This document shows, piece after piece, positions 1 to 64,000 of a stretch of DNA of 64,000 nt. Every line of letters begins with the position of its first letter. Positions within the stretch are counted from its first letter, which is position 1. Source of the DNA: Wickerhamiella versatilis (Eukaryota). Where the stretch lies: the NCBI GenBank assembly GCA_030867685.1, contig JAQOWU010000008.1:3844001-3908000 (forward strand), written 5' to 3'. The notes below the pieces were generated by a model. It was not told where the DNA came from. It ran no database searches and saw only the letters and a program-made list of their open reading frames with translations. Made by a program: the position numbers and the translations under genes.

Positions 1-1
1 A

Positions 2-46
2 TTCCGGGAACTCGTTAATAGCACAGCGAACCGTCTCAACCTCTAA
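2..46 (+). CDS. Possible 3' end of a gene that starts upstream of the window (...FRELVNSTANRLNL*)
   Basis: Open frame from the window edge to TAA at 44-46, followed by TA-rich terminator-like sequence and convergent with UBP6. Too short to identify. Confidence 0.3.
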   Translation, partial: FRELVNSTANRLNL

Positions 47-108
47 ACACTATAAAGTATATGTAGACATATATATATAAAGCCCAAGCTGATAGTCCTA
101 CAGCCTTA

Positions 109-1500
109 TTACTCCTCAGCGCTCTTGTAAAGAAGGATTAGCGCAGAATCAGACTCGCCACCTCCGGCTAGACCCTCAATTCGTGCATCGTCCACCTCTG
201 TAACTTTATCGTCATTGAACCTCCACCATGCGTTAGGACGCTTCTTATTTTTGGTAAAGCACTGATAGTGACCAGAATCTGCCGACATGCCTTGATGGGT
301 CACCACCGCGACTAGATCATATATTCCGTGCGGGCTGGCATTCTTGTCTGAAAAAGTAGCAGCCGAATCACGAAATTTCTGTTTCAAAGCCTCCAACTTT
401 TCCGCTGGAACTTCAGCTGATACGTTTTTGTCACTGAATTTTGCACGACGGGCTGCACGCTTTGCCTCCTCAACTTCGGTTTCTACCTCTCGGAAAGCAT
501 CTCTAATTGGCCGCATCTTTTGCTGTAATTCAGATGTACAAAGGTCCTGTACGTCAAGTTGGAGCGGGAATGCCACTCTGCGAAGAATTTTAGAGTTCAT
601 ACTGGTATCTCGTCTCCAGAAAAACCGGACGAATTGCACTGTTAAATACTTGGGAAGCCGCGAAATACGGCGAGACACCGTATACCGAGCATCTGCACCT
701 AATGCATCATTATGCTTGGTGATTTCTTCCGTAAGTGCTGCCCGCAACCCATCCTTGAGGAAATTGGTGTGGACAGAAATATGACAATTAAGCTTGGCAA
801 ATTCTTCATGAGAGTGTACTGCAGGCTCATCATGCTCCTCGCAGCGTGTAGTAACATCAAATTCTCCATCGAGTAGCTGACGCGCTGCATCAACACCACT
901 GCTTTTCAATTCCTGGATCAGATTCGTCCATAACTCTTCCGCATCCTGCTGCTTGGGGATACCATGGTCACCAACCTCAGCAAATTGAGGAAACTGGGAC
1001 CTTAGCGCCTGTATGAAGACGTAAGGCGATCGACTCTCCACTGGTGGTGCAATTAGGGAGGATAAAGACTTTACTAGAAGGTTGGTGCCCCCGTATTCTG
1101 CAGCAGCCCCACCAAGTTCAGGAATCATGCGCATTGCCTGCAATGTGCTATTGGCGTAGCACGTATTGCCCATATTTGGGAATCCCGGAGGGATTTTAGC
1201 ATTATCATTTTCGCCACCCGAGCCAGACGTTTTCTGATCTGCTGATTCTGATGGCTCTGGGGCCTTGATCTCTGCCTTGGCTGCAGCGGTCCCCAACATC
1301 ATTACGGTTTGGCCATTTTTCAATCCTGCATCACTGAGGGTAACCTCGCTGGAGAGTTGTTTTCCTCTCACTAGAACCTTCTGTCGCGATGCCTCAACTT
1401 GTGTCAACTCAGTAAGCTTCTCCTTGAGAGAAATACCCAGTGATTCATCTGGAAGGTCTACATCGTAGGTCTTGCCTGCATGCTTGACGTGTACGAGCAT
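109..1500 (-). CDS. UBP6: Proteasome-associated ubiquitin C-terminal hydrolase (UBL + USP domain)
   Basis: N-terminal ubiquitin-like domain (VKHAGKTY...RQKVLVRG), Cys box NMGNTCYANS, QQDAEE, His box HQG..ADSGHY. ATG at 1500; a short upstream exon is possible (see findings). Confidence 0.93.
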   Translation of the reverse strand: MLVHVKHAGKTYDVDLPDESLGISLKEKLTELTQVEASRQKVLVRGKQLSSEVTLSDAGLKNGQTVMMLGTAAAKAEIKAPEPSESADQKTSGSGGENDNAKIPPGFPNMGNTCYANSTLQAMRMIPELGGAAAEYGGTNLLVKSLSSLIAPPVESRSPYVFIQALRSQFPQFAEVGDHGIPKQQDAEELWTNLIQELKSSGVDAARQLLDGEFDVTTRCEEHDEPAVHSHEEFAKLNCHISVHTNFLKDGLRAALTEEITKHNDALGADARYTVSRRISRLPKYLTVQFVRFFWRRDTSMNSKILRRVAFPLQLDVQDLCTSELQQKMRPIRDAFREVETEVEEAKRAARRAKFSDKNVSAEVPAEKLEALKQKFRDSAATFSDKNASPHGIYDLVAVVTHQGMSADSGHYQCFTKNKKRPNAWWRFNDDKVTEVDDARIEGLAGGGESDSALILLYKSAEE

Positions 1501-1739
1501 CAACTTGCACTTGAAATTGGTTAGTCAGATCAACTGGTGGTGGTGGGTCCAAATGGAACAGAAACAGAACAGGTTACGAATATGCACTTGGTTTGATAAA
1601 AATTTCTAGGAACTCACAATGCTTCTCATTGAACACTGTGCACGATAGAATTACCAGCCAAATCATCAACATTTCTTACCGTTTGTCCTGCTCCAAACAG
1701 AGGTACACGCTGCTTACGCTACCAACCAACGCATAGGGA

Positions 1740-2261
1740 ATGCTGGTCGATCTCCATCCCCGGCGACTCCGGAGACAGCTGTCTACACTCCTCAACATGA
1801 TGATGGTGCTAGCTGGTGCCTTCATGGCCTATAAAACGCTAGGGGTTATCGCAAACACGGGTACGCCTGCAGTGGTGGTGCTGAGTGGCAGCATGGAGCC
1901 TGCCTTTCAGCGGGGTGATATCCTGTTGTTATGGAATCGTGAGAACCACGTGAATGTAGGGGATGTGGTGGTCTATGAGACGAATCGTCGCAGTATACCA
2001 ATTGTCCATCGGGTGGTCCATGATCACGAGAGCTCCCGGAAGCAGCTTGTTTTAACCAAGGGAGATAACAACCCAACTAACGACCTGGATCTTTACGGTT
2101 ACCGACAAAATTATCTCGACAGAACTAAGGATATTGAGGGCGGGGTTGTAAAGTTCTATATTCCTAAACTGGGGTATGCCACCATAGTGATGACAGAGAA
2201 TCCTAAAATCAAGACAGTGTTTCTTGCGCTTGCCGTGCTATTTGCAGGCCTTACTGAGTAG
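1740..2261 (+). CDS. SEC11: Signal peptidase complex catalytic subunit
   Basis: VVVLSGSMEPAFQRGDIL, PIVHRV and TKGDNN motifs of S26B peptidases. Confidence 0.95.
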   Translation: MLVDLHPRRLRRQLSTLLNMMMVLAGAFMAYKTLGVIANTGTPAVVVLSGSMEPAFQRGDILLLWNRENHVNVGDVVVYETNRRSIPIVHRVVHDHESSRKQLVLTKGDNNPTNDLDLYGYRQNYLDRTKDIEGGVVKFYIPKLGYATIVMTENPKIKTVFLALAVLFAGLTE

Positions 2262-2298
2262 GTATAAAAAATTAGCATCCATTTTATTTTTTATGAAT

Positions 2299-2811
2299 TT
2301 AGCTGTCGAAGGGCAACAAATAAGATTCGGCGACATGTCGAGCACGGGCGTTTACGAACAGCTTGATCTCGGAGATCTCTTTATCGACTTCTTGCATAAA
2401 TTCCACAATGAAGTCAACCAGCTTATGCTTCAACATGGTCTCAACGTGAACATTCGTGACGAGGAAACTGATGTCGTACCCGGGCACTGGCACTCTGCGT
2501 AGGATATAGAAACTTTCGGCTCGTCTGGTGAGGAAACGGGTGAATTGAGTAACGAGTATCGTCTCCAGCTCATCAGCCTGCTTGATCTTGATGGAAATAC
2601 GAACGCTGTTGATGCTGGGCTCTATAAGCACGCTCTCATTCTCGTTACGAGCAATGTGCATCGTGTTCAACAGAGCCATGGGATTCGTCTGAGCCTCTAC
2701 CTCAGGATAGTTGAGCCGTTCGACTATCTCACTGCCGAAATTCTCCAAGCACAATGCTGAAGTTAGCGAGGTCCTCACAGCATTAAGATATGGTCTGAGC
2801 GTCTGCGACAT
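2299..2811 (-). CDS. ARC19: Arp2/3 complex 20 kDa subunit (ARPC4)
   Basis: [13 protein letters not shown]..., [39 protein letters not shown]. Confidence 0.96.
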
Positions 2812-2932
2812 CGATGGCTGCTGCTTCTGCTTACTCAGAATATCTTGGTGCCTAAAGATTGTTTGGCGTGAGCTTAGCCAACGACTCGCTGACTATCGTT
2901 TGCCCAAAGGCAGTTGAAAGGTACAGTATGAA

Positions 2933-4219
2933 ATGTGGCAGGCAGCAACAGATAAGCATGGTCGTCAATATTTCTATAATAAGTATACTCGAGTAACTAC
3001 CTGGGAAAAGCCCAAGGAGTTATGGACACCGCAGGAACTACAGCTGCACAGATTGGGCTGGCAAAGATACACAACTAAGGATGGCAGACCGTACTGGTAT
3101 AATGGCCAATTGAAAAAAAGTGTATGGAATCCGTTAGAAATTTCTGAAGGTACTTCGACAGAAACAAATGAAGATAATTTGGATGGTTCGCCTGCGAAGC
3201 GGGCGAAAATCGTCGACAACTCAGATACTTCAGATTTATACTCAGCCTTTGATCAGGCATGTGTCATTGGAAAAAACTATAGAGATGCACTGCCTTCCCT
3301 CATCCACATCGAACAGTTTAGGTGTTTGGAAAATATGACAGAACGGGTCAAGGCTTTCGAAGACTATCAAAGAATAAGGGGTATTCGGAACTCTTCAATT
3401 GAGAGTGAGAAAAACTTTAGTGATGCTTTTGTTGAGCTTGAAAAGTTTAAGACTGCGAAGTCTTTTTCGGAGATAGAACCATATTTAGCGACGTCAATAC
3501 TTTCTTCGAGGGATAAAAAGAAAGCATTTGAGGTTTTTGCGGAAGCGGGAAGCATCATAAGCCACAAATATGCACCTGAAATATATGAGAATGAGAAAGG
3601 ACGAATGGAACACGACCTCTCCACTCAATTGTCGCAGCAATCTGTGAGTAACGTTGACGTCGAACAACTCATGCTAATACTGAAAAGTTCCGACAACTTT
3701 AGCATTGAAGAAAATGACAAAATAGAAATCTGTAAGGCCTCCATCGAGAAATATTGTGAGAAAGTCAATCAGTGGTTGTTAACCCAAGCAAACCGCGAAG
3801 ATCGCGAGGACCGCCATGCCCGAGAAAATTTCATACTTTACCTTAGTAAATTACCGAAATCAGATCTTATTAGCTGGTCGAAAATTGTCGAAAAGAGAGA
3901 TAAACCATTAAAAGAGATGTGTGGAAGAATTGGATCGGGTGCTAACGAATTATATGCAGAGTACGTTAGCCGTTGCAGATCACTGTTAAAAGATTCGGTT
4001 AAAAATGCCAGGGAATTAATGGCGAGGCATGACTACACGATCGAGAAAATTTCAGAAAATAAACTCAGGGACTTTTTAGTGCATGAATCAGATATTGAAG
4101 ACGTGGACACTGTACTTGATGTAATATTCCGCAGACCACCATTCGATAAAGAAGCAACTGATGGCGGTATCCTAGATATTCCTCAAAAAAACGGTAAAAT
4201 GGATATTTTGCCATACTGA
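2933..4219 (+). CDS. PRP40: WW/FF-domain pre-mRNA processing factor, Prp40-like (diverged, shortened)
   Basis: Two tandem N-terminal WW domains (WQ..TDKHGRQYFYN...TTWEKP; WQRYTTKDGRPYWYN...SVW) followed by FF-like helical segments. Confidence 0.7.
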   Translation: MWQAATDKHGRQYFYNKYTRVTTWEKPKELWTPQELQLHRLGWQRYTTKDGRPYWYNGQLKKSVWNPLEISEGTSTETNEDNLDGSPAKRAKIVDNSDTSDLYSAFDQACVIGKNYRDALPSLIHIEQFRCLENMTERVKAFEDYQRIRGIRNSSIESEKNFSDAFVELEKFKTAKSFSEIEPYLATSILSSRDKKKAFEVFAEAGSIISHKYAPEIYENEKGRMEHDLSTQLSQQSVSNVDVEQLMLILKSSDNFSIEENDKIEICKASIEKYCEKVNQWLLTQANREDREDRHARENFILYLSKLPKSDLISWSKIVEKRDKPLKEMCGRIGSGANELYAEYVSRCRSLLKDSVKNARELMARHDYTIEKISENKLRDFLVHESDIEDVDTVLDVIFRRPPFDKEATDGGILDIPQKNGKMDILPY

Positions 4220-4477
4220 ACGACTTGGATTGTTGTCGATATTACCCTAATATCTGTATTAGATATTCCATATCGTACCTAGATAATATAACTTTAGTGA
4301 TTGGCATATTTGCTCTGTGATAGATATAATATTAAAAGGCCCATGATATGAAGTTGCATTGGGTGACTGTGCTACAATCGGATTCTTACGGGTTAAAGCT
4401 GGAGGATCTTTTACAATTTCGGTCGTGTGCTTGATTTGTCACCACAACGCATTCAGAATAGCCGACTTGTGAGCCGT

Positions 4478-6361
4478 ATGCAAGAGGCAGAGGATGACCC
4501 GCTAGCATTGGCATTGGCCAATGAGTTTGCATTTGTGGATGATTCATTCTCTAACATTACAGATCAGACACCAAGTGCTGCACCCGGTGCCACAGGTGAG
4601 AACACATCACCAGATACACAAATGGCTGTATCGCCAACTTCATCCCAGTTATCTACCACTCAGGAAGCTAGAAATGCGCAAAATTCCCAGGCGTTGCAAA
4701 ATCGCGGTGTTGAGATATTGCGATCCACGGAACTTCACAATCGGGCTTGTGATGAATGCCGCAGAAGGAAAGCAGCCTGTTATTACCTGAAAGGTGATGA
4801 TTCGAAGTGTTTTAGGTGTCAGATGGAGGATGTGGAATGTACTTTTAGCGCGCACTCTCAACGCAAGTCGAACCCACAATCTAAATCCTTACCTTTGCAA
4901 CACAAACAGGTGCTAGGTGCCGGCCCTGTAGAGGATTATAGTGCTCTTCCTGGGCGAAGTCTTTTGAAGAAAACATTATCTTTGCAACACCCACGATCAT
5001 CTTTTGCGATTGGCAGATTCAGCTTGTGGGACAGGCAAATACTGAGCGGTATTCCTCTAGACCGAAGCGGACAGGCCCGCATAGCGTCAAACCTTACTTT
5101 GCGCAGAATATACGATGACACTTATTTTCTGGTCAAGAATGAAGGGTGTCAATCTGAATGGATAAAAGAGAGTGACTCAATTGAACAAGCTGTTGCCCCA
5201 CATGGCCGCGCTTTGGTAAATGCTTATTTTCACTTCTGTCAGCCATCTTATCCATTATTACAGGAAAAAGTATTCCTTGAAAAGTATACTCGTACCTATA
5301 GAGAATTGACTCCGGCTCTTTTGGGTGCAGTCTACCTCTCAGCTTTGAAGTTTTGGTACCAAAGTTCTGAGCTTCGAACAGCTGCACGTCCCCCTGAGCT
5401 AGGGCCTCAACTTCAAAAACTAGCCTTACGTTCCTTCTTTAGGAACTCTGGAAGTGTCTCACTCTCATTGATTCAGGCCGGTCTCTTATTGATAGAGGCG
5501 ACTGTCGGCGATCCTCGTCACGTTAGCATTATTTCCGTTGTGAAGGCCATTGGTTACCGTTTAGCATTGCATCGCGACTGTACAAAATGGGAGTTGCCAC
5601 TTTGGGAAATCAACTTGAGATTAAGATTGAGTTGGAGTGTGGTATCTCAGGCATCTTGGTTAGCTTTGTTTGAGAGTTTGCCAGGGCTAGTTGAGAACTC
5701 TTGGGACCTTGTTCCGCTGGGTATAGATAATTTCGAGACAGCTGGAATGGCTACTCCAGACATATCGCTATTTACTACTGTGATGAAACTTAGCCTGTTG
5801 GTTCGCGATATTCATGTGTTTCTGCTGTGCGACGAAGACACGAAGTCAACCTCGATGGAACATATTTTGGCCCGGGTTAAACCAATCCAAATAAACTTAC
5901 GCCAATGGTATCATGATCTTCCTACCGCACTGAATTCTAAGGAGAAGTACTTCTCCCTCCACATATTGTACCTAGCGGCAGAGGCTTCAATTCACCGCTA
6001 TATTATACGCAGTCTCGCTGATTTTCAGCGTACTGCTCCCCAAGATATGGAAATGGTGGAGGTTTGTCGGTCCTCAGCACGTGATCGATTAGAGGCGGCC
6101 GCTAATTTATTGCAAGATTTGAAGCCAGAGTATTTTTGGACCAACTGGTCCGTAGTAAGTGCTCCTGGTATCGCATCTCTTGGAGTTTTGGCCGCATTAA
6201 TGTATATGACAAGCTCTTCGGCAGCTGAAGCAGAATTTTTCAAGGGCTATCTTACTACATATGTTGACAAGATCAGCACCTTCAGCGAGCACGAAATTAT
6301 GGCCGCTGCTCTTTCCATAATACACTCATCTCTAGCTGGAGTGCCTGGTATTAATATATAA
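4478..6361 (+). CDS. DAL81: Zn(II)2Cys6 transcription factor, Dal81/TamA-like
   Basis: CDECRRRKAAC...CFRC......C zinc cluster; SLLKKTLSLQHPRSS segment resembling Dal81/TamA; fungal TF middle-homology region. First ATG at 4478. Confidence 0.75.
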   Translation: MQEAEDDPLALALANEFAFVDDSFSNITDQTPSAAPGATGENTSPDTQMAVSPTSSQLSTTQEARNAQNSQALQNRGVEILRSTELHNRACDECRRRKAACYYLKGDDSKCFRCQMEDVECTFSAHSQRKSNPQSKSLPLQHKQVLGAGPVEDYSALPGRSLLKKTLSLQHPRSSFAIGRFSLWDRQILSGIPLDRSGQARIASNLTLRRIYDDTYFLVKNEGCQSEWIKESDSIEQAVAPHGRALVNAYFHFCQPSYPLLQEKVFLEKYTRTYRELTPALLGAVYLSALKFWYQSSELRTAARPPELGPQLQKLALRSFFRNSGSVSLSLIQAGLLLIEATVGDPRHVSIISVVKAIGYRLALHRDCTKWELPLWEINLRLRLSWSVVSQASWLALFESLPGLVENSWDLVPLGIDNFETAGMATPDISLFTTVMKLSLLVRDIHVFLLCDEDTKSTSMEHILARVKPIQINLRQWYHDLPTALNSKEKYFSLHILYLAAEASIHRYIIRSLADFQRTAPQDMEMVEVCRSSARDRLEAAANLLQDLKPEYFWTNWSVVSAPGIASLGVLAALMYMTSSSAAEAEFFKGYLTTYVDKISTFSEHEIMAAALSIIHSSLAGVPGINI

Positions 6362-6372
6362 ATTAAGACATT

Positions 6373-6729
6373 TTACAAAAACTTTGATTTTTCACCTGAT
6401 TTAGCAGGCTCTTGGCTAGACTTCGAGGTTGTCTCAGACGACGCCTTCCAGAGATCATTATTTGACTCAATCTGGGATAATATGTCATTTAGCGAGTCAT
6501 CCTTTGGTTTGTTGGAGCTCAGTTCGGCGTTGATATCTATTTTTTCGCCTGACCGTATGCGGCCCATGAGCAGATGTGAGAAATCAATTTCTGTTCTCGT
6601 CCTACGGTCGAAGCTCTCTCTCTCATTTCGAGTACGAATCAGCCAGAGTATTTCTGAGGTCATTACACCCGCCAATACCATGACTAGCACATTGTCTTTG
6701 GCACCCAACCGGTGAAGAAAGCCGGCCAT
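6373..6729 (-). CDS. Small single-TM fungal protein, DUF5321-like
   Basis: Hydrophobic segment, then a coiled region and the RIRSGEKIDI...L..ILSQIE pattern I recall from DUF5321; fills the gap between two genes. Confidence 0.6.
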   Translation of the reverse strand: MAGFLHRLGAKDNVLVMVLAGVMTSEILWLIRTRNERESFDRRTRTEIDFSHLLMGRIRSGEKIDINAELSSNKPKDDSLNDILSQIESNNDLWKASSETTSKSSQEPAKSGEKSKFL

Positions 6730-6808
6730 GACAATCTGTTAGTCACCAACCTCCAGGCGGGGGACCATCCTTTAGACTTAGAGAATTGTCTCTTCATTAT
6801 GAAAAACC

Positions 6809-7600
6809 TCAAAAAAGTAAGAAATGTCCATCTATATCAGAATCGCTGCTTTTTTCTTCGTTATCATGAGATCGCGATTGCGATCTAAGTTCACGTTGAC
6901 GAGCTAAACCTGCATTGCGTTTTCGCCTGGCCCGCTCGTTCTTCGTCTCGGATTCTTGCTCTGTGTGTCTAACTCTGAATTGTTTGACTTTCTCCGTCAG
7001 AGCAGCTATTTTAGCGGCATTTTTCTTGAATAACTCAAGGGCAAGCTTATCGAGCTCCACAAGATATTGAGGGCTGGTTATAATGTGGATTTTATCCTGT
7101 TCGAGCCACCCAATTGGTGCATCTATGCGCATCGAAATGCGAATAGCCACATTGTCATTAGGCCCAATGCCAGTTTCACGGAATCCCGTTCCTAAGGCAA
7201 GAGATGCTAGATTCCGAGCTGTTTCATGATTTCTACACTTCACATGGAGAATGAATGGTTCAAATTTGTATAGAACATATCTTCGTGGCTCTTCAGGATT
7301 CACTGGCTCGGGGTGTCTGTACTCAGATAATCCCTGGGCCCATCCTTGAAGCTCCTGGGGATCATGGGTGAAGAAAAGCCAGGTTCCACCATCTCCTTTC
7401 CCCCCTACTCGACTTTTATGGCCCTCAATAAAGATACTAACCCTGCCTGCGCATGATGAGGTGGTGACCAAGTCAGGATTTTCGTTCACGAGATTAATCA
7501 AGGGAACTATTTCTTTATCAACTGAGCCCTTAGGGGAGTAATCTACAACACCTAGGCTGGCCAGGATATCAGCTTTTTGACGGGTAAAGCTGTCTCCCAT
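6809..7600 (-). CDS. TYW3: tRNA wybutosine-synthesis methyltransferase
   Basis: DYSPKGSVD, TTSSCAGRVSIF, YKFEPFILHV, GFRETG motifs. Confidence 0.92.
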   Translation of the reverse strand: MGDSFTRQKADILASLGVVDYSPKGSVDKEIVPLINLVNENPDLVTTSSCAGRVSIFIEGHKSRVGGKGDGGTWLFFTHDPQELQGWAQGLSEYRHPEPVNPEEPRRYVLYKFEPFILHVKCRNHETARNLASLALGTGFRETGIGPNDNVAIRISMRIDAPIGWLEQDKIHIITSPQYLVELDKLALELFKKNAAKIAALTEKVKQFRVRHTEQESETKNERARRKRNAGLARQRELRSQSRSHDNEEKSSDSDIDGHFLLF

Positions 7601-7653
7601 ACTCTGCTGCCGGTCGCTTATTTAATCGTCACTTTCGCTACCTTCATCTGGTG

Positions 7654-8250
7654 ATGGATACAGTGATTTCCTCACTTGAGGAAGGGCTTAATGGGCTCGT
7701 TGAGAGCATATCCCGGTACGAGGATGTGCATTCCCAAGTTCATAAGATCGTGAAATTGGATCGTGCGTTTGTTACGGAGGTGGAACATTTGAAAAACCAG
7801 TACGAGGCCACAAGACGTATAGAGGCACTCCAGGACGAGAGTAGTGTCCTCGACAATGAAATCAATAACACATTGTTGCAGCTTTCTGACTGCCGTAAAG
7901 AATTAGAGATTGTGCCAAAGCTGCCCGATTCACAGCAGGCTAAGCCTGTGAATGCGGAGGCGCTGCTCGATTACGCCATAAAAATCACGAAATTTACTCG
8001 GCGTATGCCAGGGATGGAGTCGCTGGTTCCTTGGCCAACAGAAGATAATTTAAGACAGGGGATGCTGGCTGCCCTGGCAATTCAAGACCCTGAGGCCATG
8101 CAAATAGACGCGGAACAGGATTCGACACAAAATGCTAAAATCGATACAGAGGAACATTCCCATCAACACGCACACCCAGGAGCTGCACCTCGACGCGGAG
8201 CTACGAAGCCGCGAAAGATTAGCCTTGACTTTGACTCGGACGAGGAATAA
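7654..8250 (+). CDS. MED4: Mediator complex subunit 4
   Basis: Coiled-coil N-terminus; LLDYAIKITKFT and PWPTEDNLRQGML motifs; acidic tail. Confidence 0.88.
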   Translation: MDTVISSLEEGLNGLVESISRYEDVHSQVHKIVKLDRAFVTEVEHLKNQYEATRRIEALQDESSVLDNEINNTLLQLSDCRKELEIVPKLPDSQQAKPVNAEALLDYAIKITKFTRRMPGMESLVPWPTEDNLRQGMLAALAIQDPEAMQIDAEQDSTQNAKIDTEEHSHQHAHPGAAPRRGATKPRKISLDFDSDEE

Positions 8251-8397
8251 AGGTACTTTATTTTTTACTCTTATGGTGGACAATGCAGGACTTCTATTTC
8301 AGAATTTAATTATTGTTCATTGTCTATTGCCACTGTGAGACTTGATGCATTTAATGCCAAATATCGGAATATGATGTTATCACTCGTGTTTGTAATC

Positions 8398-8700
8398 ATG
8401 TCTTTGGCGGAAGCTGTTTCGAGTTTAGCCACCGAATTCGAGAACCTGAAACTAAACACGTCTGGTTCAATTCAGCAAATCGCTGAAAGATTGGTCACGC
8501 AAGGAGAGGATGATACGAAAGAGGCAGAAAGCACTATATTGGCTGAGGGGGCCAGAGAGTGTGACCGACTCAAGGAGATATTGAATAGTTGCCAGGATTT
8601 AGACAGACAGGTCGATCAACTAGAACAACTCGCACAAATATCTTCAGAACTCTGTCGAATCGTGTCAGGAATAGCCAAAGATTCTTTGTCGCGTCGATAA
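8398..8700 (+). CDS. Small coiled-coil protein (~100 aa), possibly a BLOC-1-type subunit
   Basis: ATG at 8398; heptad-rich sequence (LDRQVDQLEQLAQISSEL); fills the MED4-CTR9 gap. Family assignment is tentative. Confidence 0.5.
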   Translation: MSLAEAVSSLATEFENLKLNTSGSIQQIAERLVTQGEDDTKEAESTILAEGARECDRLKEILNSCQDLDRQVDQLEQLAQISSELCRIVSGIAKDSLSRR

Positions 8701-8855
8701 AAAATGCATAATTCACGAAAGAAAAGACTCAAACCACATTAGTTTAGCATTAATCTAATTTAAAACCCTGCAACAGGAAAAAAAATCATTACTCTCAATT
8801 GTTCTGGTCAGCTATCTATATATTCAGTATTGGAGTTGATGCTGTCTTTGTCAGC

Positions 8856-11786
8856 ATGAGCATACTCGAGGTTCCTCTGGAAACGGATGGGGAGGTCCTG
8901 ACTATAGACCTGGACCAAGACCTACCAGATGATCCTAGCGAGATTTGTGTGCTACTAGAAAATGAAAGGTGTGCACCGAAATTTTGGCTGGCATTCGGTA
9001 GCGCCTATTCGCGGCGTGAACAGCCAGAGAACGCTCTCGAGGTTATTCAAAGAGGCTTGGGCGCACCAGTGGTTAATGACGATCCAAATTCCCTCGCTAA
9101 TTTGCAGGCATTTTTGTGCTGGCTTTATCTCAAGCGCATGAGACAATTACCAGTGGCTGAAAAAATCGATGAGTATGGCCGTGCAGTGGATGCTTGTAGT
9201 AAGGCTCTTCAGCAAAATCCTCGCTGCGTTAATGCTTCTCTCGCTCGCGGAGCCATTTCTCTTAGTTCAGGTCAATTTGATGATGCTCTTCAGCCGTTTC
9301 AGTCTGTCCTTGCCGCGACAGGTGATGAGGAAGTCTATGCGAAGGTTGGCAGAGCTCGGGCTCTCTATGCACACAAAAATTATAGAGGTGCTCTGAACTG
9401 GTACCAAAAGGCTTTAAGAGAGGCACCAAATATCAAACCCGATGTAAGACCGGGTATTGGCCTATGCTACTGGCACCTTGGGGATAAGACACGAGCTGCA
9501 ATGGCTTGGGAGCGATCCTTGAGCCTGGGTAACAACGAAGCTGCTCATGCTTTGATGGGAATCTACTTCCTTGACCTGGCATTCCATGCTTATGAGAGTC
9601 AGGTGGATTTTAAATTGACCTATAAGGAGGCTATCCTTCATTTTGAGGAGTCATATCGGCTAAAGCCCAATGGAAGCGGTGCGCTGGGTTTGGCGAGCTT
9701 TTTGTTTTCACGTCATGAAATGCCAAAAGTAAGAATATTGGCTGAGGGTGTTCTCAAATACGCGACATTGCCCCAACTTCAGGCCCAAGCACACTTTTGG
9801 TTAGCACGCGCAGCCCACTATGACGGCGACCTTCAGACCGCGCACAAGAGCTATAGCCAGGCAGTATCACTGGATTCCCATAATGTACCTGCTGCTTTGG
9901 CAAAAGGAATGGTGGAAATATCACTGGACAATGACGCCGAAGCTCTACTCACATTAGAGCAATTGGCACATGCACATCCTCATGATGCAGATGCAGCATT
10001 CTATGCTGGCGTAGTGAATGCTATTCAAGGTCACACCACAGAAGCGGTTTCTAATCTCGAACGATATCTGGCTATTGTGCGTTCTTCGAAGGCCGAAAAA
10101 GATCTTAACCCAGATGCCCTTCTCTGGCTGGCTAGGTTGACGGAGGATGAACCTACCAAGGCCCTAGAGTATATTCGTGATGCCATCAAAAATCAGTCAA
10201 GTTCGTCGAGTGTACTACATTGCAATCATGGTGTTTTAGCTTATTTGTGCAACGAGTATGAAGAAAGCATTAATGCCTTCCAGATAGCTCAAGATGCAGA
10301 TGAAACCAAGCAGTACGCTCCAACCATTGAGTTCAACCTCGCTCGTCTTAATGATGCAACTGGAAAAACTACCGAGGCTTTGCAAGCTTACAAAAAGATT
10401 CTTGAAGAGTATCCGAACTACAGTGAGGCCAAATTGCGTTCACTTTTCTTACATTACCAAGAAGGTGAAAATGTGAATGAAGAGGTTCTTAAACTGGTGG
10501 AGCATGACGCGCGAAACGCAGATGCACGTGCTCTGCAGAGCTGGCTCTTGCACAATGTTTCTGGCGAGGCGGAACAGAAGTCTTTAAAACACACGCTTGT
10601 GGATGTTGATAAGCATGATACTTACGCGCTGGTAGCTATGGGAAATCTCTATTTGAAGGCTGCACGTGATGTACGTATTTCCAAGGATTCTGATGCTGAA
10701 AAGCGCGATAAGTCAAACATGCGAGCTGCAGAATTTTTCGAAAAGGCACTGCAAATTGATCCATTTTGTGCTTATGCCGCCCAAGGTATTGCTATTTTAT
10801 TCGCTGAAACTAAGCGGGGTGACCAAGCTCTAGAGCTTTTCAGACGTGTGCGTGAAACGCTTGATTCGGATCCAGGTGTATTTGTGAATGCTGGACATTG
10901 TTGTATGGAAGTAAAGCAGTACGCAGCTGCAGCTGAGCATTACGAGCAGGCTTTGTTGAGGTCCAGAAGCCCAGATGCAGGACTTTATTCCTTACTTGGC
11001 CGTAGCTGGTTCGCTCGGGGTTCTCAGGCAAAAGACATTGCTGCTCTAATGAAGGCACTTGAGTTTAGCAAGCGCTCACTTGAGTTGCACCCCAAAAATT
11101 CTAGTCTTCGCTTCAATGTGGCCTTTGTTCAATTTCACGTAGCTGATGTGATTCGTCGGTTACCTTCTGAACAGCGTACATCTTCGCAGATTTCGGAAGC
11201 CCGAGAGGGTCTTAATATGGCCATTGAAACGCTCAAGTCGCTCGCTGATGAGCCAAAGCCACCTTTCCCTGCCGAGGACTTGAGGACCCGAGCGTCCATT
11301 GCCGAAGAATCCGTTATGGAGCATCTTGACAGCGCTGCTTATGAGCAGGCAGAATTTGAAAGGGCTTCTGAGGAACGTTTGGAGTTGGCTAGGCAAGCTC
11401 GTGAGAAAGAACTTGCTTCTCACGAGGAGAAGGCGAAGCGATCGCGTGAATTAAGCGAAGAAAAAGAAAAGGAACTGGCAAAGGAGCGTAAGCGACTGTA
11501 TGAGGAAGCACAGCAGTGGGAGGCAGAACGTGCTGCGGAGGCCGAGGCAGACTCAAATGAACCCGAGAAAAAGCGAGCCCGGAAGACCCGTAAAGACGAT
11601 GATTTCATCGCAGATTCTCCTCAACCTTCTCCGCCAAGCTCTCCATCAGAGCCGTCAAAATCCCCTGTTGGTGATAGTCATGCCGAGCCTAGTGAAGAGC
11701 CACCAGAGGAAAAAGTGCGGGAGAAACGACGAAATGTCATCGATGACGATGATGACGATGACGACGAAGTCGATGATCTCTTCTAG
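8856..11786 (+). CDS. CTR9: Paf1 complex TPR subunit
   Basis: N-terminal LPDDPSEICVLLENE motif, long TPR array, YAAQGIAILFAE, FNVAFVQF, charged C-terminal tail. First ATG at 8856. Confidence 0.93.
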   Translation: MSILEVPLETDGEVLTIDLDQDLPDDPSEICVLLENERCAPKFWLAFGSAYSRREQPENALEVIQRGLGAPVVNDDPNSLANLQAFLCWLYLKRMRQLPVAEKIDEYGRAVDACSKALQQNPRCVNASLARGAISLSSGQFDDALQPFQSVLAATGDEEVYAKVGRARALYAHKNYRGALNWYQKALREAPNIKPDVRPGIGLCYWHLGDKTRAAMAWERSLSLGNNEAAHALMGIYFLDLAFHAYESQVDFKLTYKEAILHFEESYRLKPNGSGALGLASFLFSRHEMPKVRILAEGVLKYATLPQLQAQAHFWLARAAHYDGDLQTAHKSYSQAVSLDSHNVPAALAKGMVEISLDNDAEALLTLEQLAHAHPHDADAAFYAGVVNAIQGHTTEAVSNLERYLAIVRSSKAEKDLNPDALLWLARLTEDEPTKALEYIRDAIKNQSSSSSVLHCNHGVLAYLCNEYEESINAFQIAQDADETKQYAPTIEFNLARLNDATGKTTEALQAYKKILEEYPNYSEAKLRSLFLHYQEGENVNEEVLKLVEHDARNADARALQSWLLHNVSGEAEQKSLKHTLVDVDKHDTYALVAMGNLYLKAARDVRISKDSDAEKRDKSNMRAAEFFEKALQIDPFCAYAAQGIAILFAETKRGDQALELFRRVRETLDSDPGVFVNAGHCCMEVKQYAAAAEHYEQALLRSRSPDAGLYSLLGRSWFARGSQAKDIAALMKALEFSKRSLELHPKNSSLRFNVAFVQFHVADVIRRLPSEQRTSSQISEAREGLNMAIETLKSLADEPKPPFPAEDLRTRASIAEESVMEHLDSAAYEQAEFERASEERLELARQAREKELASHEEKAKRSRELSEEKEKELAKERKRLYEEAQQWEAERAAEAEADSNEPEKKRARKTRKDDDFIADSPQPSPPSSPSEPSKSPVGDSHAEPSEEPPEEKVREKRRNVIDDDDDDDDEVDDLF

Positions 11787-11853
11787 ATACATGTATTTTT
11801 TAATATTCTAATTAAGAGGATGCTATGTTTTTCTTTATTAGGTCGAAGGAAAA

Positions 11854-12372
11854 CTAATTAGGATACAAGTTTCCACGACAGGGCTTGGGAGGATCACCTG
11901 TGAGAGGCTCATGCTCAACTGTACCTACCTCCCAGTATTTTACGTTGTTGGAAAAGAATCTTATCCAGCCTCTAATCATTTCATGCTCTTCCTCAGAAAG
12001 GCCTCTAAGATCGTGGGTGAGATCGGAAGCGAAGCAGCCAGTTGCAAATGCTCTAGCCGCGTCCCGACCACTGAAGAAGCGATATGCTCCTAACGGCCCA
12101 TATACATCTGGTCGTGCACTCACATCAAATACACTTCCATTGATAGCAAGATATATGGGTAGTGCTGGGTCGCTACCATCATATTTAGAAAGCTCTTCCT
12201 CACGAAAAATCTGTGGACTATCAAAAAGACGGAATTGGATATAATGAGTATTTGTCCACCGAGTCTCATATCCCCAAAGCCAGTTCCCGGTCACGTAGTA
12301 GCTCAGAGCAAAAAAAACCACAACAAAGCTCAGGAACGTTTGCCATGGAGACAGCTCGGTGCGTTGGGACAT
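11854..12372 (-). CDS. Membrane-anchored cytochrome b5-like heme/steroid-binding protein (MAPR family)
   Basis: N-terminal TM; EELSKYDGSDP..PIYLAINGSVFDVS, YGPLGAYRFFSGRDAARAF.TG. Confidence 0.88.
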   Translation of the reverse strand: MSQRTELSPWQTFLSFVVVFFALSYYVTGNWLWGYETRWTNTHYIQFRLFDSPQIFREEELSKYDGSDPALPIYLAINGSVFDVSARPDVYGPLGAYRFFSGRDAARAFATGCFASDLTHDLRGLSEEEHEMIRGWIRFFSNNVKYWEVGTVEHEPLTGDPPKPCRGNLYPN

Positions 12373-12524
12373 TATGATCTGTCTTTCTAGCTCTTATAAT
12401 TGTAACGGGTAACAACCAGTCACTAGTTTATTGGCGTCACAGCGACAAATTAATAAGCTCTGGTGATTCAGGCTCAAGCTGGAATAAGACGATGATGTAA
12501 GTGTTACCCCGCTTTTTGACAGAG

Positions 12525-13601
12525 ATGTTAATTGAAAAAGCATTCACTTACCCTGCATCTTGGCCTCGGTCCACGAAAGACTCACTACTTTACTCAGATG
12601 CTCGCCTCGATGTTGCATATTCAATATGGCATGACAGTGATCACTTACCTGAAGAGCCACGCCATACGAAGATGAATATCGTATTTTTGCATGGCTCACA
12701 ATTTGTGAGGCAAATTTGGAATTACATGGTAGAACTTGCGTTTAAAGAGTTTGGGTCAGACATTGACAAATGTATAACTATAGATGCTGTCACCCATGGA
12801 GATTCTGCATTGCTTAATGCAGAGAAAGTAAATTATTTTGCCGCTTGGGATGATCTAGGACGAGATGCTGGTGAAATCATTAAGCATCTGCGTGAAACTG
12901 GGGAAATTGAGGGCCCTGTAGTGATCTATGGTCATTCGATGGGAGGTTCTTCGGCACTCGTCCTAGCTGGACTCCATCCGGCTTTGGTTCAAGGAGTTGT
13001 CGTGATGGATCCAGTTTGGGGAGGAACTGAGGGACAATTTGACAATATTGAAATTCCTACTAAACTGGCGAGTGCTGTCTATCGTAATGCTCGTGAAACG
13101 TTTAAATCGCATGAAGATTATTTGCACTTCATGAACCGAATGTTTATATCCTCTAAATTCCATCCACGAATTAAAAAGGATATGACTGCTCATTTGGGAG
13201 TGCAGACCTCGGATGGTGTATGGCGGATGAAACAGAGTCGAGCCCTCCAGGCTGGTGCGTATTACTCCGTGAGAAGCGTGGCTCATTTTGGCAATACATT
13301 ATTCCGGAATGTGCGTCAGCCTTCGTTAATTATTCATGGCGATATCGAAGACTGGAATCCGAAAGGAAGTAACGAATTGCTTGAAACTGTTCTACCTCAT
13401 GCCGAGCGCGTTGTTATGACTGGTGGTGGCCATCTAATAATGTTTCAAAAACCTGAAGAGTGCTTTTCGATGTCGATTCCTTTCCTGAGGCGTACTCTTC
13501 AGCAAGCACAGAAAACATCTGGAACTGGTTACCTGAGTCCTTCTACAAATAAAAACTTCGAGTCAATGGTTCAAATCAACAGCCAAGGCTCAAAGCTTTA
13601 A
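12525..13601 (+). CDS. Peroxisomal alpha/beta hydrolase, Lpx1-like
   Basis: FLHG, D...HGDSA, nucleophile GHSMGG, catalytic His in GGHL, C-terminal PTS1 -SKL. First ATG at 12525. Confidence 0.85.
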   Translation: MLIEKAFTYPASWPRSTKDSLLYSDARLDVAYSIWHDSDHLPEEPRHTKMNIVFLHGSQFVRQIWNYMVELAFKEFGSDIDKCITIDAVTHGDSALLNAEKVNYFAAWDDLGRDAGEIIKHLRETGEIEGPVVIYGHSMGGSSALVLAGLHPALVQGVVVMDPVWGGTEGQFDNIEIPTKLASAVYRNARETFKSHEDYLHFMNRMFISSKFHPRIKKDMTAHLGVQTSDGVWRMKQSRALQAGAYYSVRSVAHFGNTLFRNVRQPSLIIHGDIEDWNPKGSNELLETVLPHAERVVMTGGGHLIMFQKPEECFSMSIPFLRRTLQQAQKTSGTGYLSPSTNKNFESMVQINSQGSKL

Positions 13602-13723
13602 TCCGTTGGACGTACTGAAAGTAGGTTGTTCGCATGGAGACAAGTGTCCCTTTTTTATGACCATAGAATAAAGCTTTTCCGACATAGTATCTCTATCACT
13701 GTCAACCTAATTATGTACATTTT

Positions 13724-14878
13724 TTAATTCTTCTTAGACTTGGGGCGTATTTGAATATATCTGCTTTGCTCTGCGATCTCAGCATCGTTCTTCTGCTGTC
13801 GGGACCGGTAATCCTCTTCAGCCTTTTTCTCAGCCTTTTCTTGGGCGTCCTCATACCTCTGCCGGAGAGCACCCCTAATTGTTTGCGCCTCCTTTTTGTG
13901 AGAAGCAGGCATCCTGGCATTGATTTGTTCCTGCTCTTCCGCCGTTACCAATGGGGACAAGCCAATTTTTCTCCGAACCCACGACGATTTCAATAATTGC
14001 GACTGTACAATCGAAACAACACCATTAATAGCAAAATAAAATACCACACACGAAGGTAAGCTCATTGTGAGAGGTACCGCTATGAAAGGCATCCACAGAA
14101 ACACCTTCTTCATAACAGGCGACAACTGGTTAGCACCAGTCTCACCACCAAAAAACCTGAAAGTCAAGGAGTACAGTACAGCAGTAATTATTTGCAAACC
14201 TGCATATGGATCAGCAACTGCGAGGTTCGTAAACCAGGCAAAACCATCCGTAGAGAGGCCGGCAACGTTTGCTCCCGCCATGCCATTCAGTGACCCAAAT
14301 ACACCAATAAAAATAGGCACTGCGAGAAGCGGTTTTGCCATACTAAGCACACTGATATTTTTCTCCTTCATCAGGTTACGACGCGCAAGCATTGCCTGCT
14401 GGATTTCAACCTGTTCGGTGGCATGCTTAGTTGTCTCCATAATTGCAGTTAGTTCAGGCTTTATACGGGCCATCTTAGCTGAATTATCAGAGGAACTTGT
14501 GTACAACGGAAACATAAATACACGAGTCACGAGAGTTACAGTCAGAATGGTGGCCCACCACGGAAGTCCTGTGTAAACATGTGCCATTTCAAATATATGC
14601 TGGAAAAATCCAGTAGGTGAAAACCACGACTGAGCAAGACCAATACTCTGAAAATATCCAATTTGGTCTGCAGCTACCGCAGGTACGGTTCCAGAGGGGT
14701 CTACCTCAGCAGCCTTTTGTCCGATGTTTGAAATCTGCGTGGAAATGTCGCTCTTGAAACGCACTCCTAGAGGTTTTGACGGGATCCTCAGCTGTTTCAT
14801 AAGGCTGTGAGGTGCCAACTGCCCTCGCGGCAACACCAGCGTCCGGGCTATTTGCGGACGCAGAAGCATTAAGGACAT
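13724..14878 (-). CDS. OXA1: Mitochondrial inner-membrane insertase (YidC/Oxa1)
   Basis: Basic presequence; HVYTGLPWWATI; WFTNLAVADPY; multiple TMs; basic C-terminal tail. Confidence 0.93.
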   Translation of the reverse strand: MSLMLLRPQIARTLVLPRGQLAPHSLMKQLRIPSKPLGVRFKSDISTQISNIGQKAAEVDPSGTVPAVAADQIGYFQSIGLAQSWFSPTGFFQHIFEMAHVYTGLPWWATILTVTLVTRVFMFPLYTSSSDNSAKMARIKPELTAIMETTKHATEQVEIQQAMLARRNLMKEKNISVLSMAKPLLAVPIFIGVFGSLNGMAGANVAGLSTDGFAWFTNLAVADPYAGLQIITAVLYSLTFRFFGGETGANQLSPVMKKVFLWMPFIAVPLTMSLPSCVVFYFAINGVVSIVQSQLLKSSWVRRKIGLSPLVTAEEQEQINARMPASHKKEAQTIRGALRQRYEDAQEKAEKKAEEDYRSRQQKNDAEIAEQSRYIQIRPKSKKN

Positions 14879-14966
14879 TTTCTGCTGAGTAACGATTCGT
14901 ACTGGCTGTTCACCCCATTGAAGGACCGTGGCGAACTAAAGGTTCTGAGAACTTGCTAGTGTAAGG

Positions 14967-15581
14967 ATGCAAAAGGCAGATTTTAAAAGTATTGTCATTG
15001 ATCCATATATTGTCGAGGAATTTCTTGGTAGTAAAGATAGTGAAAGTCATCGGTTTAAATCTCGGGCACCTATTGAATTACCCTCACTAAATCCAGAGGG
15101 ACCTGTTGAGCAGGTAGAGGACCCAGATGCAGTAACATTAGATTTTGCGAGGGAGTGGGTCAAGAAGGGGGCGAGCGTCAACCCAGTTCGATCAGAGGGG
15201 TGCGAGACGTATGAGGATGAAGCAGTTCTTGATACAATTCCCGAAACTCCAGATACAAATGTGCATGCGCTAAGAAATGCAGATATTAAATTGGGTGATA
15301 CTCATTTTGTAGCAGTTGTGGAAGACACGGAACCAGAAATCTGCCTGTTTTGTCTCGCGGACCGCACAGCTCTTTGTCCATATTGTGATGTGGGAGATAA
15401 CGAGGCTGAGGAGGTGCATAAGTGTGTAGTAGAGTTTTCTGAATGTGGTCATGGTGTTCATAAACACTGTATGGATAATTGGCGGTCACAAGGAACCTGC
15501 CCATTGTGCAAACAAAAGTGGAGCACTAAGAGTTATTCGCATTGCCTTTATGACCCCAGCACATTAGAAGTGCAGTATTGA
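14967..15581 (+). CDS. RING-H2 protein, Apc11/Rbx1-like C-terminal domain with an acidic N-terminal extension
   Basis: CLFC.......CPYC...C.......CGHGVHKHCMDNW.....CPLCKQKW. Confidence 0.75.
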   Translation: MQKADFKSIVIDPYIVEEFLGSKDSESHRFKSRAPIELPSLNPEGPVEQVEDPDAVTLDFAREWVKKGASVNPVRSEGCETYEDEAVLDTIPETPDTNVHALRNADIKLGDTHFVAVVEDTEPEICLFCLADRTALCPYCDVGDNEAEEVHKCVVEFSECGHGVHKHCMDNWRSQGTCPLCKQKWSTKSYSHCLYDPSTLEVQY

Positions 15582-15731
15582 AAAAAAAACGTTTTAATGG
15601 TTCTCTAAGTTATATATTTCTATGCAAAAATTCTATTCACGCGAAATTGTTGTGAAATACAGGCGACCTGTAGTGAGTAAGCTAAGCTGGCTGGCTGTCA
15701 AAGAGAAATCGGAAGAGCTGTAGGGAATGCG

Positions 15732-16952
15732 ATGCTAAGATCACTTTCGGGTGCAATTCGGCACGTTCATACCGGACATACAAACATTCTGGATGAGCTT
15801 CCTGTCGAATTTATGCAGGTATCAGAGCGAAAGTTCACAAGCATCTATAACATAGTTAAAGAGAAGCGTAACCCCCTTCTATCTCACCTCTTTATCCATT
15901 CCCAGGTCCCACGTAGAAAACGTCCTATACAGAATCATCTTGATCGTAGCCTGGGGCTGTACATCAGCCAAAATGACTGTGAAAGTGCATTGGCGTTTCT
16001 TCGGGACGTGGAAATCGCGAATAAGGGCTCTATTCAGATGAGCTATGATACTCTAGAGTCACTACTACTCGCAGCAAAATACCAAAACGATGCAGATACT
16101 GCTTGGCAATGTGCACAGGTTATGTCCCAGTTGTACCCGTCTGGTATATACTCGCGGACGTGGTGCCTTCTTTTGTCAGTGGTTTTAAGCCAGGAGCATT
16201 ACGAAGCTCTTTTGTGGATACATAAGGAAGCTTGTGTGCCTGGGTACGTCATTTTGGATGACCACTCGTACCTCTGCATGGCACGCATAGCATCGAAGCA
16301 TGGAGATTTGTCGCTCTGCCGGTGGGCCGCACTCAAAATGCGCCGGAGGCAAAGGGAATTAGGTGTGGTGGACCCAGAATCTACCCTAAAGCTGTTTATT
16401 CATTTAGTTGAAGCCTCGGCCTCGGCCTCCTCGGCTCGCTTCAACCAGGACCAGGTGTTCGTGGATAAGCCGGGACCACCTACAATACGAGCTGCTTTCC
16501 GGTTTTTTGTACGACTTGGAGACACAGCGGCCCGAGTCAGTGCAGGCCAATTGCCCGAAATGGTGGAGTCATTGAGGTGCGTTAAAAATCAGCAGTATGC
16601 TATAGGTATCTTCGAGAAAATGTGCGGTGACCCCACTTCCAACGAGTTGGTGCGGATTCTCCTCCTTAACGTCCTCTTAAAGGCTGTCCCCGATGCGGAG
16701 GCTCGCAACCTTCTGTCGCTGGCACAGCAAACCGGCGTGCGTTATAATGAAGAGACTGTCCTGCTCCTGATAGATATGGCAACACGAGACTGTGACGATG
16801 CTGCCATTGAACGGCTTGCACGAGAGCAGCCATCTCTCCGCGTGATTAATGCTGCGATGCGAGCAGCATATGCAGTAGGTAGTGATGAGTTACGCCAAAC
16901 TATTTCCCACATTGCAGACGGGGCTAATGTGAGAGTGAAATGCCCACCATGA
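15732..16952 (+). CDS. Putative mitochondrial helical-repeat (PPR-like) protein
   Basis: Presequence-like MLRSLSGAIRHV; repeated helical segments; 406-aa ORF. Function is inferred. Confidence 0.55.
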   Translation: MLRSLSGAIRHVHTGHTNILDELPVEFMQVSERKFTSIYNIVKEKRNPLLSHLFIHSQVPRRKRPIQNHLDRSLGLYISQNDCESALAFLRDVEIANKGSIQMSYDTLESLLLAAKYQNDADTAWQCAQVMSQLYPSGIYSRTWCLLLSVVLSQEHYEALLWIHKEACVPGYVILDDHSYLCMARIASKHGDLSLCRWAALKMRRRQRELGVVDPESTLKLFIHLVEASASASSARFNQDQVFVDKPGPPTIRAAFRFFVRLGDTAARVSAGQLPEMVESLRCVKNQQYAIGIFEKMCGDPTSNELVRILLLNVLLKAVPDAEARNLLSLAQQTGVRYNEETVLLLIDMATRDCDDAAIERLAREQPSLRVINAAMRAAYAVGSDELRQTISHIADGANVRVKCPP

Positions 16953-17288
16953 TAATATAATTGTTTTGGCAAAGGAATTGAGATTGGAATTGGAAAGTAA
17001 AGCCTACGTGCTCGCTTACTCGAATGTACATAATGAAAGCTCTTAATCTAAGCACTTAAGGCGTAGCCGCAAACAGACAATAAAAGAGAGATAAGGGTAT
17101 CGCACCATTCACAAAATCTGCTCAAATTTTCGATTTGTTTTTTATTTTTGTTTTGCTAAAACAGCAGCATACTGTGTGAATCAGTGCACTTACCCTGTAT
17201 TTTAATAAGCCTGGCTATTCCTGCAATATTATATTACTAATCGGTTTATTTACTTTTTGAGCGCGCACCACACCATCCACACACTGGC

Positions 17289-18923
17289 ATGCCACCAGCC
17301 ACAGGACAATCATCTATGCATGTGGCTGTGAGAGTCAGGCCATTCACGGATGATGAGATAGATGAGCAGAGGCCTCGTAGAAAATTACGCAACGACTTCT
17401 ATGAGGACAACCAGCCACAAGGTGAAAGTGTGCATAGCATTGTGGACGTGGTAGATGAGAATATGATCGTTTTCAATCCCAAGCGAACGCAGAGGAATAA
17501 GGCAGCTTGTGGAAATGCATGTCGAACCAAGGAGCAAAACTATATGTTTGACCACGTATATGACATGAACGCTTCGCAAACCAATGTGTACAATTCCATC
17601 GGAAGACCTCTTTTGGACGGGGTCATGGATGGCTATAATGCATCAATTTTTGCATATGGTACCACAGGTTGTGGAAAAACTCACACAATTTCTGGCACGC
17701 CCGAGAGTCCTGGGATTATTTTCCTGTCAATGCAGGACTTGTTTTCCCGGATTGAAAGTCTGAAGGACCGGTTCTCAATCTCAGTTACGGTGTCCTACCT
17801 GCAGATATACAACGAGACAATCCAGGACCTGCTCGCCCCGGACACAACCGCCTCACTAGAGCTGCGGGAGGGGCTCGACAAGGGCATTATTGTGACCAAT
17901 TTAAGCGCCCAAACCCCGAAATCTGCGGAGGAGGTGGCAGAAATTGTCCGCACCGGTAACGCCAATCGTGCTGTTGCTGCGACCCAGTCCAATGCGGTGT
18001 CCTCAAGGTCGCATGCCGTCCTTATGGTCCGAGTTCAACAAAGAGACCGCGATGGCGGCACCTCAGAAGAGCACCGTACATCGATACTTAGTATCATTGA
18101 CCTTGCTGGTAGCGAGCGAGCATCATCAGGCTGTAGAAAAGGTGCTAGATTTGTGGAAGGTGCAAATATTAATCGCTCCCTACTGGCATTGGGCAACTGT
18201 ATCAACGCATTGGGCCGACGGCCAGGAGGTCGCCTGGCTCACGTGCCATATCGTGACTCAAAGCTAACCCGGCTACTCAAATTCAGCTTGGGAGGAAATT
18301 GTAGAACGGCTATGATTGTATGTGTGTCCCCATCAGTGCGCAACTACGAGGAGACGCTGAACACATTAAATTATGGACAGAGGGCCCGAAACATTCGAAC
18401 TAAGGTTCGACGCAATGCACTAAATGTGGATCAGCATGTTGCAGCGTACTGCAAGAAGATCTCTGAGCAGCAGTCTGATATTGCACAGCTTCGAGAAATC
18501 AACAAGTCCCTTGTTGAGAACGCACGGACAGCACTGAATAGTGCCCAAATAAAGACCGAGATGCGTCTACTTCTACCCTGGCGAGACACAGTCATTCCAC
18601 GTCTCGGCCTGGAGCCTGGGTCCGAAGAGCGGTTCCGGAATATCATAAATAAAAGACTGAATGAGCTCGAGTCTGCCCTTCCGTCAACAGAGAAGTTCCC
18701 TATAGAACCAACTCGGCCGTTAAAGGAGACCGAACTTACGGTGGCTTCGCTGGTGTCAGCCCTCGCAGAATGTCACATTGGCGTAAGCCTCAGTCCAAAG
18801 CGCATCCGCAGCAGGCCCACCTCAGGCCCATCGCCTGGGAACAACGTGAAAAGAAGCCGTCGGTCCTCAATAGCATCTCCCCACATATCCCAGCTCGAGC
18901 TAGGATCCCCCATGAAGCAATGA
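17289..18923 (+). CDS. KIP3: Kinesin-8 family motor
   Basis: VAVRVRP, P-loop GTTGCGKTHT, SSRSHA, IDLAGSERA, EGANINRSLLALGNCINAL, HVPYRDSKLTRLLKFSLGGNC. Confidence 0.9.
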   Translation: MPPATGQSSMHVAVRVRPFTDDEIDEQRPRRKLRNDFYEDNQPQGESVHSIVDVVDENMIVFNPKRTQRNKAACGNACRTKEQNYMFDHVYDMNASQTNVYNSIGRPLLDGVMDGYNASIFAYGTTGCGKTHTISGTPESPGIIFLSMQDLFSRIESLKDRFSISVTVSYLQIYNETIQDLLAPDTTASLELREGLDKGIIVTNLSAQTPKSAEEVAEIVRTGNANRAVAATQSNAVSSRSHAVLMVRVQQRDRDGGTSEEHRTSILSIIDLAGSERASSGCRKGARFVEGANINRSLLALGNCINALGRRPGGRLAHVPYRDSKLTRLLKFSLGGNCRTAMIVCVSPSVRNYEETLNTLNYGQRARNIRTKVRRNALNVDQHVAAYCKKISEQQSDIAQLREINKSLVENARTALNSAQIKTEMRLLLPWRDTVIPRLGLEPGSEERFRNIINKRLNELESALPSTEKFPIEPTRPLKETELTVASLVSALAECHIGVSLSPKRIRSRPTSGPSPGNNVKRSRRSSIASPHISQLELGSPMKQ

Positions 18924-19297
18924 TCCTCTTTTTTTTGGCGGTTCTCTCAGTGATTCTCTTATATTTATTTCCAGCATTTTTTTTCTCTCTACTCTGGCTA
19001 TACGAGAGTTCTTACGTATGTTTATTAGTGTCAGACAAAGGAATTGTACGAAGAGTATTTGGTCGGGTGTCACCGTGGCACGCCTGCAGTGATATAAACA
19101 CAACCTGCGCACACACCCACACCCACCCACGCACGTCTACCGAGGTCTCGATCTCTATTAGTCAGGTATCGGTTTCGAGCAATCAGATGGCAAACCAGAT
19201 TCTCTCGATTGTGTCCCCATTAATGAGCATCTTAAGTGCACTAGTCTAGCCTACAAGTTTTGCTTCTAGTGTGATCATGGGGTGTAAATTTAGGCAA

Positions 19298-19656
19298 CCC
19301 CACATCTTCCCCGCTAATCGCAAAATATACCTCATCTCGGAAAATGGTCTTACTTAGTAATATTCATCATCGATGCGAAACACCTAACCCATCTATTTCA
19401 CTGTCACCGCGAGCGAGGGTGTCGTTTCCACAAGCTGCTTTGGGCCGGTGTCTCATGCAATATATCCAACCTATTGCCGGTTACATTTAGAAACTTTACC
19501 AGATCTGTTAATTTAACTTGGAGGCGAGCAATTCCCCCCGCTTGCCAGCCCACTAAAATTTTTATCTCGGCCTAAACTCCGAACCCGCGAGTCAACAGTA
19601 GTCATCGCAGGGTCTCGTTCCAAAAAGCTCTATATTACATAAGCGAAAAGGTGGGG
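19298..19656. promoter_or_regulatory. Cluster of Mig1/CreA-type SYGGGG boxes in the MIG1 promoter
   Basis: CCCCAC 19298-19303, CCCCGC 19309-19314, CCCCGC 19536-19541, GTGGGG 19651-19656. Confidence 0.55.
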
Positions 19657-19709
19657 GCTTGACTATCCCGGTTGATCACACTTACCAAACGCTCCTCTAC
19701 TCCCAACCA

Positions 19710-20903
19710 ATGTCCACGGCGTCCAGGAAGTCGGACACGGAGCTTCCACGACCGTACAAATGTCCTGTATGTGGCAAGGCATTTTACCGGCTGGAGCATC
19801 AAACACGGCACATTCGTACTCATACGGGAGAGAAGCCACATGCCTGCACTTTTCCTGGCTGTACAAAGCGGTTTAGCCGAAGTGATGAACTCACTCGCCA
19901 TTTGCGGATCCACAGCAATCCTAAGAGCCAGAGATATCAGCGCCAGCGTGCTGAGGCGGAGGCTCAGGCTGCGGCCACGGCGGGGACAACCCCTGCTCCG
20001 GCTAAATCGGGCAACGGTCTGCGACAGGACGAGCAGCACGGGGGGTCATCAGGATCGTCAACAGAACGGAATTCCCGTAGGTCCTCGTTTAATATTGGCA
20101 CATCGGGGGTAATTAGCTCCCAGCCCAATACGCCACAACCCCCCCAACAGCCGCCCTACCCGATGCCGGCAGCGGTGCCTTTGCCAGATCATTTGCAGCC
20201 ATTTTCAGCCCCTATGTCGCCCTCTGCGAACACAGGCGGCCAGTGGATGCCAGCGGTGATCCCACCCCAGGGTGCCATGGCCACACCCTCTTGGCCCCAG
20301 CCCCAGGCCCAAGCGCAGGTTCAGGCTCAGGCTCAGGCGCAATCAGGTGCACCTCAAATGCACTCAAGCTTCGACATTCATGCACTTGCCACTGCGGCCA
20401 CCCAGGTGCTGGAGCGGGAACGATCGACATATGGCGAGCCACCGCAGCAGCTTCGTTCGGGGCCTTCCCGCCAGGCCCTAAGTGCCAACGCCTCTTCCAC
20501 CAGCCTTCGGCATTTTGGTCGCCAGCGGTCATCCACTGCACTTTCTAGTGGTGCACATACCCATCATACCCCTTATGACCGCCCGCCACGCATGACACCC
20601 ATGTTTTCATTTGGATCGACCGTCCCACCATCCCCAGCAGTTAGTCGGCCAGGGACCCCGTCACCAGAACAGACACCATTGGTTACCCCACTTCATTCGC
20701 CCAAATTAGGATCCCGTGATGTCCAATTGCCAGCGTTAAGACACAGCGATGATTCGCCTCAGAGCAATTCCCAGCAGCCACTGCCTGCCTTGGAGCCACT
20801 ACCGCAGAATGCTTATCCGATGAATGGTATCCCCTCGCTAGGATCTCAGAGAAGCAACGGCTCAAAATTAGCGTTATCTGATTTAATGAATCCCAGCGTG
20901 TAA
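19710..20903 (+). CDS. MIG1: Carbon catabolite repressor, C2H2 zinc finger (Mig1/CreA)
   Basis: [61 protein letters not shown] and LPALR motifs. First ATG at 19710. Confidence 0.93.
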
Positions 20904-21104
20904 TTTATATGTATTTCTTAAACGAGTCACAGCCATGACCTTACCTTAATAATTTTATTAGTATTCACACCCAACAGGTCAGTAGATTCCCCAGGATCTT
21001 TAGGTAATTTCGCCGAAAAAAACCATCCAAGAGCCGGGGTCCCTTTAACTAGTCCTTTCGCTTCAAAGAAAAAAGTACAGGTTTCATTCGCTCTGCTCCC
21101 TATT

Positions 21105-22700
21105 ATGTCCGGAGATGATGATGTGTTGTTGATGAACATGGGTTATAAGCCCGAACTCGAACGTTCGATGGGTTTTTTTGAAGTTTTCGGTATTTCCCTT
21201 AGTTGCATGATGGTGGTCACAGGAATATTTGCTGTATTTTCTAACGCCCTCTATGCCGGAGGGGTTGGTATGACCTGGGGGTGGTTCATCCCCGGGATCT
21301 TCGTATTCTGCGTGTGTATCGCCTTATCAGAGCTATCATCCTCGATGCCCACGAGCGGCGGGATGTACTGGTGGACTTATAGATTGAGTCCTCATAGATA
21401 CAAGCGTGTTCTGTCATTTTTTGTGGGTTGGGCCAATCTGCTAGGACTGTGCGGTGCGATCTGTAGTATCGACTTTGGCTTTGCCTCAATGTTGGCATCA
21501 TTACCCGCCATTACAGACGGTTATGCGGCTGACAGGTACGTGACGTTTGGTATCTTTGCCGGTGGGCTTCTCACCCAGGTGATCGTGGGGTGTTTGAGCA
21601 TCAAGGTGGTGGATTGGCTACAGTGGTACATGGTACTTGCAAACTTCGTGTCTGTTTTCGTCATTGTTATTGCCCTGCCTGTTGGTGCCATAAATAATGG
21701 ACAGGGTCTTAATTCTGCTAGCTACGTTTTCGGTGACGAGTCACGCCTCACGAACTGGACGTATGGCTGGGCCTATCTAGTTTCCTGGATGCCCGTGATC
21801 TGGACTATCAGTACGCTTGACGCTGGCACGCATCTCTCTGAACGAGCTAAAAATGCGTCCCGAAATATTCCTTGGGCCACTACCCTGGCCACGGGCTTTA
21901 CTTGGCTGATTGGATTTCTAGTAATGTCTATTTTCGCAGCAACTGTGAAGGACCGTGACTTTTCCCGGCTGCAAGATACAAAATACGGAACCCCTATAGT
22001 GCAGCTCCTAGTGGACGCCCTGAACGAACGCTGGGCCCTGGGCATCATGATATGGTTCACCATCACGCAGTGGGTGGTCGGGCTGGATATTGTGGTCGTC
22101 ACCGCTCAATTGATCTTCTCGTTTGCTAGAGATGGTGGACTTCCGGCGTCGCACATCTGGAGAAAGCTATCACCGAACAATATTCCGGTCTACGGAACAT
22201 GCGCAGGGGCTACGATAGGACTGGCACTGGGTCTGCTGACTTTGATTGGAGCCGAGGCAGAAAATGCGGTTTTCACGATCCCTGTATCTTCATGTGGCCT
22301 GGCCTGGCTAATCCCGATCTTTCTTGCCCATTTTGTGACCCCCAAGGATGAGATCAGTCCGGGACCTTTCTATCTAGGCAGAATTTGCTCGAAAATTAAT
22401 GGTGTCATTGCAAGCGTGTACTTGTTGTTTGTTGTGGCCGTTCTTGCCAACATGCCGTTGAGCCGGGACCCGAACTCTGAGGAAATGAACTACACCGTGG
22501 TGATCAATTGTGCTATCTGGATACTTGCCTTAACGTATTATTTCGTCGATGCACGCAAATGGTTCGAGGGGCCTAAGATCACATTGGATGAGATTGAAGG
22601 AGACCGGATAGAAACTGCTGATATTCGGTTGCCCTCAAAAAAAGATGAGGAGGCTGATAAGGCCCAGCCTGAGGACCTGTCCGAGAAAATAGTGGATTGA
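21105..22700 (+). CDS. Amino acid/GABA/polyamine permease (APC superfamily, Uga4-like)
   Basis: MGYKPELER, ELSSSMPTSGGMYWW, FSFARDGGLP, MNYTVVI, ARKWFEGP; about 12 TMs. Confidence 0.88.
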   Translation: MSGDDDVLLMNMGYKPELERSMGFFEVFGISLSCMMVVTGIFAVFSNALYAGGVGMTWGWFIPGIFVFCVCIALSELSSSMPTSGGMYWWTYRLSPHRYKRVLSFFVGWANLLGLCGAICSIDFGFASMLASLPAITDGYAADRYVTFGIFAGGLLTQVIVGCLSIKVVDWLQWYMVLANFVSVFVIVIALPVGAINNGQGLNSASYVFGDESRLTNWTYGWAYLVSWMPVIWTISTLDAGTHLSERAKNASRNIPWATTLATGFTWLIGFLVMSIFAATVKDRDFSRLQDTKYGTPIVQLLVDALNERWALGIMIWFTITQWVVGLDIVVVTAQLIFSFARDGGLPASHIWRKLSPNNIPVYGTCAGATIGLALGLLTLIGAEAENAVFTIPVSSCGLAWLIPIFLAHFVTPKDEISPGPFYLGRICSKINGVIASVYLLFVVAVLANMPLSRDPNSEEMNYTVVINCAIWILALTYYFVDARKWFEGPKITLDEIEGDRIETADIRLPSKKDEEADKAQPEDLSEKIVD

Positions 22701-22859
22701 TTTTTTTAATGAGTACTGTAACATAATATGGATAATATAATTCTAAATTCAGGTTATTGCTTAGAAGCAGGGCTACAGAATGGCGACGATGGTTCAGGTA
22801 TCGAGAAATATATAGTTGGAAATACATCGATCGTGATTTGTCACATTTTCAAAAGAAGC

Positions 22860-23813
22860 ATGAAAATTGGAACGCATAGCGGCACTTTTCATGCCGACGA
22901 AGCACTAGCTGTTTATATGCTTCGGTTGCTGCCAAAATTTAAGGAATCATCCGTTGTCAGATCACGAGACCCCAAGGTTTTAGAGGAGTGCGACATTGTG
23001 GTTGACGTTGGTGGAAAGTACGAGCCACCGAAGTGGTACGACCACCACCAGCGTGAATTCACCACAACCTTTGATGCTGAGCACACCATAACCAAGCTAA
23101 GCTCTGCTGGCCTTATATACAAGCATTATGGCCGCGAGGTCATAGCGCGAATTCTGGATACCGCTGAAAAAGCCGCCGTGATTGATGCCATCTTCAGCAG
23201 GGTATACTCCTCTTTTATCGAGCCTGTGGATGCTATGGACAATGGTGTGACGCCCTATGACACTGCTAGATATAATATAGGCAGCATGTCCCTTCAATCC
23301 CTGGTGTCGAATCTCAATCCGTTGTGGGTTGAGGACGGAGAGCCAGACATTTTGGAAAGACAGGACAGACAGTTTCAAAAAGCATCGGATCTAATGGGAA
23401 GCGCCTTTGAGGCCGAGGTACGGAAGCAGGGACTGTCGTGGTATCCTGCAAAGGAAGGCGTTGAGGCAGCACTGGCTGAGCGTAAATCGTATGACCCTGA
23501 GGGAAGAATTCTGGTGTTTGACCGGTACCTTCCCTGGAAAGGCCATTTGTATGAGCTCTCGGGCACCGAAGACATCCTCTACGTACTCTATCCCAGCGGA
23601 GATTCCTTCCGCGTGCAGGCAGTAGCCGTTGCTCCGGACTCGTTTGAATCCCGTAAGCCTCTACCCGCCGAATGGAGAGGGTTGAGGGACGCTAACCTAT
23701 CGGAAAAGACTGGCGTTGATGGCGGGGTGTTTGTCCACGCTTCAGGCTTTATAGGAGGAAACAAAACTAGAGAGGGAGCCCTGCAACTAGCTAAGCTTGC
23801 TCTCGATGCTTAA
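22860..23813 (+). CDS. MYG1: Myg1 3'-5' exonuclease (UPF0160)
   Basis: IGTHSGTFHADEALA, VVDVGG, DHHQ, KLSSAGL, LPAEWRGLRD, FVHASGFIGG. The conserved region begins at ATG 22860. Confidence 0.93.
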   Translation: MKIGTHSGTFHADEALAVYMLRLLPKFKESSVVRSRDPKVLEECDIVVDVGGKYEPPKWYDHHQREFTTTFDAEHTITKLSSAGLIYKHYGREVIARILDTAEKAAVIDAIFSRVYSSFIEPVDAMDNGVTPYDTARYNIGSMSLQSLVSNLNPLWVEDGEPDILERQDRQFQKASDLMGSAFEAEVRKQGLSWYPAKEGVEAALAERKSYDPEGRILVFDRYLPWKGHLYELSGTEDILYVLYPSGDSFRVQAVAVAPDSFESRKPLPAEWRGLRDANLSEKTGVDGGVFVHASGFIGGNKTREGALQLAKLALDA

Positions 23814-24233
23814 TTATTCGGAAAATATGCCTATGTATGTACGTATGGTCGTTGGCACAATTGCAAATTTCATCTTGATAGCACAAGCTTAGTACTGCTG
23901 GGTTGATGCGAGATTGGACGCAGTAGTAGATCTTTCTCTGATAATCGTTGAGCCAGGTTGGTCTGGAATTAGTATCTAAACAATACATGGCCGATGTAAG
24001 GTTCCCTGCATGATCACCTGGTGCAGAAGGAACCCAATGCCGTTGGTTTGGATTGTAATTCCGCGTATCTACTATTTTTAGAACAACTGGTGGGTTTCAT
24101 GCAGCAATTTTAAACTTTGATTACAAACCCGCATAGAAACACCGCCCCCTGGGGGGCTGGGACATGGCTAGGAATTTCAAAAATGTTTATAATATAGACT
24201 TAAGCAACAACAACACCAGATAGTGAAACAATC

Positions 24234-25118
24234 ATGGGTCTGGCAAGGTCGTGTGGAATTCTCTGTTTTCCCCAACTATTCACGGGTGCCGCAGTGGTGT
24301 TAAGTCTTGTGGTATTTCTGAGTGGATACAAGGGGGCTAGCGGATTAAAGAATGTGCATTTTATGACCCTTGACTTTTCAGGGCTCCAGATTGATGGTGT
24401 TGAGCTTGCATCGCTAGAACAGGCGGCAAATATTTCCCAGGTGTACACCGTGGGTTGCAACGGGTATTGTTATGGTACCAAGAAGAACTCAACGAGCTCA
24501 AGCGACAACAAGCTCATCCAGAACATTGAAAACAGTACTAATTACGACATTCAGGGATGCAACACGCCAAATGTTCCGTATTGGTTCAATTTCGAGCAGC
24601 TCATTGAAAAAACCGCGCTCTCGAAAATCTCAAGCAAGTTCACCATCCCTTCGAGCATCAATAAGTACAACAATATCGCGAAAAACGTTAGTCTTGCCAT
24701 GTGGATTTGTTGGATTATAGGCATTATTTTCGGTGCTATCCAGTTCCTGCTTGGGTTCAGTGCCATGTTTTCCCGGATCGGGGGTTGTTGCACGACGCTT
24801 GTGGGTGCCATTACAGGAATCGCTATGGGTCTTGCTGCCGCACTTGGCACAGGGCTGTACACGATATACGCGAATAAGTTCAACAGTGTGGCCAGCGAGT
24901 TCAAGGTGCAAGCCTCAGTCAATGCCAGTGGGCTCGGACTTGCATGGGCCGCAGTAGCATGTACACTGCTAAGTGACATTTCTTGGACTCTTATTTCATG
25001 CTGCTGTGCACGCCCGAGGTCGAGTTATAAGGCAGTGTCTACAGACAAAGAGCCAATGATGACCTACCAGCCCTACGAACCACAGCCTTACGAACCACAC
25101 CCTGCAGCAAAGTGGTAA
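24234..25118 (+). CDS. SUR7/PalI-family tetraspan membrane protein
   Basis: N-terminal TM, Y.VG..GYC.G claudin-like motif, three C-terminal TMs, Cys cluster. Confidence 0.8.
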   Translation: MGLARSCGILCFPQLFTGAAVVLSLVVFLSGYKGASGLKNVHFMTLDFSGLQIDGVELASLEQAANISQVYTVGCNGYCYGTKKNSTSSSDNKLIQNIENSTNYDIQGCNTPNVPYWFNFEQLIEKTALSKISSKFTIPSSINKYNNIAKNVSLAMWICWIIGIIFGAIQFLLGFSAMFSRIGGCCTTLVGAITGIAMGLAAALGTGLYTIYANKFNSVASEFKVQASVNASGLGLAWAAVACTLLSDISWTLISCCCARPRSSYKAVSTDKEPMMTYQPYEPQPYEPHPAAKW

Positions 25119-25192
25119 GTAGGGAAGTGATTATCATCTCAATTTTTAGCATCTACAGATATTTAGCATTTAAATATATATATAACTCCTCA

Positions 25193-26206
25193 TCAAAAGT
25201 CTATCGCCTTAGCCAGCGATCTATCAAAAGGTTCGGTTGGTAGAGAGATCACACCATTCTTTTCAAGAAGTGAGAATTGCACGCCTCTCAATCCCTTGTA
25301 AAGCATGCTCAAGATGGGGGCGTCGACATGATGTTTCGCTGCTATCCTCAATGGATTACCCAGTATTACTTCAAGCTCCATGACTCGTCCTTTTTTCACG
25401 TCGACCAGCATCGAGGGTTCGTAATATTTCCCTCTGGCCACATCAAGCCAGTACTTTTCCACATCAGGGTCAATTTCCAAGCCAAGCTCCGCCTCGGCTA
25501 TTTTTCGGAGTTCACGCATTCCTGGAGCAACAATAGAATCCTTCAGGCCGGAAAAGAAGATCCTACCGGAGTCATTGCCAGTAAGGGCTGCAGTTGTATT
25601 GAAGGTAGCGTTATAGAAAAGCTTCCACCATCTACGATAGCCAAGGTCACTCGAGAACTCTGCTTTCGACTGTGAAGAATTGTAGACCTCTACAAATCTC
25701 TTTGCTGAATTAACGGCTTCAATACGGGGATCCATTGTCCCCACCACCATTTTATCAGATATCTTATGCGTGATATGCCCTCCATGATTTGTCGCTCCAA
25801 CGCTGGTGACCACGCCTATGACGTAGCTTTCTGGGAATGCATCCATTATCGGTTGTTCATTACCTATACCGTTCTGGATTATAACAACAGCAGCACCTGG
25901 TGTTACAACAGGGCGAATGAGATCTTCAGTTTTGTACACCTCAGGCACACATTTTGTACAGACAATGATATAATCATAAGGCTTGTGCAACGATGCATCT
26001 TCTATGGTACGCATGACATTATGTGGGCGCCAGTGTTCAATTTTACCGTAATTTATGGAGTCGAAATTGAACCCTTGTTGCGACAAAATATCATAAGAAC
26101 TTCTGGCAACAACCGTGACCTCACATTGCTGGGAGCGATCGAGAGCCAGAGCAACAACAGCACCAACACCACCAGGACCGATGAGCAAAACCTTAAGACG
26201 CGTCAT
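25193..26206 (-). CDS. 2-dehydropantoate 2-reductase family (PanE/ApbA)
   Basis: GPGGVG Rossmann motif, DYIIVCTK, IQNGIG.E, W.KL.YNA.FN, PSMLVD..KGR.MELEVILGNP. First ATG at 26206. Confidence 0.88.
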   Translation of the reverse strand: MTRLKVLLIGPGGVGAVVALALDRSQQCEVTVVARSSYDILSQQGFNFDSINYGKIEHWRPHNVMRTIEDASLHKPYDYIIVCTKCVPEVYKTEDLIRPVVTPGAAVVIIQNGIGNEQPIMDAFPESYVIGVVTSVGATNHGGHITHKISDKMVVGTMDPRIEAVNSAKRFVEVYNSSQSKAEFSSDLGYRRWWKLFYNATFNTTAALTGNDSGRIFFSGLKDSIVAPGMRELRKIAEAELGLEIDPDVEKYWLDVARGKYYEPSMLVDVKKGRVMELEVILGNPLRIAAKHHVDAPILSMLYKGLRGVQFSLLEKNGVISLPTEPFDRSLAKAIDF

Positions 26207-26326
26207 TGTCACCACCAACCAAGTCAGGCTAGATGAGATAATTAGTCCTTCAGCACCAGCTTACGTATTTGGAGCGCGGGGAGAGGTCAACAGGTTAACG
26301 TGCCAGACGTTCGTCAATATAGGTGT

Positions 26327-27310
26327 ATGCCCGCTCTCAGCCAGCTCCTACACCGTCGTGAACGTACGAGCAGGCTTTGTACTGGCTGTTGTACTGTGGA
26401 TATAGATCTTGCCCGTGCTCATGGTGAGGCAGGCCTGGGTTTGCCATCCCATAGCGCGACAGAAATAGCAGGCCCACCTGGAACGGGTAAAACAAGTCTA
26501 CTCCTATCTCTTACCGTGGATGCATTAAGAAGTGGTCTAAATGTATGGTGGCTGAGCTGTGCTTGGCACCCTTTTCCATTGGAGAGACTACGTTCTCATA
26601 AAAACTACGATTCATCATATGACGCCATGATACAAATACAAAATTTAGATACCATGGAACAGCTGCTTGTTGTAGAGCCTCCTCCTGGTGTGGAATTTGT
26701 TGCGGTTGAGCATTGCGACGCGTTTATCCCGGTACTGCAGCAACCTTTTGCAAGTAGTCGCGCGAAGCGAAATATCGGGATTCAAGCAATTGTCAAAAAA
26801 TTAAATGACTGGTCTAGCATAAGATGTGTAGTGGCCACTACAACCTCCGTCCCTCGGCTTGAGCACCCTGATGATATCTACCGTAAGATGCTTTCAGTTT
26901 TTGATGGAACCCATTTAAGGCACCTCCTATTATACCATGATGAATTAGGGTGTGCAACATCATTAGGTGGGCATTTTCGAGTCGCAGAAGATGGCATCTA
27001 TACAGCAGCGCAACAAAATGAAACTAAGGCTATGGCTCCTACGGCCCCTGTGGTCCCTATGGTCCCTATGGTTCATAGCCCCATAGATACATCATCTTTA
27101 GCAACTAAGTCGTCAATGGCTTCGCCATCCGTTGCATCTTTCCCCTCATCACCATCTAGGAAAAAAGCAAGGACCTCATCCTTGCCCTCCAGTCCACCTG
27201 CCACACTATCATCAAATGTTAATACGAACGAAACCGACTCGAACTCATTGGAAATGGATATTATTCCAAATAGCCAGCTGGAATATCATGATGTTCCGCT
27301 GGATCAATAG
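26327..27310 (+). CDS. Rad51/RecA-family paralog, Rad55-like
   Basis: GLP....TEIAGPPGTGKTS Walker A; degenerate Walker B (FVAVEH); Ser-rich tail with SQ. First ATG at 26327. Confidence 0.7.
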   Translation: MPALSQLLHRRERTSRLCTGCCTVDIDLARAHGEAGLGLPSHSATEIAGPPGTGKTSLLLSLTVDALRSGLNVWWLSCAWHPFPLERLRSHKNYDSSYDAMIQIQNLDTMEQLLVVEPPPGVEFVAVEHCDAFIPVLQQPFASSRAKRNIGIQAIVKKLNDWSSIRCVVATTTSVPRLEHPDDIYRKMLSVFDGTHLRHLLLYHDELGCATSLGGHFRVAEDGIYTAAQQNETKAMAPTAPVVPMVPMVHSPIDTSSLATKSSMASPSVASFPSSPSRKKARTSSLPSSPPATLSSNVNTNETDSNSLEMDIIPNSQLEYHDVPLDQ

Positions 27311-27448
27311 TTATATTGGTGGTTGGTCCCACATTTCCCAATGAAGTGTGTTAGTCATCACTATGCAGCTGGACTGCATAGTGGTAATGCCAGCCACTCT
27401 TTGAATATATAACACAGCCTCATGACGGGTTCAGCCACAATATAGCTG

Positions 27449-28324
27449 ATGGTCTCGCGCATACTTGTGTTGATAGCTGGTGTTGTTTCAGCGGAATTTA
27501 ACCAGAGCCCCCCTAACGTCTTTCTTGGTAAGAGGGCTCCAGGGTACGCTAATTCTTCTACTAGCACAGAGGTCGTTACAGCCTATACTACGTACTGCCC
27601 AAGTGCAACCAGTTTTGTTGAGGGTAACCTCACCTATACTGCGACGGGTCCAACCACGATAACTGTTACGGATTGTCCATGCACGCGTACCCATACTTTC
27701 GTGACATTAAAGACTACTGTATGCCCGAGTTCATCTGCACTTCCAACTTCTGTGGGGTCCGTGCCAGCTGAGACCCCTACCTCATCACCAACTAAGTCGC
27801 TACCTATTGAGGCTGTAACCTCCTCGCAGGCTTCTGCACCAGCCGAATCTGAGACCCCCTCGTCGGCTGCTTCTGTTCCTGCTGCTGTATCTGAGAGTCC
27901 CTCTCCGGCTGCTTCTTCTGTTCCTGCTGCTGGGTCTGAGACTCCCGCTCCGGCTGCTTCTGTGCCTGCTCAATCTGAGACTCCAGCTCCGGCTGCCTCT
28001 GTGCCAGCTCAAGCTGAGACTCCTGCACCAGCTGCTTCTGTGCCTGCTGAGTCTGAGAGTCCCGCGCCAGCTGCTTCTGTACCAGCGGAGACAGAAAGCC
28101 CATCCTCGATTGCTACTCCTGCGCCCGCTGCTTCTTCGACTGCGAAGACACCAGCAGCTCATGCAAGTGGATCATCATCTCCATCCTCATCTGAAAGCTC
28201 ATCGGGAGGTCTACCAGCGCAAGCCGCTGAATCCAGCAGTGGACCCGCGCAAGCCAACATCGGTGCATCTCAGGGCTTCTCTCTTGCTGCCCTTATTGGT
28301 GCTGCCGCTGCAGTTCTATTGTAA
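27449..28324 (+). CDS. GPI-anchored Ser/Ala/Pro-rich cell wall protein (Sed1/Ccw12-type Cys motif)
   Basis: Signal peptide, KR site, [12 protein letters not shown]...TVTDCPCT motif, tandem repeats, hydrophobic GPI signal. Confidence 0.88.
27845..28135 (+). repeat. Intragenic minisatellite of about 39-45 nt units encoding [11 protein letters not shown]-like repeats
   Basis: Repeated (t/g)ctgagactcc..c.cc.gctgcttctgt.cc.gc units. Confidence 0.85.
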
Positions 28325-28393
28325 AATATTTAAAAGCGTAATAATAAAACATAATTGGGCTGATGCTTGTATGTATTTATATAGAAAAATGAT

Positions 28394-29776
28394 CTATTCT
28401 GCTTCATAAAATACGAGGTAAGCGCTCTGCGACGCATGGATAGATTTGCGGGGTTCAACATGCTCATCATCAATGTGGAACCACTCACGCCCAACTAGCA
28501 CGTCTGCGGTATAATGCCCCATTGTCGCAGATGGACCATGATGGTATACGATTGCAAAAGGTTTATATCGTACCTCGCGGCCATCGCAACGTATATTCAG
28601 GGAATCTACTACCACAGGCTTCACTATTTTTCCAAAATCATATACACCCTGGTGGGAAATAAAGGTGAAGCGTTTAAGATGGACAATTATGACAGCGGGT
28701 AAACGTTCAAATTCAAGGTGCTTAGACGCGGTCTGGCCATCGAGCTGTAACTGCTCTGGTGCGCATGCGTGATCAAGAGCTTCCTGAACTGTATTCACTT
28801 CAGGACTGGAGATATCCACAGGTATTTGTTGGAATGGATCAAGCGTGATACTTGGTTGCTTGTTTTGACGCTTAAGCACGCTGCGAAACCGGCCACCAAA
28901 CAATTCTAGTACGGGATTTTCGTAGTCTTCTCTCCCTGCAGCTCTTACCGTGAGTGGACGTCCTTTTGCTCCAACTTCTACCCAGCCCGACTCGTTATCA
29001 GCATATGCGGTCTCACCAAGTTGCTGGTCTTCCTCTGAAGGAAGTGCTGAATCAAAGTCTTTTTCCAATGCATCAAGTAAATATCCTAAGAATTCCTGCG
29101 CATCTTCTTGGCGTCCACGCTGCAGATGCTTAAAATTAGGATGGTTGCAGATCACACCATAAAATTTCTCAGCACTCAATATACCACGACGTGTACCAAC
29201 AGCAGGCATAGCATATTGACTGCCAAATTCGACAAGTCCATCTAGTACCTGTGTATTAGTTTTTATTGAAGGAGCACTATAAGTCCGAATTTCAGCGAGC
29301 AGGGCAAGAAATCTTCGGCAGTGTACTAATACCTGCAGTACTGAATTAAAAAAGCACATATTGCTTTGATTAAGTAGGCCCCTGGGGGATATTTCCTTGG
29401 TAGACGTATAATCGTGTGTGGAAATTATGCGATACAACGATTTTCGTTCGACGCTTTTTGTCGACCATGCCGGTGCAACAGGACGTGGCGTATCATCTAC
29501 ATCCTGCTGAATATTAATTTCTTTCTCGGGGGGTTTAGATGGTGAAGGCTCATGTGATACAGCTGTAGGTGCTGGTATCGGTTGTTCTGGCAAAGGCCAT
29601 AAGCATAACCCTTTCTCAGGTATATGGAGTGGCAGAACGGGCCGCACGGCATGAGAAGGTACTGTCAAAAGCGCTGAATTCCTATGTCTAAATAGCGGTG
29701 CTTGTCTCTGCTGCATACCTGATGAGTCGCACGAAAACCATGGTACGGTAGGAGCGTCTACATCTGCATAGGCCAT
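28394..29776 (-). CDS. UBP3: Ubiquitin-specific protease, Ubp3/USP10-like
   Basis: PRGLLNQSNMCFFNSVLQ, GRQEDAQEFL, W.EVG.KG, YHHG..ATMGHYT, WFHIDD. Confidence 0.85.
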   Translation of the reverse strand: MAYADVDAPTVPWFSCDSSGMQQRQAPLFRHRNSALLTVPSHAVRPVLPLHIPEKGLCLWPLPEQPIPAPTAVSHEPSPSKPPEKEINIQQDVDDTPRPVAPAWSTKSVERKSLYRIISTHDYTSTKEISPRGLLNQSNMCFFNSVLQVLVHCRRFLALLAEIRTYSAPSIKTNTQVLDGLVEFGSQYAMPAVGTRRGILSAEKFYGVICNHPNFKHLQRGRQEDAQEFLGYLLDALEKDFDSALPSEEDQQLGETAYADNESGWVEVGAKGRPLTVRAAGREDYENPVLELFGGRFRSVLKRQNKQPSITLDPFQQIPVDISSPEVNTVQEALDHACAPEQLQLDGQTASKHLEFERLPAVIIVHLKRFTFISHQGVYDFGKIVKPVVVDSLNIRCDGREVRYKPFAIVYHHGPSATMGHYTADVLVGREWFHIDDEHVEPRKSIHASQSAYLVFYEAE

Positions 29777-29943
29777 GTCGCTGACATATGTAGAAGATTA
29801 GGGCCTATATGCAACGAGCCTTCATGTCCGAATATTTCCACAAAAGAGCTAAATAAATTACTATCTTCGTTATTATTCCGCTATATAAATACCATTTATG
29901 AACTTTTTCTTCTGCTGTGGCAGTCATAGTTGACATCACCATG

Positions 29944-30378
29944 CTATGTTGGTCCGTTAAGAACTAGCAAGGCAAGATTGGCAGATGACATTTCCGTGCA
30001 GGGAATATCTGGTAGGAATTGATACTGATTGGAAAGCATATAAGCTGCGATAAGGTGACTACAAGCTCTACGCCATTTTCCGATCCCATTCTGCTCTATC
30101 AAAGTCAGGTAGTCAGTACATGGGCATGACCACAATTGCAGGCTGGGCACATAATTCCCAATGCTCCACACAACTCTTTTATCATCACAATATTGATGAC
30201 ACCTGTTACCATCTATTGCCTTTAGGGCAATACTAAATCTCCCCGGGAATATATAAGAGAGCGCCACTAATCTACGTAGTTGATACTCGCTCAGCCGCCT
30301 TACAGCCCCGTAAGATATAACCTGGTCACCCTTATTGTCGTGTAATGCTTGAAATAGTTCCTCAATTGCATTTTCCAT
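29944..30378 (-). CDS. SWIM zinc-finger protein, Sws1/Shu2-like
   Basis: L..L..IFP....AL..ID N-terminal pattern and W.CPC...CSHL.A SWIM motif (CxC-xn-CxH). Confidence 0.7.
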   Translation of the reverse strand: MENAIEELFQALHDNKGDQVISYGAVRRLSEYQLRRLVALSYIFPGRFSIALKAIDGNRCHQYCDDKRVVWSIGNYVPSLQLWSCPCTDYLTLIEQNGIGKWRRACSHLIAAYMLSNQYQFLPDIPCTEMSSANLALLVLNGPT

Positions 30379-30453
30379 TAATGCGGGAAGGTTAAGCTGA
30401 CTCAGGTAAACTTCCTCTTTTTCTTATTTAGAGAATACTTAGGCTAAATAAAA

Positions 30454-33312
30454 CTATCTCTGCTTTTCACGCTTGCGGTCCTCTTGCATTGCTTCCTCCT
30501 CTAGGTCAGACCAGTCTGCAGCCTCTTCCTCGAGCTCTTCCTCTGGCTCGAAGTCATCCTCCTCTTCATCATCAAAATCTTCAGATCCTCCTCCTTCAGA
30601 AAAGTCGGATTCATCCTGAGGATTATCATCACTAACCTCAAATTCATCTTCCTCTTCTTCAGGTGCCTCCTCGTCCTCATCAGAAGCAGGATCGAGGAAC
30701 GACCAGCCACCATCGTTTACGAAGAATTCATGCGGAGCGCCTGAAATCATTCCCATGATTTCTTTCCAGTTGTAGTTCAGCTCTGCCTCATAGAAAGGAA
30801 TATCGACACTATCAAGCCATTGTTTTACAGCATCTAATTGTGTCACAGGAATAGCTGTTATGGAGACAGGTGCCTTCTTGAAGTCCCTATTCACTAATAC
30901 GAGATCAAACTGTCTCAATCCGAACCGAACACGTTCTAGGACTGCAACTTCTACCTCTGACAGAGTGACAACGAGGAAGGGCATCTCACTCAGCTGTACA
31001 AGACAATCACGCGTAGGCTGGAGGTACACGTTCGAACGGAATGGCACACCATTGAAACCCAACTCTCTAAATGGTACATCAACATCAATCTTGTCGCCAG
31101 TAGCTCGTGCAATTTGCTCCGCGAATGCGTGGAATTCGCGATTGAGCTGCTTCCTGAGTCTCCGTTCCTCTTGCTCTTGTTCTATCTCATCCTCATCGCC
31201 GTAACGATACCTACGCTTACGATTTCCCGTATCATCGTAAGAAACATCAATTGCTTCTCGGAAAAATTGTACGTCTTGCGTCTTACGCTTTCCTATGACT
31301 ATAGGATTCACGAGATGTGCGTGGATGATGACCATTACTTCATGATCGCAAGGTTGGAAAAATAGATGCTTAATGTTGCTGAAAAGCACATCCACAGTCT
31401 GCTCTTTTAAGGCCGAGCTGTAACGAAGACCATTCTTGTGGATTTCAAGCGAGCCGGCTACTTTTCGTCCCTCGGGTGCCGGTCTAACTTGAACCGGTTC
31501 AAGGCGTGGTGGACGTCGTTCTCGCTGCTCCACAAGGTTTTCTTGTTGAACCACATCTGCCATCTGCTCTCGCTCCTTCTCACGACGGGTTGTCTCTCGT
31601 TTAAGTTCTTGGATTTGACGGAACGACTCGCGCATGCGCTCACCATCCCTGCTACGCAAAGTAACACTTTTGACAAATGTAGCTAATGGATTATCATAAG
31701 GGACATCATCACGGCGAGCAACATTAGAGTCTGGAGAGTTGAAGTTCAAACGCACATAAGTATATTCTCCTTCCTCTGTTGCATTTCCATTTTTGTAGGT
31801 ATTTATGTGGAAGGGCACCGGTCGTCCAGAAATGGGCACCAAAACGGTCTGTGCGCGATGATCTACAGTCAATCTCAAGTTTTCCAATTTAGGAAGTTGG
31901 GTTTCACGCTTGTAAGACTCAAACTTCTTGAAATGAGGACCCTGGTCTCCCTCCTCACCCAGGGCTGCATCGCGGTATTTCGCCTGACCGGCCTCCTGTA
32001 GTCGCCGTTTAAGCTCGCCCTGGTGTTTTTGCAGTGCTGCTTCCGCATTTTCGGCTGCCTCACGCTTTGCCTGGTCTCTAGCGGCTCGTGGAAGCCTTTC
32101 ACGACGATCAGCTACCGGTTCAGGTTTGACATCTGCCAACATGAATGCAATATCCGACCTGTTTTGAGGAGCATCTGTGAACACAAGGGCACCATCAGAA
32201 GTGACGCGCACAGTATCAGCCAAGAGAAGTCCACCAGTGTTTATGCGTACGCACAACGTCATACCATCCCGCAGTACTGTGGTGTTGCCTTCTTTAAGGG
32301 CCAGATCCGGGTTCTCTGCCTTAAGGCCTATGCCGAACCCTACATTATCAACTTTGAGTTCAGGATTCTTTTCACGAAGATGCGCTGCCGTAGCTTCATA
32401 AACGTCAGCACATTTTGCACCATCACGAATAGCATCTATTGCCGCACGCTGGGCACCAAGAACAATCTGATACTGCTGTATTTGCTCCTTAGGAGTATCA
32501 ACGAGGAATGTTCTTGCGAGTGGTGAGCAATATCCTTTATAGCTAGACACAAGTTCGCATAAAATCACACCAGGTCCGAGATTGCCCTGGCGGCCCTCAT
32601 TCACCTGCGGATGTGCAGCCCAGTCAACATAAGATGGATCGAAATTGCTGGGTAGCTTAAGCTTTTTAAGAAATGCGTCGTCGTCAATTGCTCGACTAAG
32701 TCTGGACTCAATGCTTGAAATCGGCACTTGTCGTCCTTCATCCAGTATGCGCATCATCTCTTCGGCAAAAAGGTTCTTCATGATGCCACTTACCAGCTTA
32801 GAGCCGGTAAGCATTGAACGTAACTCAGAATCGTCCTTTATCTCGAGCAAGCGCGTGAATTCAGCTGTTAAGTCAACTTTCTCAGGTCGGGCATCTATGA
32901 TCTCCTGCCAAGGAGCCGCAATCTCGCTTGTAGCATGGTCACCCGAGAAAACAGCTGTTTTTGCATTTTCCGGTGCAGCCTCGGCGAGAATACCCTGAAG
33001 GAGCTCCTGGTTCCCGGCAGCCTCTTTCCCACGGACTACCACCTCAACCTCACGACTCTTGAGACCTCCCAGGTGTCGGACTTGTTTTGCTGCCGCTGCA
33101 ACCCAAGTCTTATTACGCCCTATGATGATAGCAGTGTTAGCAAATGGCCATCCAAGCAACCACATGTGGAGAAGGTTTGCCGTTTGCTTCTCTGTCTCTT
33201 CATCACCTCGGCTAAGCACTGTGACAAGGGCAGATGCATCGTTCTTTTCCAAAAGTGACTGTATGAGAGCTGCGCGCCGCTTAAACGCGTCAGGATCGAT
33301 GCTAACCGACAT
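30454..33312 (-). CDS. SPT16: FACT complex large subunit
   Basis: Peptidase-M24-like N-domain, PVPFHINTYKN, LEIHKNGLRY, HLFFQPCD, PFRELGFNGVP, LERV.FGL, acidic tail. Confidence 0.96.
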   Translation of the reverse strand: MSVSIDPDAFKRRAALIQSLLEKNDASALVTVLSRGDEETEKQTANLLHMWLLGWPFANTAIIIGRNKTWVAAAAKQVRHLGGLKSREVEVVVRGKEAAGNQELLQGILAEAAPENAKTAVFSGDHATSEIAAPWQEIIDARPEKVDLTAEFTRLLEIKDDSELRSMLTGSKLVSGIMKNLFAEEMMRILDEGRQVPISSIESRLSRAIDDDAFLKKLKLPSNFDPSYVDWAAHPQVNEGRQGNLGPGVILCELVSSYKGYCSPLARTFLVDTPKEQIQQYQIVLGAQRAAIDAIRDGAKCADVYEATAAHLREKNPELKVDNVGFGIGLKAENPDLALKEGNTTVLRDGMTLCVRINTGGLLLADTVRVTSDGALVFTDAPQNRSDIAFMLADVKPEPVADRRERLPRAARDQAKREAAENAEAALQKHQGELKRRLQEAGQAKYRDAALGEEGDQGPHFKKFESYKRETQLPKLENLRLTVDHRAQTVLVPISGRPVPFHINTYKNGNATEEGEYTYVRLNFNSPDSNVARRDDVPYDNPLATFVKSVTLRSRDGERMRESFRQIQELKRETTRREKEREQMADVVQQENLVEQRERRPPRLEPVQVRPAPEGRKVAGSLEIHKNGLRYSSALKEQTVDVLFSNIKHLFFQPCDHEVMVIIHAHLVNPIVIGKRKTQDVQFFREAIDVSYDDTGNRKRRYRYGDEDEIEQEQEERRLRKQLNREFHAFAEQIARATGDKIDVDVPFRELGFNGVPFRSNVYLQPTRDCLVQLSEMPFLVVTLSEVEVAVLERVRFGLRQFDLVLVNRDFKKAPVSITAIPVTQLDAVKQWLDSVDIPFYEAELNYNWKEIMGMISGAPHEFFVNDGGWSFLDPASDEDEEAPEEEEDEFEVSDDNPQDESDFSEGGGSEDFDDEEEDDFEPEEELEEEAADWSDLEEEAMQEDRKREKQR

Positions 33313-33313
33313 A

Positions 33314-33360
33314 CTGTGTCAACCCAGCTTGCCTTGCCGTGTAATCAATGCTATACTTAC
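33314..33360 (-). other. Candidate 47-nt spliceosomal intron at the 5' end of SPT16
   Basis: AG|GTAAGTAT donor, GTTGAC branch-like site, CAG acceptor 1 nt before the ATG. Splicing joins ATG 33371 (MQIS) in frame. Confidence 0.6.
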
Positions 33361-33420
33361 CTAATCTGCATTACGAGAGGGTGAAGCTCTACTTCGCGGT
33401 GGAATCAATTAGCTACCAAT

Positions 33421-34083
33421 TTAAGATACTACGCACATCCAGCCTACAGCGGTATAAAATAATCCCACCGGATAAATAGCAAGGAGAATTCTTGATTTTT
33501 GAACACCAGCCCAGCCTAGCCCACGATGGGCACTCCATTGGGCCCAGACAACAAGTGGAATTGACACTACTAGACGGACGATACGAAGCTGAACTACACA
33601 GCTAAAGGCTGCTGCTAAAAGCAGAGGAAACAGCGAATAGCCAGTAATGCTCAAAGCTTGAAGCCAAGATAGGGTCCCACCTAGTAACTTTGTATTAGCA
33701 GTAATCATGGCTTGTCCCACCCATATAAGGCTAAATACGACACTGAACGCTTGTGATCTTTGGCTCACGCTCTTAAGGCTCAGCACCAAGCTTAGAGTGA
33801 GGCTGAATACCAAGGGTCCCCAAAGGTCCCACTCATGATTTGCTGCTGCATCATAACGCCATCCAAGTGTCTGCAATAAAAGATGATAAAATCCTTTTAG
33901 GTCCCTCATGAAAGTTGCGGTTACAGGTTCATCCAAAGTGTCTCCACCTGAATATCTTCGCTGTTCCAGCCTTTCTCCGCCTGCATATTGAGTCTGCGGT
34001 GGTGCTTGGATTCTCTGCGGGGCATCAGGCTCAATGCTATCCTCCTCAATCTCAAAGTCATCCTCTATTAAATCTGACTCCAT
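33421..34083 (-). CDS. YIP4: Yip1-domain Golgi membrane protein
   Basis: DTLDEPV, EWDLWGPL, KLLGG.LS..Q....GY.LFPL, LA.YPV.LFY. Confidence 0.85.
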   Translation of the reverse strand: MESDLIEDDFEIEEDSIEPDAPQRIQAPPQTQYAGGERLEQRRYSGGDTLDEPVTATFMRDLKGFYHLLLQTLGWRYDAAANHEWDLWGPLVFSLTLSLVLSLKSVSQRSQAFSVVFSLIWVGQAMITANTKLLGGTLSWLQALSITGYSLFPLLLAAAFSCVVQLRIVRLVVSIPLVVWAQWSAHRGLGWAGVQKSRILLAIYPVGLFYTAVGWMCVVS

Positions 34084-34624
34084 CGCTCGTCGTCGGCTTG
34101 AGGATTACGTTACCTCCTCTAACTTGAGGAGGCTGTATCTCTCCACCACATCCTTAGAAGGATTGTACTTGCTTTAGAAATTTTGTGAATTGTGAGAATT
34201 ACGTGTGATTTAGAATCCTAATTATATGAAAATCGGAAGCATTGAACTCTTTATACATAGTTTGTTTCTTTCACCAATGTCGGAAACCCACGACATAAAC
34301 CAAGGGACAAGCGTAATGGAACATCTTCCACCTGGTCTAGAGATGCTTCATATCATCATTCGGTGTTATGCCGATTGCTCTTGAAGCAACTTTGATCGAG
34401 TAAGACTTAAGTCTATCATCATACGAATCGTGATAACATTCGCCCTCATTGAACGTTTTTTCTCATCGAAAGAGTCCCATAATAATTATAATCAGCTCTG
34501 GACCTAGGGTCTCTTTAACGTCGATGAAGTCAGGGTGCTTCTAAACATTGCTGCTGAAAATAGAACCAAATTTCTAACGTGCATATCCTCCATGTATTAC
34601 CCGTGAACAAGATATTTTTGAACT

Positions 34625-36040
34625 ATGTACCCGAAGATCTTTATTCTGTGGATTCTATTCGCAGATGTTCTTTGTGGGACATTGAAATTAGATGTGGACC
34701 GTCGCTTCAAAAGAGGTCTTGAGGATAATGTTGCCACCTTAAACAACTCGGACGTCCAATATCTTGTCGATATCCAAATAGGCACCCCGCCCCAAACTGT
34801 AACAGTTCAGCTTGATACCGGTAGCAGTGATCTTTGGCTCATTTCTGAGAACGGGATCTGTCCGGAATACTCACAATGTCCCCCTGAATACATTTTCCAC
34901 CCCTCGAAATCCGAGACCTTGAAAAGCAATCACTCCGACTTTCAATTACTTTACGGTGATGGTACAGGGGCAAATGGAACGTATTATAGGGACTTCGTTA
35001 AAATAGGTGACCTCAACGTATCAAGTGCTAACTTTGGCATTGCGAACAGTAGTGATACTGCACCCTCAGTTTTGGGAATTGGGCTCCAAGATAATGAAGC
35101 TGTTTTGGAGGACGAGTCTAATTATTCCAATCTTCCCCTGCAGATGAAATCTCAAGGTCTGATAGACACGGTGGCTTATTCTTTATGGTTGGGCAGCATG
35201 AACAATCCTACTGGCCAACTACTTTTCGGTGGAATAGACCATGCTAAATACGATGGCTCTCTAATCACAGTGCCTATAGTCAATCCAGATTCAGATGGAT
35301 CTAAGCCTTATGGATTTCACGTCATGTTGCATGGATTATGGATTTATGGTTCAAAAGGGCAAGAATCATCTGAGTTCATTGTACAGTGTGCATATCCTGC
35401 ACTGCTAGATTCTGGAAGCTCGGGAATTGCCCTGCCTGGATCCATGGCTCGAGCAATTTTATACTCTTTGGGTGCAGGACTAGATGTGGAAAGTGGGCTT
35501 TGGGTAGTGCCCTGCGATCAACCCGGCGGTTTACTTTTTAGCTTAAGCGGGCAAATAATAGCTGTTCCGTTCAAGCAAGTTATCACCTCTATGCCACAAG
35601 ACAAGAATAAGTGTATGTTAGGAATTGACTTTCGCTCTGACGGCGGCTGCATTCTGGGTGATACTTTCCTTAGAAGCGTGTATGCCGTTTTTGATCTGGA
35701 AAATATGGAAGTATCTCTAGCTCCCATGAAAGATACCCAGAAAGAGGACCTTGAAAGCATAACTGGACAAGTACCACGGGCCACCAGGGCCCCATCTTAT
35801 AGTTACACGAGTATTGCCTCAGATGTCAGTCAACGCGTTGCTCCATCTGTTTTTGGTCACTCTACTGTTTATATAACGACGATATATGGTGTTTCAGAGA
35901 CCTCGAGCTTGTTGCCATCGAGCAAAATATCCCAAATTACTGCCTCATTGGCGACAGCGACAGCAGAGACGGCATCAAACGGCGCAAGTCGACTAGATTG
36001 GGGCTTCTCGCTGCTCAAATTACTTTTGTACATCCTCTAG
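34625..36040 (+). CDS. Secreted/GPI-anchored aspartic protease (yapsin-like, A1)
   Basis: Signal peptide, RRFKR pro-site, DTGSSDLW and LDSGSS catalytic motifs, ILGDTFLRS, Ser/Thr tail and hydrophobic C-terminus. Confidence 0.9.
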   Translation: MYPKIFILWILFADVLCGTLKLDVDRRFKRGLEDNVATLNNSDVQYLVDIQIGTPPQTVTVQLDTGSSDLWLISENGICPEYSQCPPEYIFHPSKSETLKSNHSDFQLLYGDGTGANGTYYRDFVKIGDLNVSSANFGIANSSDTAPSVLGIGLQDNEAVLEDESNYSNLPLQMKSQGLIDTVAYSLWLGSMNNPTGQLLFGGIDHAKYDGSLITVPIVNPDSDGSKPYGFHVMLHGLWIYGSKGQESSEFIVQCAYPALLDSGSSGIALPGSMARAILYSLGAGLDVESGLWVVPCDQPGGLLFSLSGQIIAVPFKQVITSMPQDKNKCMLGIDFRSDGGCILGDTFLRSVYAVFDLENMEVSLAPMKDTQKEDLESITGQVPRATRAPSYSYTSIASDVSQRVAPSVFGHSTVYITTIYGVSETSSLLPSSKISQITASLATATAETASNGASRLDWGFSLLKLLLYIL

Positions 36041-36043
36041 AAT

Positions 36044-36046
<3 letters not shown>

Positions 36047-36074
<28 letters not shown>
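36047..36074. repeat. (AT)14 microsatellite in the convergent 3' gap; probably doubles as a poly(A) efficiency element
   Basis: Perfect AT dinucleotide run between stops at 36040 and 36105. Confidence 0.85.
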
Positions 36075-36078
<4 letters not shown>

Positions 36079-36104
36079 CCTTCTGCTCTAATCATTAAGC
36101 TAAA

Positions 36105-37466
36105 TTACTTCTCTTGGCTCTTTTTGAAATTCCACGAACGATCAAAATACTGATTTGGGTACATTATACCTTCAGTATACACTGTATGGTCATCTGGATG
36201 GGTAAGCTCATAAACCTTTCCACACGCCATGGTCACCATTCGCTGGCTGCTCAGCCGTTGAATTTCTGCAACCGCGGATGGGTCAGTGATGCTCATGTGT
36301 TCAAGTTGCTTCCCGAGGCGCTCAGGAGAAAGCCGTTGAAATGGGCAGCCATGAATGTGGTCAGAATCAGCAACTTTTCCCTTATCGTAAATCTGTTTGC
36401 ATGAGAGCGGCTTGTAATTAATATGGCCACCAACTGTCCCGTATTGATGACGAACCTGATATTCAACAGCTTTGCGATCGGATTCACCCCCTTGATAAGC
36501 CCGTCGCCATAAGCGGACAGCCTCTTCCAGTGGCATTCCAATATACTTTAAAAATCGCGTGTATTGCTCACGAGCGTCATAATGGGCATGTCGCCTGCGA
36601 CCCAGTTCTCTATGCATATAGCTTTGGCACATAGGGAGATGATGCTCACGATCTAGTGCATCCATTGAATCTGCAGTAATCTTTCCATTTAATTGCGCCG
36701 TGTCAGATTTGTAGCTTCCGAAACCGAATCCACTCGAAAGATTATCGAGTACAGGTAAGAGCCTTTGATCTTCATCTAGTCGTGAAATTAAGCGTGATGT
36801 GGCGTCCAGTGCCTTTTGGAGGCTCTTAGAATACTCATTAGCTATTAGTGATAGCTGCTGTGAATCCGGAACAAACGCCTTTCCGCCGCGTACGTAAACG
36901 CCACGACGTGCTACAAGATCCGGAACCGTCCCCCAATCTGTCTTGATATACTTTTCAGCTGCAGTTCCACCATTAGCCGCAGCCAGCTTACCCAATAAGC
37001 GGGTCTTTTCAGCCTCGTCCACTGTCTCCAGCTCAAGACCCAGAGATTCCACGAACCGGCGTCTATCCTCAGGGTCATCAGTAGAATAACGGAATTTAAA
37101 TAAAAGCGTTTCCAACCTTATAAATCGCGTCTTCAGCTCCGCGGATCGGCAAAACGCCAGTCGCAGTATATAGTGTGAGAAGTGGTCTTTTCTTCTCTCT
37201 TCATCGGTACTACGCTTGTTTGAAACGCTCAATGGAAGGTGTTTCTGAAGGACAGGCCTCATATCCCTCTCCATATCTCCGCGTGGCCGCGAACCCAGAG
37301 AATCCAGTTTGTCAAGCACCTGCATCCTGTCAATCGCCCACTGTTCAAACTGTTCCAAAGTGATTTCTTCTGTGGGAGGTTCCGTATATAAACTCAGTCG
37401 ATAAGGATATTTTGAATGCTTTTCAACCTCCAATGCCGTGCCACGACGCGGTTGTGTGCGAAACAT
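36105..37466 (-). CDS. PRI2: DNA primase large subunit
   Basis: PP.EEITLEQFEQWAIDR, KDHFSHYILRLAFCRS, Fe-S domain Cys (PMC, SC, HGCPF, AC), PNQYF.RS. Confidence 0.95.
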   Translation of the reverse strand: MFRTQPRRGTALEVEKHSKYPYRLSLYTEPPTEEITLEQFEQWAIDRMQVLDKLDSLGSRPRGDMERDMRPVLQKHLPLSVSNKRSTDEERRKDHFSHYILRLAFCRSAELKTRFIRLETLLFKFRYSTDDPEDRRRFVESLGLELETVDEAEKTRLLGKLAAANGGTAAEKYIKTDWGTVPDLVARRGVYVRGGKAFVPDSQQLSLIANEYSKSLQKALDATSRLISRLDEDQRLLPVLDNLSSGFGFGSYKSDTAQLNGKITADSMDALDREHHLPMCQSYMHRELGRRRHAHYDAREQYTRFLKYIGMPLEEAVRLWRRAYQGGESDRKAVEYQVRHQYGTVGGHINYKPLSCKQIYDKGKVADSDHIHGCPFQRLSPERLGKQLEHMSITDPSAVAEIQRLSSQRMVTMACGKVYELTHPDDHTVYTEGIMYPNQYFDRSWNFKKSQEK

Positions 37467-37467
37467 G

Positions 37468-37473
37468 ACGCGT
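37468..37473. promoter_or_regulatory. MCB-like element (ACGCGT) abutting the PRI2 start codon
   Basis: Exact MluI box; PRI2 is an MBF/G1-S target in S. cerevisiae. Confidence 0.45.
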
Positions 37474-37690
37474 GGAAGACGTGTGTATTAGCTAATATAA
37501 TAAATGAATTGATCAAGTCGCGAGCAGACCGGTGTGACTTTTCAGAGCTATAAGTAAGCAGGGTCACATTGGTCCATAGTTAGGGACGGTAAATACTGAT
37601 GAATTTCAAAAATCTTTAAATATTTATCTTATATTGACGGATTCTCCCTTGGGGTCGTTAGTAACTAAAGTACCATAGGCCACGGTTCTC

Positions 37691-38908
37691 TTACGCTACA
37701 CCACTTATCATTCCAATTCCATCCCAACTAGAGTTACTGGGTGTAATGTTTGGTGCTGCTTTCGAATTTGGAATCGAACCATCAATCAGTTGTATATCCG
37801 GCTTGCCAGGATTGTAGTTCGCCTGTGCGATCCCTGCCTGCATGTTTTCAAGATCATAGACAACATAGGCTGAACGCAAAAATGTATCTCCGAGAATGAT
37901 GTATTCACGTGAAAAGATATATGGCACTATACCGAAAACAGGACTACTCTGGTCATCCATAGGAATAAACAACTCTGATGGTGGTACGCTTATATTAACC
38001 CCTGAAAAAGTGAAAACAAGTGGTTCTGTAGGCTTTTCATCTGCCAAAACGTATAACCCAGAGGTCTCGTTGAACACTGCTCCATACTTTAGTGCGATTT
38101 TCTTAGCCACATCATTTGGCAGATATGTGAAAGTGGTGCCGGTGTCTAGTACACCGATCAATCCCCTCTTTTCAACCTCAAATTCAACCTCGAATGACCT
38201 ATGACTTTTAAACGGAATGGTATAGAGCTGACCAGTATATCTTGAATGGTCCACTGCCCCTAAAAGAAGTGTTCCTTTTTTGGCGAAAAAGTCATCGAGG
38301 TACAGAGAATAGGCAGCTGCTGAAATTACACCTTGGTCCCGGAGCGCGGTAGGAAAGTTTGAATAGTAGTCTAGTTTGGTGGCTTCTCCACCAATTGGCC
38401 CAATACCGAAGACAGTTGCGTTTATGTCCCTATATTCGTTGGTGACCGCGAATTGCATATTGAGAGACGCATTTCCCCACTTCAAAACGTCACTATAGTA
38501 CTTCCCACCTGCTTCCACACCTCCAACATAGTCTATCTCGAATCCATTGGAAATGAAGTGGCTTGTTGAACTCCTATTTGTATCATAGACCCATTTCGTT
38601 TCGTTTACGGATGGCCCATACACCCATAAATCCGATGAGCCTGTATCCATCACACTTTCAATAACCTGTCCAGGTGTTCCTAAGGTGAACTTTCCTCTGT
38701 ATTCGATGACTGAGTTTTTCAAAATCTCAGTTACACCTCTATTTCCTTGTTCTTCCGCTATTGCCAGGCGATGAATGGGACTTCTTGGGTTCCTCGGCAC
38801 GTTGCTTTCCACGCGATTGATTTTCAGACTGACATAGCCATTGTTATCATTGACTGGACCACACTCTATCACGGAACTCGTGAGAATTGAGATTAATAGT
38901 GTGAGCAT
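37691..38908 (-). CDS. Secreted aspartic protease (A1, SAP/yapsin-like)
   Basis: Signal peptide, MDTGSSDLWV and LDTGTT motifs, YSLYL, ILGDTFLRSAYVVYDL. Confidence 0.9.
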   Translation of the reverse strand: MLTLLISILTSSVIECGPVNDNNGYVSLKINRVESNVPRNPRSPIHRLAIAEEQGNRGVTEILKNSVIEYRGKFTLGTPGQVIESVMDTGSSDLWVYGPSVNETKWVYDTNRSSTSHFISNGFEIDYVGGVEAGGKYYSDVLKWGNASLNMQFAVTNEYRDINATVFGIGPIGGEATKLDYYSNFPTALRDQGVISAAAYSLYLDDFFAKKGTLLLGAVDHSRYTGQLYTIPFKSHRSFEVEFEVEKRGLIGVLDTGTTFTYLPNDVAKKIALKYGAVFNETSGLYVLADEKPTEPLVFTFSGVNISVPPSELFIPMDDQSSPVFGIVPYIFSREYIILGDTFLRSAYVVYDLENMQAGIAQANYNPGKPDIQLIDGSIPNSKAAPNITPSNSSWDGIGMISGVA

Positions 38909-39787
38909 GAGGATAACTTAGCACCGTTCCGACTCATTTTGCATTACTTTAATATGGCACTCATTATATAAATAGTACACCAAGAATATTTCATACACTT
39001 TTTTTCTGCAAAGCATATGAATGTCCCGGTAGATCCAAACCAAATATGATAACTATCTGGGTTGACGGAAGTACTAGTTTCCAACAATTTTATATCAATT
39101 CCTGATTATTTAGTTCACAAAAACAAAAACTCCATTCCCTGGGACAGGCTATTTTTTCACTGTACTGAAAGCTCAGTCCCACGCAAGATACAATTGGAAT
39201 CCCAATATGATCGAAAAATTCCTGTATCAATGTTTTTTTTATCACATAAATCTTATATTTTGTATCAAGTACTATTGGATCTATTATTGGATCTCACTGC
39301 GAGATTTAAGTTTCGATATCGACCCAAGTTAGCCCACTGTACGCAAGTTGGCTTGCAGAATCTCTTCAATCTCGCTGAAAACAGCAATATTTGGGCTCCG
39401 ATCTAACCAGTAAGCTCATAATTTGATGCCAAAATGCTGTTGTGGCATGCGCCACACAATTCAAATGTATTATGGTCTTCCCAGTGCATATCGAGTTTAG
39501 GGATTATGATCGAGGCCTGAAATATAGTCCTTTCACCACCAAATGCCAAGCCATGCACGATAGTTATACACAATGTATTTTTTTCAAGAAATTATATATA
39601 TACGAACCGAAAGAAAAGAAAATAAAAAACCTAATCTATGGTCGGGAGATGCCATATCATGCGGAGGGTGATTGGAATGATAGAAATTCAATATCAAGAG
39701 CAAAGTACTCCTGTTTAATGGATGTCCAAAAGAAATTAGTTGCCGAAGCAATGAAAGGGGGGTAATTTAAACACTTGAAAGTTAAAA

Positions 39788-41320
39788 CTATGCAAATTCA
39801 TCGTAGGAATTACCTTCACGGTATGCAAGTCGATCATTTGAGAATGAAAGGCCGTTTGATCGTGACCTCCCCAGATCCAGGGTCAGTTCGCCATTCTCAC
39901 TCGAGGATGAGGAGCTGGCGGAGGATTCACCATATTGCGAATTACTATTCGCGATCGCAGGTATATAAACTTCACTTTCCAGTGATAACGAGGACAAGGT
40001 CGAGTTACTATAATTATGCGACAATGGTACCGAACTATGTGCCGTTTTTGCCACTGTCGGGTTCATCGGTGGTGAAGCAATTGTGCTCCCGCTCTTTCCC
40101 CGGGACAGTTTTCTCCGTTGGGATACTCCAGGCCGAACAACGTCGGCTATTCGATTGAGCCCCTCCTTTAAACGCCGGCCAATGCCCTTGACAGCATGGT
40201 CTACATCCTCGTTCGATACTTCTATGTGTTCGCCCAAGTTAGAGTTGACGTAACGTGCATGCTCTTCATCTGATATACCTTGGGCCAGCCAAGGATGTTC
40301 TTTTGCTTGGGATGCTGACAACCGCGTATTCTGGTCCTTGTCCAGTAATTTCGCCAGAAGATCATTCGCCAATTGTAGATTACGATCTTCACTTGGGGGG
40401 ATGCGAACTGGCTCATTGGACGCAATTTTATGGAACAACTCGTACTCATTATCGGCATCGAATGGAAGATATCCATATATTAAGCCGAAAAGGGTGATGC
40501 CGAATGCCCACATATCTATCTTTGAGCTGAGTTGCGGGCGTTTCCATGTTTTGTCGTCAGCAGGCATGCACATTTCTGGAGCAAAGAACGCAGGTGTTCC
40601 GACTGTCTTTGCCAGCTCGTAGTCATTGGGAGACTCCTTTGTTCGCGCGTAGGACACCCCAAAGTCGCTAATTTTGACCCTCCCCTCATCACTTATTAGT
40701 AGGTTTGCCGGTTTTATATCGCGGTGAATGATATCATGTTCATGCAGGTATTCGAGCCCAAGCAGGATATCACGGGCAATGTCTCGCGCCTGGTCAATAT
40801 CTAGTGCTGGGGTACCATCCACATTCTGCCACTTGACCTCGCCCTGGCTACAGTATTCAAGTATAAGATATATTTTTCGACTTCTCATGTCATCAAGCAC
40901 CTCAATAAGTTTGACCACATTGGGGTGACTACATTTCTTCAGAATAGCAATTTCCCTACGTACTTTTTCTTCGGTAGAGGGCCCCCGAAGGGAACGGCCC
41001 AGCCTGCGTGGTTCCCGGCGGTCCACGGTCTTGATTGCCACATACATTCTCGCCTCGGGATCCCAGCCAAGCTTGACCTGACCATGCTGACCGCTGCCCA
41101 GCTTTTTGATAATCTCATACTTGTTTAAGTTTTTGCGTCCACTCACCGGGTTATGGACGATGGATATATGATGCGTTTCTTTGACCTCCTTATCAATCAT
41201 GCCTGATGCCGGGTCCATAGTGGCTACGGCATCTGCCTTCCATATATCCTGCCTTGCTTTTGCCCCAGCCGCCTCTGCAGCGGCTTTAGCCGATGGAACG
41301 ACCTCACTCGGCCCCTCCAT
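39788..41320 (-). CDS. SAK1: CAMKK-family Ser/Thr kinase, Snf1-activating kinase-like (Sak1/Tos3/Ssp1)
   Basis: VKETH...LNKYEII..LGSGQHGQVKL, REIAILKKCSHPNVV, HRDIKPANLL, ISDFGVS, ELAKTVGTPAFFAPE. Confidence 0.8.
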   Translation of the reverse strand: MEGPSEVVPSAKAAAEAAGAKARQDIWKADAVATMDPASGMIDKEVKETHHISIVHNPVSGRKNLNKYEIIKKLGSGQHGQVKLGWDPEARMYVAIKTVDRREPRRLGRSLRGPSTEEKVRREIAILKKCSHPNVVKLIEVLDDMRSRKIYLILEYCSQGEVKWQNVDGTPALDIDQARDIARDILLGLEYLHEHDIIHRDIKPANLLISDEGRVKISDFGVSYARTKESPNDYELAKTVGTPAFFAPEMCMPADDKTWKRPQLSSKIDMWAFGITLFGLIYGYLPFDADNEYELFHKIASNEPVRIPPSEDRNLQLANDLLAKLLDKDQNTRLSASQAKEHPWLAQGISDEEHARYVNSNLGEHIEVSNEDVDHAVKGIGRRLKEGLNRIADVVRPGVSQRRKLSRGKSGSTIASPPMNPTVAKTAHSSVPLSHNYSNSTLSSLSLESEVYIPAIANSNSQYGESSASSSSSSENGELTLDLGRSRSNGLSFSNDRLAYREGNSYDEFA

Positions 41321-42071
41321 TGTCAGAAATCGGGCTTAGTCAACAGTCTACTCACGCGAGAAACGACATTGCAAAGTTCACGATACCTCCCAACCCTCCT
41401 GCGCTCCAGTAACAAAGCAAAATAAGGTTTGAGGAGTATGAATTAGATAAAGTTGCTGCCAATGTGATACGTGTATTAATTTTGCTTGAATCTAAAATAC
41501 TTCAATCGATTCGGATAGTGTAACCTTCGCCACATCTGTGGCTTAGGACCTAGCCCTACCATCAGGGACGCTATATGCGAGTGAACTAGGGGTTCAAAAC
41601 GAGAAAATTCTTACCCAATGTGGTTATGCTTATGGTATCATATCGGGTCTCAAGAAATCTAGGGCGGTTAAAAACGTGGGTCTGGGGTAATTAAATTGTT
41701 CTGCCTGTCGTAGTAGCCACGAGCAACCATCTTTCCATTACTCGCATATTAAGAGACACCACGGGTTAGGTCTATCGCAAGCTATCTCTAACTATTTTGC
41801 TATAATCCAATCTAATCACCTTTTTTTATGAATCTGGGGTGATTTTTGACGGTGGTGACCGTCTTTGGCTACTTTCCTGGCCAAGCTTTACCTATATTTC
41901 AGACAAACATTGCCCAGTAATGGAATTGTCCAGTAATGGGATAGCAAAAGTAACGCGGCGCTCAGCGGGTGTGTATTAATGCTCTCCTGGGGTTTATCGC
42001 CAATTGATATTGTATAAGCCCGAGACCACTGTTTAGTATGCTCTATTGACATCACTGTAGCATGACCTAAA

Positions 42072-42443
42072 CTATTCTGGCTCAGGCTTCGCGCGTGCAG
42101 GTGCTTCAGGTGGGATTGAGGTTGTGGGATTAGACTGCTCTTTCTCCGACTTGCCTTGATCAGATTGAGTTTCATCGCGATGCTCCTTCTCAACTTTTCG
42201 CTTTTTTGGCTCACTTGATTCATCACCAGCCGGGACTCCCAGGACCTCCCCAATCTCTCCCATACAGTTTATGAACTCCTTATACTGCGGTAGGGTCAAG
42301 GATATGCCTTTACGGCCGGGCAACCGTTTGCCATCACTTTCATAGAACTCTCGAATATCAACTAGCTGCTGACCCTTAAACTTTCGAATACTCACCCACT
42401 TATTTTTACCCAGTTCATGGGTGTATTCCGCATCCTCGGACAT
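42072..42443 (-). CDS. SUB1: Transcriptional coactivator PC4/Sub1
   Basis: ELGKNKWVSIRKFKG...VDIREFY....LPGRKGISLT. Confidence 0.92.
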   Translation of the reverse strand: MSEDAEYTHELGKNKWVSIRKFKGQQLVDIREFYESDGKRLPGRKGISLTLPQYKEFINCMGEIGEVLGVPAGDESSEPKKRKVEKEHRDETQSDQGKSEKEQSNPTTSIPPEAPARAKPEPE

Positions 42444-42526
42444 GTATGTGTGGGTGGTGGCCTGCCTGTTCGAGCCTGTGAAGTAAAGTAGTAAGCGGGA
42501 CCAGGTTGATCACTGGGATCTGGGAG

Positions 42527-43090
42527 ATGTTCAAGAATAGATATCAGGCACGGCGAGTGGCTGATACAGATGAGCGTGGCTGTTTCATTTGCCACCGGCC
42601 AACCACCAGCGTTCTTGCCAATGAGATTCCAAGTGCCGATTTCTTCTTCGTGTGCCGCACCCATTTAGATGACCCAGGCTTTGCCAAGCTTGATCCACAA
42701 ATTGCACAACAGCAGAAGGAGATTCAGGAACTAGAGGCTCAAAAGCGTCGTCTCAAGGCAGAATGGAACGCAAAGCAGAAGAACGAGGAAGCTAACGACA
42801 AGAAGAACGAAACTAATCCCAAGGAGATCCCACCAGGGACTGAGGAAACGACGCCCGATGGAGATTCCGGTGGGAATCCAGATATAAAATCCGATGTGAA
42901 GACGCCAGCCCCGGATTCTCTGCAAACACAAACAGCCAGGCCAGCTTTGCCAAAAATCTATGAACTAAATCGAAATATTTACAATCTTCGCATAACGGCC
43001 AAGAGGCGACAGGCACAAGAGCGTCGAACGCGCGAGCTCCTCGCAAACCCCGCCTCATTCCCTAAAGTCCCCACGAATAAAATAGATTAA
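42527..43090 (+). CDS. VFA1: Vps4-associated protein (DUF1742)
   Basis: F.N.Y..RRVA.TD.RGCFICHRPTTSVL....DFFFVC..HL.D..F; C-terminal FPKVP. First ATG at 42527. Confidence 0.8.
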   Translation: MFKNRYQARRVADTDERGCFICHRPTTSVLANEIPSADFFFVCRTHLDDPGFAKLDPQIAQQQKEIQELEAQKRRLKAEWNAKQKNEEANDKKNETNPKEIPPGTEETTPDGDSGGNPDIKSDVKTPAPDSLQTQTARPALPKIYELNRNIYNLRITAKRRQAQERRTRELLANPASFPKVPTNKID

Positions 43091-43815
43091 TTATTGATAT
43101 TGTCCTTGACCCATTGTTCCCATTTGCCGGTTCGTCGGCTTTTTACGCTGCCTTCGATAATACTTACCGAGGTTTCTAGATGGTTGAATTTGAATTTCTC
43201 CCCATCCAGGCCCAAAAAATTGTCACTGGGGTCTATCTCCTCATTGGAGTCACCAATCGATTTCATCTTGGCCGAGCGGATCTCCTCCAGCCCTTCCTCT
43301 AACAATGACTTTATTTTGGTTGGTGACAACGCGCTAAACAGGTCGAACTTGTTCAAGGCAATCATTACATTTATCTGACGCCGTTCTGCTGTTTGCAATA
43401 CTGAATACAGCCTTCCTGCCAAGCCCTTAATCGTGTCAGAACCCGATGCAGCATCCACCATGAATATTATCTCCTTTATGAATGGGAATTCGGTCAGATA
43501 GTCATCCCACCAGTACAGTAGTTTCTCGTGCCCAGGTAAGTCAGCCAGACGGCAGCCATCCAGAAACTGAGGATTGACGGAGACATTAGGTCTCATTGAG
43601 ACAACAGTTCCACGTGCATGAGCACCGGTCCACTCTAAATAAAGAGAGGTCTTTCCTGCACCAGAAGGGCCCACGAGGAGAATAGTGGAAATGCCTTTTC
43701 CTTGCTTGGCTGCACGGGCAAAGTGGAACCCGAATCCCAATATTAATGCCAGGCATACGGCTAAAAGCAAGGACCACAGGACTTGAACCTGAAAGTCCGA
43801 AAGTGCAATATTCAT
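43087..43815 (-). CDS. SRP102: SRP receptor beta subunit (GTPase)
   Basis: N-terminal TM, GPSGAGKTS, DLPGH.KL, NK.DL, FLG..G..F.F..LE. First ATG at 43815. Confidence 0.88.
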   Translation of the reverse strand: MNIALSDFQVQVLWSLLLAVCLALILGFGFHFARAAKQGKGISTILLVGPSGAGKTSLYLEWTGAHARGTVVSMRPNVSVNPQFLDGCRLADLPGHEKLLYWWDDYLTEFPFIKEIIFMVDAASGSDTIKGLAGRLYSVLQTAERRQINVMIALNKFDLFSALSPTKIKSLLEEGLEEIRSAKMKSIGDSNEEIDPSDNFLGLDGEKFKFNHLETSVSIIEGSVKSRRTGKWEQWVKDNINN

Positions 43816-44010
43816 CACACGAAAGCAGAAGTTCTGATGATGTAACCAGGACAAGCCAGCCTGCTATGTGCTGTGGCGGGCTCTTAACGTATGTAGTCGA
43901 CTGAGGGTTTATTATTTTATGTACAGTGTGATAATGTTAGTTAGCTGGATGTGATATTAATGGCCGTTCGAATTGCTGGGCATCCTCGAGCCATGTAGCA
44001 CAATCAAAAA

Positions 44011-44316
44011 TTACTTTTTGTCGTCACCACCCTTAAGGCCAAAAAAGCTATTGAAGGTTCCCAAACTGCTGAAAACTTCCGCTCGTTGGTGTCCAAAGTA
44101 TGAGTTTCCAGCACCCTCGTATTTTGATTTTCGCTCAACTGGCTGGACCACTTCACCAGTGAATGCGCCAGGGGGAAGTTCTGAGGCCTTCTGGTTCTTA
44201 CCAAGGACAAAATATAGAGTCAGTGCAGTGATACCAACCACCGAGATGTAACGCCAAGCCTTATTGATCTTGGCAATGGGGCTTCCTGTAGCATGGCCTA
44301 TGTTCGGGCTCGCCAT
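44011..44316 (-). CDS. Small single-TM hypothetical protein (101 aa)
   Basis: ATG-initiated ORF with one hydrophobic helix (YISVVGITALTLYFVL), filling the gap between SRP102 and TFG1. Confidence 0.6.
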   Translation of the reverse strand: MASPNIGHATGSPIAKINKAWRYISVVGITALTLYFVLGKNQKASELPPGAFTGEVVQPVERKSKYEGAGNSYFGHQRAEVFSSLGTFNSFFGLKGGDDKK

Positions 44317-44549
44317 GGTCTAATAATTATTAATGGAATATGGTAACGCGATGTTACCTATCCTTTAAATGCCACCCCCCTTCACTTTCTTAGGCACTGT
44401 GCTAACACCGATTGCTAAGTATGTACGCACGTGGAGCATTGAGCTTCTGCTAATGTCCATGTGACCTGCCATCGACGACTTTGGGTGAGGGCTTTGAGGA
44501 CCCGAGGAAGCATGATTAAGAGTAGCCTTGGCTCAGTCATCAGCGTTCA

Positions 44550-46259
44550 ATGTCGGGCAGAAGGAAGTTCGAATCGTCGAATCCGCTGCGGCGACCTGTC
44601 CCTCGAAGGACTCCTCCCTCTGCGGGTCTGCGAAATATGATGAGACCCTCGAATGCGGATCCGCAGAGCTTTCCTGGGCCTTCCACAGCCCCAAGACATG
44701 ACCTACCCCAATTTCCGGGTCCTTCAGGGGCCGCATCGGCATCTGCGCCACCAGCAGCTGCGAACGATGTAAAGGAATTTCCTTTACGGTTTTATAACGA
44801 TGATGATCTTAAGGATTCTCGCTACCACATGCTGAAATTTCACTCGAGAAATCCCGTGGACCCAGCTGCCCAGTTCACGCCCCCGATTAGGTTCAACCGC
44901 AAGGACCCTTCGCTGGTTCAAGTGACAGCAGAGGAGGCGGCTGGCGAGGGTCAGGAGGGTAATGCGGAAGATGTCAAGCCTGATGAAGCCGGCGCGGGCG
45001 CTGGTCCAGGTGCTGAGGGCGAAAAGAAGAAAAATAACCCATTCTCGCGCCGTAAAAAGACGCACCAGGTGCAAGGAGGAGATGATGATGCGAAGAAGTT
45101 GCGATCTGAAGAGCATTTGCCATGGGTAATGGAAGATTTTGATAACAAAAATACCTGGATATCGTCGTACGAGGCGGCCCAATCCGACAGCTATGCTGTC
45201 TTCGTATATGATCATGACGGTTTCAAGGTTATACCGTTGGAAAAGTGGTACAAGATGTCTCAAGTGGGCCGCTATGCCACGCTAAGTCTCGAGGACGCCG
45301 AGGATAAAATGGAACGCACACATAACCACCGTGACCGGTGGTTCATGTCCACGTTACAGCCTCGCCAGGTCCAGCAGGACAGGGAATTGCAATCACAGCA
45401 ATTAATGCCGGACCTCTCTCGGCCCCGTATGCGCACAGTGATAGGTTCCGAAGAACGCAAGCCAACGCTGGATGAGGAATTGGACTACGATGACGCTGAA
45501 CTTTTCGATGACGACGAGGGTGCACCCATTATGGATGGTCCTGAAGAGGACGTCAAGGACATAGAAGGGCGTATGCGCCGAGAGCAGCGGCAGGCCAACC
45601 AGCTGCTTGAGGCTGATGATCGTTATGCTGACATTGATGAGCTGTTTGGCGATAATGAGGAGCATATGGACAAGCAAGGCAAGAAGCTTCGACGATATCT
45701 GCGCTCACTGGAGAAAAACCAGTTTTATGATAGTGATGAGGATGAAAACCCTTATGCCTCGGAGCCAAGCTCTGAATCGGAGGATGAATTATCTGAGGCA
45801 CAGGCATCAAATCTGATCAAGCAGGAGCCTACAGATCCGGTCGTGATGCTGCCCCAGCAGTTCCAGCGTAAGGTGTTCAAGGGATTGCCACAAGGTTATG
45901 CGATTCTCCAGCTTCCCCCAGAGATGTTATCCAAATTCCCCACGGGTGAATGGAACAAGAACATACCCTCTCGCTACAAGCGGACCGAGACTGAACCTGC
46001 CCCTGCTGCTGCTACTGCATCCTCCTCCTCCTCTGCTGCTGCTGTTCCTCAGGACACTAAGCCGGCAGATTCGGGTCTTCTGACTCGCGAGGATGTTACG
46101 AATTGTATTGTATCGGGGCAGACCACCATTCGTGAACTTGTGGGAATGCTGCGTGATAAGCTCAAGCAAAATCCTTCAGTGAACAAGGATCTACTCACGT
46201 CTATTATGAAAGAGGTGGCCCGCACCCGTGACGGTAAATTATATCTCATTCAAGGCTAA
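44550..46259 (+). CDS. TFG1: TFIIF large subunit
   Basis: RYHMLKFHS, RKKTHQV, EEHLPWVMEDFD, KWYK, LDYDD..F.DDE, YDSDE.ENPY. Confidence 0.92.
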   Translation: MSGRRKFESSNPLRRPVPRRTPPSAGLRNMMRPSNADPQSFPGPSTAPRHDLPQFPGPSGAASASAPPAAANDVKEFPLRFYNDDDLKDSRYHMLKFHSRNPVDPAAQFTPPIRFNRKDPSLVQVTAEEAAGEGQEGNAEDVKPDEAGAGAGPGAEGEKKKNNPFSRRKKTHQVQGGDDDAKKLRSEEHLPWVMEDFDNKNTWISSYEAAQSDSYAVFVYDHDGFKVIPLEKWYKMSQVGRYATLSLEDAEDKMERTHNHRDRWFMSTLQPRQVQQDRELQSQQLMPDLSRPRMRTVIGSEERKPTLDEELDYDDAELFDDDEGAPIMDGPEEDVKDIEGRMRREQRQANQLLEADDRYADIDELFGDNEEHMDKQGKKLRRYLRSLEKNQFYDSDEDENPYASEPSSESEDELSEAQASNLIKQEPTDPVVMLPQQFQRKVFKGLPQGYAILQLPPEMLSKFPTGEWNKNIPSRYKRTETEPAPAAATASSSSSAAAVPQDTKPADSGLLTREDVTNCIVSGQTTIRELVGMLRDKLKQNPSVNKDLLTSIMKEVARTRDGKLYLIQG

Positions 46260-46525
46260 TCCTAAGATAAAAAAAAACATATAATATTACAGCACAGTGT
46301 CCCAGATTTTGAAGGGCTGCCAACCGTATTTCTACGTTATAGCAATGGCACCCGCAATGCTATCATTAACTATAAACCTACTGCTACATTTAACCACCAC
46401 TAGGATTTTTCGTTTTAGTTAGCGACTCAAATGAGCCCATATCTGGGAAAGGGTTGTTTATAATTCTTACCATGCAAGCTTCAAGGAATAACGGTGAATA
46501 AAGTCTATCTAATTTTCATGCATAT

Positions 46526-46690
46526 GAATTTTCGAAAACATACAGAGCCGTTCGGCAAGATTCGTCTAGAGTAATCTAGAAAACATTACCAATTTTGTTT
46601 CGAATTCTACCAATTTCCATCTGACTAATATAGCCGCAATTCCATCTTGTTCTACTACTTCCACGCTTAGACCGGTGGGAGGGTATATAA
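46526..46690 (+). promoter_or_regulatory. HSP70 promoter: HSE-like GAA/TTC units and a TATA box
   Basis: GAATTTTC 46526-46533, further degenerate TTC/GAA units to about 46610, TATATAA 46684-46690. Confidence 0.5.
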
Positions 46691-46734
46691 GCTCGGGGGT
46701 CCCACCACCTCATGACTATCAATAAAAAATAATA

Positions 46735-48663
46735 ATGGCGAACGCAATTGGAATTGATTTGGGTACAACATACTCTTGTGTTGCCCACTTCGCAAACGAT
46801 AGGGTTGAGATTATTGCCAACGACCAAGGTAACCGTACGACTCCTTCGTTCGTTGCCTTCACTGACACCGAGCGGTTGATTGGTGATGCTGCCAAGAACC
46901 AAGCAGCCATGAACCCCAAGAACACCGTCTTCGATGCCAAGCGGTTGATTGGCCGTAAGTTCAACGACCCTGAGGTCGTCAACGACGCTAAGCATTTCCC
47001 ATTCAAGGTCATCGACAAGGCCGGAAAGCCTGTCATCCAGGCCGAATACAAGGGTGAGACCAAGGACTTCACTCCTGAGGAGATCAGCTCCATGGTCCTC
47101 ACCAAGATGAAGGAGACCGCTGAGGGCTACCTCGGTGGTAAGGTTGAGAGTGCTGTAATCACCGTTCCTGCATACTTCAATGACTCTCAGCGTCAGGCCA
47201 CTAAAGACGCTGGTACGATCGCTGGCCTGAACGTTCTCCGTATCATTAACGAGCCTACCGCCGCCGCTATTGCCTACGGTCTTGACAAGAAGTCCGAGGG
47301 TGAGCACAATGTGCTGATCTTCGATCTTGGTGGTGGTACCTTCGATGTCTCTCTTCTTTCCATTGATGAGGGTATCTTCGAGGTAAAGGCCACTGCTGGT
47401 GATACCCATCTTGGTGGTGAAGATTTCGACAACCGTCTCGTCAACCACTTCGCCGCCGAGTTCAAGCGCAAATACAAGAAGGACATCACTGGCAACCAGC
47501 GTGCCCTTCGTCGTTTGCGTACCGCCTGCGAGCGTGCCAAGCGTGCATTGTCCTCGTCGACTCAGACCCCAATTGAGATCGACTCGCTCTACGAGGGTAT
47601 TGACTTCTACACCTCCATCACCCGTGCTCGTTTCGAGGAGCTGTGCCAGGATCTGTTCCGCCAGACCATGGCTCCTGTCGAGAAGGTCCTCCGTGACGCC
47701 AAGGTTGACAAGGCCGGTGTCAAGGAAGTTGTCCTCGTCGGTGGTTCCACCCGTATCCCCAAGGTCCAGAAGATGGTCAGCGACTTCTTCTCTGGTAAGG
47801 AGTTGAACCGCTCCATCAACCCTGATGAGGCCGTTGCCTACGGTGCTGCTGTCCAGGCTGCCATCCTTAGCGGTGACACCTCGTCCAAGACCCAGGACCT
47901 TCTTCTTCTCGATGTTGCTCCTCTCTCTCTTGGTATCGAGACTCTCGGTGGTGTCATGTCCAAGCTTATCCAGCGTAACGCTACCATTCCTACCAAGAAG
48001 ACTGAGACCTTCTCCACTGCCGCTGACAACCAGCCAGGTGTGCTGATCCAGGTCTTCGAGGGTGAGCGTCCTCAGACTAAGGACAACAACTTGCTGGGCA
48101 AGTTCGAGCTTACCGGAATCCCCCCTGCTCCCCGTGGTGTTCCTCAGATCGAGGTCACCTTCGATGTCGACGCCAATGGTATTTTGAACGTCTCTGCCGT
48201 TGAGAAGGGCACTGGTAAGACTCAGAAGATCACCATCACCAACGACAAGGGTCGTCTCTCTAAGGAGGAGATCGAGCGCATGGTTTCCGATGCCGAGAAG
48301 TTCAAGGAAGAGGACGAGAAGGAGGCCAACCGTATCCAGGCCAAGAACGGCCTTGAGGCTTACGCCTACTCTCTGAAGAACACTCTTAGCGAGGAGAAGT
48401 TCAAGGAGAAGGTTGACGAGTCCGAGCGCACCAGCCTCGAGAAGTCGATCACCGAGACCATTGAGTGGCTCGACAACTCTCAGTCCGCATCCACTGAGGA
48501 GTACGGCGAGAAGCAGAAGGAGCTTGAGGGTATCGCAAACCCAATCCTCATGAAGTTCTACGGCGCTGGCGGTGCTCCAGAGGGTGGCGCTCCTGGTGCT
48601 GCTCCTGGTGGCGGCGCTGCTCCTGGTGGCGACGATGGTCCTACCGTCGAAGAAGTCGACTAA
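46735..48663 (+). CDS. SSA1: Cytosolic Hsp70 (SSA family)
   Basis: [22 protein letters not shown]-terminal GPTVEEVD; strong codon bias. The exact SSA paralog cannot be determined. Confidence 0.95.
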
Positions 48664-48935
48664 TTTACTTGATCCAATGGGATATTAGTATATAGATATT
48701 GTTAACGAATATTTGGGTATTGAAAAATATATATCAACTAGAGTTATATTTTAGTTTGAAACATCTTTGCTGTAATCATCTTTTGTTCTGCTCTTCATTT
48801 CCTTTCTTCTATATTATTATTCATTTAGTTTCGTCCACCCTCATGCATATATGGCTCTGGACATATATGATGGATATGCTATATATGCATGCGATTTTAG
48901 TGTCTACTAAGTATTTATTACTCGAATAGTTTATC

Positions 48936-50546
48936 TTACATATCATACTCGCGCTCTCGCTGTTCGTTTCGCTGATCCTCTTCGGATAGGACTTGTTCCT
49001 GTACTTGTCGCTGCTCTTCTGCCTCAAGCCGCCGCACAGTATTTACCACAGAATCCTTTGCCTGAAGTTGCCTTACGAACCATCCTTCAGATGTCTCTTC
49101 GTTGTCGTTCCATGTTCCATCCTCCGCACGGGTAAGAGGGTCACAGGAAGCATTTGCCCGGAGTTCGCGGATGCGGTCCACCATCCATCCGGAGATCAAT
49201 GACTTCTCGACACCCTTCTTCAATGGATTTGCTGCCATGCCGCGCATAACCGCACCATGCACCAGCTGGCAACGCCGTTGGTCCTCGTAAACCCAAAGAA
49301 GACACTCCCCATTGGCCTCACAAGCGCGGCGGCACTCCTCCTTCGACGCAGTGGGGGTCAGATTTTCGGGGAACTCAGAATCGTCGTAGTATAGGATTGA
49401 GTTTTTTCTCTCCCAGTCACCATGCACATGGCCCGCTAACGCGTCCCATCCCGTTCTTTCCGGAACCACGTACGGAAGGATGAAATCATGATAAAGCTGG
49501 TCAAATGTCACTGCCGACTGGTTTCTTGGAAGCTGCTCCTCGTAATCATATAGCATGTTAACCTCTCGAGGAGTCAAATGATGCCAGCTGAAGTAGGGCA
49601 AACACCAGCCTCGGCGCCCTACCGCAATGTCCCGGGGTGTTGATCCTTGGAACGGCTGGTTGTACGTCGGTTCCTCTCCCCAAGGAATATCTATTGTCTT
49701 TTCACCTGCATGCTCGTATAGCATGATGGCTAATAGTGCATCACCGCAGCAATGGGTCTGGGCTCGTTTCGTATTATAGTTAATTATTGAACCATGGCGT
49801 CCCTTGTCGTCCTTGGCCCCAAAAAGCTTGTACATGGCGGCTTTGCTTAAGATAACACCTGAGCCACCGTGAGCAAATCGAATGATTTGCTTTTCGCCGC
49901 TTTTGGTTTGAGCATCAGTTGTCCATTCGGCCGGTCGGCCTAGGTAATAAACCTGGTTTGGATCCAGCTCTTTGAGATAGTCTAGAAGACCCCTCTGGAA
50001 CACGTACGTGTCCATGTCTATGAAGAAATACCAGTCTATGGTTTCGGGCGCAGTCTGCCACGCGTGTGCCACCATGGGAACATTCTTAAGCATGTCCAGA
50101 GCCCATCCCTCATATTTACTGAGACCATCGAGCTCCCATTGCCACCGCTCTTTTACACTCTTTGTGAGTACGAGATAGTCATCTAGGTGTTCATCTTCAA
50201 ATATAAATTCCGGTAGCCATTTGAAAATGTCGATGACATCTATTCCATTGATACGCGTCTCCACATCCGCGTATACCGCGTGCTGCGGCCACCGCCTTAG
50301 TGTCGAGTGCACATGTGGCTGTATTCTGTTCTGCACCACCGTGGCACCACTCTTCAGCATCAAGAACACTTTTTCCGCGTAAGGGTCGAGGGGTCCGCGA
50401 GAACCATCTACACCTGGATACGGATCATGCTCACCAAACGAGGACGCGGAGTATGTCGGTAGTGGCGTCTTGCTCTGCCTGTATATGAAGGAAATCCCGA
50501 GCAGGACTATTACACCTAATAAAACAGGCTTAACCAGAAGATGCAT
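48936..50546 (-). CDS. Type II membrane glycosyltransferase family 31 (Fringe-like) with a Cys-rich PAN/apple-like domain
   Basis: N-terminal TM, W.LD..KN.PM, WYFFIDMDTY (DxD), FAHGGSGVILS, CCGD.LL, C...C.....C..W. Confidence 0.85.
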   Translation of the reverse strand: MHLLVKPVLLGVIVLLGISFIYRQSKTPLPTYSASSFGEHDPYPGVDGSRGPLDPYAEKVFLMLKSGATVVQNRIQPHVHSTLRRWPQHAVYADVETRINGIDVIDIFKWLPEFIFEDEHLDDYLVLTKSVKERWQWELDGLSKYEGWALDMLKNVPMVAHAWQTAPETIDWYFFIDMDTYVFQRGLLDYLKELDPNQVYYLGRPAEWTTDAQTKSGEKQIIRFAHGGSGVILSKAAMYKLFGAKDDKGRHGSIINYNTKRAQTHCCGDALLAIMLYEHAGEKTIDIPWGEEPTYNQPFQGSTPRDIAVGRRGWCLPYFSWHHLTPREVNMLYDYEEQLPRNQSAVTFDQLYHDFILPYVVPERTGWDALAGHVHGDWERKNSILYYDDSEFPENLTPTASKEECRRACEANGECLLWVYEDQRRCQLVHGAVMRGMAANPLKKGVEKSLISGWMVDRIRELRANASCDPLTRAEDGTWNDNEETSEGWFVRQLQAKDSVVNTVRRLEAEEQRQVQEQVLSEEDQRNEQREREYDM

Positions 50547-51273
50547 GTTGCATGAGTAAGCACTGGTGTGGATCAGATATCGAGATCGTCCTGTACGCGA
50601 TGAGACTGTATGATGAATGATCCTTGCGTTGGAGTCAGTTTACTTTTATTTTTCTCTTTGGTTCGGATTCTTTAATACCTAGACCTGTCTGTATATAATA
50701 CTAAATTAATGGTCAGATGGAAGGGAGTACCCAGATGCAATTCTAGCTGGTATGACGCCAAATTAAACCTTATAAAAAAAATAAAAAAGGTCTCCGGTTA
50801 TTTATGCCGGAATCCACCAGAAAAGTAAAATAACCCGAATAGATAGGGTATACTGGACAGGAAACAACATACGACATAGAGATATAGTGAACACAAGAGT
50901 GGATGCTTCATTAAGAATGGACATAGTGTTCAGACAGAATATATACCAAAACATCGCAACGACTTTACCAATTCATGAAAAAACCGCGGTACGATGGAAT
51001 GATGGTGCTGAAACAGAATCTAAAAACAGCCACTGGTCGGATGAATTAGGCAAAGGGGAGGAGCACCATACTCCATGGCCAAGAGCTCACCAGAAACACA
51101 TTATACATATCCCACTAATTGTATCTACCTAAGGACTGTAAAAATAGCCAGAATATGGGCTGGTTCGAGGATATTGTGCTCCTAAATTACTCGAGCCTGG
51201 GCTAGGGCATGGTTGTCATCACCCACCTCAGCTGGGTGTCCGTTACACATCACCTGAGTGTTGCCACAAGGAT

Positions 51274-51879
51274 ATGAGCTCGGAGTACGACTACTTGTTC
51301 AAGCTGTTGCTTATTGGAGACTCGGGTGTTGGTAAATCCTGTCTCCTGTTGCGGTTCGCTGATAATTCGTACACTGAGTCGTACATATCGACGATTGGGG
51401 TTGATTTCAAGATTCGCACAGTCGATATCGATGGCAAGACTGTTAAGCTGCAAATCTGGGACACAGCGGGACAGGAGAGGTTCCGCACGATCACCTCCTC
51501 CTACTACCGCGGGTCTCATGGCATCATCGTGGTCTACGACGTTACGGATCAGGAGAGTTTCAACAACGTCAAGCAGTGGTTCAAGGAGATCGACCGGTAC
51601 GCCACAGAGGGCGTGACGAAGTTGCTGGTGGGCAATAAGAGTGATCTTACCGCTAAGAAGGTTGTTGACTATGATGTCGCAAAGGAGTTCGCGGACTCCA
51701 TGGGGGTTCAGTTCTTGGAGACGTCGGCGAAGGACTCCACCAATGTGGAGCAAGCATTTTTGGCCATGGCGCGGCAAATCAAGGAACGGATGCCAACAGG
51801 CGGCACAGGTGGCGGTGACAAGGCCGGTGTCAACTTGAAGGGCAACAATGTGAACACCGGGTCCAGTAGTTGTTGTTAG
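51274..51879 (+). CDS. YPT1: Rab1 GTPase
   Basis: [47 protein letters not shown]-terminal CC. Confidence 0.97.
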
Positions 51880-52760
51880 AAAGCCCCCGCTTAAGGATAG
51901 AGTGCCTACCTACATACAGCGGCTGCTATTAATACGTTAGAGTCATACCGCAGATAAATAACTAGTCAATATCTATCAATTAAAGGATTTCCATACCATG
52001 ATATACCGTACCATGCCATAGAATGACATTAAACGTGCAGATGGCAATGCGAAGGACCCCCCCGCCTAAACTATTATCCTGCGATGTCACCGGATCACAT
52101 GGGTACCACAGCCGAAAACGGCACGATCCACTAGTGCTGGACACGCATTTCTATCATGAGGTTCAAAGAATAATACTTGATATGGATATGGATATGTTTA
52201 TGATTATCTGCGATTGATGCCATGGCTTATCGAGGCAATTAACGTGCCACGTCACAAAAAGCCTGGGAAGGCCAGGGCATTCGCATGCCAAGCCACAGAT
52301 TATCTCTTCTAATTACCGCAATGGGCCGCAACTGGCTGGTGATACCACGCTTTTATTTTTCACCGGATATGAATTACGTGAGCTGGAGATAATAATGAGA
52401 TAATAGATGGCTAGGAGGGAGAGGGAGGGGGTGGCTATCACCTTGCCCTATAAATAAATAAACTAATAAAAAAAACCGGCACAAATGACGGGAGCTCTAA
52501 AATTCCCGAGCCCCAGCACGGCATGTGGTATGCAGTGGAGTGTCTAAGATGTAGATGCAGTCCGGTGGTTATAATATCATCAGACAAACAAATACCGATG
52601 GCTTGCAAGAGGGTAGTTAGTAATACGTTGTTGTGGAGTCCGTGAATATGAGAGGATGAATGTAGATCACTGTAAACAAACCGATTCTTTGCCAACATAG
52701 AGACACCTTTATTTTTAAAGTTAAACATTGCGCGACAGAAACGACCGTGCACAATGCAGG

Positions 52761-52771
52761 ACGCGTCGCGT
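52761..52771. promoter_or_regulatory. Tandem MCB-like boxes upstream of the PRY gene
   Basis: ACGCGTCGCGT. Confidence 0.4.
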
Positions 52772-52889
52772 CTTTTTGACATATACCCCAACCCTGTGGA
52801 ATGCATATGTCCTAGCCCCCTCTACTTTGCGCGGGCAGGTTCTTTAGTACGTCAGCTGGAAGCTTCCAACCACTCACTTCACACCAAAC

Positions 52890-53768
52890 ATGAAGAGCAG
52901 TACATTCCTTTACCTCGTTCCTTCAGCTCTAGCAGTCACAGTTACTCAAATGAACACTGATATTGTAACTGTCCATCCTGGTGAGACTCCGGCGCCTGCC
53001 ACCACGACGTCTCCTGAACCTGCCGCTCCGGCGAGTGAGCACAAGCACGAGTCTGTGTCCTACTACACGTCTATTTATGTTTCAGGTGGTGACTCTGGCG
53101 CCCCAGCCCCAGCCCCAGCGTCGTCGAAGCCGGCTACCACCAGTTCGGCATCCGCTTCTGCCAAGGTGGCAGCTGAGGTTGTGACTTCAGAGTCTTCCTC
53201 GCCCGCGCCCGCGCCCGCGCCTACGACCTCGTCATCCTCGCCAGTAGCTATCGAGACGAGCCCGGAGCCCACCACTTCCAGCGAGGCACCCAGCCCCACG
53301 ACCGAGGCACCCAGTACAACATCCTCTGCACCAGCAGAGACTTCCTCATCCTCGTCAGACGATAATCTTTCATCCTTCCAGAAAACTATTGTGGACTATC
53401 ACAACAAGGTGCGCTCCCAATTCGGGGCTGGGTCGCTTTCATGGAGCGATGATCTTGCATCCTATGCTCAGAACTATCTTGACAAGATTAATTGCCAGTT
53501 CCAGCACTCTAACGGCCCCTACGGCGAGAATTTGGCCATGGGATACTCCGATCTCGAGAAATCAATGTCTGCATGGTTTGATGAAAAGTCCAAGTACAAC
53601 TGGGGCGCTGCCACATTCTCTGAGAATACCGGCCACTTCACTCAGATGATCTGGAAGGGCACCACCCAGGTCGGCTGTGCCCAGAGTAAATGTAGCAACG
53701 GTAATTACTTGGTATGCGAGTACAACCCAAGGGGCAATGTGCTTGGCAAGTTCGCCCAAAATGTCTAA
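52890..53768 (+). CDS. Secreted CAP/SCP-domain protein (Pry1/Pry2-like)
   Basis: Signal peptide, Ser/Thr/Pro-rich linker, HN..R, GPYGENLA.GY, GHFTQMIWK.T.QVGCA, VCEY.P.GN. Confidence 0.92.
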   Translation: MKSSTFLYLVPSALAVTVTQMNTDIVTVHPGETPAPATTTSPEPAAPASEHKHESVSYYTSIYVSGGDSGAPAPAPASSKPATTSSASASAKVAAEVVTSESSSPAPAPAPTTSSSSPVAIETSPEPTTSSEAPSPTTEAPSTTSSAPAETSSSSSDDNLSSFQKTIVDYHNKVRSQFGAGSLSWSDDLASYAQNYLDKINCQFQHSNGPYGENLAMGYSDLEKSMSAWFDEKSKYNWGAATFSENTGHFTQMIWKGTTQVGCAQSKCSNGNYLVCEYNPRGNVLGKFAQNV

Positions 53769-53828
53769 GATATTGTAAGAAATAGTTTTTTGTTGATAAA
53801 TGTTATATTAGTTTACTAAATAAGCGTG

Positions 53829-55565
53829 CTATGATAAGAGAAGATTAACTGCCCATTCTACCGACAGGGTGCGAAGGTCTGTATAGTTTTGTCCCACCCC
53901 GACAAAGAGCACGGGGACTCCCGTGGAGCAGGTCATGTTGACAAGCGTTCCAAGCATATCGCCAACCGTATCACACTTTGACACCAGGAAAAAGTCAATA
54001 CGGCGGTTTGGGCCGAACGCTGAATCAAAATTTCGGGCTTGCTCAACACTGTCGGTTCCCACCAAGGCCTCACCGACCATTACAACCTTATCAGGATTTG
54101 CAAGCTTTCCAAATCGTTCCAGGGAGCTCATGAGCCGCTCATCGTTGTGTCGCCTGCCAGCAGTATCGATAAGAACCACGTCAAAATTATGGCTGGCGCC
54201 ATACTCCACTGCCTTTTGTGCCACCACTGCCGCATCCTTTCCATAGCCAGACTGAAAGAGTTCAACATCGCCGCTCGACTGGCGCTCAGTGAGCTGCTTA
54301 AGCCTGTCCACATGCACCTTCAACTGCTCCACAGCCCCGGATCGGAAGGTATCAGCAGCAGCAATCAGCACCCGCAAATCATTTTGGAGCAGCCAGAACG
54401 CAAGTTTTCCGAGATTGGTGCTTTTGCCCACACCATTCACCCCCACCACGCTGATAACATACGGCCGGGATTTTTTCGATCTATTATGCTGAATTTCCAC
54501 AAGAAGGTCCAAGGACGTGCTTGGAGTCAAGATATTACGCAATGTCTGCAAAACACTGGTACGCACGGTTGATTTCACCGATGTCCAGCTATCGGTTGAC
54601 GCGCCCTGCAAGTCTGCACGAACTCGGGAGCATATCATATGTGCGACCTCCTTGGCAACATTCTTCCGTACGAGATGGTCCTCTATAGCCCCCAAGGCCT
54701 TATCCAGGTCTTTTTCGGTAAGCTTTTTACCGCCGATAAAACCCCTAAGAAATCCCAGGGACTCACCAGCCGCCGGAGAAGCGTCAGATTTTTTGTTGCT
54801 CAGGATACCAGATAATTCGTCCGTGAGCTCAGAAACCATGAAACCGTCACGGGATTTGTGCCCATAGCCCTCTAAACTGAGCTTTTCAATATTAGGAGTT
54901 GCAGTGGTCCGCTGCTGGGTAGTTTCAGCGGAGTAGTCGAGGGTGTCATCGTCCCCCTCATCGTCACTTATCCCATCCCAGTTTCGTCGCTTCTTTTTAC
55001 CCTTCTTTGCCGTTTTCTTAGAATTCTTTCCAGATGCACCAGGTTGCTTTCCTGCTTTTGAGATGGCCTTTTGTTTACTGGTTTGCGAAGATTTTCCTAG
55101 CGACCGTGCCTGCTCGGGCTCAGCGTCTCGACCTGGTTTGGTCTCGGGCCCAGATTCAGACTCAGACTCGGGCTCAGGCTCGGACTCAAGCTCAGATTCG
55201 GGTTCTAAGTCAAGTTGTTGTAGGCGTGTACTGACCAGAGCATCGAATTTTGCCAGATCCGCGTCAAGGTCGACCTTTGGACCTGATGTGGAGGCAAATA
55301 TCGTAGCAATGTCACTCACGACCTCATCAGCACGTTTGAGACGCAATATAGAGGGATATACGAGCACCACATTGGCACCGAGACTAGCTACTCGGTCCAG
55401 CCGAAAGTTGAAGCCACCCTTGAGTGTACCAGAGTCCTGAGATGCCTCGATCACTTTTCGTAGCAAAATCTCATTAAATACCCCATCAGGTATCTGGGGT
55501 CCAGAGCCAATACTTCGATCCCATAACACTATACCGCCATCAGTATAAACTGCTGCCCTGAACAT
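53829..55565 (-). CDS. SRP101: SRP receptor alpha subunit
   Basis: SRX N-domain (T.GGIVLW), GVNGVGKSTNL.K, DTFRSGAVEQL, DTAGR, GEALVG.D, FVGVGQ.Y.DLR. Confidence 0.95.
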   Translation of the reverse strand: MFRAAVYTDGGIVLWDRSIGSGPQIPDGVFNEILLRKVIEASQDSGTLKGGFNFRLDRVASLGANVVLVYPSILRLKRADEVVSDIATIFASTSGPKVDLDADLAKFDALVSTRLQQLDLEPESELESEPEPESESESGPETKPGRDAEPEQARSLGKSSQTSKQKAISKAGKQPGASGKNSKKTAKKGKKKRRNWDGISDDEGDDDTLDYSAETTQQRTTATPNIEKLSLEGYGHKSRDGFMVSELTDELSGILSNKKSDASPAAGESLGFLRGFIGGKKLTEKDLDKALGAIEDHLVRKNVAKEVAHMICSRVRADLQGASTDSWTSVKSTVRTSVLQTLRNILTPSTSLDLLVEIQHNRSKKSRPYVISVVGVNGVGKSTNLGKLAFWLLQNDLRVLIAAADTFRSGAVEQLKVHVDRLKQLTERQSSGDVELFQSGYGKDAAVVAQKAVEYGASHNFDVVLIDTAGRRHNDERLMSSLERFGKLANPDKVVMVGEALVGTDSVEQARNFDSAFGPNRRIDFFLVSKCDTVGDMLGTLVNMTCSTGVPVLFVGVGQNYTDLRTLSVEWAVNLLLS

Positions 55566-56241
55566 CAATATGACACGGGCCTCAGACCACGTAGGATGAG
55601 TAAGGCTGAGTGCAGACTCGAAGGAACAGAGGCAGTGGTGCCTTTTTTTCTCTCAAAAGCCTTTATTACGAGATGAGTGATTCTTTTTTATCTTGGAAAA
55701 TACACAGACAAGTACATAGATAAATATAAATATATATATATTTCTAGATGTATGAATATCCGAGAAATTGCTTACATGTATAACGCGATGTGATGACAAA
55801 ACAGAATTAAGCGAGCGTGTCCTAATGACATAGTTGAGCACTAAAGAAAAGGCCAACTTGAATGTCTTTCGCTAAATTAAAAGCGAAATATGTTGGATCA
55901 GCGCCTGGTTCCTTGGTAATTGATTTGTTTAATTTATGATTCTGCCGAAAATATTTTTCCATTTTTTAATTGGTATCTCTGATAGTATGCCTTGTTCAAG
56001 CCGATCTAAATACAAACCGAGTCCAAAAATCGTGCTCTTAAGCTAGAATTTGTCTTAATTAGAAGAATGTGGCGTTTCATGTATAGCTTCCTAGATACAG
56101 TGTTTTCCACCGCTCACCCACGGCGGACCACCAGGAGTCTATCTATAGCTCCTTACTCCGCATATCGTGCATCTCTTTAAAGACAGTTTGTCTGTGCCTA
56201 CATGAGGCACGTGACATAATATTTGTCACGTCTCCGGCAGG

Positions 56242-59200
56242 ATGGCTCCTTCAAAAAGGCGTCGTGTCACGGTAAATAGCGATGATTCTTCTGGCGAGGA
56301 GAAAGAAGAATATCCTATTACGTTAAAGTATGACGCGAATGCGAATGTAAAAAAAGAAGCGAGTGACGATGAGTACCGTGAGTCAGAGTTCGAGGACGAG
56401 AACGAGGACGAAGGATCCACGGAGGGTTATTCTGAAGAAGCATCAGATGGGGGTTTCATTGTTGACTCTGATGGAAATGATGTCCGTGGCTCCTATGATA
56501 GACCAGCTAGAAGGCGACGTAGCTCGCGTGCAACGCGGTCAGCACCCCCACGGACCCGTCGTCTCACCCGGCGACAGGCAGCATTAAGGCGTGCACATGG
56601 CATCCCAAGCGAAAGTGGGCATGAGGGGGACACAGATAGTGTTGCAGAAGAGTTTCGTGATCTTCATGATACGCCATCACCATCACCACCGCCACGAGAA
56701 TTAAGAGCCAGGCGTCCGGTGAGCTATGCAATGCCCCCACCGCCCACATTGGAAGAAGTAGAGGCAGCTGCTGCTTCAATTTCGGCTCGTCACGATTCAA
56801 AGTCTAAAAATAAAGGACCTCTACGAAGGCTGTTTAACGTGAGAGGGCCATTTGGAGGTGCTGATGTGGTGTCACTATTCAATCCATCTGAAAATGAATT
56901 GCGCAAAGTGTTGGACGAGGGAAGCAAATCAGTCATCTCTACCTCTCAGTCTGCAGCTACCACTGCAGATTCTGATCCCCTTGGAATCGAAACTGACATT
57001 GATTTCAGTGCTGTCGGTGGTCTTGATGATTACATCGATAAGCTCAAGGAAATGGTTCAATTGCCTTTGATGTATCCAAATATTTACAAACGTTTTGCAA
57101 TCACGCCTCCCCGAGGTGTTCTTTTCCATGGCCCTCCTGGAACGGGCAAAACTCTTATGGCCCGGGCCTTGGCATCAAGCTGTAGCAAGGATAGTGGGAA
57201 AAAAGTCACTTTCTTCATGAGAAAAGGCGCAGACTGTTTGTCTAAATGGATTGGAGAAGCAGAGCGCCAATTGAGGTTACTCTTCGAAGAAGCCAAAGCG
57301 CATCAGCCTAGCATTATATTCTTTGATGAGATTGACGGGCTGGCCCCAGTAAGATCATCAAAACAGGAACAAATACATGCGTCAATTGTATCAACTTTAC
57401 TTGCGTTGATGGATGGAATGGATAACCGCGGCCAAGTTGTGGTTATAGGTGCAACGAATAGACCTGATAGCGTAGACCCCGCTCTCAGACGTCCAGGGAG
57501 ATTCGATCGAGAGTTTTATTTCCCGCTGCCCAACTTGCAGGCTCGTCGTCGGATTATTGAAATACACACAACAAAGTGGGACCCCCCTCTGCCAGGTAAC
57601 TTCCTGGACAAGGTCGCTTCACTTACAAAAGGCTATGGCGGTGCAGACATTCGAGCTCTATGTACCGAATCTGCTCTTATAGCCATCCAACGTGCCTTCC
57701 CGCAGATATATGCCACAAGGCAGCGGCTGCTTGTTGACCCAAGCCAGATAAAAGTCGAGCCTGCAGATTTCATGGCAGCAATTGATAGGATCCAGCCCAG
57801 CTCAATGAGGGAAAATGAAGGTGAAGGACCTCGACCTTTGCCAGATCGCATCGAGCCTTTGCTTCGTGATACTTTCTCAAAGATCAAGGAGCAGCTGGAT
57901 AGTGTTTTGCCCAGGGCACCTATTCGGTCATCTCTGGAGCAAGCAATCGACTCCGAAGGGATCTCTTTTGAAGTGCAACAGCGTTACAAGGAACTCCAAG
58001 CAAGCCGAGTCTATCGGCCTCGACTTCTAGTCCATGGCCCGCCTGATCATGGGCAGGAATACCTTGCTGCCGCTATAGCAAACTATTTGGAAGGGGTTAA
58101 CATACAGTATTTGAGTCTCCCATCTTTGTTAGGAGATACTATGAAGACACCAGAGGCAACTATTGTACAAGTAGTAGCGGAGGCTCGACGCAGGACACCA
58201 TCCTGTATTTTGATCCCTGACATCGATGCTTGGACAGATGCAGTATCACCACAAGTGTTCAGCGTCTTGGTAGCTTCTTTACGGTCGTGCACTCCCAGTG
58301 AACCTGTGTTGGTTGTTGGCATATCAAATACTGAGTTAGAGGAGCTCAATCCTGCAATTGTTAAAATTTTCGGCCTAACAACAGTCAAGGCTACCATAGA
58401 CACATCAAAATCGGTCCTCTCCGAGTTCTTCGCTCTGCTTCGAGAGTTGATCACAAAGGAACCCCCGCGTATTACGCAGTCTCGCCAAAAAATTCCAGAG
58501 CTTCCTTTGGCTCCGGAAGAACCTGTGGATGCCTCATCCGCTTATGAGGATCCTGAGGAGCAGCGCCGCAAAGACATTAAGACGAGAAGCCAACTCAAAG
58601 TCAAGCTAGGCTCCCTGTTGGATGGCTTTAAGAACAGGTATAGGCGTTTCCGGAAGCCTGCTGTAGATGACATGCATATTGCGTATCTGTTTGAAACGGA
58701 AGGTAATGAAGGTGGAGAGGCAGCAGAAGAGCAGGAAGATCATGAGTATGTACGCACAGGAGACGATATGATCTTGGAGGTATCGACAGAAAAGAAATTC
58801 TACAACATGGACCTAGATATCATAGAGGATCGGTTGTGGAATGGATATTACTGTGAGCCTTCTCAATTTTTGAAAGACATAGAAATGATTCACGCTGATT
58901 CGGTGGTCATGGGTGATCGTGATCGAATGCATAAATCTTCAGAATTACTGGCTAACACTGAAGTCGCATTAGATGATATTAATGAGCCTGAATTCTTGCA
59001 GGCATGCCGGGACCTTCATATCCGTTCTGCACGCAGGCTTCTGCAGGAAGTTGGTAAAGTCAAAGATATTGACGGCTCAAGCACCCAGGGTAATTCACAA
59101 GTTGACCCACAAGGTAATCCAGAAGAAAGCTCACAGGGTGGTATGCAGGGTCAAGTTTCCGCTAAAGACGTGGAGAATCAACGGGAAGAAGGCTCTCATC

Positions 59201-59520
59201 ATTTGAATGGGAATGCAATAATGAAAGAAAAGACTGATACGGAGGCTGAAGCACATGTTTTGGCGGCAGAACATGCACCAGCTAACGCCGAGCCATTCTC
59301 TGACCCACATATAGGGCCGTTCAAAATAGATCTAGAACAGCTGAATTCCCTATTTGATCAAGTTATGACTGAATGCAGAGATTTCAGCCTTGGTCAACTG
59401 GAGTTGATTTATTCAGGGCTTGTTGACGTCGCGTGGCAGTACCGAAATGATCGTGACCGGACGGCGATGCTTTCAGAGCTACAGAAACGAGTTCAATTAA
59501 TACACTACCTTGATAATTAG
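56242..59520 (+). CDS. YTA7: Chromatin AAA+ ATPase with a bromodomain-like region (ATAD2)
   Basis: GPPGTGKTLMARALA, FFMRKGADCLSKW.GEAERQLRLLFEEA, second degenerate AAA domain, FYNMDLD.IE.RLWNGYY. Confidence 0.94.
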   Translation: MAPSKRRRVTVNSDDSSGEEKEEYPITLKYDANANVKKEASDDEYRESEFEDENEDEGSTEGYSEEASDGGFIVDSDGNDVRGSYDRPARRRRSSRATRSAPPRTRRLTRRQAALRRAHGIPSESGHEGDTDSVAEEFRDLHDTPSPSPPPRELRARRPVSYAMPPPPTLEEVEAAAASISARHDSKSKNKGPLRRLFNVRGPFGGADVVSLFNPSENELRKVLDEGSKSVISTSQSAATTADSDPLGIETDIDFSAVGGLDDYIDKLKEMVQLPLMYPNIYKRFAITPPRGVLFHGPPGTGKTLMARALASSCSKDSGKKVTFFMRKGADCLSKWIGEAERQLRLLFEEAKAHQPSIIFFDEIDGLAPVRSSKQEQIHASIVSTLLALMDGMDNRGQVVVIGATNRPDSVDPALRRPGRFDREFYFPLPNLQARRRIIEIHTTKWDPPLPGNFLDKVASLTKGYGGADIRALCTESALIAIQRAFPQIYATRQRLLVDPSQIKVEPADFMAAIDRIQPSSMRENEGEGPRPLPDRIEPLLRDTFSKIKEQLDSVLPRAPIRSSLEQAIDSEGISFEVQQRYKELQASRVYRPRLLVHGPPDHGQEYLAAAIANYLEGVNIQYLSLPSLLGDTMKTPEATIVQVVAEARRRTPSCILIPDIDAWTDAVSPQVFSVLVASLRSCTPSEPVLVVGISNTELEELNPAIVKIFGLTTVKATIDTSKSVLSEFFALLRELITKEPPRITQSRQKIPELPLAPEEPVDASSAYEDPEEQRRKDIKTRSQLKVKLGSLLDGFKNRYRRFRKPAVDDMHIAYLFETEGNEGGEAAEEQEDHEYVRTGDDMILEVSTEKKFYNMDLDIIEDRLWNGYYCEPSQFLKDIEMIHADSVVMGDRDRMHKSSELLANTEVALDDINEPEFLQACRDLHIRSARRLLQEVGKVKDIDGSSTQGNSQVDPQGNPEESSQGGMQGQVSAKDVENQREEGSHHLNGNAIMKEKTDTEAEAHVLAAEHAPANAEPFSDPHIGPFKIDLEQLNSLFDQVMTECRDFSLGQLELIYSGLVDVAWQYRNDRDRTAMLSELQKRVQLIHYLDN

Positions 59521-59556
59521 TATAGCAAATACCTATATCTATATTCGCAATGTAAC

Positions 59557-60936
59557 TTAGAGTTTTTCAAGTATTTTGGCGACTTCAAGTACCAGCTCAT
59601 CGTCGCCGTATTGACCCCAAACCTGAATTCCAACCGAGAAATCCATAGGCACTGTAATTGCCGGTAATCCCGCGATGTTTGCGGGCATTGTCAAAACGTC
59701 ATCTATGTAATGCTCAACGGGATCCGCGTCAGTACTTTTATCTAAGTTCGGAGGTAGCTGAGGTGAGGCTGGAACCACAATGACATCGATATCTCCGGGT
59801 ACAGTGGCCGGATCATGTAAAAGCGAATGCTGGGTTCCAAATACGCTGTTAAATTCGTTGATAATTAATCTCCTCACTTTTTGGGCCTTTAGGAAATGTT
59901 CATCATAAGCCTCAGCAGTCATGTTGAATGTACCCAATAAGATCCGACGCTGCACTTCTTTACCAAAGCCTTCAGTTCGGGTAGGTCCATATAGGACATT
60001 GTCTTTAGAATTTTGATCTTTTGACGCCCGAGTACCGAAACGAATTCCATCATATCTGGCCAAATTTGAAGAAGCTTCAGCAGAGGAGAGTGCAAAATAA
60101 GTTGGAAGTGCGAACTTAACGCCAGGGATACTTACGAGCTCGAGTTCATGACCCTGGTCAACAAGACCTTCAAGAGCTCTTTTCCATGCTTCTCGAACAC
60201 GGGGATGCATGTCTATTATAGTTTCTTCAACAATCCCAACTTTTAATTGCTTTTTAAGAGGCCCCTTGATCCATGCCTTTCGAAGCCAGCTCGGTGCACA
60301 GGTAGGGTCCTTCTCATCAGGCTTATCAAGTATTTGAAATGTTTTTTCCAGCTTACCGAGATCACGGCTTAATATTCCGACAGTATCAAGACTCTGTGCA
60401 AAGCTAACAAGCCCATAGCGAGATATTCTACCGTAAGAGGGTTTGAAGCCGAAAACAGAGCAGTACGCAGCAGGTAGTCGCACACTTCCACCAGTATCTG
60501 AACCAAGACTAACGTCACAGAATCCAGCTGCTACAGAGGCTGCGCTACCACCTGATGAGCCACCGGGGCTCGTCGGGTGGTCATAGAGAGGATTCAAACA
60601 TCGACCATGACAGCTATAACTGTTATCAATTCCCATAGCAAACTCATCCATATTTGCTTTACCGAGAATAGTTCCACCACTTTCACGAAGTAAATCAGCT
60701 ACAGTGGAATCATATGGACTCATGAATCCCTTAAGGATCTGAGAAGCGCACGTCGTAGGTTGGTCCTTTGTACAAAAATTGTCTTTAAGAACATAACATA
60801 ACGATTCAGACGAATTAGAGCTCAGCACAAGCTCGCTTTCCTTTTTCACGGATACCAAAGCATTTATTTTCGGATTAACCTTAGCGATCCTCGCAAGGAA
60901 TTCTTTGGCTTTTCCACTCATCCGTTGACTCATCAT
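59557..60936 (-). CDS. HER2: Mitochondrial glutamyl-tRNA(Gln) amidotransferase subunit A (GatA)
   Basis: KDNF, GKANMDEFAMG, GGSSGGSAA, GSDTGGSVRLPA, EASSNLARYDGIRFG. Start uncertain (in-frame ATGs at 60972, 60936, 60933, 60921). Confidence 0.92.
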   Translation of the reverse strand: MMSQRMSGKAKEFLARIAKVNPKINALVSVKKESELVLSSNSSESLCYVLKDNFCTKDQPTTCASQILKGFMSPYDSTVADLLRESGGTILGKANMDEFAMGIDNSYSCHGRCLNPLYDHPTSPGGSSGGSAASVAAGFCDVSLGSDTGGSVRLPAAYCSVFGFKPSYGRISRYGLVSFAQSLDTVGILSRDLGKLEKTFQILDKPDEKDPTCAPSWLRKAWIKGPLKKQLKVGIVEETIIDMHPRVREAWKRALEGLVDQGHELELVSIPGVKFALPTYFALSSAEASSNLARYDGIRFGTRASKDQNSKDNVLYGPTRTEGFGKEVQRRILLGTFNMTAEAYDEHFLKAQKVRRLIINEFNSVFGTQHSLLHDPATVPGDIDVIVVPASPQLPPNLDKSTDADPVEHYIDDVLTMPANIAGLPAITVPMDFSVGIQVWGQYGDDELVLEVAKILEKL

Positions 60937-60938
60937 GA

Positions 60939-61811
60939 ATGTCCGGTCTACCAAGTGATGATCAATCTCCATACGTTCTAGAAACAAGTGATCATGAAAG
61001 TGAGCAGTCAGTCGAAGACCAGAGTGCTGTGGAAGTGGAAGGAATCGACACTGGGCGTATATCTCGTGATGCGGCCTTGAGGTCTTTCGTCACTGCGCCA
61101 GAATTAGCCCAAGGTCGAAATTTAGAGGCTCGAATTGCTAGAATATCTGCTGAAATTGAAGAATTGCGTGAAGAATCTGGTGATCCTAGGGTCTATGATC
61201 TACTATCTTCCCTGAGGAAATTACAGACAGAAAAGCTCGGACAGCCTTTTGTACCACCATCTTCGTTGCAAGAGACAGACACTTTTCAGCAACCGCTTTA
61301 TAAATTCAACGAAGATAATACCACTTTTGTGAAGAGCCTAAGTGCTTTTGCTGATTTGGAGAAACGGGTTGCAGCTGTCGAATCTCGTGTGGGATTTTCC
61401 GAAAGACCTGAGCCAATTGCTGTGGTATTGAGGGATCTTCGTCGTAAACTTAATATAATTTCTGCATCTCCAGAAGAAATAGAGCTACAGAAGGCCAGAC
61501 TGCAGCAAATTGCCAATAGGTCGGTGAACAGTGACAAGTATACGAAACTATATGACCGTCTACAAGCACTAAATCCGATTATTGACCAGTTACCGCATAT
61601 CATATCTCGTTTGCAAACCTTAAATACTGTGCATTCAGAGGCAGCACGGGTATCTCAAGTAGTAGGATCTCTGGATACCACACTTGCGGCTATGGCCACA
61701 GATATAACTCAATGGAAAGAAACGCTCCAAAGGTTGGAAGTAGAGCTTCAGGAAGCCATAAAGGTTAGTAATTCTAACATAGAAGCTATGGATCGATATA
61801 AACTAGACTAG
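60939..61811 (+). CDS. Dynactin p50/dynamitin subunit (Jnm1/DCTN2-like)
   Basis: GLP..D....V.ETSD N-terminus, ARI.R...EIEEL, LEKRVA.VE..VG, LP.II.RL.TL..VH..AA. Confidence 0.8.
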   Translation: MSGLPSDDQSPYVLETSDHESEQSVEDQSAVEVEGIDTGRISRDAALRSFVTAPELAQGRNLEARIARISAEIEELREESGDPRVYDLLSSLRKLQTEKLGQPFVPPSSLQETDTFQQPLYKFNEDNTTFVKSLSAFADLEKRVAAVESRVGFSERPEPIAVVLRDLRRKLNIISASPEEIELQKARLQQIANRSVNSDKYTKLYDRLQALNPIIDQLPHIISRLQTLNTVHSEAARVSQVVGSLDTTLAAMATDITQWKETLQRLEVELQEAIKVSNSNIEAMDRYKLD

Positions 61812-61844
61812 ATAAAATTCAGCTTACACACACAAAACCCATAG

Positions 61845-64000
61845 ATGGAGAAATTCCTCCGAGAGTTGGAGAGCCGACTCCCGCCTTCGAAGACTTTGGA
61901 GGTAGCTGATATAAAAATTAATGATGATCCGGTTGAATATGAATCAGAACCTTCGGATATATCGTCTGATTTCGATGACGAGTCTGAAACTAACGAGAAT
62001 GAAGAGGGATGGCTTCTTGAGCAGTGCCAAAATATGGAAACACCAGAATTGGATGCCCAGCAATTGTACACGATAATAATAAACCTTATATCTGGTGACT
62101 CTGGCATGGAAGAACTGCAATCGTTGTTGGTTGACATAGTTGGATTCGACAAACTGGAATTTGTGGCAGAGTTACTGAGCCGACGTTCCAACCTGAAAGA
62201 ATGCAGCACCAACTCAAGTATAGGACTTTCACGGCGGAGCCGTGAAGTTCAAATCCGAGATAATCAGCATGCAGCTGCAATTCGGAATGCAACTTTACCA
62301 CAGCACGTCGCAGATCCTCACTATCCTCATGTGTATCGAAAACATGCAGCAGGAAATACAATTAGCTTTAATGGAATGAAATATGCCCTTCCAGTTGGTA
62401 CTGAGCGAGAATCTTTCGAAAATTTCGAAGAGGTTCGGATACCTGCTCCCAGTCCGGACACAAGCTATCATCCAAAACAACTTGTTCCAATAGCTGATCT
62501 TGATGACCTATTTCAAGTGACATTTTCACGTTATTCACATCTCAACAAGGTCCAATCACTGGTTTATCCGATTGGATATGGCACAAATGAAAATATGTTG
62601 ATATGTGCACCAACTGGTGCCGGAAAGACCGATGTTGCCTTGATAACAATTTTGAATACAATAAGGCAACATAGTATACAGGAGGAGGATGGCAGCTGGA
62701 CTGTCGATAGAGATGATTTCAAGATTGTTTATGTGGCTCCACTTAAGGCTCTTGCAGCTGAAATAGTAGAGAAAATGGCTTCAAGACTATCTTGGCTGCG
62801 TATTCGTGTACGTGAGTTGACTGGTGATATGCAGCTTACCCGAGCAGAAATAGCTGAAACACAGATAATAGTGACCACACCGGAAAAATGGGATGTTGTA
62901 ACGCGTAAATCAACTGATGACAATGGCTTAGCTACAATGGTAAAACTTCTTATCATTGATGAGGTACATTTGCTTCACGAAGACCGTGGAGCTGTCATTG
63001 AAAGTCTTGTGGCTAGGACACTAAGACAAGTTGAATCGCAACAGTCGATGATTCGCATAATTGGCTTATCTGCAACTTTGCCGAATTTCGTGGATGTCTC
63101 TGAATTCCTTAACGTTAATCCTCAAAAAGGGCTGTTTTATTTCGATTCTAGTTTCCGCCCTGTACCCTTGGAACAGATCTATGTTGGCGTAAAAGGAAAG
63201 GCAGGGTCTCGAGAAGCAGTAGCAAATACAGACGAATCCGCATTCAGACATCTAGTTGAGCAGTTAAGACAAGACCGCCAAGTTATGGTATTTGTACATT
63301 CACGCAAGGAAACTGTGAAAAGTGCGCGAACTTTTATGAGAAAGGCACAAGAAGAAGCGTTGACGGAGCTATTTGATTCTCCCCAGAAGGAGAATTGGCA
63401 GCGAGAACTATCAACGAATAAGAATAAAGACATGCAAGAATTGTTTCAATTTGGGTTTGGTGTGCACCATGCTGGTATGAGCCGTTCGGAGAGGAACTTA
63501 ACTGAAAAACTTTTCAGCACTGGTGCAGTGAAAGTGCTTTGCTGTACTGCTACTCTCGCTTGGGGTGTAAATCTTCCAGCTGCTTGCGTTATTATCAAGG
63601 GTACTCAAGTTTACGATGCGAAACATGGTGGTTTTGTAGATCTTGGTATTTCCGACGTGATACAAATATTTGGGCGTGCTGGGCGTCCTCAATTTGAGAA
63701 ATTCGGTACGGGTATACTTGTGACGTCCAGTGATCGCCTCGATCATTACCTAGGTGCTGTAACTCATCAATATCCAATCGAAAGTAGATTGCAAGCAAGA
63801 TTGGCAGACACTTTAAATGCCGAAATTGCCCTAGGTACTGTCGCCAACATTGATGAGGGCGTCCAGTGGCTTGGTTATACATACCTTCATGTTCGAACGA
63901 GACATGCCCCACAGACATATGGACTTTTACCACGAGACATTGAAGAAGATACGACTTTAGTTTTGCACCGTCAAAAGCTTATCCGAGATGCCGCAAGACG
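61845..64000 (+). CDS. SLH1: Ski2-like helicase of the RQT complex (Slh1/ASCC3); runs off the window end
   Basis: Not in the ORF track because it has no stop in the window. My translation gives APTGAGKTDVA, YVAPLKALAAEIV, DEVHLLHEDRG, SMIRIIGLSATLPN, TATLAWGVNLPA, QIFGRAGRPQF. GKTD and SMIRIIG favour Slh1 over Brr2. Confidence 0.88.
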   Translation, partial: MEKFLRELESRLPPSKTLEVADIKINDDPVEYESEPSDISSDFDDESETNENEEGWLLEQCQNMETPELDAQQLYTIIINLISGDSGMEELQSLLVDIVGFDKLEFVAELLSRRSNLKECSTNSSIGLSRRSREVQIRDNQHAAAIRNATLPQHVADPHYPHVYRKHAAGNTISFNGMKYALPVGTERESFENFEEVRIPAPSPDTSYHPKQLVPIADLDDLFQVTFSRYSHLNKVQSLVYPIGYGTNENMLICAPTGAGKTDVALITILNTIRQHSIQEEDGSWTVDRDDFKIVYVAPLKALAAEIVEKMASRLSWLRIRVRELTGDMQLTRAEIAETQIIVTTPEKWDVVTRKSTDDNGLATMVKLLIIDEVHLLHEDRGAVIESLVARTLRQVESQQSMIRIIGLSATLPNFVDVSEFLNVNPQKGLFYFDSSFRPVPLEQIYVGVKGKAGSREAVANTDESAFRHLVEQLRQDRQVMVFVHSRKETVKSARTFMRKAQEEALTELFDSPQKENWQRELSTNKNKDMQELFQFGFGVHHAGMSRSERNLTEKLFSTGAVKVLCCTATLAWGVNLPAACVIIKGTQVYDAKHGGFVDLGISDVIQIFGRAGRPQFEKFGTGILVTSSDRLDHYLGAVTHQYPIESRLQARLADTLNAEIALGTVANIDEGVQWLGYTYLHVRTRHAPQTYGLLPRDIEEDTTLVLHRQKLIRDAAR

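Follow-up and report, generated by a model that had tools for sequence, protein, structure and literature searches.

A Yap/AP-1-like heptamer just ahead of many start codons looks like a general start-site signal in a compact yeast genome

In the window, by which we mean the whole stretch of 64,000 nucleotides analysed here, a palindromic 7-bp core resembling Yap/AP-1 sites (TKASTMA) stands just upstream of many unrelated start codons, and the question this raises is whether it is a stress switch or part of the ordinary means of starting transcription. It is found ahead of about a quarter of ordinary genes and, because the few mapped mRNAs begin inside it, appears to mark transcription starts in general and not to act as a stress switch. 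TKASTMA occurs 0–59 nt before the ATG in 11/46 genes called in the window, as against 1/46 for a control zone 100–159 nt upstream. The window as a whole contains 28 copies, which is not above the 31.6 ± 5.9 of shuffled sequence; the count alone is thus uninformative. The signal is positional, and coding DNA is depleted (see below). The twelve exact copies reported in the initial annotation all proved correct in coordinates and in gap to the ATG when rechecked, and the one-mismatch copies reported ahead of TFG1 (at 44533) and a protease gene (near 38930) are both present. Pfam matches back the names UBP6, ARC19, DUF5321, OXA1, kinesin, kinase, Fringe/GT31, SRP101, amidase and dynamitin, but the labels 'PPR-like' and 'SWIM' have no Pfam match at E<=0.001. 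The window targets are unrelated housekeeping genes without a redox theme.

The positional enrichment extends beyond the window. Across 504 held-out ORF starts on 95 other 10-kb pieces of the genome, the heptamer is found at 110; when the stretches upstream of these starts were dinucleotide-shuffled 200 times, the figure was 22.1 ± 4.8 (maximum 40). Its position peaks 10–19 nt before the ATG, and that of TATAWA at 30–49 nt. A cross-validated matrix gives an excess in 15–19% of genes at 8 bits, rising to 37–44% at 4 bits; we used this excess since the occupancy value from expectation maximisation (EM) is unreliable by itself, the control region having scored higher at a third of the likelihood. 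Tandem genes carry the heptamer as often as divergent ones (53/232 versus 66/287), which rejects a by-product of divergent promoters. Its density is 2.1–2.5 per kb in tandem and divergent spacers and 0.18 per kb in convergent spacers, in keeping with a promoter-only location; with just 3 copies in 125 convergent spacers, a terminator signal or general intergenic word was also rejected. A count of TKASTMA-N4-30-ATG over the whole genome (3786 versus 3579 for the reversed control) is uninformative because most ATGs are not starts.

Coding DNA avoids the motif. It contains 116 heptamers, where synonymous shuffles give 280 ± 14 and a frame-specific order-3 model expects 249, and the depletion is alike on both strands. 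Among 8192 heptamer pairs ranked by coding depletion, the half-site word TGCTGAC comes 1st, TTASTAA 2nd and TGACTAA/TTAGTCA 4th. Outside this genome, the proximal heptamer was found at 2/262 ORF starts in 80 fungal metagenome loci around ARC19 relatives, and at 1/67 in the 10 gene-dense loci among them; the ARC19 relatives show 55–75% identity, and many of the loci have introns that spoil the ATG calls. The proposal that the element is lineage-specific agrees with its near-absence from distant fungi, the only fungi covered by the comparison. A sister species exists (Pri2 88% identical).

The shape of the element is that of a dyad. Reverse-complement variants are used equally in held-out genes (22/21, 19/13, 10/9 and 10/9), and 8-bp forms are enriched as well (TKACGTMA, 16 versus 2.2; TKACATMA/TKATGTMA, 33 versus 6.5), with no enrichment of 6-bp (64 versus 63) or 9-bp (51 versus 55) half-site spacings. 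The 8-bp forms lie further upstream than the 7-bp form (median gap 33 versus 20, p=0.02) and may belong to another factor. The central base is not strict, as TKAWTMA is also enriched twofold (71 versus 34) and is depleted to 0.73 in coding DNA. The core is symmetric and a sense bias is confined to the flanking tail (TKASTMAKC 51 versus 22 for the reverse, p=0.0009; TMAKC 324 versus 186), which fits an ordinary initiator overlaid on the dyad. The use of both orientations, the 7- and 8-bp Yap half-site spacings and the extended half-sites point to a bZIP dimer as the candidate reader.

Transcript 5' ends were taken from reads with template-switch adaptors, at positions 1–18000 of the window, in four RNA runs that were chosen by species label and match the genome at 95–100% (Table 1). 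Among the rows listed (14 of 128 rows of loose ends), the 5' end is base 6 of the heptamer in all three exact-motif genes (p about 0.0008 on a strict and 0.02 on a lenient reckoning). Also among those 14 rows, the four genes with a match of at least 6 bits all start at base 6 or 7, in each case at a pyrimidine–purine (YR) step, with 11–18 YR steps on offer; this is a small sample. It includes the degenerate copy ahead of the Zn-cluster gene, which scores 8.9 bits when the matrix is trained on sequence from elsewhere than the window. Two of the six genes mapped in these rows start outside a good 7-bp match: SEC11, whose main 5' end at 1724 lies outside any good match (the best scoring only 1.5 bits), and the gene at 12525, whose end is not within a 7-bp copy. 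Random-primed reads give indirect evidence of a start at 15674..15680, piling up at 15697/15703, 18–24 nt behind base 6; the same kind of offset is 12–25 nt at UBP6 and ARC19. Transcripts begin within the site under the conditions of all four runs. The idea of a general element close to the start sites of housekeeping genes is thus borne out by the enrichment in the genome sample, the promoter-only location and the 5' ends inside the motif. That idea had been worded as 'initiator or nucleosome-displacing': for the 7-bp form an initiator-overlapping role is favoured, and an upstream nucleosome-displacing role less so.

Table 1. Copies of the heptamer and related elements in the window, with the mapped RNA 5' ends.
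Element	Position	Strand	Relation to gene	RNA 5' ends
TGACTAA (sense)	1521..1527	-	20 nt before UBP6 ATG	1522 = base 6; 34 adaptor-ended reads, RNA run X12
Half-site GCTTAC, SEC11 start region	1711..1724	+		1716, 1721, 1724
TGAGTAA+GC	2831..2837	-	19 nt before ARC19 ATG	2832 = base 6; 25 reads, RNA run X12
Degenerate copy TTTGTCA+CC	4435..4443	+	before Zn-cluster gene (ATG 4478)	4441 = base 7; 30 reads, RNA run X12
TGACTAA	6739..6745	-	9 nt before DUF5321 gene	6740 (base 6), 6743–6744 (bases 2–3; 6744 is our reading of row 6748); 35, 46, 45 reads, RNA run X11
8-bp form TGATGTAA	12491..12506	+	gene at 12525	12506, few nt downstream of the 8-bp form
TTACTCA+GC	14886..14892	-	7 nt before OXA1 ATG; no 5' end among the rows listed	
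TGAGTAA+GC	15674..15680	+	51 nt before ATG 15732 ('PPR-like')	
TTACTAA+TC	17234..17240	+	48 nt before KIP3-like kinesin ATG	
TTAGTCA+TC	27351..27357	+	91 nt before ATG 27449, upstream of TATA box: ordinary upstream position	
TGAGTCA+GC	30398..30404	-	19 nt before ATG 30378 ('SWIM' gene)	
TGACTAA+GC	41336..41342	-	15 nt before SAK1-like kinase ATG	
One-mismatch copy TCAGTCA+TC	44533..44539	+	10 nt before TFG1 ATG	
GC+TTACTCA	50553..50559	-	6 nt before GT31/Fringe-like ATG	
TTACTCA+TC	55597..55603	-	31 nt before SRP101 ATG	
Single heptamer between divergent start codons 17 nt apart	60926..60932	.	dynamitin ATG 60939 (gap 6); HER2-like amidase, presumed ATG 60921 (gap 4, assuming that the long ORF is translated from Met18; amidase domain from residue 23)	

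The reading that we prefer, at a probability of roughly 55%, is that the motif is the candidate site of a constitutive Yap/AP-1-type bZIP dimer, reused as a start-site (core promoter) element of TATA-less genes. The genome is very compact: its spacers measure a few hundred bases and its leaders 10–40 nt. A dimer would bind T-K-A-S-T-M-A, or the 8-bp form, a few bases ahead of the ATG, hold the stretch open and recruit the pre-initiation complex; polymerase would then start at the pyrimidine–purine step (T[A]A or TC[A]) that the downstream half-site contains, and the factor, putatively needed for initiation, would be displaced as the DNA melts. A dimer on +1 has to leave before initiation, and a symmetric dimer alone has no need of a sense-biased tail; both points speak against this reading. 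Seven bZIP_1 matches over the cut-off, among 12 hits, and one more through bZIP_2 indicate the bZIP genes that the genome encodes; a Yap1/Pap1-like and a HapX-like gene are present, and the profile search of the genome gave no Maf-type bZIP over the cut-off. A tentative extension is that, in a budding-yeast lineage, an AP-1/Yap-type bZIP might have become the general factor that binds initiators. A single dimer placed on the start site would then specify initiation in a large fraction of TATA-less genes and take over from upstream promoter architecture; promoters could contract to a few dozen bases, and one 7-bp site could even serve two divergent genes.

The 5' ends inside the motif and its sense-biased tail would also suit an Initiator of unusual length, elaborated in this lineage and recognised by the basal machinery itself (TFIID, or TBP/TFIIB/Pol II), with the AP-1 likeness coincidental and the palindrome reflecting starts on both strands. 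Six of the eight mapped ends agree with the fission-yeast initiator PyPyPu(+1)N(A/C)(A/C) as given in PMC8871863, TAF1 is encoded in the genome, and Yarrowia, the nearest yeast with CAGE data, is described as using fixed-distance initiation (PMC7849388). Such an Initiator leaves unexplained why 8-bp forms are enriched without 6- or 9-bp forms why tandem genes use both orientations equally, and why depletion in coding DNA is far stronger for the full dyad (0.41) than for the half-sites STMAKC/GMTKAS (0.88); we regard it as rather unlikely. The dyad and its coding depletion would also be expected of a general regulatory site of the Reb1/Abf1/Cbf1 kind, or of a repressive bZIP site, marking an open region, or else the border of the first nucleosome, where starts fall inside only because the promoters are tiny and TA/CA steps are on offer. 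The copies at 27351 and 46622 do lie upstream of TATA boxes, the usual place for such sites, and the two mapped genes of six (among the rows listed) that start elsewhere agree with it; a start at the same base, 6 or 7, in all four listed genes with a match of at least 6 bits, despite the other YR steps on offer, makes it quite improbable.

The core also equals the Yap1/Cap1 consensus MTKASTMA (PMC3111461) and the genome has a Pap1-domain gene, so a conventional Yap1/Gcn4 stress regulon merely squeezed against the ATG might be supposed. This is highly unlikely: the absence of a redox theme among the window targets stands against it, as do a share of genes, from 22% for exact copies to about 40% for degenerate ones, that is far beyond a regulon, starts inside the site in every run, and a base 5' of the heptamer (A 34, C 28, G 36, T 15 of 113) that does not favour the consensus M. 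Largely refuted already, and with next to no probability left to it, is the view that the copies are splice signals of leader introns, or an artefact of taking as the start whichever ATG comes first behind a stop codon (stop triplets occur within the motif). Nine of 113 proximal held-out copies do have a splice-like context (2 a branch site with donor, 7 GTRAGT), and the copy at 6739..6745 resembles a branch site plus AG, yet is unspliced. No intron joint was seen in the four RNA runs over window positions 1–18000, which excludes splicing for most copies, as the initial annotation had argued for several of them, and non-splice variants are used equally. The calling artefact is countered by the lack of frame bias (44/41/39) and by the result that the same crude caller finds 102/468 in this genome and 2/262 in other fungi.

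The closest relatives in sequence are the Yap response elements, described as YRE-O (TTASTAA / MTKASTMA; Yap1, Cap1) and YRE-A (TTACGTAA; Pap1, Cgap1, Yap3/4/6), with which the motif shares the core heptamer, the 7- and 8-bp half-site spacings and use in either orientation (PMC3111461). Like them it is a (pseudo)palindrome of 7 or 8 bp that opens with TTA/TGA and has C/G in the middle, the centre here not being strict, and its core is orientation-independent. YREs are described there for stress regulons and searched for in -800..-1, whereas the motif belongs to a fifth to two fifths of genes (110/504 for exact copies), lies no more than about 50 nt from the ATG and overlaps the mapped start. 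In enclosing +1, starting at a YR step and serving mostly TATA-less genes, it resembles the Initiators described for metazoa, fission yeast (nmt1/DHFR type; PMC8871863) and oomycetes (INR+FPR; PMC3599244), although known Initiators are short and directional, unlike this element, whose 7-bp core is palindromic and has an 8-bp variant, and which is purged from both coding strands. If the bZIP reading holds, the working would be that of the Trichomonas vaginalis Initiator and IBP39, in which a protein that recognises a specific sequence sits on the start site of genes lacking a TATA box; IBP39 is described as unique to Trichomonas (PMC8871863), whereas the candidate here would be an ordinary bZIP. 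The CCC/GGG-like signal reported for the microsporidian Encephalitozoon cuniculi shares the compact genome, the very short leaders and a motif just before the start codon that predicts it, but is unrelated in sequence and lineage and has three bases rather than a 7–11 bp dyad (PMC2803860). Yeast general regulatory factor sites (Reb1, Abf1, Tod6) are likewise frequent on TATA-less promoters, but in the account of PMC7849388 they stand upstream of the start, where a TATA box would be, and not on the start itself. In the open-access literature we found no account, for this group of yeasts, of start sites that carry a Yap/AP-1-type element.

Start-site choice on TATA-less yeast promoters is described as an open question (PMC7849388), and a long, countable yeast element containing +1 offers a direct handle on it, one that can be mutated, shifted and footprinted. 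Should a bZIP read the motif, a family of stress regulators would have been recruited for core-promoter duty, which would be one way for promoters to become extremely compact. On the practical side, the motif is a predictor of start codons and start sites in this genome, and it points to promoters of minimal size, or serving two directions, for a group of yeasts with uses in biotechnology, to which this genome appears to belong.

The motif and the TATA box are only weakly exclusive (p=0.08), occurring together in only 9/552 genes, a small number at which no peak in their spacing is seen; an Initiator paired with a TATA box would be expected at a fixed 25–30 nt behind it. Genes with the motif have an ordinary codon bias (0.527 versus 0.530, p=0.54); of the 40 most codon-biased genes, 4 carry the motif (p=0.07) and 16 a TATA box (p=2e-6).

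The genome containing the window comprises 9.88 Mb in eight contigs, with median spacers of 385 nt between divergent and 279 nt between tandem genes. Relatives of the window's Pri2 protein (best named, Trichomonascus 43% and Magnusiomyces 42%; one further protein 88% identical; 8000 candidates scored) place the host near Yarrowia, within the early-branching budding yeasts. Its small size and scarcity of introns would suit a member of the Wickerhamiella/Starmerella group. The heptamer T[TG]A[CG]T[AC]A (TKASTMA) is its own reverse complement, and its total in the window is not above chance (28 copies; 31.6 ± 5.9 in shuffles). Of 46 window genes found with a codon-model ORF caller, 11 carry it 0–59 nt upstream of the ATG and one 100–159 nt upstream, bearing out the enrichment near start codons claimed in the initial annotation, whose copies and gaps to the ATG were each exact on recount. 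From 95 spaced 10-kb pieces (950 kb) of the same genome, 637 genes were called including the window's 46, and the 504 outside the window with a closed 5′ end, 300 nt of upstream sequence and at least 100 codons formed the test set. The proposed check against shuffles gave the same answer: 110/504 held-out genes have a heptamer within 59 nt of the ATG, against 22.1 ± 4.8 (maximum 40) in 200 dinucleotide shuffles.

Copies peak 10–19 nt before the ATG, and TATAWA at 30–49 nt. When the proximal 67 nt are compared with other non-coding DNA, all four reverse-complement pairs of the motif rank within the top five heptamers for enrichment. In spacers of up to 400 nt, its density is 2.5 per kb between divergent genes (n = 69), 2.1 per kb between tandem genes (n = 141) and 0.18 per kb between convergent genes (n = 125). 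With matrices trained on one half of the genes and tested on the other, the excess corresponds to 15–19% of genes at 8 bits, 26–33% at 6 bits and 37–44% at 4 bits. An ORF-calling artefact is ruled out, since copies show no frame bias (44/41/39) and one crude caller found proximal copies at 102/468 genes in this genome against 2/262 in 80 fungal metagenome loci. The motif is real, genome-wide in this yeast and tied to transcription starts. Two other words, CCGGGA/TCCCGG and the PAC-like CTCATC/GATGAG, show modest enrichment in the same 67 nt before start codons.

All eight variants are in use, with balanced orientation pairs (22/21, 19/13, 10/9 and 10/9), and the dyad is about as frequent at tandem (53/232) as at divergent (66/287) genes. 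Flanking bases lengthen the motif to T-K-A-S-T-M-A-K-C, the KC tail being sense-biased (51 versus 22 reverse; controls 1 and 2). Eight-bp spacings are enriched as well (TKACGTMA, 16 versus 2.2; TKACATMA/TKATGTMA, 33 versus 6.5; TKAGCTMA, 9 versus 1.6), as is W in place of the central S (twofold); 6-bp and 9-bp half-site spacings show no enrichment. The 8-bp forms TTACATAA, TTACATCA and TGACATAA lie upstream of MIG1/CreA-like, SRP102-like and YTA7-like genes (19710, 43815 and 56242), the first of these genes having its copy (19635–19642) beside a TATA-like stretch.

Four RNA runs carrying the same species label were aligned to window positions 1–18000. Read-end adaptors in two of them, which we take to be template-switch adaptors, mark RNA 5′ ends; among the rows listed (14 of 128 loose-end rows), 12 are adaptor rows, covering six genes with leaders of 11–37 nt.

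RNA 5′ ends mapped by adaptor reads relative to the element
Gene	Window position	Location of 5′ end
UBP6	1522	base 6 of heptamer, T[A]A
ARC19	2832	base 6 of heptamer, T[A]A
DUF5321 gene	6740	base 6 (T[A]A), also bases 2–3
Zn-cluster gene		base 7 of degenerate copy TTTGTC[A]CC, 8.9 bits
SEC11		three ends; one inside GCTT[A]C half-site, main one outside
Gene at 12525		few nt behind 8-bp copy

These positions agree with the claim that the motif is TSS-proximal. Adaptor mis-annealing does not explain the base-6/7 ends, as none has a G immediately upstream. Against random choice of pyrimidine-purine (YR) steps, the three base-6 ends give p of about 0.0008, or 0.02 counting any YR within the motif, with small n and a register defined after the data were seen. 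OXA1, KIP3 and the 15732 gene have no adaptor row among those listed; for the last, random-primed pile-ups at 15697/15703 fit a base-6 start by the UBP6 and ARC19 offsets. Apart from one 3-read back-joint, no intron joint was found across the 16 consecutive called genes of this region in the four runs; the motif is not a splice signal, and for several copies the initial annotation had argued as much. An intron behind the ATG, as seems present in many fungal relatives, is missing from ARC19. At 8847–8858, a CTR9-like gene has TTTGTCAGC immediately 5′ of its ATG, and a random-primed pile-up at 8865 would be compatible with a leader roughly 3 nt long.

Across 730 kb of coding sequence the dyad occurs at 0.41 of its frequency in synonymous shuffles (controls 0.73, 1.07 and 1.11), TTASTAA at 0.16 and TKACGTMA at 0.30; a frame-specific Markov model gives 116 dyads versus 249 expected. 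Depletion is equal on both strands. Among the variants, TTACTCA (33 versus 42) is an exception. TTASTAA ranks 2 and TGACTAA/TTAGTCA 4 among 8192 heptamer pairs. Rank 1 is TGCTGAC/GTCAGCA (0.46 on each strand; sampled pieces plus window), presumably a Maf-like extended half-site; no Maf-type bZIP was found in the genome above the Pfam cut-off.

The element encloses the start, yet its dyad, its two spacings, the extension of its half-sites and its avoidance on both strands are typical of a bZIP site. A plain initiator (Inr) read by the basal machinery would suit the enclosed start; set beside the dyad and its two spacings, this explanation seems unlikely. A chromatin-organising or repressive site might share the dyad and the avoidance, and with 5′ ends falling inside the motif we consider it more improbable still. 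The simplest joint reading is a Yap-type dimer, whose binding we infer, combined with an initiator preference. A constitutive dimer would mark TATA-less micro-promoters and lead polymerase to the YR step of the downstream half-site, the overlaid general initiator preference giving the motif its directional tail (six of eight mapped 5′ ends fit the fission-yeast initiator consensus PyPyPu(+1)N(A/C)(A/C), PMC8871863); the dimer would presumably be needed for initiation and then displaced. Candidates include seven bZIP_1 matches above the cut-off among the 12 listed, a further one by bZIP_2, one having a PAP1 domain and one HapX-like. Highly codon-biased genes use TATA boxes in place of the motif (16/40 against 4/40 with a heptamer in the 40 most biased). 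At the TATA-containing HSP70 and cell-wall-like protein genes (46622–46735 and 27351–27449) a heptamer lies upstream of the TATA box and not at the start.

The core is identical to the Yap1/Cap1 consensus MTKASTMA, and the two spacings to the pair of 7-bp and 8-bp Yap response elements, YRE-O and YRE-A (PMC3111461). However, the element here lacks the regulon and upstream position described there, and we therefore do not class it with ordinary YREs. Its mode of action would be that of an initiator (PMC8871863, PMC3599244) and, if protein-bound, would resemble that of the IBP39-bound Trichomonas Inr (PMC8871863); microsporidia provide a compact-genome parallel (PMC2803860). Yarrowia initiates at a fixed distance, the sections consulted naming no such motif (PMC7849388); Aspergillus nidulans starts are mostly CA, with CACGTG, ACCGCC and CCTNAGG enriched (PMC4046813). 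No description of such an element was found in the open-access literature. We regard it as a probable core promoter element whose sequence is of Yap type.

Elsewhere in the window, coding-like ORFs at 8371–8700, 15732–16952, 29944–30378, 39472–39765 and 44011–44316 have no Pfam match at E ≤ 0.001. PRI2 is flanked by two lower-GC genes (34625–36040 and 37691–38908) labelled secreted aspartic-protease-like from sequence features. Probably no more than 17 nt separate the ATGs of the HER2-like amidase and dynamitin genes (60921–60939), and one heptamer lies between them; a longer HER2 frame (ATG 60972) would overlap dynamitin, and an out-of-frame ATG lies 4 nt upstream of the dynamitin ATG. Position 5882, C in the window, is T in all reads of RNA runs X11 and X12, with X8 and X9 lacking the change, and is a strain difference.
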